From positions 73,782,001 to 73,846,000 of the forward strand of contig OZ076409.1 of the NCBI GenBank assembly GCA_964187785.1: 64,000 nucleotides of DNA, given 5' to 3'. Under the pieces are notes generated by a model that saw nothing but the letters and a program-made list of their open reading frames with translations, was not told where the DNA came from and searched no databases. The position numbers and the translations under genes are program-made. Numbering within the stretch: position 1 is the first letter of the stretch; the number at the start of each line of letters is the position of its first letter. Positions 1 through 64,000 of the stretch are shown piece after piece. This DNA is from Amphiscolops sp. MND2022 (Eukaryota).

Positions 1-390
1 GTGATTAGGATTTTTAAACAATTTAAGGTAGAAGTGTCATCACTGATCGACGAAAAGCGTGGTCAGTGTTTTGGATTTTTAAACAATTTAAGGTAGAAGT
101 GTCATCACTGATCGACGAAAAGCGTGGTCAGTGTTTAGGATTTTTAAACAAATTAAGGTAGAAGTGTCATCACTGATCGACGGAAAGCGTGGTCAGTGTT
201 TTGGATTTTTAAAAAATTTAAGGTAGAAGTGTCATCACTGATCGACGAAAAGCGTGGTCAGTGTTTAGGATTTTTAAACAAATTAAGGTAGAAGTGTCAT
301 CACTGATCGACGAAAAGCGTGGTCAGTGTTTAGGACTTTTAAACAAATTAAGGTAGAAGTGTCATCAGTTGTCGACGTGAAACGTGGTTC
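1..390 (+). repeat. 65-bp tandem repeat, about 6 copies (last degenerate; continues beyond window start)
   Basis: GTCATCA recurs at 36, 101, 166, 231, 296, 361. Each intact unit holds the hairpin CACTGATCGACG-(A/G)AAAG-CGTGGTCAGTG. Confidence 0.95.
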
Positions 391-640
391 TACATACAGG
401 TAATATTTTGTAGTAGGTAAAACAGGTAATCCTCGGTAAATATGCGGGCAAAGGTGAAAATAAAGTGCAACCGTGTTTCCAGTAGTACGCAATCTTTGTT
501 ATGTGTCAAAAATGGTGACTTTTTCTGATGATGTCTAACAGGATCAGCGTTTTTCCAGATTTGATTTGAATTGCTTTGATCTGCTTTGCCAACATTAACT
601 TGTTTTGCTTGGCTATCAAAGAGGCTAAAAGTCCACCACA

Positions 641-3600
641 ATGCCTCGTGGTAGAGGGAGAGGAAGGAGCAGAAGCAACCAGAGAAGATGTCATGTTCAT
701 AACACTTTTCTTGGAAGCGATGGTATATGTGTAAGGTGCCAGGAGCTGTCGCAGCAGCATGAAGGCGGAGATAGAGTTGTCGAAGATACCAATCCCCCAG
801 TTCCCCCAGATGCCCCCAACGACGTAGAGACGACAAGTGTGGAGAGAGTAGACGTAGAGATGTGCGCAAAATGTTGCCGAACCAGTACAGACATTTACAG
901 ACTTGACTTCCAATCTATTCATACTTACTCTTTACATACCACTATGTTCGGAAAACCTACTTCGGAGATACTAGACGAAACTGTGACACTGTGTCAACAC
1001 TGCGCTCGGTACAACGACAATCCCAACCGACACAAGGATTGGTCAAACGCTTGGCCCAGTGTTATGTATACGTTACTTTTTGAAACACATAGGTTTAGTT
1101 CGAATACTGAAAAACTGTTTAAATTACTTCCACATGAAATTAGGACTTCTTACATGCAACACTTAAATAATGTTTATCCTGCTTTTACTTTAAACAATCA
1201 CGATTCAGTTTTCAGAGATATAACTAGGGAGAAAGATGACTTTTTAACGTTAATCAACACTCGAACTGCTAAAAATTTAGTCACCGCTTTGAATAAGTAT
1301 TGTTTCCCCAACATCAGGTGCCCTGCTGGATGTTTCGAGTTTATTGAAAAAACAGAAGGTATCTCTTTTGCACATTTTTTGAACTATCTGTACCCCTTGT
1401 TTACGAGTTTTAAGGCTGACAGTAAAAAATTTTTGAAAGGTGCGAGAGAAGACTTTTTGAAACCATTGGAATTACTTGAAAAATTCAAAATCTCTCCTTG
1501 TTTGATCGTTAGTGAAAAAGGTTTGCAATTGGTAACGTGCTCGGATCATAAAAATGGAGTACTCCTCAAATATGTTCACGTTCCAACAAACCCAGTGGCT
1601 ACTAACATTTCGCCCAAGTTTTCCGATAGGTTAGCTTTAATGGTATCCAGTGTTCGCACAGTAAGGCCTTTGAAAATAGGAGTGAAAAGTGCCACATTCA
1701 CGATGTGCCGTGTTGACAGTGGACGCATTAGTGGCGTAAGTTCTACGGTATTGCATCATTTCAGGAACTTTGAAGCACCTTACAATGTACGTAGGATTGA
1801 CGTGGAAAAATTGATCTTTAACTGTAGGTCTGATGTGAAGGATTTAATTCGAACATGTTGTCAAAGGTTTGAAATTACTGAAAACATAGCCAATGAATTT
1901 TTGAGTTTTGAATGTCCAGTAGCACTGACAGCAATAGAAGAAAGTTGTAAGGACGCGACCGTTTTTAACATGAAAGCATTGATGAACATGAAAGACTATG
2001 TTGAAAGTTGCCCTGACGAAATTTCAAGTCATGATGATTTTAAAAAACCACTAATATTCGGTCACAGGTTAGATGGGTATGGCTGTGAGCCACTACAGGT
2101 ACCAAAAACGATATTACAAGAACCAAACTTTTTCTCATTGATTTTTGCATTCCTTTATTCTCCTTCTCTTTGGTCAAAGTTAATTTCTTTGTCCCAAGAA
2201 CATGAACAACTTAGAAACGTTTGTCACATTTTTGGTCGTATTAGGAACAACAAAAGATTACAAGAACATCGAACCATTCCCAGCGTACTTAATGGATTAC
2301 AGAGTGCTCTAAACGAACTTTTCCATAGGCCTTGTGATCCTTTGGTTGAACTTTGTGAACTACTTGAGGGATGCCAAGTTGAGAACTTTAATAGAAACGA
2401 AATTTCAAGGATTGCAATTGACTGTTCCCGAAACGACGTTGTTCTAATTACGTCAAATGATTTAGTTGGAAGTCGTGATCTTCAAATACCGTTCCAGGTG
2501 ACTTCTAATAATGGTAAAATTTTTGAACTGACATTCATTTCTTCAGGTGAAAAGCTAAGCTTGCGTCATGGAGCGCCATTTTTCAATTTTTGGACTGTAA
2601 AAAATGATGGTAGCCGGGCGTGTAAAGATCCAACCTTAGAATACCAGTACAATAGAAATTGGAAATATTTAATTTATGTTAGTGAGACTCAAGTCAACGA
2701 TGACCCTAAAATTCGATACCTAAAGTATATGGGAGGCCAAGGTGTTTTGTTTTGTCGGGAGCATAATTTACCGTTAACATCAGACTATTTTAAAAGCAAT
2801 AGGAAATGTTCCTTACCTAAGAATACCACCAATAATGCAATATGCACTCGAAAATCCGCATGGAGATGCCCTGAAAAGAACTGTTGCGCATCTTCTTGTA
2901 AAACTCATTTTAATGATTTTTGCGACTCCACCGACCGGGTTCTCGTTGACAATACGCCATCAGCGGACCCAATTCAAGATAGTAGTGACGAGGAAATAGA
3001 GTTGAGAAATGAAATAGACGTCCAAGGCAATCTCGATCAGCCCGGGCCCAGCTTCGTTTTACCGGAAGTTGAAAGACCAGAGGACACAGACGCTAATATG
3101 GACGAATTCGATTGTCCTCAACTAATTGTTGACGCCGGTTTTCAAGAGACTAACAATTTCGCTACCGACTCAGGCTGTGAGCCCGTTTATTTAGCTAACG
3201 ATTCAAAATTTGTTCCAATGCACGTTCTTTTAAACGGCGAATGTCAGTTGATGAAACGCTTAAGGTATCCTACGCATACAGGTAAAAAATTTCAACGGTT
3301 TTTTCAAAATTTTGTTTCAACTTTAGAAGGTCGTTCAATTCCTCTTCTTCAACCCGAAGCGTGCTTGTTTCCCAGCATCTTTTACAAGCAGTTAGAAGAC
3401 GGATCGTTTCCTGGTGCGTTGCCATTTTTTCTTTACGATGATAAGTTTGCAAATTCAAAGTTAGATTTTGACGGCCTCCATGAACACATCCGATTGAGAC
3501 TTAAGGACGGCTCACTTTTAACTTCGGCTAATCTCGCTTATATAATGTATGCGTTTGACTGCGTCCTGAATTTATCTTTAACAAAATGCCATACAAATCA

Positions 3601-6600
3601 GTTTTTTAAACGAGGACTCCAGACAATCACAATTGGTAAGTATAAACCTCAGCAGCTGACATCTACTGAATCAGTTCTTAAAATGGATAGTGTCGATAGT
3701 GACGTGCATGTAAACCGCTTAGGAACCGCTTGCGCTTCCGAAACACCTGATCTTTTTGTTACTTTTACATGTAATCAAAAGGAACATCCTGGAGTTGCTG
3801 AGTTAGTTCAGGCCATTTTTGACATCTACAGAAACGCGTCGGTTGAAGAATTGAAAGAAGTGCTGCAGTCTTACATGGTCATCATTGTAAGATGTTGGAC
3901 TAGGACAATTGAACTTTTGATTAATTACTTAAGATTTTCACACGAACATATTTTAGGAGAAATTTCAAAGGTTTGGGGTAGGGCCGAATTTCAGAGCGCC
4001 GCAGCGAATTTGCAACATTACCATATTCTGTTCTGGGTAAAAAATGTTGATGAAGATGTCATAGACAAAATTGCTTGTGCACACAAAAATGTTTTTGCTG
4101 AGTTTGAAAGACTTTTCAATGTCAATTTTGGTACAGTCGACAGTATTGAACACGTAGTTAAGTTGTTCGATGATTGTGTCCGTGTTCAAACACACGACTG
4201 TGAGAAAGGACATTGCTTAAAAAAGGTTAGGATAAATGGAGAAAGAAAATGTCGTTTCCCACCGTACCCACAGAGCCATGTTCCCTGGTACAAGGAATTC
4301 CATCAGCCGCATACACACGAGGCCTTAGAAGTTCTGCAGGAAATTGATTTAGCTGAACCAATGCCTGGTTTTTATAACACTTTGCAGGTCACTTCTACGC
4401 TGAAAGCAGGTAAGTATATGTATGCGGCTCAAAAGGGGGAGCATATGTCACCGCTCAATGTGCCTCTGTGGAGTATTTGTAAATCGAGCCTCAATGTTTT
4501 GAAAGTGTGTAAGTCTGTCGCGTCGAGGTATTTGACATCGTATGCCGCGGGAAAAGAAGAACACGCTGAGGTTTCCATCAACCCCGAAAATTCTCACAAT
4601 GTTTTAAATGTACAAGTTCAAAAAATTGAAAACAAAAAGTTAGGCGGAGTCAGGAAAATTTTAGCTCGTGAAGCAAAGCAGGAGAAAACTCAGGGTATAA
4701 TAGATTCGACAACAATTGCCAGTACAGAATGTGTTTCGTGGATGTTGCAGCTTCCTACCGTAATAACAACAATGGATTTTGTTTCGGTTCCAAGTGTTTC
4801 GCTCGAAAATCGCGGTGGAGTTATTTTGAAAAGAAAAAACAATACTCAGTCAAGATCTAACCGTCCAGGTATAGCGAATGAAGGTCCAGCCGAAATCAGA
4901 GAACATCATCTACATTTCCCTAATCACAGACTTTTCACACCGGGACAAAAAATTGTTTTGGAAAGTGTAAACAAAACACCTTTTAGTACCGATAAAGTTA
5001 CTGTTTTTTCCATACGTCCCCCTGAATTGCTTTTTGTCAACAAACTGAAACTTTATTACAGGTGGTTCGTGCGAGAAAAGTTGCCAGGTAAAAAAGAAAC
5101 AATTTGTGTTAGGTTTTTGAAAAATGATGTCAGAGATTCAACATGGGTGGATGGTGAAAACAAGGCCATTCGTTTAAGACCGTGTGCTGTTGACGAATTT
5201 TCAAATTACATACAGGATTGTCTACTTCAAAACTCAGCTGATAATAGGCTGCTTGATGCTATGCTTGTAGTTTCTGAAGTAATCAACAATTTGTCCCATC
5301 CTAATCGATCATTTTTTGTTTCTGCTGACCCGAATTTGTCGAATACACCAGCTGAAGTCGTTTTTTCAAAAGTTTATCCACGCAGTCCCGCAAACTTTTT
5401 GATTCATTTTTTGCTTTCGAACGCCAAATTTGAAACCGAACTAGAACTTTTTGACGTTGCCACTTTAAAAGACGCTTTTGTGAAAGGTGAAATTGTTCCA
5501 GACAAGCAAACTTTCGACGAACAGGATGTTAATGAAATTTTGAAAAAATACGTTCTTGAACAATTGAGGTACTTACCAGGTGGTACAAGGTCGTTTGATT
5601 CGAATTTGTTGGCTGCAAAATCTGCCTTCAAAGGTATGTTGATTGAAAACGACATTTATAATGAAGGGTTGCCAATCACCACGATGGATACTTTGACTGA
5701 AGCACTGGAGGACAGAGCAAAAACGATGCTTCGTCAGTCACAAGTGAACATCATTAAGTCATTGACTCAGAAAAATTTACCGAATTTTCCGTCTTCTGCT
5801 GATTTTGAAACTGTGACCAAAGAAACACCTTCCAATTGGTCCGCTGAATTGATAACAAATGTTTTTCAGTCTGCTGAGTCAGTTCAAGAGCAATCCCTAA
5901 TTTTGGAAACTTTGAAAAATCTAATTGTTGAGAGTTTGTTTGCAGGTCACAAGTTTAATAAACATCAGCTAATTTTAGGTCCTCCGGGGACTGGTAAGAC
6001 TTACGTGTTGACAATGGCGTTAGGTTTTGCTTTATCAAAAGGTTTGTTTTGTCTTGTCACGAGTTTGGCATCCAGAAGATCGATGCACTTTGGAGGTGAA
6101 CACATACATAAACTGTTTTGCTTGCCACCTTCTTCGTCAGGGTCCCCAATCAAAATGGCTGAGCAAGCATTGACAAAACTGGACCACAGAAACGACAAGA
6201 AGATGCTCCTCCTGGCTTTGGAAGTGCTGTTCGTTGAAGAAGTAAGCTTGATAAGCGCCGAACAGTGGTCTGCAATGGACATTACATTGCAGGAGTTGAA
6301 GCAGTCAAGTCTGCCTTTTGGTGGCGTACTGGTAATTGCGAGCGGAGACCAGATGCAACTACCATCCATTGACGGCAATGACATCTTTCTTAGTCCGGTA
6401 CTTTTGACAAACTTCGCATTGTTTTTTCTCGGACATTTCGTTCGAATGACCGATAAAGACGGTCAGACTGTGCTTCGTCACATGTGGAAGCGTCCGATCA
6501 ATCCTGCCGCTGTCGCTGAGATTCTGGCAATTTTGGATGCCAAATGTACCTTTAAAGACAGTTGGGCGGACCTCGACGATCCGTGTGTTATGCGTGTTTT

Positions 6601-7759
6601 CGGAAAGCGGAAAGCCGAGCAAAGGGAGTTTGATAGTCACATTGAGCGAGTACGCGGCTCCGGAATTGCGTTTAAGATCTTCGAAGCTACGGACGAAATT
6701 TGTCTTTCTAAGAGCTCTGTTTGGAACCTTACTAACTCAAGACAGGTAAGTAATTATTTGAGTGATAAGGTAAATGAGCCGGAAAAACTGATAATTTACA
6801 AGAAGGCTCTGGTGAGGGTCACCGTTAATTTGGAATCCGAGCAGTTGTCGCAAGGTCAGGTAGGTGTAGTCCACGAGGTTCCCACCGGTGACTCGGTCAC
6901 AATTCACATCCCCGATACAAGTGGTGGCGATTTTGACATCACTCCGGCGATGTTGGAACACGAGGAGTACCTTAACTGGCGAACGGTGACTCTTTCCAAA
7001 CAAACAGGGTTTGTGCAACCGTTCAAGAAGAACTCCATCCGAAGATGTCAAATTCCTTTGATGAACAACGTTGCCATGACCACGCACAAACTGATGGGTG
7101 ACACGTTCGACAAGCTGGCGACGTCCATCTCCGCAACTGACAGCAGCTACGCATTGTGGATGACGTCGCAAGTTTTCGTGATCGTCAGTAGAGTTAAGCA
7201 GTTGAAAAACCTGACGTTCGTCGGAAACAAGTCGGCTACGTTGGACGCGATAAGATCTATTTTTGAAACTAAGGACTTGCGCGAAGAGCGTCTTTTCTCG
7301 TTGTTGGATAAAATAAGGAACAATTCGAGATCTGGTTCTACTGTTCAACCCATCGACGTTTCGCAAATGTCATACGTTCCCTTCAATAAGAACATACCGC
7401 GGACGCCTTATGGATTTGTTTACCTTTTGATAAGCCTTAACCCGACATCGCCTCAAACGTTTTACGTTGGTCAAACTGAGCGCGCATTGTTAACACGTTT
7501 GTCGGAACACAATTGTGGCAACGGGTCCGATTTCACTAAAACACCTCACAGGATGCCTTGGGCCGTCGCAGCGTTCGTTTGTAATTTTTCGTCATCTATT
7601 TCACGCCGCGATTTTGAACAAGAACTGCACAGCGAAATGTACGAACGCCGTCATCGGTTGAAAACGCTCAACAACATGATCGCTCTTTTCCAGGAGAAGG
7701 TTTCGGAAAGAAATTGCGGACTACATTTTTGCGTGTGCGGACAGTATAGGGCTACTTGA
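641..7759 (+). CDS. Helitron-type Rep/helicase transposase with C-terminal GIY-YIG endonuclease, 2372 aa
   Basis: Rep motifs: PDLFVTFTCN (~3746), EFQ..LQHYHILFW (HUH at 4016-4024), QTHDC..C..CRFP, YLTSY (4529-4543). Pif1 motifs: GPPGTGKT (5978-6001), FVEEVSL, FGG..SGDQMQLP, RRCQIPL..AMTTHKLMG, QVFVIVSRV. GIY-YIG: GFVYLL..FYVGQT..RLSEHN..PW..FE (from 7412). Cys/His clusters and an RG-rich basic N-terminus; ATG with A at -3; no stops or frameshifts. Confidence 0.95.
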   Translation: MPRGRGRGRSRSNQRRCHVHNTFLGSDGICVRCQELSQQHEGGDRVVEDTNPPVPPDAPNDVETTSVERVDVEMCAKCCRTSTDIYRLDFQSIHTYSLHTTMFGKPTSEILDETVTLCQHCARYNDNPNRHKDWSNAWPSVMYTLLFETHRFSSNTEKLFKLLPHEIRTSYMQHLNNVYPAFTLNNHDSVFRDITREKDDFLTLINTRTAKNLVTALNKYCFPNIRCPAGCFEFIEKTEGISFAHFLNYLYPLFTSFKADSKKFLKGAREDFLKPLELLEKFKISPCLIVSEKGLQLVTCSDHKNGVLLKYVHVPTNPVATNISPKFSDRLALMVSSVRTVRPLKIGVKSATFTMCRVDSGRISGVSSTVLHHFRNFEAPYNVRRIDVEKLIFNCRSDVKDLIRTCCQRFEITENIANEFLSFECPVALTAIEESCKDATVFNMKALMNMKDYVESCPDEISSHDDFKKPLIFGHRLDGYGCEPLQVPKTILQEPNFFSLIFAFLYSPSLWSKLISLSQEHEQLRNVCHIFGRIRNNKRLQEHRTIPSVLNGLQSALNELFHRPCDPLVELCELLEGCQVENFNRNEISRIAIDCSRNDVVLITSNDLVGSRDLQIPFQVTSNNGKIFELTFISSGEKLSLRHGAPFFNFWTVKNDGSRACKDPTLEYQYNRNWKYLIYVSETQVNDDPKIRYLKYMGGQGVLFCREHNLPLTSDYFKSNRKCSLPKNTTNNAICTRKSAWRCPEKNCCASSCKTHFNDFCDSTDRVLVDNTPSADPIQDSSDEEIELRNEIDVQGNLDQPGPSFVLPEVERPEDTDANMDEFDCPQLIVDAGFQETNNFATDSGCEPVYLANDSKFVPMHVLLNGECQLMKRLRYPTHTGKKFQRFFQNFVSTLEGRSIPLLQPEACLFPSIFYKQLEDGSFPGALPFFLYDDKFANSKLDFDGLHEHIRLRLKDGSLLTSANLAYIMYAFDCVLNLSLTKCHTNQFFKRGLQTITIGKYKPQQLTSTESVLKMDSVDSDVHVNRLGTACASETPDLFVTFTCNQKEHPGVAELVQAIFDIYRNASVEELKEVLQSYMVIIVRCWTRTIELLINYLRFSHEHILGEISKVWGRAEFQSAAANLQHYHILFWVKNVDEDVIDKIACAHKNVFAEFERLFNVNFGTVDSIEHVVKLFDDCVRVQTHDCEKGHCLKKVRINGERKCRFPPYPQSHVPWYKEFHQPHTHEALEVLQEIDLAEPMPGFYNTLQVTSTLKAGKYMYAAQKGEHMSPLNVPLWSICKSSLNVLKVCKSVASRYLTSYAAGKEEHAEVSINPENSHNVLNVQVQKIENKKLGGVRKILAREAKQEKTQGIIDSTTIASTECVSWMLQLPTVITTMDFVSVPSVSLENRGGVILKRKNNTQSRSNRPGIANEGPAEIREHHLHFPNHRLFTPGQKIVLESVNKTPFSTDKVTVFSIRPPELLFVNKLKLYYRWFVREKLPGKKETICVRFLKNDVRDSTWVDGENKAIRLRPCAVDEFSNYIQDCLLQNSADNRLLDAMLVVSEVINNLSHPNRSFFVSADPNLSNTPAEVVFSKVYPRSPANFLIHFLLSNAKFETELELFDVATLKDAFVKGEIVPDKQTFDEQDVNEILKKYVLEQLRYLPGGTRSFDSNLLAAKSAFKGMLIENDIYNEGLPITTMDTLTEALEDRAKTMLRQSQVNIIKSLTQKNLPNFPSSADFETVTKETPSNWSAELITNVFQSAESVQEQSLILETLKNLIVESLFAGHKFNKHQLILGPPGTGKTYVLTMALGFALSKGLFCLVTSLASRRSMHFGGEHIHKLFCLPPSSSGSPIKMAEQALTKLDHRNDKKMLLLALEVLFVEEVSLISAEQWSAMDITLQELKQSSLPFGGVLVIASGDQMQLPSIDGNDIFLSPVLLTNFALFFLGHFVRMTDKDGQTVLRHMWKRPINPAAVAEILAILDAKCTFKDSWADLDDPCVMRVFGKRKAEQREFDSHIERVRGSGIAFKIFEATDEICLSKSSVWNLTNSRQVSNYLSDKVNEPEKLIIYKKALVRVTVNLESEQLSQGQVGVVHEVPTGDSVTIHIPDTSGGDFDITPAMLEHEEYLNWRTVTLSKQTGFVQPFKKNSIRRCQIPLMNNVAMTTHKLMGDTFDKLATSISATDSSYALWMTSQVFVIVSRVKQLKNLTFVGNKSATLDAIRSIFETKDLREERLFSLLDKIRNNSRSGSTVQPIDVSQMSYVPFNKNIPRTPYGFVYLLISLNPTSPQTFYVGQTERALLTRLSEHNCGNGSDFTKTPHRMPWAVAAFVCNFSSSISRRDFEQELHSEMYERRHRLKTLNNMIALFQEKVSERNCGLHFCVCGQYRAT

Positions 7760-7781
7760 AATTCATTATCTTTTTCTTTAA

Positions 7782-7820
7782 AATAAAATTTAAAATAAGG
7801 TATTTTGTGTTTTTTTTGGT
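7782..7820 (+). terminator. Putative polyadenylation signal of the RepHel gene
   Basis: AATAAA at 7782-7787, about 20 nt after the stop codon, followed by a GT/T-rich tract (7801-7820). Confidence 0.45.
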
Positions 7821-8002
7821 GGAATCGACGATGAGCGTGGTTCCAGGTAGGTTGTAATTAGGTTGGTTTGCTGGAATCGACGATGAGCGTGGTTCCAGGT
7901 AGGTTTTAATTTGGTTGGTTTGTTGGAATCGACGATGAGCGTGGTTCCAGGTTTGTTAAGGTTAACCTAAGTTGCTGGAATCGACGATGAGCGTGGTTCC
8001 AG
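7819..8002 (+). repeat. 52-bp tandem repeat (4 copies) of hairpin TGGAATCGACG-ATGAG-CGTGGTTCCA
   Basis: GGAATCGACGATGAGCGTGGTTCCAG starts at 7821, 7873, 7925, 7977. Confidence 0.93.
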
Positions 8003-8027
8003 TTTTTTTAACATTGATTTAATTTGG

Positions 8028-8199
8028 TGGTTTTCTTTACATTAGATTAGTGGATGAGTATCGCACAAAGTTCTACTAGAGAGGGTGGACACCGTGCGAT
8101 ATTCTGATTTATTTTATTGGTTTTCTTTACATTAGGTTAGTTTGTTGAGTATCGCACAAAGTTCTACTAAAGAGGGTGGACACCGTGCGATATTCAACA
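8028..8199 (+). repeat. Two copies of a ~91-bp repeat, each a stem-loop GAGTATCGCAC...GTGCGATATTC
   Basis: Stems at 8056-8104 and 8147-8195; the second extends to TGTTGAGTATCGCAC/GTGCGATATTCAACA (8143-8199). Confidence 0.85.
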
Positions 8200-9725
8200 G
8201 GTGGAATCGACGATAACCGTGGTTCCTTGTTTAAATGTTTTTAAAAGTACCAGGGTAGGAATAAAGAAGAAAGTGACAATGACGTAACGGACTGAACAGA
8301 TGACGACGATCTAGAAGAAAGACTAAAAGTGTAAAAGCTTGTGTACTCCTTCCAAGCTTATACACAACTTTTAAAAAAATTACCATCAAACCATATAACC
8401 AGTGTGGCAGCACGTGTACTCTTTGAGCTTACCACGCTGACACACTCTACGTAAATAAAGATCGTCAAATCCCAAAAACTGAAATATCATACCAAAACCG
8501 GACTTTCCCAAAACCGACTTTTCCACTACGACTTTTTGACTAAAACTTAAAGACTGAAACTTAATTGACTGAATTTAACTCTTTTCCTACTCCTACAATT
8601 GGTTTTCCCTGAGTTTAGCTAGAAGGTTGAGTTGAGAGAAGACGAGATAGACCTCAGAGTAGCAGCAACCGCGGTAATTTCCGAATTACAATATTTTTAA
8701 TAGTTTGGACAGGAAAACTTAGATAGAGTAATAGTTTTTCTGGAACCATATATATGGCTATAAACATCTTTTTCAGTCCAGGCGATGTCCTGGCCGGCGA
8801 AGCCTTGTGCCAGGACGGAGCCCTATTAGAGGTTGATCATCAGAAACGATTGTTTTTATTATTTGAAATTTTACAATGCTGCTACTAGTCAAAACGTGAT
8901 CAGAAGAACGAAGAATATTCCGAAGATGATATTATTCAATATCTAATATAGTAAAATTTATAGCAAAAGTCATAGCTATAAGTCTGACATGTTTTTCGTG
9001 CTTCACTTTTTTGAAAGGTTGTAGGTTTAGGATAGGCTGTAGCACATCAGAATCAGTCCCTGCGAAGGTTCAGTCGAATGTCTCTCATCAAAAAAAGCTA
9101 CGATTCCAGTCATAGCAAAAGTTATTAGGTTAAAATACTATCCACAACAGAGTTCCCTTTTGCTTAACCTACTTTTCATGTTTGTCTCTCCGTCATATGG
9201 TGAAAACATTGCAAGATGAAAAATGAAAACGAAATTTGTAAAAACAACTTATGTAGTAATGGAAGGCTTTGGTTGTTATTGGTTTTTGGGAATAAAAAAT
9301 ACGGAAGAGTTGTTCACCATGTTAACTGGGACAAGCATGGAAAGCCACTTCATTTTAAGATATCTCATCATCATAAGGGCGGTGTTATCTCTCATCCATA
9401 AGGTGTGGAGGTTGTCATTTTGAATCGTTCTCAAGTTTGAATACAATAATTTATCGTCCTTTTGAGATAATCATTACGAAAATTTTCGTCCAAAACGTCT
9501 ATCCTTCACATATCCGCACATTAGGCTAGCAGTAATCATAGCGGTTATTGTAACTTACTATCGAAGTCAGAACGTTTCCATGAAGAACATATATTAAGAT
9601 CCGGGAAAATCTCATTTTGTATCGACAGTGTATTATCTATACACAAGTATTATATCCAAACTACTTTTGTTCGTCTCGTTTATTGATTTGATTGCCATTA
9701 TGTTTTCAGTTCTTGTTTGGTAACA

Positions 9726-10694
9726 ATGCCCGGATATTTGAAAGCATCGTTGACGCTGGCCCAAGCTCGTCAAACAGTGACCGATCGCTATACAGTTAGC
9801 AATACCACCATTCTGACAGCTGACCAGACTCCACGGTTCTTCTGCGTTCCATTTGTTTTCCTGTACGCATCTCCGTCTGCAGGAAAGAAGCTCTCTTTCG
9901 TAAAAACGCAAAGAAATGACACAAGGAAAACAAAGTTCATGGAAATTGAGAAGTTCCACCGCTTTGTTTTGTTGGGATCAAGAGCAACAGAAGAAGTATT
10001 CGCAATGTTTACAGATACGGCTCTGGAAACCCACAACCTCTTCCGATATCAAAACAATGTTCTGCCTGGAACCATCGTACATGTCCTTAATCCAAAAGTA
10101 GAGGGGCTGTTGAGAGCTACCAACACAACCCTACTCTCCTCGATAGAACCACTGATTCCAAATCAAAATCAGCCGGTTATAAATCTCGAACTTCCACACT
10201 CCCTAGAAATGGCCACTTTTCGGTATTTCGAGTTTATCTCCACGACAATAACCATTACGTCTGCAACAGCTACCGAAAACGTATGTCCCAGTGGGTTCTG
10301 CGATGCGCAGTTTGTGTTACAGAATTGTGGCTGCTTAGCCGTTTCGTCAAAAAAGAAATGGGCCCTGACGCTGGTAGTAGATAGCGATGAGTTCGCTCCA
10401 CTAGAGGACGTGGACAATGTGTACATAACCTCTAATCATGTAACAGATCTTTTTGTGTCGGCAGAGAGGCAGGAATTGTCGCCGAACTCAACGGACTTCG
10501 ATCCATTTGCAATGGACACGGCCATTGTAAATATGTGCCAAGCAATCAATGGAAACGGGGGGTTCATTGTAAAAGGCTGGTTTAAGCCAAGCTCAACAGA
10601 CGATGGCGCCACCAATGAAGTGAAGCGGGTTCATGTTTGCCTGTTGAAAAATTATAACGACCTTACCGATGCCATTGCACAGATGAAATATTGA
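9726..10694 (+). CDS. 322-aa protein, putative RPA1-like ssDNA-binding protein (OB-folds with Cys4 Zn ribbon)
   Basis: Long clean ORF in AT-rich DNA, same strand as RepHel; first ATG at 9726 (ORF track starts at TTG 9717), with TTTTCAG just upstream. PGTIVHVLNP looks like an OB-fold strand and CPSGFC..CGC..KWALTLVVDS resembles the RPA70 C-terminal Zn-ribbon OB-fold. Coding status is likely; the product call is by eye only. Confidence 0.6.
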   Translation: MPGYLKASLTLAQARQTVTDRYTVSNTTILTADQTPRFFCVPFVFLYASPSAGKKLSFVKTQRNDTRKTKFMEIEKFHRFVLLGSRATEEVFAMFTDTALETHNLFRYQNNVLPGTIVHVLNPKVEGLLRATNTTLLSSIEPLIPNQNQPVINLELPHSLEMATFRYFEFISTTITITSATATENVCPSGFCDAQFVLQNCGCLAVSSKKKWALTLVVDSDEFAPLEDVDNVYITSNHVTDLFVSAERQELSPNSTDFDPFAMDTAIVNMCQAINGNGGFIVKGWFKPSSTDDGATNEVKRVHVCLLKNYNDLTDAIAQMKY

Positions 10695-11522
10695 AGTCAT
10701 TTGATTGCATCTGTTTACAGAGATTCGCTAGAAGACAAGAATTAATCCGACTGGAAACTGCGGTCGATTCTTTAGTTGCCTTTTTCTTTCCTTAGAGATC
10801 GACGATGAGCGTGGTCTTCTAAGTTTTGTGTTTTCGTATTAATCTAATTCAAACTCAGTGCTTTCCGTTTAAATCAGTACCTACAATGCCGACAGTATTG
10901 AATTAAAGTTAGTCTTCATTATCACAAACACTTGAACTGTTTTTCGTATTATTCCATTAGCTGCTTCATGTTTATTTATAACTCCGCAGCTGTAAGTTTT
11001 ACATGTAACCAATGTTTTCTCAAAAAAAAACATGATACATTTTGAATGTCATTCCGTTCATTTCGAAATAATTAAACTGTTCGCCATTTATTTACTTTTT
11101 CAGTGGTGAAGTCCAGTAGTTACGACAGGAAAGTCCCAATTTCTGAAAAACACATTTTCCTACAATTTGATTTCTACATGTGTTTCTAATTATGTTGAAT
11201 AGTTGGCAGTTAGTTCAAATGTTCGTAAGTGTTGAGTTTAATAGAAGTACATTGTTCAATATCATTTGCGTAACGTTAGATAGCATTTTGAACGACCTAA
11301 TGTATCATTAGCTGATTTGATAAAACATAGTTCGAGTTTCTGTGGTTTTTTTTCGGATGAACTTTTGAATGGAAAATAGAAACAAAATTGGAATAGGTTT
11401 CTAAAATACTAACATCATACGACAGCAAACATTTTCCCAAAAAGGCATCCCTTTTGCGCCCGCTAATTAGTAGTTACTGCTGCTTGAAGACACATAATTC
11501 GATTAGATCAGCCTCATTTACT

Positions 11523-11598
11523 GGAATCGACGATATGCGTGGTTCCTGGTAAGCTTAAATCAGTCTCATTTGGTGAAATTGGCGATAGTCGTGGTTCC
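11523..11598 (+). repeat. Two further 52-bp-spaced copies of the ATCGACG-N5-CGTGGT hairpin (second degenerate) near the element right end
   Basis: GGAATCGACGATATGCGTGGTTCC at 11523 and GAAATTGGCGATAGTCGTGGTTCC at 11575. Confidence 0.75.
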
Positions 11599-11793
11599 AA
11601 GTTTGCTTATTTTGAATTTGAGTATAACTATGTAACGACAACCCTTCCGCATTCTCTAACATCATTAACCACTAATTAACCTCTCAACCAACACCCGACT
11701 GAAGACGATTCTTCTCCAATCACGTAAGTAACTTTTTTCTCTTTTTAACACTTTCCCGCCTACTGGACTCTTCGTTTTGCCGTCCACGTCTAG

Positions 11794-14700
11794 GTGGTCG
11801 GTATTCTTTACTACCTCATGCTTTGAGGGCGGGGTAGGGCCCCTCGCCCGATCCTAATCCTTAGGATTTTAAACATAAGGCGAAAAGACCAAATGAAAGC
11901 GATCTCGAAAACTAACCTTACGATTTGGCTGAAATTTTGCATGCGGCTCCCTATGACAGATATAAGAACAAATCCCTACTGGCATTTTGCTGGGAAAATT
12001 CAGTTTTTGGGTCAAAATCACTATTTTAGGTCCAAAAAATGGCGTTTTTTCGGAAAATTTTTTTTCAAGAGCCAATATCTCGCTCCCAGGTGCTCGGAGC
12101 GGGTCGCATGTGGACGTTGATATTGCTGGGCACTTCGTAAGGAGTCCGTAGACAAATTTTGGTTCGGATCGGATGAAAATTGATAGAGTAATAGCCGCCG
12201 ATTTGGCGCATTTTTTCGCAAATTTTCGAAAACCTAGTCTATCTCTGCCGTTTTTTGCCCAGATTTTTTTCCAGGACCTCTCCTAAAGGCCTCCCCTGGC
12301 CGGTTTACCTCCCAGAAAAACCATTTGGCCCTTTTGCCGCAGTTTCAGCGTTCCAGGATTCCCCGGGTAAAATTAAAATGACTTAGAATTTTTTCGAAAA
12401 ATTTTCAAAAATTTTTTTTTTCAACTTCTTGCTCCCCAAAGTCAGGAAACTTCCACACAACTAGTATTGCAAGTGAATGCATGTGGAAAGTGCTCGAATA
12501 GACGAGAAAAATGAGCTATTATAAAACTCTGTAGCTTAACCTGACGTTGACTTATGACAATTTTTGTGTGAGCTTGCTATGTGAGAAAAAATTTCAAAAA
12601 TTGAAAATCGAAGATAAGTCTCATCCAAAACTCATCGGAATACGTTCAATCCATCCCAAAGCGGATTAATTCAAGCTATATAGTGCAGCAACACCATTCA
12701 AGGTCATTTAACCTATATTTATAATTTTTGACACCGTCTTATCCATTCGAAAGTTGAAGCAGTTAAGTACATTCCATCTCCCCTCCGTGGGAGATGGTAA
12801 TGTACGCGCAAAAAGCCAAGTACTATTGCCCTTTTTCTACATGGAGTGGACCTAGAAATGCATTAGCGTGAGCTCCACGCTGCTTGCAGTAGCCCTTACA
12901 GGTGTTGTACCTTTGTTACAAAACTAACTATGTTACTAATCATAAAAAAATGTTACAATCGAAAAATTATTTTCATTAATTATATTTACACGTTTTGTTG
13001 TCAATTACAATAACTACAGCTACCGCCCTGGCCTGATTGTTCAACCGTGCACGTCTAGGTGCCCGGATTTCTATTCATTAAAGTATGTTGCGCGTGTGGG
13101 TAGGGCCCCTGGCGCGCTCTTGTGTCCCTGTTCTCATAACTGCAATTTCCGGCAGCATTCTGAGCGATTTTCTAAACTATCCATACGATTCGGCTGAAAT
13201 TTGGCATGTGAGTTCCTATGACAGTTCTAAGAAACATTTCCTACTGGCGTTTTGCCCGGAAAATTTTTTTTGTTGACTTATAACGGTTTTTTTGGCCAAA
13301 AAATGCGATTTTTTCAAAAAAATTTTTTTTCGGAGCCCATATCTTTTTTCAGGGTGACCGGAGCGGGACGCGTTAAACTGATTATAAACTCTACGGTTCA
13401 TGGGCTTTACGGAGAACCTAGGCTCGTTTCGATCGGACAAATAGTCTTGGAGATATAACGGCATTTTTTGGGAATTTTTTGGAAATTTTTCTAACGGTCC
13501 AGCTTATCTTTGCCATTTTTTCGAAAATGTACTCGCCTAAAGGCCTCCCCTGGCCGGTTTTAATCCCAGCAAAACCATTTGGCCCTAAATACGGAGTTTC
13601 AGCGTTCCAGCATTCCCGGGCGAAAAGTTGTGGGACTTAGAAAAATTTCAAAATTTTTCAAAAAAATTTTTTCCGTTTTCCGCACTCCCCCCCGAGGGGA
13701 AAAGACCCCCCAACCAGTAATTTGAGTGAATTCATGTGGAAAGGCCATGTTTAGAGAAGAAAAATGCCGTTTAGATCGTCTTTTTATTTTAACCTGTCGT
13801 TGACTTATGTTGTTTTGAAGGTGATGTTTGGATGTGTGAAGCATGTGAAAAGGTAATTTATTGTGTCTTTAGCTCTTCTAAAAGTCATTGAGATACACGG
13901 TGTGTGACTCAGAACGTGTTTAATTCTAATTTAGCAATGCATCAACACTTTTTTGTGTCTTTTGACTCTGTTTTAAAAAATTTTTCCGACTAAAATCAAA
14001 AATTATTTATAATTATTCACATTTTTTTTCTGATCTCATGACTCCAAACAGTTGAGTACATTCCATCTCCCTTCACGGGGGAGATGAGAATGTACTCTTT
14101 AGAGACCAGGTACTACAGTACTTACCTTCCCCGAGCAACGCCCCATAAAAATTGCGTTTTGATCCAGATATTTTGACATAATTTTATCTTTGTAATTTGA
14201 CTGGAAATGAAGAAAATGCCGCACGTGCTCTTTTATATCAAGTATCTTAACAACGCCATCTCTTTTACGTCAACGCCCCATAGTTCACATCAACGCCCAC
14301 CGTCCGTGGGCATGCCGAGGCATGCCCTTCGACGATGTATACCAAGATATACCTTGAGCGCGTTAGCCTAGGTGCCATAATCCATTGATTAGCTCAACAC
14401 TTCGAGGGCGGGGTAGGGCCCCCAGCCCGAGTCAAAAGTCGAAGACTAACAACTTAAGGCCCATGGTACCTCGAGGTATCGATTTTCTAAACGAGCCATA
14501 CGATTTGGCTGAAATTTTGCATACGGCTTCCTATAACAATCCTAAGAACTAATCCCTCCTGGCGTTTTGCCCGGAAAAATCAAAAAGTGGGTCAAAATCT
14601 TAGTTTTTTGGTCGAAAAATGGCGTTTTTTCGAAAAATTTTTTTTCAAGAGCCCATATCTCGCCCCCAGGTGCTCGGAGCGGGTCGCACGTGGACGTTGA

Positions 14701-15656
14701 TATTGCTAGGCACTTCGTAAGGAGTCCGTAGACAAATTTTCGTACAGATCGGATAAAAATTGACTGAGTAATAGCCGCAAATCCGACGAATTTTTCAGAA
14801 AATTTTGGTACATCTAGTCTATCTCTGCCGTTTTTTGCCCAGATTTTTTTCCAGGACCTCTCCTAAAGGCCTCCCCTGGCCGGTTTACATCCCAGAAAAA
14901 CCATTTGGCCCTTTTGCCGCAGTTTCAGCGTTCCAGGATTCCCCGGGTAAAAGTAAAATGACTTAGAATTTTTTCGAAAAATTTTCAAAAATTTTTTTTT
15001 CAACTTCAAGCCCCCCAAAGTCAGGAAACGTCCACACAACTAGTATTGCAAGTGAATGCATGTGGAAAGTGCTCGAATAGACGAGAAAAATGAGCTATTA
15101 TAAACCTCTGTAGCTCAACCTGACGTTGACTTATGACAATTTTAGCGTGAGCTTGCTATGTGAGAAAAAATTTCAAAAATTGAAAATCGAGCTAAGTCTC
15201 ATCCAAAACTCATCGGAATACGTTCAATCCACCCTAAAGCGGTTTAATTCCAGTTACTAAGTGCAGCAACACCATTCAAGGTCATTTAACCCATATTTAT
15301 AATTTTTGACACCGTCTTATCCATTTGAAAGTTCGAAACAGTTGAGTACATTCCATCTCCCCTACGTGGGAGATGGTAATGTACTCGCAAAAAGCCAAGG
15401 TCCTACCGCCCTATTCTATCCGGCGTTGCATCAGAAATGCAGTAGCATGAGCTCCAGGTTGTTTGCAGTAGCCTTTACGTATGTTGTGACTATTTATTAC
15501 AATTCTAACTCTGTTACTAAACATGAAAAAATTGTTTCAATCCCAAAAATTTTCATTTCAACTTTAGTATGTCACCAATAAACATATATGCATCTTTCCT
15601 ACTACAACCACCCTACCACCCGGCCCCTTGTCCACTGTTCAACCGTGCACGTCTAG
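11794..15656 (+). mobile_element. Cassettes U1-U3, family A (1265, 1313, 1285 bp)
   Basis: Shared core AAAGGCCTCCCCTGGCCGGTTT..AAACCATTTGGCCC and GTACATT..AATGTAC hairpin; bounded by CTAG|GTG. Confidence 0.8.
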
Positions 15657-17847
15657 GTGGAGGTTATTTTATAATAATTAAAGTGTTTTTTTCCGGAGTT
15701 TGTGGCTTTGGAAAAAACAAAAGGCGAGAAATTGGGCACTCCGGGCTGAACCGTATACACTCAAAATTCGCCCAATATTTATACGATCTCGAAACCCAGC
15801 CGTACGATTTGGCTGAAAATTTGCATGCGGCTAAAAAATCAGATTCTAAGAACTATTTCCTGCTGACATTTTTTTGAAATTTTTGTGTACGTTTCCCCCC
15901 CGCCCCCTAAAGGGGTCAATTTTCCCCAATTTTGCACTTATGAGTCAAATTCTCAAAACTGGTGGATCTGAGCGTATTCCCAGCGGGGACAACTTTTAAC
16001 AAGCGCTCTTCAGTAGACCTTTTTGACTTTTTACTTTGGTGGTAGGTTCACCCCCCAAGGAGGAAATGGCGTTTTTGTGACTTCCGGTCGAGACTTTTTT
16101 TCACCCAAAAAATTGAAATAAGCCAGTTTTGAGCAGGAAGGAGTGGATTTGAAGTGTCTGTACCCTGCTAAAAATTTGTTGGGCTTGTAGCGATATATCT
16201 CATACCAAGTCTGGTTTTCATCCCCAAACCCCCCTTGAGACCAAAATTCAAACAAACATTTTACCTCTATTTGTCGTTTTTTTCACAAAATGTCGTCATT
16301 TCTATCGGCAAAGATTTGAATTAGGGGCTCCTAATAGCGTACCAAAGTTCAAGTACACTTGGAGTGCAATTGAGTGACCCTTTTTGGGCCTCTCGTGTGT
16401 TCGGCAATGACCGGAAGTGGTATAAACCCCCCTTTTTGACGTTTGTTGACCTTGAGACTCGCGCTTAGATGACGTTTGTGTCGCGCAAATCCTACAAACC
16501 AGTATTAGGATGACATGCTAGCCAACTAGAGAGCAATAAGGGAAACTATACTATACCGGAAGTAACCCCCTCTTGACCGGAAGTTGTCATTTTTGACCGG
16601 AAATGGTCCAAAACCTAGCGTGAAAGCAGTTTTTCATTGCTTTTAATGTCAACTTAATACTTTTTTCACTCTGCGCGAGCTTGCCTTCAGGTCCGTTAGT
16701 GTTGCCCGTGCACACTGCAACAAATATACATCTGTAAAGATTTGGCTATAATTTCGTCGGAGAGAGAAATAACGGATTTTTGTGATTTTTTTTCAAAAAT
16801 ATTAGTCTTTATCTGTCATTTTTACTCAACGTTATTGAAAAGTAGAACCACAGGTGTTAGTCTCTGCACAAATATATGTCTAACAAAAGCACTTGTTCCA
16901 TTGGTTGCAGTTTGAGCGATCTAGTTTTGCCTCGTCACAAGTTAGGGGACTTGAAAAACTTTCAAAATCTTTTCCGAACTTTTTTCTAAACGTCACGTCT
17001 CTCAAAGTTAAGAAACTTCCTCACAACTAGGACTGCAAGTGAATGCATGTGGTAAGACCTATAAATGGAGAGAAAAACTCCGTTTAGGACGTCTCTTTAT
17101 CTTAACGTGACGCTAAGAGATGTTGCTTTGAATGTGAGTTTGATAATGCGTCGAGAAGTAAAAGCGTGTAAATGGAACCTTTGTCTCGATAAATACTCAT
17201 TGCACAACACGCGATGAACCCCAATTACCCTCAGTTTCAGTTGTTTAGTACATCAACGTCTTCCAAAGACCTTTTATCTATTTTGAAAAGTGTCGAAATC
17301 AATATTGATATCAGTTATCATGAAACACTTGAGTACATTCTCATCTCTCCCCATCGGGTGAGATGAGAATGTTCTTGCTAAAAGCCAGGTACTACGGCCC
17401 CCTTTTGTTTTAATACGATGCATTCTCTGCTTTAGCACATATATATTTTATTTCGCCTGATTGCTTGTATACTCTCTGACTTGTTGTTATAAATCTCTCG
17501 TCATTACTTTACATAAATATACAACCAAAAATCATTATCGTCAACGCCACATACATTTAGACGCCCACCATTCCGTAGGTATGTCGAGGCATACCTTTCG
17601 ATTACGTATGTCAAAACGCAAACGCGATAAAAAGTGCTGAAAGTCTGAAACAGTGACAAACAATTTAGACTATTTGACATATGGTAGGTTTTAATATGGG
17701 AGTTACACATCACTGACATTTCACATCATTCCAGCTGACGCCCACATACCAACATCAACGCCCACCGTCCGTGGGCATGCCGAGGCATGCCCTTCGACGA
17801 CGTATGCCAATTTCTGCATATCTACACTCAATTGCGGTAGCAGCTAG
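15657..17847 (+). mobile_element. Cassette U4, family B (2191 bp)
   Basis: Homologous throughout to U11; ACCGGAA clusters; diverged family-A-like 3' half; GGGCATGCC palindrome before the terminal CTAG. Confidence 0.8.
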
Positions 17848-19237
17848 GTGGTTGGGGCGGTCCCCAGAACGCACAAGGAGGCGCGGGGAGGGTCCTGCGC
17901 CGACGTAGAATAATTTCATATAATACTAGTATCCTACATGGGTGTTTTAGAGGCGATTTTGGAATCTAACCGTAGGATTTGGATAATTTTTTGCATGCGG
18001 CCATAACTCGAAATTCTAAGAACTTTTTCCTACTGTCATTTTCCCCGCAAATTGTTTTTTGTTGACTTATGGCCGAAAAACCGGAAATAACGTCCTTTTT
18101 AGACGTTATATCCGAAGTGTCGTCATAACTTTTTTCCAGGGCATGCTAGCGTTCTCGTTCACTTTTACACTTAGTTGCAGCATCTCAAAATACAACTGGT
18201 GGAAAATTTTGGTTGCATTCGGATCACCCCCCACCGAGATAGAAGGGTTCCCCCCTCCAGCTTTACCCCCCAAATTTGCAAAATAGCCAATTTTGAGCAT
18301 GAAGCCGAGGATTTAGCGTACCCGCACCCTCCTGATGTTTTGTTGTACGTATTGGGGTCAATCTGACGACATGTGTGGTTTTCACCCCCAACCCCCCCTT
18401 GGACCGGAAATGACACTTTTTTGTGTTTTTTTGCAGAATTTAGCCTTTTTCATTATTAGGCAGTCGTTTTAGGGACTCCTAGCAGGATATCGAAATTGAA
18501 ATACAACCTGATCACAACCCAGTGACAATATGTTGGCCACTTGGAGGTATCATCATGACCGGAAGTGGGGTCAACGCCCCTTTTTGTGACCGCTTTTTGA
18601 CCTTGTGCACCAAAATGCCAACATCTTGAGGCCTAATGAGGCATTCAAATCTGTACAAAGATAAAATGTTAGACAACCGAAGTCCCGGAAGATCTTTAGC
18701 ATATACCGGAAGTTACCCCCCATGACCGGAAGTTACCCAATGTGACCGGAAATGGTCCAAAAATTAATGTAAAGTTGAATTTTTCACTATTTCAAGACCA
18801 GTTAATTGAAACTTTTCAATCTCAAAACTAGCGTACTGGCTTGTTTTGCTGAATTTATGGAAATTGATGAGCTCTATCGCCCCCGATAGCCTTCGAAGTT
18901 GACCTTGCGTCAACTTTGGAGGCTATCGATAGAGAAAAATGAACAACAAAGTACATTGTTGCTCTCGTTTTTTTTCCCGTTGTTTTTCCTCAAACATTTT
19001 TGAGACATATACATGGCCGTTAGTTGAAATCAATATTTAGCCCATGTTATAGCTGGAGCAGCGAAGCGTTACACAGACTAGTGTGGTTTTGAAATCACAC
19101 TATTTAAATTAACAACTGACCGTCTTAGTCAACTCCACACATTCATACCAACGCCCACCGTCTGTGGGCATGCCGAGGCATGCCCTTCGACGACGTATGA
19201 CGAATCCACTCCAACGACACCCGCAGTCCTCAGCTAG
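17848..19237 (+). mobile_element. Cassette U5, family C (1390 bp)
   Basis: Near-identical to U12 and U23; CGATAGCC..GGCTATCG hairpin at 18884-18928. Confidence 0.8.
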
Positions 19238-22200
19238 GTGCCCAAATCCATCGATTTACCTTCATTTTGAGGGCGGGGTAGGGCCCCCGACCGGCTCTTC
19301 AGGCTTTAGACTGGCAACTTTAAGCCATTTCGCAAAATGGAAGCGATTTTCTAAACGGCCCATACGATTTGGCTCAAATTTTGCATACGACTTCCTCTAG
19401 CGATTCTAAGAACTTTTCCCTACTACCATTTTGCCCGGAAAATTTTTTTTGTTGACTTATAGACAATTTTAGGTGCCAAAAATGGCGTTTTTTCGAAAAA
19501 TTTTTTTTCAAGAGCCCATATCTCGCTCCCAGGTGCTCGGAGCGGGTCGCATGTGGACGTCGATATTGCTAGGCACTTCGTAAGGAGTCCGTAGACAAAT
19601 TTTCGTACAGATCGGATGAAAATTGACTTAGTAATAAAAAACTTTGATTTGCATTTTTTCGAAAATTTCTGAAAACCCAGTCTATCTCTGCCGTTTTTTG
19701 CCCAGATTTTTTTCCAGGACCTCTCCTAAAGGCCTCCCCTGGCCGGTTTACCTCCCAGAAAAACCATTTGGCCCTTTTGCCGCAGTTTCAGCGTTCCAGG
19801 ATTCCCCGGGTAAAAGTAAAATGTCTTAGAATTTTTTCGAAAAATTTTCAAAAAAAATTTTTTTCAACTTCAGGCCTCCCAAAGTCAAGAAACGTCCACA
19901 CAACTAGTATTGCAAGTGGATGCATGTGGAAAGTGCTCGAATAGACGAGAAAAATGAGCTATTATAAACCTCTGTAGCTTAACCTGACGTTGACTTATGA
20001 CAATTTTAGTGTGAGCTTGCTATGTGAGAAAAAATTTCGAAAATTGAAAATCGAAGCTAAGTCTCATCCAAAACTCATCGGAATACGTTCAATCCATATC
20101 AAAGCGGTTTGTTCCCAGTTGTAGAGTGCAGCAACACCATTCAAGGTCATTTGACCCACTTTAATAGGTTTTGACTTTGTCTTATCCATCCGAAAATTCG
20201 AAACAGTTAAGTACATTCCATCTCCCCTCCGTGGGAGATGGTAATGTACTCGCAAAAAGCCAAGTATAACCGCCCTATTCTACCCGTAGTGGTGCTAGAA
20301 GAGCAGTAGCGTGAGCTCCAGGTTTGCAGTAGTCTCTATGTGTTATAATTATATTTTTCATAGCTAAAAATCTTACTAAACGTGATAAAAAAAATTACAT
20401 CACTCAAAATTTTTTCAAATATTATTATATGTCCCCAATTGACGCACGTCAACTATTTCACTACAACCACCCTACCACCCGGCCCCTCGTATCTTTGTTC
20501 AACCGTACACGTCTAGGTGCCAATCCCCCCCGGGATGCCACAACTTCGAGGGCGGGGTAGGGCCCCCTGCCCGAGTCCAAAACCAACGGCGCTAAACTTC
20601 GCGCCAGAAACTTAAGGCGTTTTCCATTTCTAGAGGCGATCTCGGAAACGGCCCTATAGAATTGGCTCAAAATTTGCATACGGCTTCCTCTAGCGATTCT
20701 AAGAACTTTTCCCTACTACCGTTTTGCCCAAAAAAATTTTTTTGTTGACTTATAGACAATTTTAGGTGCCGAAAATGGCGTTTTTTCGAAAAATTTTTTT
20801 TCAAGAGCCCATATCTCGCTCCCAGGTGCTCGGAGCGGGTCGCATGTGGACGTCGATATTGCTAGGCACTTCGTAAGGAGTCCGTAGACAAATTTTCGTA
20901 CAGATCGGATGAAAATTGACTTAGTAATAAAAAACTTTGATTTGCATTTTTTCGAAAATTTATGAAATCCCAGTCTATCTCTGCCGTTTTTTGCCCAGAT
21001 TTTTTTCTAGGACCTCTCCTAAAGGCCTCCCCTGGCCGGTTTACCTCCCAGAAAAACCATTTGGCCCTTTTGCCGCAGTTTCAGCGTTCCAGGATTCCCC
21101 GGGTAAAAGATAAATGACTTAGAATTTTTTCAAAAAATTTTCAAAATTTTTTTTTCAACTTCAGGCCTCCCAAAGTCAAGAAACGTCCACACAACTAGTA
21201 TTGCAAGTGGATGCATGTGGAAAGTGCTCGAATAGACGAGAAAAATGAGCTATTATAAACCTCTGTAGCTCAACCTGACGTTGACTTATGACAATTTTAG
21301 TGTGAGCTTGCTATATGGTAAAAAAATTCAAAAGATGAAAATTGAAGCTAAGTCTCATCCAAAACTCATCGGAATGCGTTCAATCCATCCCAAAGCGCTT
21401 TGTTCCCAGTTGTAGAGTGCAGCAACACCATTCGAGGTCATTTAACCCATATTTATAAGTTTTGACACCGTCTTATCCATCCGAAAGTTCGAAACAGTTA
21501 AGTACATTCCATCTCCCCTCCGTGGGAGATGGTAATGTACTCGCAAAAAGCCAAGTATCACCGCCCTATTCTACCCGTAGTTGTGCTAGAAATGCAGCAG
21601 CGGGAGCGCCAGGCTGTTTACAGTAGCCTTTACGGGTGTTGTGACTATGTATTACAAATCTAACTATGTTACTGAACGTGAAAAAATTGTTTCACTCCAA
21701 AATTTTTTTCAACTATTTTATGTCATCAATAAAGATATATCCATCTTTCCTACTACAACCACCCTACCACCCGGCCCCTCGTATCTTTGTTCAACCGTAC
21801 ACGTCTAGGTGCAGATCCCCTTTGGGATGCCTTAGTTTCGAGGGCGGGGTAGGGCCCCCAGCCCGAGTCCTAGTAAAAACAACGTAAGGCGATTATAACA
21901 GTCTCCTATCGATTTTGGAAATGGCCCATACGATTTCGCTCAAATTTTGCATACGGCTTCCTCTAGCGATTCTAAGAACTTTTCCCTACTACCGTTTTGC
22001 CCGGAAAATTTTTTTTGTTGACTTATAGACAATTTTAGGTGCCGAAAATGGCGTTTTTTCGAAAAAATTTTTTTCAAGAGCCCATATCTCGCTCCCAGGT
22101 GCTCGGAGCGGGTCGCATGTGGACGTCGATATTGCTAGTCACTTCGTAAGGAGTCCGTAGACAAATTTTCGTACAGATCGGATGAAAATTGACTTAGTAA

Positions 22201-24363
22201 TAAAAAACTTTGATTTGCATTTTTTCGAAAATTTATGAAATCCCAGTGTATCTCTGCCGTTTTTTGCCCAGATTTTTTTCCAGGACCTCTCCTAAAGGCC
22301 TCCCCTGGCCGGTTTACCTCCCAGAAAAACCATTTGGCCCTAAATACGGAGTTTCAGCGTTCCAGGATTCCCCGGGTAAAAGTAAAATGACTTAGAATTT
22401 TTTCGAAAAAATTTCAAAATTTTTTTTTCAACTTCAGGCCTCCCAAAGTCAGGAAACGTCCACACAACTAGTATTGCAAGTGAATGCATGTGGAAAGTGC
22501 TTGAATAGACGAGAAAAATGAGCTATTATAAAGTTCTGTAGCTTAACCTGACGTTGACTTATGACAATTTTAGTGTGAGCTTGCTATGTGAGAAAAATTT
22601 TCAAAAATTGAAAATCGAAGCTAAGTCTCATCCAAAACTCATCGGAATGCGTTCAATCCATCCCAAAGCGGTTTAATTCCAGCTATATAGTGCACCAACA
22701 CCATTGAAGAACATTTGATCCATATATAAAAGTTTTGACACCGTCTTATCCATTTGAAAGTTCGAAACAGTTAAGTACATTCCATCTCCCCTCCGTGGGA
22801 GATGGTAATGTACTCGCAAAAAGCCAAGTACTACCGCCCTATTCTACCCGGAGTGGTGCTAGCAATGCAGTAGCGGGAGCGCCAGGCTGTTTACAGTAGC
22901 CTTTATGGGTGTTGTGACTATGTATTACAAATCTAACTATGTTACTGAACGTGAAAAAGTTGTTTCAATCCCAAAATTTTTTTTCAACTTTAATATGTCA
23001 CCAATAAACATATATCCATCTTTCCTACTACAACCACCCTACCACCCGGCCCCTCGTATCTTTGTTCAACCGTACACGTCTAGGTGCCGGTGTTTTCTTC
23101 ACTTTTAAGGATGTTGCGCGTGTGGGTAGGGCCCCTGGCGCGCTCCGTTATCCCCCGGTTTACAACTTAGAAAATTTGAACAATTTTTTGGGATCTCGAA
23201 AACTGGCCACACGATTTGGCTGAAATTTTGCATGCGGCTCCCTATGACAGTTGTAAGAACTAATCCCTAGTGGCGTTTTGCCCGGAAAATTTTTTTTGTT
23301 GACTTATTCACATTTTTAGGGTCAAAAAATGGCGTTTTTTTGAAAATTTTTTTTTCAGAGACAAATACTCGAAACTGGTGCACCCAGCGCAGTAACGCCT
23401 AGCTGATTTATTGTTGGGCATTTCATGAGGAGTCCGTATACAAATTTTCGTCCAAATCAAATTAAAATTGATTGAGAAATAACTGAAAATTTGAGGAATT
23501 TTTTTGGAAATTTTCGAAAACCCAGTCTATCTCTGCCGTTTTTTGCCCAGATTTTTTTTGAGACACTCTCCTAAAGACCTCCCCTGGCCGGTTTTCCTCC
23601 CAGCAAAACCATTTGGCCCTAAATACGAAGTTTCAGCGTTCTAGCATTCCCGGGCGAAAAGTTGTGGGACTTAGAAAAAATTTTTGGAAACGCAAAATGT
23701 GTAAAGTCAACTTCAGGCCTCCCAAAGTCAAGGAACTTCCACACAACTAGTATTGCAAGTGGATGCATGTGAAAAGTACTCAAACAGACGAGAAAAATGG
23801 GCTATAGAACGACTCTGTAGCTTAACTTGACGTTGACTTATGACAATTTTAGTGTGAGCTTGCTGTGTGAGAAAAAAATTCAAAAGATGAAAATCAAAGC
23901 TAAATCTCATCCAAAACTCATCGGAATACGTTCAGTCCATCCAAGAGCGGTTTAATTCCAGCTATATAATGCAGCAACACTATTCAAGACCATTTGATCC
24001 ACTCACATTAGTTTTGACACCGTATTATTCTTCCGAGAGCACAAAACAGTTGAGTACATTCCATCTCCCTTTCGGGGGAGATGAGAATGTACTCGCTAAA
24101 GTCCAGGTACTACAGTCCATATTTGTTTTTATGCGACGCTCTTATGGTTTGTATGCTAGTGCGTACACGTAATAATCTCTTAACCTATTTTTTGTTGTCT
24201 GCAGTTTGACTTTGACTTGACATAAACTGAACGTTTTGTCCTTACAACAGACATGACTAACGTCAACGCCCCATCCTTGCATCAACGCCCACCGTCCGTG
24301 GGCATGCCGAGGCATGCCCTTCGACGACGTATACCAAGATATACATCGAGCGCGTTAGCCTAG
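19238..24363 (+). mobile_element. Cassettes U6-U9, family A (1279, 1292, 1275, 1280 bp)
   Basis: Family A core with four different heads; internal unit starts at 20517, 21809, 23084. Confidence 0.8.
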
Positions 24364-26355
24364 GTGGGCGGTAGGTTTCCCGTAGTCAAAAAAAAATTGC
24401 AGGCCGGGGTAGGGGCCCTGGCCGAGGCAAAATACCATAGAAAAGGTACCAAATTATGTGAGTTTAGAAAATTGAGCCATACAAATTCTCTGAAAATTGC
24501 TGTGTGTACCCTATCGCCCAATCTAAGAACTTTTTCCTGCTGACGTTTTGCTCTCCAAATGTTACTAATATGACTTTTTGAAAAATTTATCTCTGGTTTT
24601 TCATCAAAAATAGTGATTTTGGCAATTTTTGTGAAATATCTCTGATTGCATTAATTTTTGGACGTTGACTGTGAAACAAGGTCGGAACCATCATTTCGTG
24701 ACCATGGCAATGCACTAAACACAAAAGATGTAGAGTTTTTAAATTTTTTGAAAATTTGACTTTTTTAAATTTTTTTCACTACTATCAGTACCATATATGT
24801 CAAAATAACCTCAGAAAAATTTTTTTATTTTATTTAATTTAGAATCCTTGCTATCCATGGTTTCTGTTAGTATCTACTCGCTGCCAGAGACTCAACAGTT
24901 AACATCGAATTTGAAATTAAAAATTTTTTCGAGGTCATAGGTGTTTCACAAGGATTTCACAACATAGTCTTGTTTTACAAATAGGTCATTTACAACATCA
25001 TATTTTCATCGAGGCATGTCGGATATAGTCTTATTGCTCACGAACGGTCCTACTGGCAACGTAATAACCATTTATAGAAATATAAAGTTTTTAAAAAATC
25101 TTTTCACCCGTTCTTCAGACATTTTTCAGACATTCGGAACTTAACTTAGAAAAATTTCGTCTCAAAAACCCATTTTTCGTCAAGTCGAAATTTGAAATTC
25201 AGCTTTTGAAGCACAAATATGCACTCTGACGTAACCAGTAGGGCCAATGATACTCAACAACACCATTGAGACTGGTATCAGTCGCTCCAAAAACATATGA
25301 GCCGTGATAAGACGTTTTTTTCAACAATACTGTTCAATTGATGTAAACATCGCGGAAGCCTTGGATTACAGTGAAAGTTGATTTGAACAAAAATTTACTC
25401 TTTTTTGTCAATCACTATGTAGACAAAATGCGTAGGGTAAGTTTCAGCACTAATATGAAGATTTTGAAGGAATCGGGTTGCTCAAGGCGTGGTATGAGAC
25501 ACTTTTTTCTCATATACTAGTGTTTTTCAAAACCTTTTCGTTAAATATCTCGAAAAGCAAACATTAAAAAATACTTTCTGATATCTAATTTAATTCCTAG
25601 ACTATAAATGAATCATGTGGTTGATCAGAAACTCTCTACTTTAATGTTTCAAGAAAAAAATCCCTTCCCATGTTTTATATCTGTAGCAGTAAAAAGTAGA
25701 CGCTAAAAAATACGCTATTTTGCTAAGGTTGAATTGCAATTGTTTAGCTTTAAAACTCTTTTAATACTTCTAACGCCACCTTAAGGACTCAAGATGATTG
25801 AAAATGTCAATCACAATGCTGACATGTAGTCTTTCTACGATCCTGGCTGGACAGATTTTGATTATTTTTCAAGTACCTGTTAACTGAATCTCGTGATAGC
25901 CTTCTAAGTTGACCTTCTGCGTCAACTTGAGAAGGCTATCACTAAAATAAACTAAATTCTGATTTGTTTGTTTGTTCCTAACGTCTTTTGGTACGATCGT
26001 CTTACGGTTAGTTGGTTAAACCAGGTCGCTTATACTTCCACAATTTTCGACCACCGTCCGTGTATTCGGTTCACACGACTTTACATTTTCAGTCGTTTGT
26101 TTTCGATAACTATCACAATGTACTGCCATTAGCGCAAAATTCATACTAGTACTTGGTTGGTTGAAATACTTAAACAACTGTTTCCATAGTTATTCGCGGT
26201 GATGGTACAATCCGCGCGCCTACATACCTACGGCGTCTTGTCACTACAACGCCACATAGGGAAACAACGCCCATAGTCCGTAGGCATGCCGAGGCATGCC
26301 TTTCGACGACGCGCGCCAAATCTATGCGCGCCCGCACTTGTGCGGTAGCTGCTAG
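24364..26355 (+). mobile_element. Cassette U10, family D (1992 bp)
   Basis: Near-identical to U15; GTGATAGCC..GGCTATCAC hairpin at 25893-25942. Confidence 0.8.
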
Positions 26356-28548
26356 GTGGAGGTTATTTTATAATAATTAATGTGTTTTTTTCCGGAGTTT
26401 GTGGCTTTGGAAAAAACAAAAGGCGAGAAATCGTGCACTCCGGGCTGAACCGTATACACTCAAATTTCGCCCATTTTTTATACGATCTCGAAACCCAGCC
26501 GTACGATTTTGCTCAAAATTTGCATGCGGCTACAAAATCAGATTCTAAGAACTATTTCCCGGTGACATTTTTTTGAAATTTTTGTGTACGTTTCCCCCCC
26601 GCCCCCTAAAGGGGTCACTTTTCCCCACTTTTGCACTTATGAGTCAAATTCTCAAAACTGGTGGATCTGAGCGTATTCCTGGCGGGGACAACTTTTAACA
26701 AGCGCTCCTCAGTCGACCTTTTTGACTTTTTACTTTGGTGGTACGTTCACCCCCCGAGGAGGAAATTGCGTTTTTGTGACTTCCGGTCGAGGCTTTTTTC
26801 ACCCAAAAATTAGAATTAAGCCAGTTTTGAGCAGGAAGGAGTGGATTTAAAGTGCCTGTACCCTGCTAAAAATTTGTTGGGCTTGTAGCGATATATCTCA
26901 TACCAAGTCTGGTTTTCACCCCCAAACCCCCCTTGAGACCAAAATTCACCCAAAGTTTTTTACCTCTGTTTGTAGTTTTTTTACCGAATATCGTCATTTC
27001 CATGGGTACGGAGTTGAATTAGGGGCTCCTAATAGGGTACCGATGTTCAAGTACACTTGCAGTGCAACTGAGTGACCCTTTTTGGGCCTCTCCTGTGTTC
27101 GGCAAGGACCGGAAGTGGTGTAACCCCCCCTTTTTTGACGTTTGTTGACCTTGAGACTCGCGCTTAGATGACGTTTATGTCGCGCAAATCCTACAAACAA
27201 GTATTAGGATGTCATGCTAGCCAACTAGAGAGCAGTAAGGGAAACAATAATATACCGGAAGTAACCCCCCGTGACCGGAAGTTGTCATTTTTGACCGGAA
27301 ATGGTCCAAAACCTAGCGTTAAAGCAGTTTTTCATTGCTTTTAAAGTCAACTTCTTACATTTTTCAATCTGCGCGAGCTTTTCTTCAGGTTCGTTTTTGT
27401 TGCCGGTGCACAGCAACGAATATACAACTGTAAAATTTTCGCTATAAAATCGTCGGAGAGAGAAATAACGGAATATTTGGAGTTTTTTTCGAAAATATTA
27501 GTCTATATCTGTCATTTTTACCCAATGTTATTCAACACTAGAACCACAGGTTTTATTCTCTGCCCAAAAATATGCCTAACAAATTCACCTGTCCCTTTGG
27601 TTGCAGTTTGAGCATTCTAGCTTTTTCTGGTCACAAGTAAGGGGACTTGAAAAAGTTTCAAAAATTTTTCCGAAAAATTTTTCTAAACGTCATGTCTCCC
27701 AAAGTTAAGAAACTTCCGCACAACTAGGATTACAAGTGAATGCACGTGGTAAGACCTCTAATTGGAGAGAAAAATTCAGTTTAGAACGTCTCTTTATCGT
27801 AACGTGACGTTAAGAGAAGTTGCTTTGAATGCGAGCTTGATGAGACGTCGAGAAGTAACAGTGTGTAAATGGAACCTATGTCTCGACAAATACTCATCGG
27901 AATACATGAGATGAACCCCAATTACCCTCAATTTCAGTTGCCTAGTACAACAACGTCTTCTAAGGACCCTTTAATCTTTTTGATAAGCGTTGAAGTCATC
28001 AATAGATTGAGTTCGCAAGAAACAATTGAGTACATTCTCATCTCTCCCCATCGGGTGAGATGAGAATGTTTTTGCTGAAAGCCAGGTACTACGGCCCAAT
28101 TTTGTTTCATTGCGACGCATTCTGTGCTTTAGCACATAGATACTTTTATTCCGTCTCACTTTTTGTATACACTCTGATTTGTTGTTATGAATTTCTCGTC
28201 ATTACTTTACATAAACTAATTACCATAAAACTTTAACGTCAAAGCCACATTCATTTAGACACCCACCATTCCGTAGGTATGCCGAGGTATGCCATTCGAA
28301 GATGTAGGTCAAACGCAAATGCAATAAAAATAGTGCTGAAAATCGGAAACAGTGACAAACAATTTTGACTTTTTGATATTTGTTAGGTTTTCATATGGAA
28401 CTTACACATCACTGACAATTCAAAACATTCCAGCTGACGCTCACATACAAACATCAACGCCCACCGTCTGTGGGCATGCCGAGGCATGCCCTTCGACGAC
28501 GTATAGCAAATTCCTTTAATATCTACACCCAATTGCGGTAGCTGCTAG
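26356..28548 (+). mobile_element. Cassette U11, family B (2193 bp)
   Basis: Homologous to U4; bounded by CTAG|GTG. Confidence 0.8.
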
Positions 28549-29935
28549 GTGGTTGGGGCGGTCCCCAGAACGCACAAGGAGGCGCGGGGAGGGTCCTGCG
28601 CCGACGTAGAATAATTTCATATAATACTAGTATCCTACATGGGTGTTTTAGAGGCGATTTTGGAATCTAACCGTAGGATTTGGATAATTTTTTGCATGCG
28701 GTCATAACTCGAAATTCTAAGAACTTTTTCCTACTGTCATTTTCCCCGCAAATTGTTTTTTGTTGACTTATGGCCGAAAAACCGGAAATAACGTCCTTTT
28801 TAGACGTTATATCCGAAGTGTCGTCATAACTTTTTTCCAGGGCATACTAGCGTTCTCGTTCACTTTTACACTTAGTTGCAGCATCTCAAAATACAACTGG
28901 TGGAAAATTTTGGTTGCATTCGGATCACCCCCCACCGAGATAGAAGGGTTCCCCCCTCCAGCTTTACCCCCCAAATTTGCAAAATAGCCAATTTTGAGCA
29001 TGAAGCCGAGGATTTAGCGTACCCGCACCCTCCTGATGTTTTGTTGTACGTATTGGGGTCAATCTGACGACATGTGTGGTTTTCACCCCCAACCCCCCCT
29101 TGGACCGGAAATGACACTTTTTTGTGTTTTTTGGCAGAATTTAGCTTTTTTCATTATTAGGCAGTCGTTTTAGGGACTCCTAGCAGGATATCGAAATTGA
29201 AATACAACCTGATCACAACCCAGTGACAACATGTTGGTGAAAACCCGGTGAACCACGGGTGAACCCGGTGAAACACCCCCCTTTTTGTGACCGCTTTTTG
29301 ACCTTGTGCACCAAAATACCAACATCTTGAGGCCTAATGAGGCATTCAAATCTGTACAAAGATGAAATGTTAGACAACCGAAGTCCCGGAAAATCTTTAG
29401 CATATACCGGAAGTTACCCCCATGACCGGAAGTTACCCAATGTGACCGGAAATGGTCCAAAAATTAATGTAAAGTTGAATTTTTCACTATTTCAAGACCA
29501 CTTAATTGAAACTTTTCAATCTCAAAACTAGCGTACTGGCTTGTTTTGCTGAATTTATGGAAATTGATGAGCTCTATCGCCCCCGATAGCCTTCGAAGTT
29601 GACCTTGCGTCAACTTTGGAGGCTATCGATAAAGAAAAATGAACAACAAAGTACATTGTTGCTCTCGTTTTTTTCCCGTTGTTTTTCCTCAAACATTCTT
29701 GAGACATATACATGGCCGTTAGTTGAAATCAATATTTAGCCCATGTTATAGCTGGAGCAGCGAAGCGTTACACAGACTAGTGTGGTTTTGAAATCACACT
29801 ATTTAAATTAACAACTGACCGTCTTGTCAACTCCACACATTCATACCAACGCCCACCGTCTGTGGGCATGCCGAGGCATGCCCTTCGACGACGTATGACG
29901 AATCCACTCCAACGACACCCGCAGTCCTCAGCTAG
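28549..29935 (+). mobile_element. Cassette U12, family C (1387 bp)
   Basis: Near-identical to U5 except for a replaced ~40-bp patch at 29236-29275. Confidence 0.8.
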
Positions 29936-31200
29936 GTGCCGGGATTTCTATTCGTTCAGGGAAGATGCGCGCTGTTGGGGAGGGTCCCGGGCGCGCTCAG
30001 GGGTTATGGTTTTCCAGCTTTGGAGAACAGGGTATCGCGAGTACGATCTCGGAAACTATCCGTCAGAATTGGCTGAAATTTTGCATGTGGCTCCCAATGG
30101 ACATTGTAAGAACAAATCCCTACTGGCGTTTTGCTGGGAAAAATCAAAATGTTGGTCAAAAATGCGAATTTCCGACGAAATTTTTGACTTTTTTTTCTTT
30201 GACAGTCAAAATCTCGCCACAGGGTCACGCTAGCTACCCTAAACCCTGCTAATTATAATTTGCAAACTGTCTCAGGAATGCGGTGTGAAATTTTCAGGTC
30301 AATCGGACTTAAATTCAGCGACTTAGAGCGTTTTTTGAGGTGCATTTTTCGACATTTTTTGCGTTTGCCGATTTATCTCTGCCGTTTTTTGCCCAGATTT
30401 TTTTTGAGACCCTCTCCTAAAGACCTCCCCTGGCCGGTTTACCTCCCAGCAAAACCATTTGGCCCTAAATACGAAGTTTCAGCGTTCTAGCATTCCCGGG
30501 CGAAAAGTTGTGGGACTTAGAAAATTTTTTTTGGAAACGCAAAATTTGTAAAGTCATCTTCTGGCCTCCAAAAGTCAGGAAAGGTTCACACAACTAGTAT
30601 TGCAAGTCAATGCATGTGGCAAGTACTCGAACAGACGAGAAAAATGAGCTATAGAACGACTCTGTAGCTTAACTTGACGTTGACTTATAACTTTTTGAGT
30701 GTGAGCTTGCTACGTGAGAAAAAATTCAAAGTATGAAAATGGAAGCAAAGTCTCGTCGAAAACCCATCAGAACACGTTCAATCCATCCCAGAGCGGTTTA
30801 TGTACAATTGTCTAGTGCAGCAACACCATTCACGATCATTTGACCCATTTTTATAGCTTTTGAGACTGTCTTATTCATCCGATAGCACAAAGCAGTTGAG
30901 TACATTCCATCTCACCTCCGTGTGAGATGAGAATGTACTCGCTAAAGTCCAGATACCACAAACCATGTTTGTTTCTCTGCGACGCAAATATTTGCTAGTA
31001 CCCGTAACTACTGATCTTTTGACTGAATTTTGTTATTACATTGACGTGACATATGCTGAACGTTCGGTTCTTACAACATACACATGACTAACGTCAACGC
31101 CACATACTGTTACCAACGCCCACCGTCCGTGGGCATGCCGAGGCATGCCCTTCGACGACGTATGGCAAATACCCTTTAGCGACGCGCACTCTTTCGCTAG
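29936..31200 (+). mobile_element. Cassette U13, family A (1265 bp)
   Basis: Family A core, palindrome-type tail. Confidence 0.8.
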
Positions 31201-32599
31201 GTGGTCGGGGCGGTCCCCAGAACGCACATGGAGGCGCGGGGAGGGTCCTGCGCCGACGTAGAATAATTTCATAAAATACTATTATCCTACATGGGTGTTT
31301 TGGAAGCGATTTTGGAACCTACCCGTCAGATTTTGATAATTTTTTGCATGCGGCCATAACTCAAAATCCTAAGAACTTTTTCCTTCTGTCATTTTCCCCG
31401 CAAATTGTTTTTTGTTGACTTATGGCCGAAAAACCGGAAATAACGTCCTTTTTAGACGTTATATCCGAAGTGTCGTCATAACTTTTTTCCAGGGCATGCT
31501 AGCGTTCTCGTTCACTTTTACACTTAGTTGCAGCATCTCAAAATACAACTGGTGGAAATTTTTGGTTGCATTCGGATCACCCCCCACCGAGATAGAAGGG
31601 TTCCCCCCTCCAGTTTTACCCCCCAAATTCGCAAAAAAGCCAATTTTGAGCATGAAGCCGAGGATTTAGCGTACCCGCACCCTTCTGATGTTTTGTTGTA
31701 CGTATTGGGGTCAATCTGACGACATGTGTGGTTTTCACCCCCTACCCCCCTGGGACCGGAAATGACACTTTTTTGTGTTTTTTGGCAGAATTTAGCCTTT
31801 TCCATTATTAGGCAGTCGTTTTAGGGACTCCTAGCCTAGCAGGATATCGAAATTGAAATACAACCTGATCACAACCCAGTGACAACATGTTGGCCATTTG
31901 GAGGTACCATCAAGACCGGAAGTGGGGTCAACCCCCCTTTTTGTGACCGCTTTTTGACCTTGTGCACCAAAATGCCAACAACTTGAGGCCTAATGACGCA
32001 TTCAAATCTGTACAAAGATTGAATGTTAGACAACCGAAAACCCGGAAGATCTTTAGCATATACCGGAAGTTACCCCCCATGACCGGAAGTTACCCAATGT
32101 GACCGGAAATGGTCCAAAAATTAATGTAAAGTTGAATGTTTCACTATTTCAAGACCACTTCATTGAACATTTTCAATCCCAAAACTAGCGTACTGGCTTG
32201 TTTTGCTGAATTTATGGAAATTGATGAGCTCTATCACCCCCGATAGCCTTCGAAGTTGACCTTGCGTCAACTTTGGAGGCTATCGATTCTGAAAATGAAC
32301 AACAGAGTACATTGTTGCTCTCGTTTTTTTTCCGTTGTTTTTCCTCAAACATTCTTGAGACATATACATGGCAGTTAGTTAAAATCAATATTTTAGCCCA
32401 TGTTATAGCGGGAGTAGCGAAGCGTTACACAGGCTAGTGTGGTTTTGAACTTACATTATTCTAAAATAAAAAAAGACCGTCTTAGTCAACGCCACACATT
32501 CATAGCAACGCCCACCGTCTGTGGGCATGCCGAGGCATGCCCTTCGACGACGTATGACGAATCCGCTCCGCTCCCACGACGCCCGCAGTCCTCAGCTAG
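31201..32599 (+). mobile_element. Cassette U14, family C variant (1399 bp)
   Basis: Colinear with U5 with scattered substitutions. Confidence 0.8.
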
Positions 32600-35500
32600 G
32601 TGGGCGGTAGGTTTCCCGTAGTCAAAAAAAAATTGCAGGCCGGGGTAGGGGCCCTGGCCGAGGCAAAATACCATAGAAAAGGTACCAAATTATGTGAGTT
32701 TAGAAAATTGAGCCATACAAATTCTCTGAAAATTGCTGTGTGTACCCTATCGCCCAATCTAAGAACTTTTTCCTGCTGACGTTTTGCTCTCCAAATGTTA
32801 CTAATATGACTTTTTGAAAAATTTATCTCTGGTTTTTCATCAAAAATAGTGATTTTGGCAATTTTTGTGAAATATCTCTGATTGCATTAATTTTTGGACG
32901 TTGACTGTGAAACAAGGTCGGAACCATCATTTCGTGACCATGGCCATGCACTAAACACAAAAGATGTAGAGTTTTTAAATTTTTTGAAAATTTGACATTT
33001 TTAAATTTCTTTCACTACTATCAGTACCATATATGTCAAAATAACCTCAGAAAAATTTTTTTATTTTATTCAATTTAGAATCCTTGCTATCCATGGTTTC
33101 TGTTAGTATCTACTCGCTGCCAGAGACTCAACAGTTAGCATCGAATCTGAAATTAAAAATTTTTTCGAGGTCATAGGTGTTTCACAAGGATTTCACAACA
33201 TAGTCTTGTTTTACAAATAGGTCATTTACAACATCATATTTTCATCGAGGCATGTCGGATATAGTCTTATTGCTCACGAACGGTCCTACTGGCAACGTAA
33301 TAACCATTTATAGAAATATAAAGTTTTAAAAAAATCTTTTCACCCGATCTTCAGTCATTTTTCAGACATTCGGAACTTAACTTAGAAAAATTTCGTCTCA
33401 AAAACCCATTTTTCGTCAGGTCGAAATTTGAAATTCAGCTTTTGAAGCACAAATATGCACTCTGACGTAACCAGTAGGGCCAATGATACTCAACAACACC
33501 ATTGAGACTGGTATCAGTCGCTCCAAAAACATATGAGCCGTGATAAGACGTTTTTTCAATAATACTGTTCAATTGATGTAAACATCGCGGAAGCCTTGGA
33601 TTACAGTGAAAGTTGATTTGAACAAAAATTTACTCTTTTTTGTCAATCACTATGTAGACAGAATGCGTAAGGTAAGTTTCAGCACTAATATGAAGATTTT
33701 GAAGGAATCGGGTTGCTCAAGGCGTGGTATGAGACACTTTTTTCTCATATACTAGTGTTTTTCAAAATCTTGTCGTTAAATATCTCGAAAAGCAAACATT
33801 AAAAAACACTTTCTGATATCTAATTTAATTCCTAGAATATAAATGAATCATGTGGTTGATCAGAAACTCTCTACTTTAATGTTTCCAGAAAAAAATCCCT
33901 TCCCATGTTTTATATCTGTAGCAGTAAAAAAAGTAGACGCTAAAAAATACGCTATTTTGCTAAGATTGAATTGCAATTGTTTAGCTTTAAAACTCTTTTA
34001 ATACTTCTAACGCCACCTTAAGGACTCAAGATGATTGAAAATGTCAATCACAATGCTGACATGTAGTCTATCTACGATCCTGGCTGGACAGATTTTGATT
34101 ATTTTTCAAGTACCTGTTAACTGAATCTCGTGATAGCCTTCTAAGTTGACCTTCTGCGTCAACTTGAGAAGGCTATCACTAAAATAAACTAAATTCTGAT
34201 TTGTTTGTTTGTTCCTAACGTCTTTTGGTACGATCGTCTTACGGTTAGTTGGTTAAACCAGGTCGCTTATACTTCCACAATTTTCGACCACCGTCCGTGT
34301 ATTCGGTTCACACGACTTTACATTTTCAGTCGTTTGTTTTCGATAACTATCACAATGTACTGCCATTAGCGCAAAATTCATACTAGTACTTGGTTGGTTG
34401 AAATACTTAAACAACTGTTTCCATAGTTATTCGCGGTGATGGTACAATCCGCGCGCCTACATACCTACGGCGTCTTGTCACTACAACGCCACATAGGGAA
34501 ACAACGCCCATAGTCCGTAGGCATGCCGAGGCATGCCTTTCGACGACGCGCGCCAAATCTATGCGCGCCCGCACTTGTGCGGTAGCTGCTAGGTGGGCGG
34601 GGGTAATTCCCCAACAAAAATTACGGCCGGCGGGTTGGGTCCTGCCGGACGTTCAAATAGCGCGAAGCATCTAGTAGAAAACAAGGAGTCCTGAAACAGC
34701 GATTTTAAAATTGAACCGTTAGAATTTGGTTTTAGATTGCATGCGGCCCTAAAATCCCCATACGAATGGAAGTTCCTGCTGACGTTAAGCGATTGAAATA
34801 ATATATAAAAAGTTATGGCCCATTTTTGGGTCACCGAGAAGGTCAAAATGAAGAAAATTTTAACTAAGTTGCTGATAACTCAAAATGTGTTAATTTTTGG
34901 ACTTTGACTGTGAAACAAACTTGGAACCTTCATTTCGTGGCTGTGGCATTGCACTGAACACAAAAGATGTAAAGTTTTCACATTTTTTGAAAATTCGACA
35001 TTTTTGAATTTTTTTTCACTACTATCAGTACACTATATGTCAAAAACACCTCTGAAAATTTTTTTATTTGCTTAAATTTAGAAACCTCGGTATCCATGGT
35101 TTCCGTCAGTACCTACTCGCTGCCAAACACTCAACAGTTTGCATCCAATGTGAAAATAAAATTTTTTTCGAGGTCTTAGGTGTTTCACAAGGATTTCTCA
35201 ACTTAGTATCAATTTACAAATTGGTCATTTTGAACACATTATTTTCATCGAAGCGTGTCATATACCGCCCTAATGCTCACGAACGGGCCTACTGGCAACG
35301 TTGGAACCATTTATAGTAATAAAAAGTTTTAAAAAAAATTTTTCACCCCGTCTTCAGTCATTTTACACACTTTCGGAACTTAACTTGGAAAAATTTCAAC
35401 CAAAAACCCATTTTTTGTCAAGTCGAAAATTCAAATTCAGCTTTTTAAGCAAAATAAATAAATCTGACATAACCAGTGGGGCCCATGAAGCTCAAAACCA

Positions 35501-36580
35501 CGATTGAGACTGGTATCAATGGCTCCAATAACATATGAGTCGCGATAAGACGCTATTTTGAGCAAAACGTCTCAATTGAGGTAAAGATCTCGCAAGCCAG
35601 CGATCACTGTGAAATGTGATTTCATCAAAAATTTACTCTTTTTTGTCAATCACTATGTGCACAGAATGCGTAGGGTGCGTTTCAGCACTATAATGAGGTT
35701 TTTGAAGGCATCGAGTTGCTCAAGGGGTGGTATGAGACATTTTTGTCCCAAATACTACTGTAGTTTCCAAAATTTTTACCCCAATATCTGGAAATACAAA
35801 CTTGACAAAATACTTTCAACTACTTTATTCAAAGGTTACAATATAGATGAACACTGTGGTTGATAAGAAACTTTCATCTCTTTCGTTTTCGGAAATATTT
35901 CCGTTCGCATGTGTTACATTCATAGCAGAAAAAAAAATCGAAACTGAAAAATACGCTATTTTGCTGATATAGAATCGCAATGATTGTGCCTCAAAACTCT
36001 TTAAACACTTCTAACGCAATCTTACGCACCCAAAATGATCGAAAATGCTATTCACAATGGTGACATGTGCTCTTTCTACGATCCTGGCTGGACAAGGTTT
36101 GCATATTTTTCAAGTACCTGTCAGCTAAATCTTGTGATAGCCTTTTCAGTTGGCCTTGTGTCAACTTGGGAAGGCTATCACATCAAAAAACCATCAACAA
36201 AAATAATTTTTGTTTATTGGATCCTACAGTCGATGCTTTTTTTCGTGATTCTATACTACCGTTAGTATATTTCATCAGGTCACCTTACGATTGCATTCAG
36301 TCTTTGATAAAAACCTATGAACTCAAAGTCACATTTATATATTTTTTTGCCAGAAAATAACATCAAAAATATCTAAAATATATAAAATAGAGTCTTTAAC
36401 ATTTTTACGTTTCAAGTTTTTGCCGTTATTAGGCCAATCAACGTCCTAGAGCCACATCGTGCCACATACTGTACAACGCCACATAGTGTTGCGACGTGCA
36501 CAGTCTGTGGGCATGCCGAGGCATGCCCTTCGACGACGTATGCCGAATACCGCGGGCCTACGCCCGCGCTCCCCGGCTAG
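32600..36580 (+). mobile_element. Cassettes U15 and U16, family D (1993 bp; 1988 bp diverged subfamily)
   Basis: U15 is nearly identical to U10; U16 (from 34593) has a colinear body but a different head and tail. Confidence 0.8.
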
Positions 36581-38720
36581 GTGGTCAAGGGGGATGCCCA
36601 TCAGAAAATATTGCGAGGCCGGGGAGGGTCCCGAGAGCCGAGCACATTCTATCAATTCCTACCTTCAGGATTGCGAAGTATTTTAACCGATCTCGAAATT
36701 CACCCGTAGGATTTGTCTGAAACTTTGCATGTGGCTTTATCTCAAAAATTTAAGAACTTTTTTCTTCTGACGTTTTTCCAGGAAAATTCATTTTGTAGGG
36801 TTTTTTGCGTTTTTTTGGTTTTTTTTCATCTTTTTTCATCTTTGATTAATCAATGACCGAATCAAAGGCCATTTTCACCATGAAGGAAAGCCCGTAGCGG
36901 CAAAGTGCACTTTTATGAAAATCATCAACGGTCAACGGTCTTTCGAACGGTCCGAAAAAATTTTCCCCCGGGGGAAACCAAAGTGCCGAAAAGTGCCAAA
37001 ATTATTTTTTTGACTGAATCACTTTGATCAAATTGATGATTTGAGCAGCCGGAACGGTCCGCACGGTCTCGGACAATAAGGTCAAAAATTGTCAGCATCC
37101 AATGGTGGTTCCAAAATTGTAATTCGTTCACCTGTAGGAGACATCAGAAAAAAGTTGATTTTTTGGGGTATATGTCATTATGAGTGATTGGATGAGAAAT
37201 AATTGTATCACTTTAAGTTGGATATGATGCAGCACAGGAAGCAGCTGCAGCAAACTTGAAACTGATTATGGGGCTGGGGTTTACCCTCTGTATCGAGCAA
37301 AACAGCCCTAGGGCATAAGTTGTGCCAAAAAATGCCTCAAAGTGATGATTAGGTTATTGCAAATCGATCAGCAAAATTTATTGTCACCGGTGTTCCGAGA
37401 GTTGCGCAGCATCTCGCAGGAACAACGGTGCTTGCTTAGAAAGCAAAAAACCACAAAATCCCTTGAGTTAAGTTGACGGCAGTCACCATAGACATTCACT
37501 CGTCAGGGTGATGATATTTATCGTTCAATCCCAGAATAACTTACAAAAAATTGCTAGCCTCAATATTTCTTTTTCATACTCCATTAGCAAAGGTTGCGCT
37601 GTTAAGTTTAGGCCTTTTACTAGCAGTGCTCTAAATCGCTCCATCGCTAGGTGGTCAAGGGGGATGCCCATCAGAAAATATTGCGAGGCCGGGGAGGGTC
37701 CCGAGAGCCGAGCACATTCTATCAATTCCTACCTTCAGGATTGCGAAGTATTTTAACCGATCTCGAAATTCACCCGTAGGATTTGTCTGAAACTTTGCAT
37801 GTGGCTTTATCTCAAAAATTTAGGAACTTTTTTCTGCTAACGTTTTTCCAGGAAAATTCATTTTGTAGGGTTTTTTTGCGTTTTTTTGGTTTTTTTCATC
37901 TTTTTTCATCTTTGATTAATCAATGACCGAATCAAAGGCCATTTTCACCATGAAGGAAAGCCCGTAGCGGCAAAGTGCACTTTTATGAAAATCATCAACG
38001 GTCAACGGTCTTTCGAACGGTCCAAAAAAATTTCCCCCCGGGGGCAACCAAAGTGCCGATAAGTGCCAAATTTATTTTTTTGACTGAATCACTTTGATCA
38101 AATTGATGATTTGAGCAGCCGGAACGGTCCGCACGGTCTCGGACAATAGGGTCAAAAATTGTCAGCATCCAATGGGGGTTCCAAAAATGTAATTCGTTCA
38201 CCTGCAGGAGACATCAGAAAAAAGTTGATTTTTGGGAGTTTTGGCATTATGACTGATCGGATGATAAATCATTGCATCACGTTGAGTTGCATTTGATGCA
38301 GCACACGAAGCAGCTGCAGCGAACTTGAAACTGCTTAGGGGGGTAGGGTTTACTATCTGTAACAAGCAAAATATCCCTTGGGCAAAAGGTATGCCAAAAA
38401 GTGCCTCAAAGTGCTAATTAAGTTGTTGCAAATCGGCTAGCAAAATTTATTGTCACCGGTGTTCCGAGAGTTGCGCAGCATCTCGCAGGAACAACGGTGC
38501 TTGTTTCGAACGCAAAACCCAACATACCTCTTTGGTGACGTGACGGAGGTCACCATTGGCCTTTTTCGGCAGTGTGATGATATTATTATTGTTGAATTGT
38601 GAACAACTTACACAAAAGATTTAGCGTGGGATATTTGTTTGTTTCATACTTCAGTAACAAACTTTCAACCGTTTCGTTTAGGCCTCTACCTAGCAGTGCT
38701 CTAAATCGCTCCATCGCTAG
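36581..38720 (+). mobile_element. Cassettes U17 and U18, family E (1070 bp each)
   Basis: Tandem pair, heads identical, 3' halves diverged; both end CTAAATCGCTCCATCGCTAG. Confidence 0.8.
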
Positions 38721-41700
38721 GTGGTCCGGTACACTACCAACAAAACATTGTCGCGAGCAACGGGGAGGGTCCTGTAGCGAGCTTTATAGGAAAAAAACGG
38801 CGGAGCATATATACTAGGCAACATCGGCACTTTTACCCACGATCTCTGAAATGAACCATACGATCCGGCTCAAAATTTGCATACGGCTTCCTCTAGCGAT
38901 TCTAAGAACTTTTCCCTACTGGCATTTTGCCCGGAAAATTCAAAAAGTGGGTCAAAATCTTAGTTTTTTGGTCGAAAAATGGCGTTTTTTTGGAAAAAAA
39001 TTTTTTAAGAGCCCATATCTCGCTCCCAGGTGCTCGGAGCGGGTCGCATGTGGACGTTGATATTGCTGGGCACTTCTTAAGGAGTCCGTAGACAAATTTT
39101 CGTACAGATCGGATGAAAATTGACTGAGTAATAGCCGCAAATCCGACGAATTTTTCAGAAAATTTTGGTACACCTAGTCTATCTCTGCAGTTTTTTGCCC
39201 AGATTTTTTTCCAGGACCTCTCCTAAAGGCCTCCCCTGGCCTGTTTACCTCCCAGAAAAACCATTTGGCCCTTTTGCCGCAGTTTCAGCGTTCCAGGATT
39301 CCCCGGGTAAAAGATAAATGACTTAGAATTTTTTCGAAAATTTTTCAAATTTTTTTTTTCAACTTCAGGCCCCCCAAAGTCAAGAAACTTCCACACAACT
39401 AGTATTACAAGTGAATGCATGTGGAAAGTGCTCGAATAGACGAGAAAAATGAGCTATTATAAAGTTCTGTAGCTTAACCTGACGTTGACTTATGACAATT
39501 TTAGTGTGAGCTTGCTATGTGAGAAAAAATTTCATAAATTGAAAATCGAAGCTAAGTCTCATCGGAATACGTTCAGTGGACCCCAGCGCTGTTTAAATGC
39601 CGCTGTTTAGTGCAGCAACGCCCTTTAAGGTCATTTGATCCATTTTTTACAGGTTTTGACACCGTCTTATCCATTCGAAAGTTCGAAAGAGTTGTGTACA
39701 TTCCATCTCCCCCCTTCTATGGGGGAGATGGTAATGTACACGCAAAAAGCCAAGTACTACTGTTCTTTTTATACTTGGAGTGGCCTCGGCAATGCAGTAG
39801 CGGGAGCTCCAGGTCGTTTGCCGTAGCCTTATTGTCTGTTTAGACTTTGCTACAACAGAAACTATGTTACTGAACATGAAAAAGATTGTTTCAATCCAAA
39901 TGTTTTTTCAAATAATAATACCAAATAACACATGTCCATATATCCACTATTGCCACTAAATACTGGCGCATCGTCGCACAACGAAGCCTGCAGCGCTAGG
40001 TGCCGGTGTTTTTCACGACAAAGAAAGTTGCGCGCTTTGGGTAGGGTCCCGGCGCGCTTTTGGGGTTCATTTTAACAACCTGATCTCCCGTTGCACGTAT
40101 GTCCGATTTTCCAAACTATCCTACCAATTTTGCTGAAATTTTGCATGTGGGTCCCTATGGACATTCTAAGAACAAATCCCTACTGGCGTTTTGCCCGGAA
40201 AATTTTTTTTGTTGACTTATTGACAATTTTAGGTGCCGAAAATGACGTTTTTTCAAAAAAAAATTTTTTAAGAGCCCATATCTTGCTCCCAGGTGCCCGG
40301 AGCGGGTCGCATGTGGACGTTGATATTGCTAGGCACTTCGTAAGGAGTCTGTAGACAAATTTCGGTTCAGATTGGATGAAAATTGATTGAGTAATAGCCG
40401 CAAATTGGACGCATTTTGTCAAATTTTTTCGAAACCCCAGTCTATCTCTGCCGTTTTTTGCCCAGATTTTTTTCTAGACCCTCTCCTAAAGGCCTCCCCT
40501 GGCCGGATTACCTCCCAGCAAAACCATTTGGCCCTAAATACGAAGTTTCAGCGTTCTAGCATTCTCGGGCGAAAAGTTGTGGGACTTAGAAAAATTTTTT
40601 TGAAAACGCAAAATGTGTAAAGTCAACTTCAGGCCTCCCAAAGTCAAGGAACTTCCACACAACTAGTATTGCAAGTGAATGCATGTGGAAAGTACTCGGA
40701 TAGACGAGAAAAATGAGCTATTATAAATCTCTGTAGCTTAACCTGACGTTTACTTATGACAATTTTAGTGTGAGCTTGCTATGTGAGAAAAAAATTCAAA
40801 ATTGGAAATCGAAGCTAAGTCTCATCCAAAACTCATCGGAACACGTTCAATCCATCCCAGAGCGGTTTAATTCCAGCTATATAATGCAGCAACACTATTC
40901 AAGACCATTTGATCCACTTACATTAGTTTTGACACCGTATTATTCATCCGAGAGCACAAAACAGTTGAGTACATTCCATCTCCCTTTCGGGGGAGATGAG
41001 AATGTACTCGCTAAAGTCCAGGTACTACAGCCCATATTTGTTTTTATGCGACGCTTTTATGGTTTGTATGCTAGTGCGTACACGGGTTAATCTTTTAACA
41101 TGTTTTTTGTCGTCTGCAGTTTGCTTTTGACTTGACATACACTGAACGTTTTGTCCTTACAACATACACATTACTAACGTCAACGCCCCATCCTTGCATC
41201 AACGCCCACCGTCCGTGGGCATGCCGAGGCATGCCCTTCGACGACGTATACCAAGATATACATAAGCGCGGTAGCCGCTAGGTGGCCGGAAATTTTTTTT
41301 TTCATCAAAATCTTTGCCATTGGGGGAGGGGCCCCGGATGGCCAGTAGTACGGGATAGCTTCCTACCAAATCCAGATGGAAAAAACGTGATTTTGGAAAC
41401 TAGCCGTCAGAATTTGCTCAAATTTTGCATACGGCTTCCTATAACAATCCTAAGAACTAATCCCTACTGGCATTTTGCCCAAAAAACGCAAAAAGTTGGT
41501 CAAAATCTTAGTTTTTTGGTCAAAAAATGGCGTTTTTTCGAAAAAAAATTTTTTCAGAGACAATTACTCGTAACTGGTTCATCCAGCGCAAAAACGCCAA
41601 GCTGATTTATTGTTGGGCACTTCATGAGGAGTGCGTATACAAATTTTCGTCCAGATCGGAAAAAAAATGACTAAGTATTGGCCGGAATTCGGACGCATTT

Positions 41701-42568
41701 TTTCGCAAATTTTTGAAAACCTAGTCTATCTCTGCCGTTTTTTGCCCAGATTTTTTTCCAGGTCCTCTCCTAAAGGCCTCCCCTGGCCGGTTTACTTCCC
41801 AGAAAAACCATTTGGCCCTAAATACGGAGTTTCAGCGTTCTAGCATTCCCGGGCGAAAAGATGTGGGACTTAGAAAAAATTCAAAATTTTTCAATAAATT
41901 TTTTTTTCGTTTTCCGGCCCCCCAATGAAGGGGAACGACCCCCCAACGAGGATTTTTGGTGAATTCATGTGGAAAGGCCTTGTTTTGTGGAGCAAATTGC
42001 CGTTTAGAGCAACTTTTTATCTTAACTTGACGTTGACCTCTGTCGTTTTGAATTTGATATTAGTATGTGTTGAGCATGTGAAAAGTTGATGATTTCAGTT
42101 GTTCTCTCGTGTTCAAGCCATTGAGATACAAGCGGTAGTGATCGAAATGTGATTTATCGCAATTTGATGGTGCTTTTGGTGTATTTTGACTCTTTTAAAT
42201 AAAAAGTTGTTCTTCATATATTTGGTGTATTGATTCAAATGAACAAGAAACACTTGAGTACATTTCATCTCCCCCCTTGTGGGGGAGATGAGTATGTACC
42301 CGCTAAATGACACGCACAATGGCCCAATTTTACTTTTATGCGACGTTTACTAGGCTTTTGCGCAAGCCCACTATTACTTAGACTGGTTTCCTTTTCTTTT
42401 ACTCCAAAATTTTCCGTACTAACCACCTTACGCACCACCAGCTCATCGTAACATCTGTAACGCCAACGCCACATACTCTCACTAACGCCCACCGTCTGTG
42501 GGCATGCCGAGGCATGCCCTTCGACGACGTATGCCAAATAGCGCCACAGGGCGCCCAATTTTGTCTAG
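38721..42568 (+). mobile_element. Cassettes U19-U21, family A (1279, 1282, 1287 bp)
   Basis: Family A core; internal unit starts at 40000 and 41282. Confidence 0.8.
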
Positions 42569-45357
42569 GTGGTCGGGTATTTTTTTTTACTCGTAGATGG
42601 CGTTTGCGAGGCTTTGGGGAGGGCCCCGTGGCCGAGCCTGTACCGAAATTTACCACATACCAGAAGTGGCCGAAAAAATCGAGATCTCAAAAACTAACCG
42701 TTAGAATTCTCTGAAATTTTGCATGTGGCTCCTAATCAATGAGTAATGAAAAAGTGTAGAAGTGACGGTGGCTGAAAAAATTGTCTTTGTTGCACTTTTT
42801 GCGCAATTTTTGTCACATTGTTGCGTTTTTTATGTCATTTTCCACTTTGGAGGCAAAAAAGTCATAGATGCTTTGTTCCTAGCGTATCAAGTGTGGAGCA
42901 CGAAAAGTTGCAGCATCTTAAATTACGTATGCTGAGAAAATTTGGTTGCCCTCGGCTTACCCCCCACAGAGATAGAGGGGTGCTTCGGGTGATTTTTGAC
43001 CCCTAAATTTGGGAAAATGCTAATTTTCGTAATAAAGCCGTAGATTTAGCGTGTGCACACCCTGCTGAAGATTTGTTAGGCATTTTGAGATAGATCCGAT
43101 GACATGCTTTCAGTTCAACCCCATCACCCCCTGGACCGGAAATAAACTTTTTTTGTGTCCTTTCAGACCGGAAGTCTCCATTTTCAACTGTAAGGAGTCC
43201 TTGTACGAGCAACTAGCAGGGCATCAAAATTGAAGTACAATGTGGGGTGAGCCTAGTTACCACGTGTTGCCCAGTCATGGGTACCGCCATGACCGGAAAT
43301 GGGGTCAAAACCCCCCTATTGGTCGTTTTTTTATAAGTTTGACTAGTGTTTGGTCCACATACAAGTCTGGTAATGCAATTGAACTAGTGTGAGCATAAAC
43401 TGCACGTTCACTGCGTAGCCGTAAATGACACTGACAGATACCGGAAGTATCCCCCTGTGACCGGAAGTTGTCAATTTTGACCGGAAATGGTCCAAAAAGT
43501 AGCGTAAAAGCAGTTTTTTATTAGTTTTAGAGGTATTTCTTTTTACTTTTTCTACGCTGTTTGCTTTTTTCTACTAACAAAGCTAAGATCGTGGCTTGTT
43601 TGGCTAAAGTTCTGAAAAATGATCACCTTTATCACCCCCGATAGCCTTTCAAGTTGACCTTGGGTCAATCTTGAAGGCTATCTGTTCTGAAAACGAAAAA
43701 TTTTGTTTTTCTTATTTTCCTTGATAATTTGCCTTAATTAATTTTGTTAAGCAAATCCTTTTGTTCAACTGAATGATCTGGAAATTGTTCAGAGGTGTCA
43801 CCCTGGCAAGGATTATTTGACGTTGAAGTAAACTGAGAATGAGGGTAGTATTAGTCGTCATCACACAAACTTACCAACGCCCACCGTCTGTGGGCATGCC
43901 GAGGCATGCCCTTCGACGACGTATGCCAATTCTGCGCCACCCGCACTATTGAGTGCGGTAGCCGCTAGGTGGTTGGGGCGGTCCCCAGAACGCACAAGGA
44001 GGCGCGGGGAGGGTCCTGCGCCGACGTAGAATAATTTCATATAATACTAGTATCCTACATGGGTGTTTTAGAGGCGATTTTGGAATCTAACCGTAGGATT
44101 TGGATAATTTTTTGCATGCGGCCATAACTCGAAATTCTAAGAACTTTTTCCTACTGTCATTTTCCCCGCAAATTGTTTTTTGTTGACTTATGGCCGAAAA
44201 ACCGGAAATAACGTCCTTTTTAGACGTTATATCCGAAGTGTCGTCATAACTTTTTTCCAGGGCATGCTAGCGTTCTCGTTCACTTTTACACTTAGTTGCA
44301 GCATCTCAAAATACAACTGGTGGAAAATTTTGGTTGCATTCGGATCACCCCCCACCGAGATAGAAGGGTTCCCCCCTCCAGTTTTACCCCCCAAATTTGC
44401 AAAATAGCCAATTTTGAGCATGAAGCCGAGGATTTAGCGTACCCGCACCCTCCTGATGTTTTGATGTACGTATTGGGGTCAATCTGACGACATGTGTGGT
44501 TTTCACCCCCAACCCCCCCTTGGACCGGAAATGACACTTTTTTGTGTTTTTTGGCAGAATTTAGCCTTTTTCATTATTAGGCAGTCGTTTTAGGGACTCC
44601 TAGCAGGATATCGAAATTGAAATACAACCTGATCACAACCCAGTGACAACATGTTGGCCACTTGGAGGTATCATCATGACCGGAAGTGGGGTCAACCCCC
44701 CTTTTTGTGACCGCTTTTTGACCTTGTGCACCAAAATGCCAACATCTTGAGGCCTAATGAGGCATTCAAATCTGTACAAAGATAAAATGTTAGACAACCG
44801 AAGTCCCGGAAGATCTTTAGCATATACCGGAAGTTACCCCCCATGACCGGAAGTTACCCAATGTGACCGGAAATGGTCCAAAAATTAATGTAAAGTTGAA
44901 TTTTTCACTATTTCAAGACCACTTAATTGAAACTTTTCAATCTCAAAACTAGCGTACTGGCTTGTTTTGCTGAATTTATGGAAATTGATGAGCTCTATCG
45001 CCCCCGATAGCCTTCGAAGTTGACCTTGCGTCAACTTTGGAGGCTATCGATAAAGAAAAATGAACAACAAAGTACATTGTTGCTCTCGTTTTTTTCTTGT
45101 TGTTTTTCCTCAAACATTCTTGAGACATATACATGGCCGTTAGTTGAAATCAATATTTAGCCCATGTTATAGCTGGAGCAGCGAAGCGTTACACAGACTA
45201 GTGTGGTTTTGAAATCACACTATTTAAATTAACAACTGACCGTCTTAGTCAACTCCATACATTCATACCAACGCCCACCGTCTGTGGGCATGCCGAGGCA
45301 TGCCCTTCGACGACGTATGACGAATCCACTCCAACGACACCCGCAGTCCTCAGCTAG
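42569..45357 (+). mobile_element. Cassettes U22 (diverged family C, 1400 bp) and U23 (family C, 1389 bp)
   Basis: ACCGGAAG clusters and GATAGCC..GGCTATC hairpin; U23 starts at 43969. Confidence 0.78.
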
Positions 45358-48300
45358 GTGCCAAAACCCAATGGTTTGCCAAACACTTCGAGGGCGGGGT
45401 AGGGCCCCCAGCCCGAGTCAAAAGTCGAAGACTAACAACGTAAGGCCAATTATAATTTCTGATAGCGATTTTCTAAACGAGCCGTCAGATTTGGCTGAAA
45501 TTTTGCATACGGCTTCCTATAACAATCCTAAGAACTAATCCCTACTGGCGTTTTGCCCGGAAAATTCAAAAAGTGGGTCAAAATCTTAGTTTTTGGGTCG
45601 AAAAATGGCGTTTTTTTGGAAAAATTTTTTTTAAGAGCCCATATCTCGCTCCCAGGTGCCCGTAGCGACCAGACCTCGGACGGTACTATTGCTGGGCACT
45701 TCGTAAGGAGTCCGTAGACAAATTTTCGTACAGATCGGATAAAAAATGACTGAGTAATAGCCGTCATTGGGACGCATTTTTTCGACTTTTTTCGAAAACC
45801 TAGTCTATCTCTGCCGTTTTTTGCCCAGTTTTTTTTCCAGGACCTCTCCTAAAGGCCTCCCCTGGCCGGTTTACCTCCCAGAAAAACCATTTGGCCCTTT
45901 TGCCGCAGTTTCAGCGTTCCAGGATTCCTTGAGTAAAAGATAAATGACTTAGAATTTTTTCGAAAAATTTTCCAATTTTTTTTTTTTCAACTTCAGACCT
46001 CCCAAAGTCAGGAAACTTCCACACAACTAGTATTGCAAGTGGATGCATGTGGAAAGTGCTCGAATAGACGAGAAAAATGAGCTATTATAAACCTCTGTAG
46101 CTTAACCTGACGTTGACGTATGACAATTTTAGTGTGAGCTTGCTATGTGAGAAAAAATTTCAAAATTTGAAAATCGAAGTTAAGTCTCATCCAAAACTCA
46201 TCGGAATACGTTCAATCCATCCCAAAGCGGTTTATTTCCAGCTATAGAGTGCAGCAACACCGTTCAAGGTCATTTGACCCATTTTAATAGGTTTTGACTC
46301 TGTCTTATCTATCCGATAGTTCGAAACAGTTGAGTACATTCCATCTCCCCTCCGTGGGAGATGGTAATGTACTCGCAAAAAATCAAGGTCCTACCACCCT
46401 ATTCTACCCGGAGTGGTGCTAGCAATGCAGTAGCGTGAGCCCCAGGTTGTTTGCAGTAGCCTTTACGTATGTTGTGACTATGTATTACAATTCTAACTCT
46501 GTTACTAAACATTAAAAAATTGTTTCAATCTCAAAATTTTTTTTCAACTTTAGTATGTCACCAATAAACATATATCCATCTTTCCTACTACAACCAACCT
46601 ACCACCCGGCCCCTTGTCCACTGTTCAACCGTGCACGTCTAGGTGCCGGGATTTCTATTCGATAAGGTATGTTGCGCGTGTGGGTAGGGTCCCTGGCGCG
46701 CTCTTGGGTATGGTGTTCACCAGCTAGGAAACAGGGGTCGATTTTTCGGGATCTCCTAAACTAGCCACACGATTTGGCTGAAATTTGGCACACGTACTCC
46801 CCTCGGCACGGTGAAGATGATTTCCTACTGACGTTTTTCCCGCAAAATTTTTTTTGTTGTCCAAAATAACGGTTTTTGGGGTAAAATTTTGAATTTTTTT
46901 TAAATTTTATCTTATATCTCGCCACGGGTTTACGCTAGCGCTTCAAAACCCTGCTAAAGAAAGCTTGCAAACTGTCTCAGGAATGCGGTGTGAAATTTTC
47001 AGCTCAATCGGACTCAAACTCAGGGAGATATAGCGTTTTTCCGGAGCGGGGGGGTTTCATTTTTCTAACGGTCCAGCATATCTTTGCCATTTTTTCGAAA
47101 ATGCACTCGCCTAAAGACCTCCCCTGGCCGGTTTTATTCCCAGCAAAACCATTTGGCCCTAAATACGGAGTTTCAGCGTTCCAGCATTCCCGGGCGAAAA
47201 GTTGTGGGACTTAGAAAATTTCAAAAATTTTCAAAATTTTTTTTTTCGGTTTTCCGCCCTCCCCCCCCGGGGGAAAAGACCCCCCAACCAGTAATTTGAG
47301 TGAATTCATGTGGAAAGGCCATGTTTAGAGGAGAAAAATCCCGTTTAAATCGTCTTTTTATCTTTATTCAACGTTGACTTATGACGTTTTGAAGGTGATG
47401 TTTGGAGGTGTGAAGCACGTGAAAAGTAAACGTTATGAGTATTTATCTGATCTGAAAGTCATTGAGATGCAACCTGTTTTGCTCAAAACGTAATTCATAT
47501 CAATTTGGTAGTCAATAAACACCCTTTGTTGTCATTTGACATTTTTTTTTGTTGATATAAGAAAAAATTTTGTGTATTTATTCATTTTTTTCTCATCAAA
47601 TAACTTGAAACAGTTGAGTACATTCCATCCCCCCTTCACGGGGGAGATGAGAATGTACTCGCAAAAAGCCCCAAACTACGGCCCTTACCTTCCTGAGCTA
47701 CGCAGTATAAAGATTGCATATTGGTTCCGACATTTTGATAGAGTTATATCTTGGTAATCTGTCTGGGTATGCAGAAAAACCAGCACGTGCTTTTTTATAC
47801 CAAGTTGCTCACAACGACATTTATTTTATATCAACGCCCCCATATTTATCAACGCCCCCCGTCCGTGGGCATGCCGAGGCATGCCCTTCGACGACGTATA
47901 CCAAGATATACTTCGAGCGCGTTAGCCTAGGTGCCCGGATTTCTATTCATTAAAGTATGTTGCGCGTGTGGGTAGGGCCCCTGGCGCGCTCTTGTGTCCC
48001 TGTTCTCATAACTGCAATTTCCGGCAGCATTCTGAGCGATTTTCTAAACTATCCATACGATTCGGCTGAAATTTGGCACACGTACCCCCCTCGGCACGGT
48101 GAAGATGATTTCCTACTGACGTTTTTCCCGCAAAATTTTTTTTGTTGTCCAAAATAACGGTTTTTGGGGTAAAATTTTGAATTTTTTTTAAATTTTATCT
48201 TATATCTCGCCACGGGTTTACGCTAGCGCTTCAAAACCCTGCTAAAGAAAGCTTGCAAACTGTCTCAGGAATGCTGTGTGAAAGTTTCAGCTCAATCGGA

Positions 48301-51300
48301 CTCAAACCCGGGGAGATATAGCGTTTTTCCGGAGCGGGGGGGTTTCATTTTTCTAACGGTCCAGCTTATCTTTGCCATTTTTTCGAAAATGCACTCGCCT
48401 AAAGGCCTCCCCTGGCCGGTTTTATTCCCAGCAAAACCATTTGGCCCTAAATACGGAGTTTCAGCGTTCCAGCATTCCCCGGCGAAAAGTTGTGGGACTT
48501 AGAAAAGTTCAAAAATTTTCAAAAAATTTTTTTTCCGTTTTCCGCCCTCCCCCCCTAGGGGAAAAGACCCCCCAACCAGTAATTTGAGTGTATTCATGTG
48601 GAAAGGCCATGTTTAGAGGAGAAAAATGCCGTTTAGAACGTCTTTTTATCTTGGCTCAACGTTGACTTATGACGTTTTGAAGGTGGTGTTTGGAGGTGTA
48701 AAGCACGCGAACAGTAAACGTTATGAGTATTTATCTGATCTGAAAGCCATTGAGATGAATATGGTTTGCTCAAAACGTAATTCATGGCAGTTTGGCAATC
48801 AATCAACACCCTTTGTTGTCGTTTGACATACTTTTTTGTTGTTATAATAAAAAATTTTGTGTATTTATTCATTTTTTTCTCATCAAATAACTTGAAACAG
48901 TTGAGTACATTCCATCCCCCCCTTCCGGGGGAGATGAGAATGTACTCGCAAAAAGCACCGAACTACGGCCCTAACCTTCCCGAGCTACGCAGTATAAGGA
49001 TTACATATTGGTTCCGACATTTTCATAGAGTTAAATCTTGGTAATCTGTCTGGATATGCAGAAAAACCAGCACGTGCTTTTTTATACCAAGTTGCTTACA
49101 ACGACAATTATTTTATATCAACGCCCCCATATTTATCAACGCCCCCCGTCCGTGGGCATGCCGAGGCATGCCCTTCGACGACGTATGCCAAAGATATTCC
49201 CGAGCGCGTTAGCCTAGGTGCCAAAACCCAATGGTTTGCCAAACACTTCGAGGGCGGGGTAGGGCCCCCAGCCCGAGTCAAAAGTCGAAGACTAACAACG
49301 TAAGGCCAATACTAAAACCTCCTATCGATCTCGGAAACGGCCCATCAGATTTTGCTCAAATTTTGCATACGGCTTCCTCTAGCGATTCTAAGAACTAATC
49401 CCTACTGGCGTTTTGCCCGGAAAAATCAAAAAGTGGGTCAAAATCTTAGATTTTTGGTCGAAAAATGGCGTTTTTTTGGAAAATTTTTTTTCAAGAGCCC
49501 ATATCTCGCTCCCAGGTGCCCGTAGCGACCAGACCTCGGACGGTACTATTGCTGGGCACTTCGTAAGGAGCCCGTAGACAAATTTTCGTACAGATCGGAT
49601 AAAAATTGATAGAGTAATAGCCGCCGATTTGGCGAATTTTTTCGACATTTTTCGAAATCCCAGTCTATCTCTGCCGTTTTTTGCCCAGATTTTTTTCCAG
49701 GACCTCTCCTAAAGGCCTCCCCTGGCTGGTTTACCTCCCAGAAAAACCATTTGGCCCTTTTGCCGCAGTTTCAGCAATCCAGGATTCCCCGGGTAAAAGT
49801 AAAATGACTTAGAATTTTTTCGAAAAATTTTCAAAAATTTTTTTTTCAACTTCAGGCCTCCCAAAGTCAAGAAACTTCCACACAACTAGTATTGCAAGTG
49901 AATGCATGTGGAAAGTGCTCGAATAGACGAGAAAAATGAGCTATTATAAACCTCTGTAGCTCAACCTGACGTTGACTTATGACAATTTTAGTGTGAGCTT
50001 GCTATATGGTAAAAAATTTCAAAAATTGAAAATCGAAGCTAAGTCTCATCCAAAACTCATCGGAATACGTTCAATCCATCCCAAAGCGGTGTAATTCCAG
50101 CTATGTAGTGCAGCAACGCCATTCAAGGTCTTTTGACCCATTTATATAAGTTTTGACACCGTCTTATCCATCCGAAAGTTCGAAACAGTTAAGTACATTC
50201 CATCTCCCCTCCGTGGGAGATGGTAATGTACTCGCAAAAAGCCAAGTATCACCGTCCTATTCTACCCGTAGTGGTGCTAGAACTGCAGTAGCGGGAGCGC
50301 CAGGCTGTTTACAGTAGCCTTTACGGGTGTTGTGACTATGCATTACAAGTCTAACTATGTTACTGAACGTGAAAAAATTGTTTCACTCCAAAATTTTTTT
50401 CAACTATTCTATGTCATCAATAAAGATATATCCATCCATTTACTACTACCTACCCCATCACCCGCCCCCTCCACTATCTGTTCAACCGTACACGTCTAGG
50501 TGGCCGTGTCTTTTCGACGTGCTTTTGCATCGAGGAGTGGGTAGGGCCCCGCGACGACCTAGAAGAATTGGATGCTCACCGAAACGTGCAGAATTCTACG
50601 AGATCTCATAGTTTGAGCCATACGATTTTTCTGAAATTTGGCATGTGGCCTGGAATTGGTGAGTAGGTAAAACGTGTAGAAGGTAATTTTTCCCAAATTC
50701 CACTGTGAGAGGAGATATGGGCAAATAACGGACCCAAAAATGGCAAAAATGCACATTTTTCAACTTTGTCAGCCAATATCTCTTTTCCAGGTGCCCGTAG
50801 CGTTCCGCACGTGGACATCAATATTGCTCAGCGCTGTCGGAAGAGTGCGTGGACAAATTTTGGTTTAAATCGGACTTAAACTTGACGAGAAATTAACGGT
50901 TTTTTGGGCGTTTCCGGGGTAAATTTTTTAACGGTCCAGCTTATCTTTGCCATTTTTTCGAAAATGTACATGCCTAAAGGCCTCCCCCTGGCCGAATTTA
51001 CTCCCAGCAAACCCAATTGGCCCTAAATACGGAGTTTCAGCGTTCCAGCATTCCGGGGCGGAAAGTTGTGGGACTTGGAAAAATTTCAAAATTTTTTCAA
51101 AAATTTTTTTTCCCGTTTTCCGGGCCCCCAATGAAGGGGAACGACCCCCCAACCAGTATTTTGAGTGAATTCATGTGGAACGCCCATGTTTGGAGGAGAA
51201 AAATGCCGTTTAGCACATCTTTTTATCTTAACTTGACATTGACTTATGACGTTTTGAATGTGATGTTAGGATATATGAAGCATGTTAAAAGTTGAAGTTT

Positions 51301-54300
51301 TGAGTCTTTATCTCATCGGAAAACCATTGAGATACAAGCAGTTTTGCTAAAAACGATTTTCATTGTAGGTTAGCAGAGTATTAGTACACTTTGATGTCAT
51401 TTGAGTATTTTTTTCTTCTATATAATAACTGTTTTTATGTATTTATTCCAATTTATCTCATCTTTTAACATCAAGCAGTTGAGTACATTTCATCTCCCTT
51501 TCGGGGGAGATGAGAATGTACTCGCTAAAAACCTAATGCTATGGCGCCAATGTTTGGATGGGAAGTTTTCTATGCTTTGAAAAAAGTTATTTTTAATTAC
51601 TTGATTTTTTAAAACAATAATTAACATGAAGTACATTACTTGCTCCTACTACTACCACCATACATCTCTAACGTCAACGCCCCCTGCTTGCATCAACGCC
51701 CCATCGTCCGTGGGCATGCCGAGGCATGCCCTTCGACGACGTATGCCAAATGCCCAGTGCCACGCAGTCTTTCCCCGCTAGGTGGCCGTGTCTTTTCGAC
51801 GTGCTTTTGCATTGAGGAGTGGGTAGGGCCCCGCGACGACCTAGAAGAATTGGATGCTCACCGAAACGTGCAGAATTCTACGAGATCTCATAGTTTGAGC
51901 CATACGATTTTTCTGAAATTTGGCATGTGGCCTGGAATTGGTGAGTAGGTAAAACGTGTAGGAGGTGATTTTTCCCAAATTCCACTGTGAGACGAGATAT
52001 GGGCAAATAACGGTCCCAAAAATGGCAAAAATGCACTTTTTTCAACTTTGTCAGCCCATATCTCTTTTCCAGGTGCCCGTAGCGTTCCGCACGTGGACAT
52101 CAATATTGCTCAGCGCTGTCGGAGGAGTGCGTGGACAAATTTTGGTTTAAATCGGACTTAAACTTGACGAGAAATTAACGGTTTTTTGGGCGTTTCCGGG
52201 GTAAATTTTTTAACGGTCCAGCTTATCTTTGCCATTTTTTCGAAACTGTACATGCCTAAAGGCCTCCCCCTGGCCGAATTTACTCCCAGCAAACCCATTT
52301 GGCCCTAAATACGGAGTTTCAGCGTTCCAGCATTCCGGGGCGGAAAGTTGTGGGACTTGGAAAAATTTCAAAATTTTTTCAAAAAATTTTTTTCCCGTTT
52401 TCCGGGCCCCCAATGAAGGGGAACGACCCCCCAACCAGTATTTTGAGTGAATTCATGTGGAACGCCCATGTTTGGCGGTGAAAAATGCCGTTTAGAACAT
52501 CTTTTTATCTTAACTTGACATTGACTTATGACGTTTTGAATGTGATGTTAGGATATATGAAGCATGTTAAAAGTTGAAGTTTTGAGTCTTTATCTCATCG
52601 GAAAACCATTGAGATACAAGCATTTTTGCTAAAAACGATTTTCATTGTAGGTTAGCAGAGTATTAGTACACTTTGATGTCATTTGAGTATTTTTTTCTTC
52701 TATATAATAACTGTTTTTATGTATTTATTCCAATTTATCTCATCTTTTAACATCAAGCAGTTGAGTACATTTCATCTCCCTTTCGGGGGAGATGAGAATG
52801 TACTCGCTAAAAACTTAATGCTATGGCGCCAATGTTTGGATGGGAAGTTTTCTATGCTTTGAAAAAAGTTATTTTTAATTACTTGATTTTTTAAAACAAT
52901 AATTAACATGAAGTACATTACTTGCTCCTACTACTACCACCATACATCTCTAACGTCAACGCCCCCTGCTTGCATCAACGCCCCATCGTCCGTGGGCATG
53001 CCGAGGCATGCCCTTCGACGACGTATGCCAAATGCCCAGTGCCACGCAGTCTTTCCCCGCTAGGTGCCGGGATTTCCATTCGATAAGGAATTCTGCGCGT
53101 GTGGGTAGGGCCCCTGGCGCGCTCCTGTGTTTTCGGTTTTCCTACTCCAAATTCACACCCCAGTTATCTCCGATCTCGTAAACTATCCATACGATTTGGC
53201 TGAAATTTGGCACACGTACCCCCCTCGGCACGGTGAAGATGATTCCCTACTGACGTTTTGCCCGCTAAACATTTTTTGTTGACCAAAATAACGGTTTTTG
53301 GTGGAAAATTTTCAACTTTTTTTAAATTTCATCTTATATCTCGCCCCAGGTTTACGCTAGCGCTTCAAAACCTTGCTGACGAAAGTTTGCAAACTGTCTC
53401 AGGAATGCGGTGTGAAATTTTCAGCTCAATCGGACTTAAACTCGAGGAGATATAGCGTTTTTCCGGAGCGGGGGGGTTTCATTTTTCTAACGGTCCATCG
53501 TATCTTTGCCATTTTTTCGAAAATGCACTCGCCTAAAGGCCTCCCCTGGCCGGTTTTACTCCCAAAAAAACCATTTGGCCCTAAATACGGGGTTTCAGCG
53601 TTCTAGCATTTCCGGGCGAAAAGTTGTGGGACTTAGAAAATTTCAAAAAGTTTCAAAAAATTTTTTTCCGTTATTTGGGCCCCCAATGTGGGGGAAAGGA
53701 CCCCCCAACCAGTATTTTGAGTGAATGCATGTGCAAAGCGCTTGTTTAGAGGAGAAAAATGTCGTTTAGAACGTCTTTTTATCTTTACTCAACGTTGACT
53801 TATGACGTTTTGAAGGTGATGTAAAGAGGTGTGAAGCACGTGAAAAGTAAACGTTATGAGTATTTATTTGATCTGAAAGCCATTCAGATGCAATCTGATT
53901 TGCCCAAAACGTAATTCATTTCAGTTTGGCAGTCAATCAACACCCTTTGTTGTCGTTTTACATATTTTTTTGTTGATATAATAAAAAATTTTGTGTATTT
54001 ATTTATTTTTTTCTCATCAAATAACTTGAAACAGTTGAGTACATTCCATCTCCCTTCCCGGGGGAGATGAGAATGTACTCGCAAAAAGCCCCGAACTATG
54101 GCCCTTACCTTCCCGAGCTACGCAGTATAAAGATTGCATATTGGTTTCGACATTTTGATAGAGTTATATCTTGGTAATCTGTCTGGATATGCAGAAAAAT
54201 CAGCACGTGCCTTTTTATACCAAGTTGCTCACAACGACAATTATTTTATATCAACGCCCCCATATTTATCAACGCCCCCCGTCCGTGGGCATGCCGAGGC

Positions 54301-57300
54301 ATGCCCTTCGACGACCCGCACCAAAATATACTCCCAAGCGCGGTAGCGGCTAGGTGCCGGTGTCTTTTTACACAATGGGGGAAGTTGCGCGGTTGGGGAG
54401 GGTCCCTGACGCGCTTCCGTGAGATCAGGTTTTTCAACTAGTGAAATCGACAAAGAAAATTGAGATCTCGTAAACTAGCCATACGATTTGGCTGAAATTT
54501 GGCACACGTACCCCCCTCGGCACGGTGAAGATGATTCCCTACTGACGTTTTGCTCGCTAAACATTTTTTGTTGACCAAAATAACGGTTTTTGGGGTAAAA
54601 TTTTCAACTTTTTTTAAATTTCATCTTATATCTCGGCACGGGTACACGCTAGCGCTTTCAAACCTTGCTGACGAAAGTTTGCAAACTGTCTCAGGAATGC
54701 TGTGTGAAATTTTCAGCTCAATCGGACTCAAACTCGAGGAGATATAGCGTTTTTCCGGAGCGGGGGGGTTTCATTTTTCTAACGGTCCAGCTTATCTTTG
54801 CCATTTTTTCGAAAATGTACTCGTCTAAAGGCCTCCCCTGGCCGGTTTTATTCCCAGCAAAACCATTTGGCCCTAAATACGGAGTTTCAGCGTTCCAGCA
54901 TTTCCGGGCGAAAAGTTGTGGGACTTAGAAAATTTCAAAAATTTTCAAAAAATTTTTTTTCCGTTATTTGGGCCCCCAAAGTGGGGGAAAAGACCCCCCA
55001 ACCAGTAAAGCAAGTGAATGCACGTGCAAAGCCCTTGTTTGGACGAGAAAAATGCCGTTTAGAACGTCTTTTTATCTTGACTCAACGTTGACTTATGACG
55101 TTTTGAAGGTGATGTTTGGAGGTGTAAAGCAAGTGAATAGTAAACGTTATGAGTATTTATCTGATCTGAAAGCCATTGAGATGCAATATGGTTTGCTCAA
55201 AACGTAATTCATTGCAGTTTGGCAATCAATCAACACCCTTTGTTGTCGTTTGACATACTTTTTTGTTGTTATAATAAAAAATTTTGTGTATTTATTCATT
55301 TTTTTCTCATCAAATAACTTGGAACAGTTGAGTACATTCCATCCCCCCCTTCCGGGGGAGATGAGAATGTACTCGCAAAAAGCACCGAACTACGGTCCTT
55401 ACCTTCCCGAGCTACGCAGTATAAGGATTACATATTGGTTCCGACATTTTCATAGAGTTATATCTTGGTAATCTGTCTGGATATGCCGAAAAATCAGCAC
55501 GTGCCTTTTAATACCAAGTTGCTCACAACGACAATTATTTTATATCAACGCCCCCATATTTATCAACGCCCCCCGTCCGTGGGCATGCCGAGGCATGCCC
55601 TTCGACGACCCGCACCAAAATATGCGTTAGCGCGGTAGCCGCTAGGTGGCCGGAAATTTTTTTTTTCATCAAAATCTTTGCCATTGGGGGAGGGGCCCCG
55701 GATGGCCAGTAGTTCGGCTTGGCTACCTGCAAAATCAGGTACAAAAAAACACGATCTCAAAATTGGCCCGTCAGAAATCGCTCATTTTTTGCATGCGGCC
55801 CTAAAATCAATATATAAGAACAAAGTCCTGCTGACGTTTTGCCGAAAAAACATTTTTTGTTGACCAAAAATAACATTTTTCATGCCAAAATGACTGTTTT
55901 TTCACATTTTTCAACTTTGAGAGCTCATATCTCGTTCCCAGGTACCCGGAGCGGTTCGCACGTGAACTGCAATATTGCTCAGCGTTGTTAACGGAGTGCG
56001 TGGACAAATTTTGGTCCAAATCGGACTTAAACTCGGGGAGATGTAAACGGATTTTTGGGGGTTTCCGGGGTAAATTTTTTAACGGTCCAGCTTATCTTTG
56101 CCATTTTTTGGAAAATGTACTCGCCTAAAGGCCTCCCCCTGGCCGAATTTACTCCCAGCAAAACCATTTGGCCCTAAATACGGCGTTTCAGCGTTCTAGC
56201 ATTTGCGGGCGAAAAGTTGTGGGACTTAGAAAAAATTCAAAATTTTTCAAAAATTTTTTTTTCGTTTTCCGGCCCCCCAATGAAGGGGAACGACCCCCCA
56301 ACTAGGATTTTTGGTGAATCCATGCGAAAACGTCTTGTTTAGTGGAGAAAAATGCCGTTTAGAGCGACTTTTTATCTTAACTTGACGTTGACTTATGTCG
56401 TTTTGAATTTGATATTAGTATGTGTTGAGCATGTGAAAAGTTGAACATTTCAGTTGTTCTTTCGTGTTAGCCATTGAGATACAAGCTGTAGTGATCAAAT
56501 TGTGATTTTTTGCAGTTTCGTGGTGCTTTTGGTGTATTTTGATTCTTTTGATAAAAATTTGTTCTTTATATATTGACAATTTTGGTGTATTGATTCAAAT
56601 GAACATGAAACAGTTGAGTACATTTCATCTCCCTCTTGGGGGAGATGAGAATGTACTCGCTAAAGTCCTAGTACTATGACCCATTTTTGTTTTTATCAGA
56701 CGCAGATACTGCCAACGGATACTTTTTGTTGGTGCCACTTTCCTGTGCACAATGTCTTTAGAAGCTAGAAAACTCTATGTCTCTAGCTTACTTCTCCTAC
56801 AAATTCGTCACCAACGTCAACGCCACACACTTTCACTAACGCCCACCGTCTGTGGGCATGCCGAGGCATGCCCTTCGACGACGTATGCCAAATAGCGCCA
56901 CAGGGCGCCCAATTTTGTCTAGGTGGCCGTGTCTTTTCGACGTGCTTTTGCATCGAGGAGTGGGTAGGGCCCCGCGACGACCTAGAAGAATTGGATGCTC
57001 ACCGAAACGTGCAGAATTCTACGAGATCTCATAGTTTGAGCCATACGATTTTTCTGAAATTTGGCATGTGGCCTGGAATTGGTGAGTAGGTAAAACGTGT
57101 AGAAGGTAATTTTTCCCAAATTCCACTGTGAGAGGAGATATGGGCAAATAACGGACCCAAAAATGGCAAAAATGCACATTTTTCAACTTTGTCAGCCAAT
57201 ATCTCTTTTCCAGGTGCCCGTAGCGTTCCGCACGTGGACATCAATATTGCTCAGCGCTGTTGGAGGAGTGCGTGGACAAATTTTGGTTTAAATCGGACTA

Positions 57301-60300
57301 AAACTTGACGAGAAATTAACGGTTTTTTGGGCGTTTCCGGGGTAAATTTTTTAACGGTCCAGCTTATCTTTGCCATTTTTTCGAAAATGTACATGCCTAA
57401 AGGCCTCCCCCTGGCCGAATTTACTCCCAGCAAACCCATTTGGCCCTAAATACGGAGTTTCAGCGTTCCAGCATTCCGGGGCGGAAAGTTGTGGGACTTG
57501 GAAAAATTTCAAAATTTTTTCAAAAATTTTTTTTCCCGTTTTCCGGGCCCCCAATGAAGGGGAACGACCCCCCAACCAGTATTTTGAGTGAATTCATGTG
57601 GAAAGCCCATGTTTGGAGGAGAAAAATGCCGTTTAGCACATCTTTTTATCTTAACTTGACATTGACTTATGACGTTTTGAATGTGATGTTAGGATATATG
57701 AAGCATGTTAAAAGTTGAAGTTTTGAGTCTTTATCTCATCGGAAAACCATTGAGATACAAGCAGTTTTGCTAAAAACGATTTTCATTGTAGGTTAGCAGA
57801 GTATTAGTACACTTTGATGTCATTTGAGTATTTTTTTCTTCTATATAATAACTGTTTTTATGTATTTATTCCAATTTATCTCATCTTTTAACATCAAGCA
57901 GTTGAGTACATTTCATCTCCCTTTCGGGGTAGATGAGAATGTACTCGCTAAAAACCTAATGCTATGGCGCCAATGTTTAGATGGGAAGTTTTCTATGCTT
58001 TGAAAAAAGTTATTTTTAATTACTTGATTTTTTAAAACAATAATTAACATGAAGTACATTACTTGCTCCTACTACTACCACCATACATCTCTAACGTCAA
58101 CGCCCCCTGCTTGCATCAACGCCCCATCGTCCGTGGGCATGCCGAGGCATGCCCTTCGACGACGTATGCCAAATGCCCAGTGCCACGCAGTCTTTCCCCG
58201 CTAGGTGGCCGTGTCTTTTCGACGTGCTTTTGCATTGAGGAGTGGGTAGGGCCCCGCGACGACCTAGAAGAATTGGATGCTCACCGAAACGTGCAGAATT
58301 CTACGAGATCTCATAGTTTGAGCCATACGATTTTTCTGAAATTTGGCATGTGGCCTGGAATTGGTGAGTAGGTAAAACGTGTAGAAGGTAATTTTTCCCA
58401 AATTCCACTGTGAGAGGAGATATGGGCAAATAACGGACCCAAAAATGGCAAAAATGCACATTTTTCAACTTTGTCAGCCAATATCTCTTTTCCAGGTGCC
58501 CGTAGCGTTCCGCACGTGGACATCAATATTGCTCAGCGCTGTTGGAGGAGTGCGTGGACAAATTTTGGTTTAAATCGGACTAAAACTTGACGAGAAATTA
58601 ACGGTTTTTTGGGCGTTTCCGGGGTAAATTTTTTAACGGTCCAGCTTATCTTTGCCATTTTTTCGAAAATGTACATGCCTAAAGGCCTCCCCCTGGCCGA
58701 ATTTACTCCCAGCAAACCCATTTGGCCCTAAATACGGAGTTTCAGCGTTCCAGCATTCCGGGGCGGAAAGTTGTGGGACTTGGAAAAATTTCAAAATTTT
58801 TTCAAAAATTTTTTTTCCCGTTTTCCGGGCCCCCAATGAAGGGGAACGACCCCCCAACCAGTATTTTGAGTGAATTCATGTGGAAAGCCCATGTTTGGAG
58901 GAGAAAAATGCCGTTTAGCACATCTTTTTATCTTAACTTGACATTGACTTATGACGTTTTGAATGTGATGTTAGGATATATGAAGCATGTTAAAAGTTGA
59001 AGTTTTGAGTCTTTATCTCATCGGAAAACCATTGAGATACAAGCAGTTTTGCTAAAAACGATTTTCATTGTAGGTTAGCAGAGTATTAGTACACTTTGAT
59101 GTCATTTGAGTATATTTTTCTTCTATATAATAACTGTTTTTATGTATTTATTCCAATTTATCTCATCTTTTAACATCAAGCAGTTGAGTACATTTCATCT
59201 CCCTTTCGGGGGAGATGAGAATGTACTCGCTAAAAACCTAATGCTATGGCGCCAATGTTTGGATGGGAAGTTTTCTATGCTTTGAAAAAAGTTATTTTTA
59301 ATTACTTGATTTTTTAAAACAATAATTAACATGAAGTACATTACTTGCTCCTACTACTACCACCATACATCTCTAACGTCAACGCCCCCTGCTTGCATCA
59401 ACGCCCCATCGTCCGTGGGCATGCCGAGGCATGCCCTTCGACGACGTATGCCAAATGCCCAGTGCCACGCAGTCTTTTCCCGCTAGGTGCCCGGATTTCT
59501 ATTCATTAAAGTATGTTGCGCGTGTGGGTAGGGCCCCTGGCGCGCTCTTGTGTCCCTGTTCTCATAACTGCAATTTCCGGCAGCATTCTGAGCGATTTTC
59601 TAAACTATCCATACGATTCGGCTGAAATTTGGCACACGTACCCCCCTCGGCACGGTGAAGATGATTTCCTACTGACGTTTTTCCCGCAAAATTTTTTTTG
59701 TTGTCCAAAATAACGGTTTTTGGGGTAAAATTTTGAATTTTTTTTAAATTTTATCTTATATCTCGCCACGGGTTTACGCTAGCGCTTCAAAGCCCTGCTA
59801 AAGAAAGCTTGCAAACTGTCTCAGGAATGCTGTGTGAAATTTTCAGCTCAATCGGACTCAAACTCGGGGAGATATAGCGTTTTTCCGGAGCGGGGGGGTT
59901 TCATTTTTCTAACGGTCCAGCTTATCTTTGCCATTTTTTCGAAAATGCACTCGCGTAAAGGCCTCCCCTGGCCGGTTTTATTCCCAGCAAAACCATTTGG
60001 CCCTAAATACGGAGTTTCAGCGTTCCAGCATTCCCGGGCGAAAAGTTGTGGGACTTAGAAAAGTTCAAAAATTTTCAAAAAATTTTTTTTCCGTTTTCCG
60101 CCCTCCCCCCCTAGGGGAAAAGACCCCCCAACCAGTAATTTGAGTGAATTCATGTGGAAAGGCCATGTTTAGAGGAGAAAAATGCCGTTTAGAACGTCTT
60201 TTTATCTTGGCTCAACGTTGACTTATGACGTTTTGAAGGTGGTGTTTGGAGGTGTAAAGCACGCGAATAGTAAACGTTATGAGTATTTATCTGATCTGAA

Positions 60301-63300
60301 AGCCATTGAGATGAATATGGTTTGCTCAAAACGTAATTCATGGCAGTTTGGCAATCAATCAACACCCTTTGTTGTCGTTTGACATACTTTTTTGTTGTTA
60401 TAATAAAAAATTTTGTGTATTTATTCATTTTTTTCTCATCAAATAACTTGAAACAGTTGAGTACATTCCATCCCCCCTTCCGGGGGAGATGAGAATGTAC
60501 TCGCAAAAAGCACCGAACTACGGCCCTAACCTTCGCGAGCTACGCAGTATAAGGATTACATATTGGTTCCGACATTTTCATAGAGTTAAATCTTGGTAAT
60601 CTGTCTGGATATGCAGAAAAACCAGCACGTGCTTTTTTATACCAAGTTGCTTACAACGACAATTATTTTATATCAACGCCCCCATATTTATCAACGCCCC
60701 CCGTCCGTGGGCATGCCGAGGCATGCCCTTCGACGACGTATACCAAGATATTCCCGAGCGCGTTAGCCTAGGTGCCAATCCCCCCCGGGATGCCACAGCT
60801 TCGAGGGCGGGGTAGGGCCCCCTGCCCGAGTCCAAAACCAACGGCGCTAAACTTCGCGCCAGAAACTTAAGGCGTTTTCCATTTCTAGAGGCGATTTCGA
60901 AAACGGCCCATTCGATTTGGCTCAAATTTTGCATGCGGCTTCCTCTAGCGATTCTAAGAACTTTTCCCTACTACCATTTTGCCCGGAAAATTTTTTTTGT
61001 TGACTTATACACAAATTTAGGTGCCGAAAATGGCGTTTTTTCGAAAAATTTTTTTTCAAGAGCCCATATCTCGCTCCCAGGTGCTCGGAGCGGGTCGCAT
61101 GTGGACGTCGATATTGCTAGGCACTTCGTAAGGAGTCCGTAGACAAATTTTCGTACAGATCGGATGAAAATTGACTTAGTAATAAAAAACTTTGATTTGC
61201 ATTTTTTCGAAAATTTCTGAAAACCCAGTCTATCTCTGCCGTTTTTTGCCCAGATTTTTTTCCAGGACCTCTCCTAAAGGCCTCCCCTGGCCGGTTTACC
61301 TCCCAGAAAAACCATTTGGCCCTTTTGCCGCAGTTTCAGCGTTCCAGGATTCCCCGGGTAAAAGTAAAATGTCTTAGAATTTTTTCGAAAAATTTTCAAA
61401 AATTTTTTTTTCAACTTCAGGCCTCCCAAAGTCAAGAAACGTCCACACAACTAGTATTGCAAGTGGATGCATGTGGAAAGTGCTCGAATAGACGAGAAAA
61501 ATGAGCTATTATAAACCTCTCTAGCTTAACCTGACGTTGACTTATGACAATTTTAGTGTGAGCTTGCTATGTGAGAAAAAATTTCAAAAATTGAAAATCG
61601 AAGCAAAGTCTCATCCAAAACTCATCGGAATACGTTCAATCCATACCAAAGCGGTTTGTTCCCAGTTGTAGAGTGCAGCAACACCATTCAAGGTCATTTG
61701 ACCCACTTTAATAGGTTTTGACTTCGTCTTATCCATCCGAAAACTCGAAACAGTTAAGTACATTCCATCTCCCCTCCGTGGGAGATGGTAATGTACTCGC
61801 AAAAAGCCAAGTACTACCGCCCTATTCTACCCATAGTGGTGCTAGAAATGCAGTAGCGTGAGCTCCAGGTTGTTTGCAGTAGTCTCTATGTGTTATAATT
61901 ATATTTTTCATAGCTAAAAATCTTACTAAACGTGATAAAAAAAATTACATCACTCAAAATTTTTTCAAATATTATTATATGTCCCCAATTGACGCACGTC
62001 AACTATTTCACTACAACCACCCTACCACCCGGCCCCTCGTATCTTTGTTCAACCGTACACGTCTAGGTGCCCAAATCCATCGATTTACCTTCACTTTGAG
62101 GGCGGGGTAGGGCCCCCGACAGGCTCCTCAGGCTTTAGACTGGCAACTTTAAGCCATTGTGCAAAATGAAAGCGATTTTCTAAACGGCCCATACGATTTG
62201 GCTGAAATTTTGCATACGGCTTCCTCTAGCAATTCTAAGAACTAATCCCTACTGGCGTTTTGCCCGGAAAAATCAAAAAGTTGGTCAAAATCACTATTTT
62301 AGGTGCCGAAAATGGCGTTTTTTCGAAAATTTTTTTTTCAAGAGCCCATATCTCGCTTCCAGGTGCTCGTAGCGGGTCGCATGTGGACGTTGATATTGCT
62401 AGGCACTTCGTAAGGAGTCCGTATACAAATTTTCGTTCCGATCGGATAAAAATTGACTGAGTAATAGCCGCAAATCGGACGAATTTTTCCGGAAATTTTG
62501 GTGCAACTAGTCTATCTCTGCCGTTTTTTGCCCAGATTTTTTTCCAGGACCTCTCCTAAAGACCTCCCCTGGCCGGTTTAGCCCCCAAAAAAACCATTTG
62601 GCCCTTTTGCCGCAGTTTCAGCGTTCCAGGATTCCCCGGGTAAAAGTAAAATGTCTTAGAATTTTTTCGAAAAATTTTCAAAAATTTTTTTTTTCAACTT
62701 CAGGCCTCCCAAAGTCATAGAACTTCCACACAACTAGTATTGCAAGTGAATGCATGTGGAAAGTGCTTGAATAGACGAGAAAAATGAGCTATTATAAACC
62801 TCTGTAGCTTAACCTGACGTTGACTTAAGACAATTTTAGTGTGAGCTTCCTATGTGAGAAAAAATTTCAAAAATTGAAAATCGAAGCTAAGCCTCATCCA
62901 AAACTCATCGGAATACGTTCAATCCATCCCAAAGCGGTTTGTTCCCAGTTGTAGAGTGCAGCAACACCATTCAAGGTCATTTGGCCCACTTTAATAGGTT
63001 TTGACTTTGTCTTATCCATCCGAAAATTCGAAACAGTTAAGTACATTCCATCTCCCCTCCGTGGGAGATGGTAATGTACTCGCAAAAAGCCAAGTACTAC
63101 CGCCCTATTCTACCCGTAGTGGTGCTAGAAATGCAGTAGCGTGAGCTCCAGGTTGTTTGCAGTAGCCTTTACGTATGTTGTGATTATGTATTACAATTCT
63201 AACTCTGTTACTAAACATTAAAAAATTGTTTCAATCCCAAATTTTTTTCAACCTTAGTATGTCACCAATAAAGATATATCCATCTTTCCTACTACAACCA

Positions 63301-64000
63301 CCCTACCACCCGGCCCCTCGTATCTTTGTTCAACCGTACACGTCTAGGTGCCCTAACCCATCGGTTTACCTTCATTTTGAGGGCGGGGTAGGGCCCCCGA
63401 CCGGCTCCTCAGGCTTTAGACTGACAACGTAAGGCGCTTTTCAGTTGTAGAGACGATCTCGAAAATGGCCCATACGATTTTGCTCAAATTTTGCATACGG
63501 CTTCCTCTAGCGATTCTAAGAACTTTTCCCTACTACCATTTTGCCCGGAAAAATCAAAAAGTGGGTCAAAATCTTAGTTTTTTGGTCGAAAAATGGCGTT
63601 TTTTCAGAAAATTTTTTTCAAGAGCCCATATCTCGCTCACAGGTGCTCGGAGCGGGTCGCATGTGGACGTTGATATTGCTAGGCACTTCGTTAGGAGTCC
63701 GTAGACAAATTTTGGTTCAGATCGGATAAAAATTGACAGAGTAATAGCCGCAAATCCGACGAATTTTTCAGAAAATTTTGGTACACCTAGTCTATCTCTG
63801 CCGTTTTTTGCCCAGATTTTTTTCCAGGACCTCTCCTAAAGGCCTCCCCTGGCCGGTTTACCTCCCAGAAAAACCATTTGGCCCTTTTGCCGCAGTTTCA
63901 GCGTTCCAGAATTCCCCGGGTAAAAAATAAATGACTTAGATTTTTTTCGAAAAATTTTCAAAAAATTTTTTTTCAACTTCAGGCCTCCCAAAGTCAAGAA
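45358..64000 (+). mobile_element. Cassettes U24-U38, family A subtypes (1277-1295 bp; U38 truncated by window)
   Basis: Fourteen complete units and one partial; includes near-identical pairs U28/U29 and U33/U34, and U26/U35. Confidence 0.8.

Follow-up and report, generated by a model that had tools for sequence, protein, structure and literature searches.

The window, which is the whole 64-kb stretch of DNA analysed, holds most of an autonomous transposon followed by an array of non-autonomous units, all on the plus strand. The autonomous element is 14,548 bp long and ends in CACGTCTAG; its 3' 11.8 kb occupies positions 1 to 11793, and its left end lies 2,754 bases to the left of the window. 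A 65-bp tandem repeat in six copies (1 to 388) carries a ATCGACGA..GCGTGG motif that recurs 3–13 times in 5/7 autonomous units. An intron-free RepHel–GIY-YIG frame of 2,376 codons, stop to stop, extends from 629 to 7759 with the first ATG at 641. Its HUH Rep core (3755 to 4543) contains motif 1 FVTFTCN at 3755, motif 2 RAEFQ..HYH at 3980–4024 and motif 3 YLTSY, with two tyrosines, at 4529. A PIF1-like helicase match covers residues 1777–1914 (5957 to 6370) and a C-terminal GIY-YIG nuclease match covers residues 2262–2333 (7412 to 7627). Tandem repeats of 52 bp and 91 bp lie 3' of this frame (7815 to 8195), followed by ORF2 of 335 codons (9687 to 10694). ORF2 has no Pfam matches; its nearest neighbors by language model are OB-fold ssDNA-binding proteins, a weak lead.

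Pfam Helitron_like_N and PIF1 both score above cut-off in the RepHel protein, and the three Rep motifs align in the same order with those of Helraiser. The Rep domain was modeled with a pLDDT of 83.8 (a single-sequence prediction, at 34, was uninformative), and the sole significant fold match is Helraiser (7LCC, E 1.8e-8). The lineage is Helitron-like, within the RepHel superfamily, as it combines a Y2 HUH Rep fused to a PIF1-type helicase with insertion without target duplication. GIY-YIG was matched in 7/12 scanned relatives, six of them above the Pfam cut-off, and some relatives carry an OTU domain. DUF6570 and AP endonuclease had no match in 13 proteins (the window RepHel and 12 relatives), and no Pfam match to a tyrosine recombinase was found in the two window proteins. 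In motif 2 of the lineage the arginine before ExQ is invariant and the consensus is GNLPHxH. In a Rep tree that samples one HLE1 family and carries a long-branch warning, 28 lineage rows form a separate group (SH-aLRT 99), apart from five HLE2-type rows and far from the HLE1 family of the same genome. dN/dS of the RepHel frame is 0.10–0.27 in six pairs of array copies; the intact array RepHel genes are under purifying selection.

The array runs without gaps from 11794 to 64000 and comprises 37 complete non-autonomous units and one truncated by the window edge. Junction 1 (CTAG|GTG, 11790 to 11796) joins the autonomous tail to unit 1, with the presumed cut between 11793 and 11794. Units 1–3 (11794 to 15656) are A1 (1,265 bp), A2-type (1,313 bp) and A1 (1,285 bp), and units 4–5 (15657 to 19237) are B (2,191 bp) and C (1,390 bp). 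Three A1 units and one A2-type unit make up units 6–9 (19238 to 24363), followed in units 10–16 (24364 to 36580) by D, B, C, A2-type, C, D and another 1.99-kb family. Units 17–18 (36581 to 38720) are two E units of 1,070 bp each. Three different 1.28-kb families, a non-C 1.40-kb family, C and A1 form units 19–24 (38721 to 46642). After unit 25 (46643 to 47930), units 26–38 (47931 to 64000) are mixed 1.28-kb families, the last three A1. No frame longer than 150 codons was listed within 11794–64000, and an Rfam search gave no matches.

CTAGGTG occurs 38 times on the plus strand of the window, from 11790 to 63344, and twice on the minus strand, while a first-order Markov model predicts 1.14 per strand. 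The following base is G in 20 and C in 18 of the plus-strand copies. Homology ends exactly at the junction: in 42 unit pairs, each at least 97% identical, the inner 20 bases are 98–100% identical and the outer 20 about 40%. The junction is the breakpoint of rearrangement. The initial annotation had described 38 spacer-free junctions in one orientation, and the count, unit lengths and unit order agree with it. It was also right that the autonomous RepHel element, which has A1-type ends, is an ordinary array member joined by the same heptamer, and that its left end would be GTG after CTAG. Its view that all junctions separate different families held for the CTAG|GTG sequence but not for the families, since 9/37 unit–unit junctions lie within one cluster. 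Likewise, its five body types stand as length classes but hide 15 clusters among the 37 complete units at 78% identity across 95% of the length (19 clusters at 90% and 30 at 97%), and type A covers many families. Absence of nesting is true for the window, but nesting is present in an array on C8.

Unit ends were examined across 244 kb. All 99 units start with GTG and end with CTAG or CTGG; as some families end with CTGG, the general junction form is CTRG|GTG. Most families have a head hairpin around a GGGKAGGGYCC core (11827 to 11849 in unit 1), with stem sequences differing between families. Family B lacks this hairpin and has a different long head hairpin instead. Of 49 heads with the core motif, only 28 are more stably folded than shuffled flanks (z<-1). 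A hairpin near the 3' end is absent in A1 and its autonomous partners and present in some families, and a palindrome about 45–70 nt upstream of the 3' end was found in 50/99 units. Subterminal inverted repeats of 11–18 nt were not found in 26 cluster representatives, where the best head–tail inverted match is 5–9 nt at inconsistent positions. G follows 171/190 A1 tails; among the 19 others AT is not next in six, five of which are one duplicated locus. G follows 196/197 E tails, the sole exception being a head that begins with ATG.

The array around the window, on C1, spans at least 5.9 Mb, and smaller arrays lie on other chromosomes. Its left end was not located, array being present at 70.540 Mb and absent at 70.400–70.405 Mb. 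It contains at least 34 Rep matches from lineages down to 30% identity, and intact RepHel–GIY-YIG array members share 30–99% protein identity. Family content varies regionally along it, and E runs reach five consecutive units. As the initial annotation had proposed to check, arrays and solo copies were compared: arrays outnumber solos, and solos and nested insertions do occur. Mini-arrays of three and four units lie in host DNA, and their units match those of the C1 array at up to 99.4% identity; two mini-arrays gave no indication of the direction in which arrays grow. Outside the C1 array, 6/6 intact-ORF copies examined sit in arrays and none of four broken-ORF copies lies within a clean array. 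Canonical HLE1- and HLE2-type elements of the same genome are dispersed. None of 42 genomic DUF6570 hits falls in the three large arrays. A telomeric role was rejected: one C2 array runs to the contig end without telomere repeat and the C1 array is interstitial. A metagenome scan yielded three loci of 7.5–12 kb (L167–L169), which contain one isolated CTGG|GTGG and no head motif.

Eight sites outside junctions with both flanks available define the target as CTNG|RT, six of them exactly, with T second in 8/8 and cut dinucleotides G|A, G|G or A|G, from a small sample and with search patterns that left out some bases by design. Six are host insertions, at CTTG|AT (twice), CTGG|GT, CTTG|GT, TTAG|GT and CTCA|GT. 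In the C8 array, whole units inserted at CTTG|GT and at CTGG|GT divide one unit into pieces of 1,112, 13 and 164 bp. Both empty sites were verified in intact paralogs, including unit 25 of the window (after 47753 and 47766, respectively), and there is no target-site duplication. Three candidates were removed from the target count: L118 and L128 have an 18-base head match and no BLAST hit with any unit, and L130 is an old copy about 75% identical, with left flank TTTA and no right end found. A cut one base earlier (CTA|GGTG) was ruled out solely by L187, L130 and the analogy with Helraiser. Two imprecise joins were seen, an A1 fragment fused at base 5 of an A2 head and a unit terminating at an internal CTTG where paralogs continue CT. 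The 244 kb contain 98 junctions and 388 other CTNG|RT sites, and no unit is interrupted at those 388.

The junction matches the consensus of host and nested targets, which supports its role as a target as the initial annotation had suggested, but the heptamer is not the exclusive one. The two sides of a junction are no more linked than chance predicts: of 69–71 similar pairs, 2 are similar on both (permutation mean 0.99, p 0.25; 244 kb). Inside units linkage is strong, with 33–46 pairs at three internal points (p<0.001). When 14 pairs of non-adjacent units with 99% identity or more were compared, a near-identical left neighbor was found in none and a right one in one. At 97% identity unit order repeats as one doublet and no triplets, and the 99 units form 73 clusters. 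The array is neither a homogenized satellite monomer nor a higher-order repeat. Chance-level linkage across junctions together with the 388 unused internal sites argues that units move singly and prefer junctions. We put at roughly 70% the probability that a divergent Helitron-like lineage inserts single whole units at CTNG|RT, with junctions preferred, so that arrays grow at existing joints.

The strongest competitor, which we regard as unlikely, is that transposition seeded short arrays that unequal crossover and gene conversion between homologous units then expanded and shuffled as in satellites. Recombination is clear inside A1 units, where r2 drops from 0.31 to 0.05 with distance and in 46/528 pairs one sixth of the unit is at least 99% identical while another reaches 90% at most. 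Unit order is non-random because A1-type units cluster (28 A1–A1 adjacencies, about 15 expected; 23 same-cluster neighbors, 10 expected), and such one-family runs and the regional differences in family content fit this explanation. Conversion that stops at a non-homologous neighbor would also lower linkage across junctions, and near-identical units with differing neighbors could arise by whole-unit gene conversion. However, crossover within units predicts conserved pairs of tail and next head and block duplications, and neither the chance linkage nor the single doublet agrees with this. So many clusters do not indicate homogenization, and the nested and host insertions prove that units insert one at a time. 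Breakpoints scattered inside units, named in advance as evidence against junction targeting, exist in part, in the mosaic A1 units. Less probable still is read-through, in which RepHel skips terminators and a multi-unit copy inserts as a concatemer, as proposed for plant centromeric Helitrons. End bypass is demonstrated for Helraiser and IS91 in the published accounts available, each host mini-array could be a single event, and short same-family runs such as E exist; yet multi-unit copying should preserve neighbors, which near-identical units do not share, and the first exact-end joining of 30%-identical lineages is left unexplained. Least probable is insertion at any CTNG|RT with dispersed copies purged or decayed and a tolerant or host-useful region (e.g. 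centromeric) keeping arrays, which fits the shared motif of host and nested insertions and the location of intact and broken ORFs, but within the array, insertions inside units or into the opposite strand would then be expected to persist just as well, and the 388 sites are unused and orientation is single.

Junction-directed insertion would proceed by whole units entering one by one at CTNG|RT, in fixed orientation and without target duplication. With a GTG start and a CTRG end, every junction is a new copy of the target. Since junctions recreate the target and appear strongly favored over other copies of the motif, growth would occur at existing joints. By analogy with Helraiser and IS91 chemistry, RepHel would nick one strand at CTRG|GT, the junction itself included, peel the unit off to form a circle closed at CTAG|GTG, and exchange the circle with the target site. 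The preference for junctions might come from the conserved head hairpin, which lies immediately 3' of the cut; this is the weakest step. Recombination within homologous units would be an additional process that does not explain unit order. The suggestion that the adjacent RepHel supplies the system in trans was not supported, as its ends are common to A1 only and the C1 array contains many divergent Reps.

HLE1 elements are marked by a 16–20-nt hairpin 10–15 nt from the 3' end. The lineage resembles HLE1/Helraiser (PDB 7LCC) in its Y2 HUH Rep–PIF1 fusion, CTRR 3' end, lack of target duplication and non-autonomous partners with common ends. It differs in a 5' GTG rather than TC, a CTNG|RT rather than A|T target, conserved 5' hairpins, a C-terminal GIY-YIG, arrayed rather than dispersed copies and, less clearly, the lack of a consistent near-end 3' hairpin. 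Helraiser is reported to form precise head-to-tail circle junctions (PMC4778049). Like HLE2 (Helentron, Helitron2, proto-Helentron), the lineage has arginine before Rep motif 2, OTU in some relatives and hairpins near the 5' end; unlike HLE2, it lacks subterminal inverted repeats, a TT target and, in the 13 proteins scanned, AP endonuclease and DUF6570. R before motif 2 and S between G and P are diagnostic of HLE2; the lineage has the R, but not the S in its consensus. Proto-Helentron also ends in CTAG (PMC4067079), and GIY-YIG was captured in one moss HLE2 family (PMC11417382), according to the text available for each.

In target logic the lineage is IS91-like, but it is not a member of the IS91 family. 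IS91 uses a tetranucleotide target without duplication, prefers CTTG, has a target-like terminal cleavage site CTCG and keeps T constant in the second position (PMC13181058, available text). In the present lineage CTTG, CTGG, CTCG and CTAG lie 5' of the cut, and the target likewise resembles the terminal cleavage site. IS91 is bacterial, it has no fused helicase, and large mixed arrays are not described in the available portions of that literature; the transposases of Helitrons and IS91 are said to have arisen independently (PMC10288648, in part).

Helitron tandems and clusters that reach the megabase scale have already been published, in the accounts as available. Paramecium has a third Helitron clade, target-specific and orientation-biased, whose target is the host telomeric repeat (PMC13085455). 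Hydractinia subtelomeric arrays consist of one subfamily with variable unit lengths and decayed copies (bioRxiv 2024.11.21.624632), HLE1 is interleaved with satellites in Meloidogyne centromeres (PMC13404089), and plant centromeric tandems contain truncated copies with a proposed concatemer origin (second-hand from PMC5148889 and bioRxiv 2024.11.21.624632). Exact junction targeting in mixed-family arrays was not found in the available portions of this literature. Repeated targeted insertion builds head-to-tail arrays of Drosophila telomeric retrotransposons (PMC13534243) and of R1 and other double-insertion tandems (PMC5932611), as far as the available texts describe. Unlike the present units those are retrotransposons or DDE elements, and R1-type tandems keep duplicated host target between copies, whereas nothing lies between units here.

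The array had also been called integron-like. In an integron, discrete units follow one another in order and in a single orientation, each joined to the next at a short conserved site. The likeness in orientation and joining site is an analogy only: Pfam shows no tyrosine recombinase in the two window proteins, the units are gene-free rather than gene cassettes, the enzyme genes are themselves repeated array members, and insertion is not restricted to one fixed site beside the enzyme gene.

More tentatively, at somewhat under even odds, the lineage may be a separate major RepHel lineage, with a RepHel–GIY-YIG protein and an OB-fold ORF. Its transposase would be a site-specific single-strand recombinase that works on the lineage's own junctions, 30%-identical lineages would share one target code, and intact copies would persist in a private multi-megabase safe harbor, possibly a chromosome-structural domain. 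If so, large DNA could be placed at the junction without a scar and in a fixed orientation, at a site that renews itself. A nuclease that restores its own target could serve repeated seamless DNA insertion. The conversion of dispersed transposons into megabase tandem arrays is usually put down to concatemer insertion or unequal exchange. The array suggests a third mechanism, in which exact insertions recur at junctions made by the elements themselves, and it shows a eukaryotic Helitron-like element with a target logic like that of IS91. With intact transposases and short, defined ends to hand, this mechanism is open to direct testing. Structure-based Helitron finders look for TC…CTRR or terminal inverted repeats and would overlook ends of this kind, so such arrays may be mislabeled as satellite elsewhere.

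The window has 38 copies of the heptamer CTAGGTG on its + strand, from 11790 to 63344, and two on its − strand; chance would give 1.14 per strand. When the 42 unit pairs with 97% identity or more are compared, 98–100% of bases agree immediately inside both ends and ~40% immediately outside. Because identity falls so abruptly, the heptamer is a genuine unit boundary. The initial annotation described 38 CTAG|GTG junctions (bar, inferred cut) and a mixed order of unit classes without spacer DNA, and these intervals were reproduced. Its five body types persist as length classes, within which 37 complete units form 15, 19 and 30 clusters at 78, 90 and 97% identity. Its claim that every junction joins different families fails at 9/37 unit–unit junctions, where members of one cluster meet.

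The array is real and bigger than first reported. Around the window, which corresponds to G000:C1:73,782,001-73,846,000, 99 complete units, 7 of them autonomous, lie end to end over 244 kb. Array DNA was present in 8/8 five-kb samples of chromosome C1 from 70.8 to 75.4 Mb and absent from three flanking samples (70.40, 76.55 and 76.80 Mb). Additional samples place its left limit at 70.540 Mb or further left and its right end at 76,487,313, where CTAG|GT is followed by non-array DNA; we infer continuity between samples. One 200-N gap lies inside it near 70.69 Mb. Extrapolation from 2.42 kb per unit gives about 2,400 units. Among 137 Rep matches (134/438 candidates scored), 34 fall inside the interval, all on the + strand, and 27 of these have frames of 2,200 codons or more. 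Family content shifts along G000:C1 70.5–76.5 Mb: 2-kb families dominate samples at 70.8–73.2 Mb, and the exact tail pattern of family A1 is first seen at 73.46 Mb. Further arrays occur on C1, C2, C3, C6, C8 and C10. At C2 102.05–103.91 Mb and C3 2.4–3.9 Mb, Rep matches are − on the left and + on the right. Non-array DNA separates the two parts on C2, where the + array begins at CTCG|GTG near 102,691,775 and reaches the contig end; no telomere repeats were found at that end.

Tails of A1 are followed by G in 171/190 cases and those of family E in 196/197, the sole exception being a head starting ATG. CTAG precedes 97 of the first 100 of 176 family-C heads, with CTGG, TTAG and CTTG once each. 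Outside the C1 array, 6/6 intact-ORF copies examined lie within arrays and 0/4 broken-ORF copies lie in clean arrays. Upstream of one broken autonomous copy (L096, G000:C12:40,257,130-40,259,700), there are ~8 tandem copies of a ~340-bp segment from within the A1 body. The top HLE1-type matches of this genome are dispersed across many chromosomes, and 0/42 DUF6570 matches lie in the three large arrays.

Host insertions with both flanks read CTTG|AT at loci L098 (3 units) and L099 (4 units), CTGG|GT at L131, CTTG|GT at L136/L191, TTAG|GT at L189 and CTCA|GT at L187. One unit of a C8 array is interrupted twice (1,112+13+164 bp), by a whole unit at CTTG|GT and by another at CTGG|GT. Both empty sites are preserved in three intact paralogs, window 46643–47930 among them, and judged against these neither insertion has a target duplication. 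The consensus CTNG|RT fits 6/8 two-sided sites, and 8/8 have T in second place and RT 3' of the cut. Sites with the left flank alone read CTCG (two) and CTTG (one); A1 tails without a following G (n=19) continue with AT (13), TA (5, one duplicated locus) or CT (1). Three rows (L118, L128, L130) were removed from the target count, and target frequencies are biased because the search patterns left out certain bases by design. The element is GTG…CTRG. Insertion at CTNG|RT thus gives CTNG|GT on the left and CTRG|RT on the right, both targets anew. CTTG is the preferred target of IS91; its terminal cleavage site is CTCG and the second-position T is constant (PMC13181058). Helraiser inserts at A|T (PMC4778049). 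The array elements share the second-position T with IS91, whereas their CTNG|RT target differs from that of Helraiser. At L146 (G000:C1 near 38,074,420), 78 bp separate an E tail (CTAG|GT) from the next head (CTTG|GTG). This stretch, which matches nothing among the other loci examined, is either a remnant between two close target sites or flanking DNA taken up by end bypass.

The autonomous element is 14,548 bp long. Its left end is GTG after CTAG, as the initial annotation expected, and lies 2,754 bases beyond the window's left edge. The RepHel frame (window 629–7759, 2,376 codons) matches Helitron_like_N, PIF1 and a C-terminal GIY-YIG. Using a profile of 42 relatives, three Rep motifs align in order with Helraiser (E 0.0014); a Rep model based on this alignment (pLDDT 83.8) gives a single fold match at E<=0.001, to 7LCC. 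ORF2 has no Pfam match, and its Atlas neighbours, OB-fold proteins, are a weak lead. RepHel frames of the seven autonomous units span 2,345–2,411 codons and are 30–99% identical, with dN/dS of 0.10–0.27 in six pairs and dS close to saturation in distant pairs. Relatives number 628 clusters at E<=0.001, and 7/12 scanned match GIY-YIG. An OTU protease match lies beside RepHel in relatives P0018, P0032, P0051, P0058 and P0083, two of them above cut-off. In one relative's cluster, two members of 42–50 aa, too short to indicate host range, are labelled fungal (Entrophospora). The elements do not fit HLE1 in 5' end and target, nor HLE2 in inverted repeats, target and DUF6570. In a Rep tree the 28 rows of this lineage group separately (SH-aLRT 99) from this genome's HLE1 (2) and HLE2 (5) rows, a separation to be read as that of a quick tree with few outgroups, rows picked by similarity and a long-branch warning. 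No account of mixed, exact, junction-targeted Helitron arrays came up in full-text literature searches outside subscription journals, supplements and Repbase/Dfam entries; a library entry for this RepHel lineage may exist.

The window element and four other autonomous elements have a head of ~770–820 bp (91–96%) and a CACGTCTAG tail in common only with A1. One 30%-identical autonomous element carries head and tail segments of A2 type, and another has 1.8 kb in common with a 2.4-kb family. Because autonomous elements match the ends of different families, the array is a community of several transposase lineages and their derivatives, and the proposal that one adjacent RepHel serves all cassettes is not supported. 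Tandem repeats of a 20-nt motif (ATCGACGA..GCGTGG) flank RepHel on both sides and are present again close to the tail (window 1–388, 7815–8002 and 11503–11609). The motif occurs in 5/7 autonomous and 0/92 non-autonomous units and is possibly a regulatory or binding site. In a 12,908-bp unit at G000:C1:73,737,316, an imprecise deletion join connects an 873-bp A1 fragment with an A2-type head at its base 5; downstream is a 30%-identical RepHel, and the unit has no ORF2 of at least 250 codons. A 15,255-bp unit at G000:C1:73,847,893 has two additional frames upstream of RepHel (331 codons, −; 292 codons, +), which are absent from its sister elements and are possibly captured or inserted sequence.

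How the unit order arises was examined by linkage. Among 4,753 junction pairs, 69 share the left 200-mer and 71 the right at 98% identity, and both sides match in just 2 (permutation mean 0.99, p 0.25). The figure is 33–46 pairs when three points inside units are compared (p<0.001). Near-identical neighbours are shared by 0/14 non-adjacent pairs of at least 99% identity on the left and by 1/14 on the right. At 97%, the 244 kb holds one repeated doublet and no triplet. Whole-unit conversion could mimic part of this result. A1 units are mosaic (r2 starts at 0.31 and declines to 0.05, permutation p<0.001; 46/528 pairs look chimeric), so recombination or conversion within units is real. Crossover inside units and multi-unit copying would each leave the opposite linkage pattern.

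Beyond its 98 junctions, the same 244 kb contains 388 CTNG|RT sites, and every one of these is uninterrupted; the motif alone is therefore insufficient for junction preference. The unit head is a candidate additional signal. A GGGKAGGGYCC-type core ~35–50 bases in, within stems of varied sequence, occurs in 49/67 clusters of 80-mers following CTRG|GTGS. By eye, the remaining 18 are 13 chance matches and 5 heads with the motif shifted, variant or absent. The heads show a modest folding signal (median z −1.3; below −1 in 28/49). A1-type adjacencies number 28 versus ~15 expected, a clustering that points to cognate preference or local re-insertion, and at least two joins are imprecise. From these sequence comparisons we consider it probable, at roughly 70%, that the array is built unit by unit through rolling-circle insertion that prefers junctions, carried out by a divergent RepHel lineage whose target logic resembles that of IS91.

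Follow-up and report, generated by a model that had tools for sequence, protein, structure and literature searches.

What tells a transposase where an element begins? The locus raises this question because the window, meaning the whole 64,000-nucleotide stretch of DNA analysed here, holds an intact RepHel gene and, directly downstream on the same strand, a long array of gene-less units, each of which carries a hairpin shortly after its first base. The features that frame the question are as follows.

641 to 7759, + strand: intact RepHel gene, 2372 aa, with Rep motifs I-III, a PIF1 helicase and a C-terminal GIY-YIG domain (SLX1-like).
9717 to 10694, + strand: accessory ORF of about 322 aa, matching no Pfam family.
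11790 to 11796, + strand: junction heptamer CTAGGTG, where the 3' end of the RepHel-bearing element is joined to the start of unit U1.
11794 to 64000, + strand: head-to-tail array of 38 non-coding units (37 complete) in a single orientation.

Each array unit runs from GTG to CTAG, is devoid of genes and has the same orientation as its neighbours (38/38). From 11790 onward the + strand carries 38 copies of CTAGGTG, against two on the - strand; the same invariant heptamer joins all 38 units, and the RepHel element ends in it too. No junction contains an extra base: CTAG precedes and GTG follows at 38 of 38 starts. The complete units (n = 37) measure 1070-2193 bp and form 30 groups at 95% identity, 19 at 90% and 14 at 80%. 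Among the 11 pairs of units that are at least 95% identical, exact identity ends 3-7 bases past the junction on 20 of 22 flanks, and on the two exceptional flanks the neighbours are of the same unit type. The units move singly, with breaks within CTAGGTG. Because the shortest runs of identity extend 4 bases upstream and 3 downstream, the strand break would lie somewhere within the heptamer and can be placed no more closely than that. The original prediction had put the cut exactly at CTAG|GTG; that position is not fixed, as the identity runs resolve only to the seven bases.

The heads of the units evolve differently from the rest. In 33 unit pairs the bodies are at least 85% identical but the heads less than 80%, and the hairpins persist despite this faster divergence. 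Head similarity tracks the tail of the same unit (rho 0.37) and shows no relation to the preceding tail in the array (rho 0.0). Certain units agree pairwise at both ends yet differ in the body next to them: in U21 and U32 the first and last 60 nt are identical, with 55-78% identity in the sequence next to them. Shared ends with differing bodies are expected if tail and head are swapped as one piece on circles, and are suggestive of such an exchange. The units are mosaic, and a tree of their bodies leaves 13 of its 30 inner branches open.

The upstream gene is, as judged by its predicted protein, a divergent RepHel with a C-terminal GIY-YIG domain. Its Rep residues H1126-x-H1128, Y1297 and Y1301, the last two making it a two-tyrosine enzyme, are invariant across 10 aligned relatives, and Pfam matches were obtained to Helitron_like_N (E 1e-10) and PIF1 (E 3e-11). 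The Rep motifs of 29 proteins form a coherent set, and in a search of 1.84 billion representatives 423 clusters match the Rep region at E <= 0.001. Compared with Helraiser, the Rep region gives no match at E <= 10 and only the helicase matches. GIY-YIG stands at the C-terminus in 12 of 20 long relatives picked from the 150 listed, while DUF6570 and an AP endonuclease are absent from these 20 and from the window RepHel (21 proteins). For the RepHel element in the window, the 5' end falls beyond the window edge, and the 3' region shows no match to the units apart from the last bases. A language-model search likens the accessory ORF to single-strand binding proteins with an OB fold, at a recognition score of 1870 that falls short of the 2300 mark, a weak lead to its being such a binder. 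Two predicted structures of it have a pLDDT of about 30, and a homologue is present on a distant RepHel contig.

Within the first 60 nt of the units, the following elements were located on the + strand.

11800 to 11815, + strand: H1 of U1, a small hairpin of 4 bp in this unit, at about +7 to +22.
11825 to 11851, + strand: H2 of U1, with a tandem GA/GA at its foot, a 5-bp covarying lower stem, a small bulge, a G-C upper stem and a purine-rich loop.
11832 to 11842, + strand: H2 apex (upper stem and loop), conserved in sequence in 36/38 units and also at positions 23-33 of L003, a related metagenome locus.
15685 to 15718, + strand: family B hairpin of U4 (also in U11), a long T/A-rich stem with three G.T pairs and no apex motif.

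H2 is the hairpin that had been predicted to be universal, set at a fixed distance from the junction and conserved in structure rather than sequence. It is indeed present in 38/38 units. The stems quoted for U2, U3, U5, U16, U19 and U21, with their unit numbers, agree with the sequence, and the separate family B stem is real in U4 and U11, with its loop at +44 to +48, the same place as in other heads. The distance proved narrow rather than fixed: loop A lies at +42 to +46 in 33/36 heads, within a full range of +42 to +52 (SD 1.95). Conservation of structure over sequence holds for the lower stem only. The apex follows one motif, GGG[G/T][A/T]GGG[G/C/T]CC, in 36/38 heads (the exceptions being U4 and U11), and eight of its positions are invariant in a 15-row alignment. 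A looser form of the motif has 49 matches on the + strand, overlapping ones included, and none on the - strand; heads account for 48 of them and the RepHel ORF for one. The apex motif occurs nowhere inside the units beyond their heads. Neither part is absolute, the lower stem being partly broken in U6, U37 and U38 and the apex missing from family B. A G-quadruplex at the apex was considered and set aside, there being three G runs rather than four.

Universality is less evident when heads are taken one at a time. Folding energy in 42-nt windows, averaged over 23 representative units at offsets from -320 to +198, peaks at offset +30 (mean -8.3 kcal/mol). Taken alone, the U1 head falls short of significance (z = -0.5 with DNA parameters), and a slightly better score goes to its - strand; the DNA folding model used for U1 is not known to reward tandem GA. 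Only 8/23 representatives reach z < -2 on the + strand, as do 8/23 on the - strand, and with RNA parameters the mean z leans to the - strand (-1.8 vs -1.4). The energies of single heads alone do not decide the folding strand. Single heads often fail to beat their shuffles, and the case for H2 is comparative.

Covariation of the lower stem was seen when arms were exchanged between hairpins. A strand-neutral score gave 13.2 for own arms vs 10.3 for crossed arms among 20 distinct hairpins, and 13.6 vs 10.0 with one unit per type (11 types; permutation p about 1e-4); scored by folding energy, the exchange pointed in the same direction on the + strand (p = 0.001) and on the - strand (p = 0.01). A second approach used a gapless, loop-anchored alignment of 14 window types and L003 (15 rows) and an 11-pair symmetric stem. 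In this stem, which was chosen from the same sequences it was scored on, 72% of cells pair, vs 56% when shuffled and 38-53% in slid registers, and 29 two-sided changes occur, vs 15 in shuffles (0/500 reach this number). The two measures least sensitive to relatedness were no better than shuffles (128/500 and 202/500, the first being at its ceiling of 8), and RNAalifold recovered only 6 pairs from the unrefined head alignment.

The mismatches in the stems indicate which strand folds. In 21 distinct stems, defined by Watson-Crick pairs alone and drawn from related units rather than independent lineages, G.T outnumbers A.C by 19 to 1 and G.A outnumbers C.T by 17 to 3, in both cases favouring the + strand. 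Tandem GA/GA stands in register in 11/20 distinct hairpins, vs 1/20 for TC/TC, its - strand equivalent; types with a GCGCG stem have Watson-Crick pairs where others have GA/GA. These pairs are common across types rather than specific to own arms (6/11 self, 44/110 crossed). PMC8163305 reports strong stacking of tandem GA-AG in DNA. Singleton changes in the bodies of four groups of close units comprise 23 C>T and 19 G>A; as these numbers are similar, strand-biased mutation does not explain the mismatch asymmetry. H2 is a real, selected structure, and it likely folds on the + strand, as had been proposed.

A distant relative extends the comparison beyond the array. Scanning metagenome contigs with the RepHel alignment returned 13 loci, one of which, L003, carries the apex motif on the RepHel coding strand, upstream of the transposase ORF. 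The best segment of its RepHel is 33% identical to that of the window. The L003 apex tops an 11-bp fully paired stem with one G.T pair, and no arm from the window shares more than 5/8 bases with the lower part of this stem. Paired with each other, the two L003 arms score 19, vs 16 or less for all 40 crosses with window arms. L003:21-507 aligns to unit positions 38-537 at E 1.6e-56, and the junction 7-mer is absent between the L003 head and its RepHel ORF. Because of this match, with no junction intervening, the units can be taken to retain, H2 included, roughly 0.5 kb from the 5' end of autonomous elements. H2 is accordingly part of the 5' end, or left terminal sequence, of a Helitron-like element. 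The L003 contig starts about 16 nt inside the head, and the junction lies beyond its edge. The apex head was seen in 1/13 related loci, several of the other contigs ending close to the gene. A viral collection supplied 4 loci with helicase motifs only and 25 pattern matches; 0/29 fit the head profile, and we regard these as chance. Stricter head patterns gave 0 matches in genome contigs and 0 in viral contigs.

These comparisons bear on whether the stems are selected at all. It might be argued that they are unselected G+C-rich inverted repeats, left by template switching or strand-biased mutation, or else palindromic sites bound as double strands: many single heads do not beat shuffles, and whichever arms are combined, G-rich and C-rich ones pair to some extent (crossed score 10.0). 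Template switching, however, would yield perfect, strand-neutral palindromes, whereas the stems keep G.T and G.A on one strand; mutation in the units has no strand bias, and the new stem of L003 pairs only with itself. This explanation is largely refuted and we consider it highly improbable.

A selected stem could alternatively act in RNA, as the 5' leader of an element transcript, rather than in single-stranded DNA. G.U wobbles and tandem GA pairs are typical of RNA as well, which fits, and the strand that folds is the RepHel sense strand. Yet no Rfam family matches: at the gathering score there are 0 matches in the 64 kb, and between 11700 and 16000 one weak, unrelated match (E 0.13). Gene-less copies also retain the structure, and they do so at a set distance from a DNA junction, an arrangement that follows directly from an HUH mechanism. 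An RNA leader is therefore very unlikely, and we continue with H2 as a structure in single-stranded DNA.

Between H2 and the junction lies the second hairpin, H1; neither it nor the tandem GA/GA pairs appeared in the original prediction. In the U3 group H1 has 5 bp, pairing +7..+11 with +16..+20. Across 27 distinct heads, the best Watson-Crick stem at about +7 to +20 averages 4.07 bp vs 3.19 when shuffled, an excess not seen in four control windows. Its arms change together between subtypes, and own arms pair 3.9 vs 2.6 for crossed arms (24 distinct heads, p about 1e-5). In seven close relatives, 34/35 cells are paired and 4/5 pairs change on both sides, a two-sided count that 30/500 shuffles match; some types have only 3 bp. 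Because H1 lies nearer the junction and in tighter register than H2, it is favoured over H2 as the element that sets the cut site. The more likely division of labour is that H1 sets the cut register and H2 serves as a binding or licensing site.

This division differs from the function originally assigned to H2, in which it positions the HUH nick at CTAG|GTG in the manner of IS200/IS605 elements, acting as a ruler or as the carrier of a guide. PMC3201880 describes a similar left end in IS608, cut 19 nt 5' of the hairpin foot, with a guide tetramer at the foot picking the cut. The clustering of 33/36 loops within +42 to +46 and the folding of the + strand both accord with such a role. Against a ruler stand loop offsets that span 10 nt (+42 to +52) while the junction is unchanged. 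For a guide, the stem foot conserves only a weak TT and no 4-mer, and complements of the junction are not conserved in heads (CACC 0/38, CTAG 5/38, ACCT 8/38), this comparison covering simple complements, such that a non-linear pairing network could escape it. The enzyme, moreover, is no small Y1 TnpA: it is a RepHel of 2372 aa that has two tyrosines and a helicase. Nick positioning of this kind is not supported and quite unlikely, and a site of binding or licensing is the preferred role for H2.

The other ends of the units contain further structures, of which examples are given here together with a third conserved element near the head.

14308 to 14327, + strand: perfect 9-bp tail palindrome (U2 example), 43-77 nt before the 3' end.
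12774 to 12797, + strand: core of a long hairpin (U1 example), about 300 nt before the 3' end, with compensatory changes.
11899 to 11945, + strand: conserved non-hairpin block at about +106 to +150, common to units and L003.

The tail palindrome is present in 25/37 complete units, where it ends 43-57 nt before the 3' end, and absent from the other 12 and from the RepHel element itself. By analogy with Helitron1, it is a candidate terminator. The hairpin at about -300 is found in most 1.28-kb units, including 10/12 of those without the palindrome. Stems of 7 bp in the last 30 nt occur in only 2/38 tails. Head and tail do not form inverted repeats: in 19 units the longest complement between a head and its own tail measures 5-8 nt, averaging 6.6 nt against 6.2 nt for other tails. 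The block at +106 to +150 may be a double-strand binding site.

The distribution of tail structures touches on whether the heads act mainly at the end of a round, stopping the helicase once it has passed the CTAG of the preceding unit or of the circle junction, or marking the junction as a target, with little part in initiation. In favour of this, 12/37 complete units and the RepHel element end precisely without a tail palindrome, a head follows every array unit, the 38 junctions are exact, and no apex motif lies within units. Most units, however, have tail hairpins of their own (25/37 the palindrome, 10/12 of the others the -300 hairpin), and a stop signal located outside the element would fail for a solitary copy. 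A role confined to the end of the round therefore seems unlikely, and we return to the heads as start signals.

Our preferred reading, to which we assign a probability of roughly 0.6, is that H2 and H1, likely on the displaced + strand, together form a single-strand start signal read by RepHel. Accounts of Helraiser (PMC4778049, PMC5876387) describe nicking of the plus strand at the left end, which is essential, end determinants within the terminal 40 nt, and a 3' hairpin acting as terminator, with circles whose end-to-start junctions are exact. By analogy, RepHel would nick the + strand inside CTAGGTG and stay bound to the new 5' end, while its helicase would peel the + strand off 5' to 3'. 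The first 60 nt of the freed strand could then fold into H1 and H2. RepHel may recognise the sequence of the G-rich apex and the shape of the lower stem with its GA/GA pairs, with H1 setting the register of the cut and H2 serving binding or licensing. In a circle or an array every CTAG has a head just 3' of it, and this structure could therefore license termination and insertion too. It could permit the closing cut, and it could cause landing to occur preferentially at a junction that already exists. Licensing of insertion by the head would explain 38 exact junctions among mixed unit types.

Several known systems share parts of this design. In PMC3627910, PMC5148889 and PMC11417382, Helitron2 (HLE2) elements are driven by a RepHel and have a 5' hairpin and compensatory changes in their terminal structures; a proto-Helentron combines a CTAG end with a 5' stem-loop, and one moss HLE2 family carries a GIY-YIG domain. 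Measured against the HLE2 elements described there, among them Fusarium FoHeli1-5, HLE2-reverse and the proto-Helentron, the element studied here is likewise a RepHel element with 5' hairpins. Unlike them, it has no asymmetric terminal inverted repeats of 8-16 bp and neither the DUF6570 marker nor the AP endonuclease of Helentrons, starts with GTG (or TG/G) rather than T, and has two 5' hairpins, of which the larger is set 30-60 nt inward and combines a conserved G-rich apex with tandem GA pairs. Helitron-like elements insert without duplicating their target site, HLE2 elements between T and T, and the junctions in the window are all between elements.

With HLE1 and Helraiser, as portrayed in PMC4778049 and PMC5876387, it shares a CTAG 3' end (CTRR), a RepHel on the strand that runs from the 5' end to CTAG, the tail palindrome (25/37 units), exact end-to-start junctions, and non-autonomous copies that resemble autonomous ones in their 5' region. 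It differs in having GTG after CTAG in 38/38 cases rather than a 5' TC, a tail palindrome 43-77 nt from the end rather than a hairpin at about 11 nt, and 5' hairpins, none being described for HLE1. The C-terminal GIY-YIG and a Rep region without a Helraiser match at E <= 10, the helicase alone matching, also set it apart. The element lacks the TC and near-terminal hairpin of HLE1 as well as the inverted repeats and DUF6570 of HLE2; it works like a Helitron and belongs to the Helitron-like superfamily, with no assignment here to HLE1 or HLE2.

As in IS200/IS605 elements, an imperfect, strand-specific subterminal hairpin lies 3' of the presumed left cut, and here too an HUH enzyme probably reads it. 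The enzyme differs, being a eukaryote-type RepHel with two tyrosines and a helicase instead of a small Y1 TnpA, as do the variable spacing and the lack of a conserved guide tetramer.

Arrays have their own precedents. Head-to-tail pairs of unlike Helitrons are noted for the maize r1 region in PMC2267711, and Helitron arrays in bat and plant are cited in PMC5876387. Exact end-to-start junctions between unlike elements and strict orientation are common to those arrays and this one. In PMC13085455, a divergent RepHel clade in Paramecium comprises telomere-targeted Helitrons with CCAA ends in telomeric repeats; the likeness to this clade is one of description, a divergent RepHel with a special target. 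None of these, as described, resembles the present array in its 38 or more units of 19 types and its junctions free of flanking or telomeric bases. In the literature available to us we found no account of this end design, although the unclassified clusters in the supplementary material of PMC11417382 (Figs S8, S18, S19) may cover the clade. 5' hairpins are known from Helitron2; these sources do not describe a two-hairpin end with a G-rich apex and GA pairs. The array represents a little-described branch of Helitron-like transposons.

A broader proposal, which we advance tentatively and consider doubtful, is that the locus represents an undescribed RepHel-GIY-YIG clade in which CTAGGTG, H1 and H2 are start, stop and landing site at once. 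If so, new circles would integrate only at existing junctions, giving rise to long, ordered arrays of mixed cassettes, and the outcome would be an integron-like, self-targeting system in a eukaryote, aimed at a shape of DNA.

How Helitron transposases recognise the start of an element is poorly defined; in PMC4778049, the left end of the reconstituted Helitron is essential, yet only the 3' hairpin was dissected. The array amounts to a natural mutagenesis series, in which about 20 different starts lie beside an intact transposase. What is kept across these starts is the 7-mer, a small hairpin, a G-rich apex and a paired lower stem with GA/GA, and short oligonucleotides thereby become a direct means of testing start recognition. 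Should this structure set the landing site too, the growth of mixed head-to-tail Helitron arrays would be accounted for, and a eukaryotic HUH integrase with site specificity would be indicated.

Heads and tails (the 5' and 3' ends) of the non-coding units U1-U38 (window 11794-64000) have been exchanged onto common bodies, so that the units are mosaics, as in U21/U32, U2/U26 and U19/U3. Head type tracks the tail of the same unit and not the adjacent upstream tail. This mosaic build hints at recombination between circles. The following features bear on the structure of the units and array:

12774-12797 and equivalents, long hairpin approximately 300 nt before unit ends
15657-17847 and 26356-28548, long units of family B (U4 and U11, which have a different head-hairpin stem)
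50500-53063, doublet U28-U29
56923-59486, repeat of the doublet, U33-U34

The long hairpin reaches approximately 19 bp (-14 to -18 kcal/mol) and contains compensatory changes; neither strand is clearly preferred. Over their first kilobase the long units of family B are similar to the 1.39-kb type and over their second to the 1.28-kb type, and they have no internal junction. These units look like fusions. The U28-U29/U33-U34 doublet is the only site in the array at which identity extends far across a junction, suggesting that several units are copied together now and then.

The element encoding the Helitron-like transposase RepHel, which ends at the start of U1, contains further features:

1-388, 7815-8002, 8015-8195 and 11503-11609, minisatellites
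9717-10694, accessory protein; homologue at L005:1183-2622 (-), a metagenome locus

The minisatellite repeats are 65, 52 and 91 bp long; an imperfect inverted repeat lies within the 52-bp unit, which occurs again near the 3' end. Apart from its last bases, the element's 3' region (7760-11793) matched the units neither in BLAST nor in profile searches, and both tail hairpins are absent from it. This region may belong to a different subfamily from the adjoining units. The accessory protein contains cysteines and has OB-fold-like features. Speculatively, it is a candidate reader of the G-rich, telomere-like head-hairpin loop.

RepHel itself (641-7759) carries a C-terminal SLX1-like GIY-YIG domain. 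Distant clusters number 423 and have Rep motifs of their own; at least 14 clusters on long contigs are 79-90% identical to the window RepHel across the Rep region. These close clusters suggest that the RepHel family is young and diversified.
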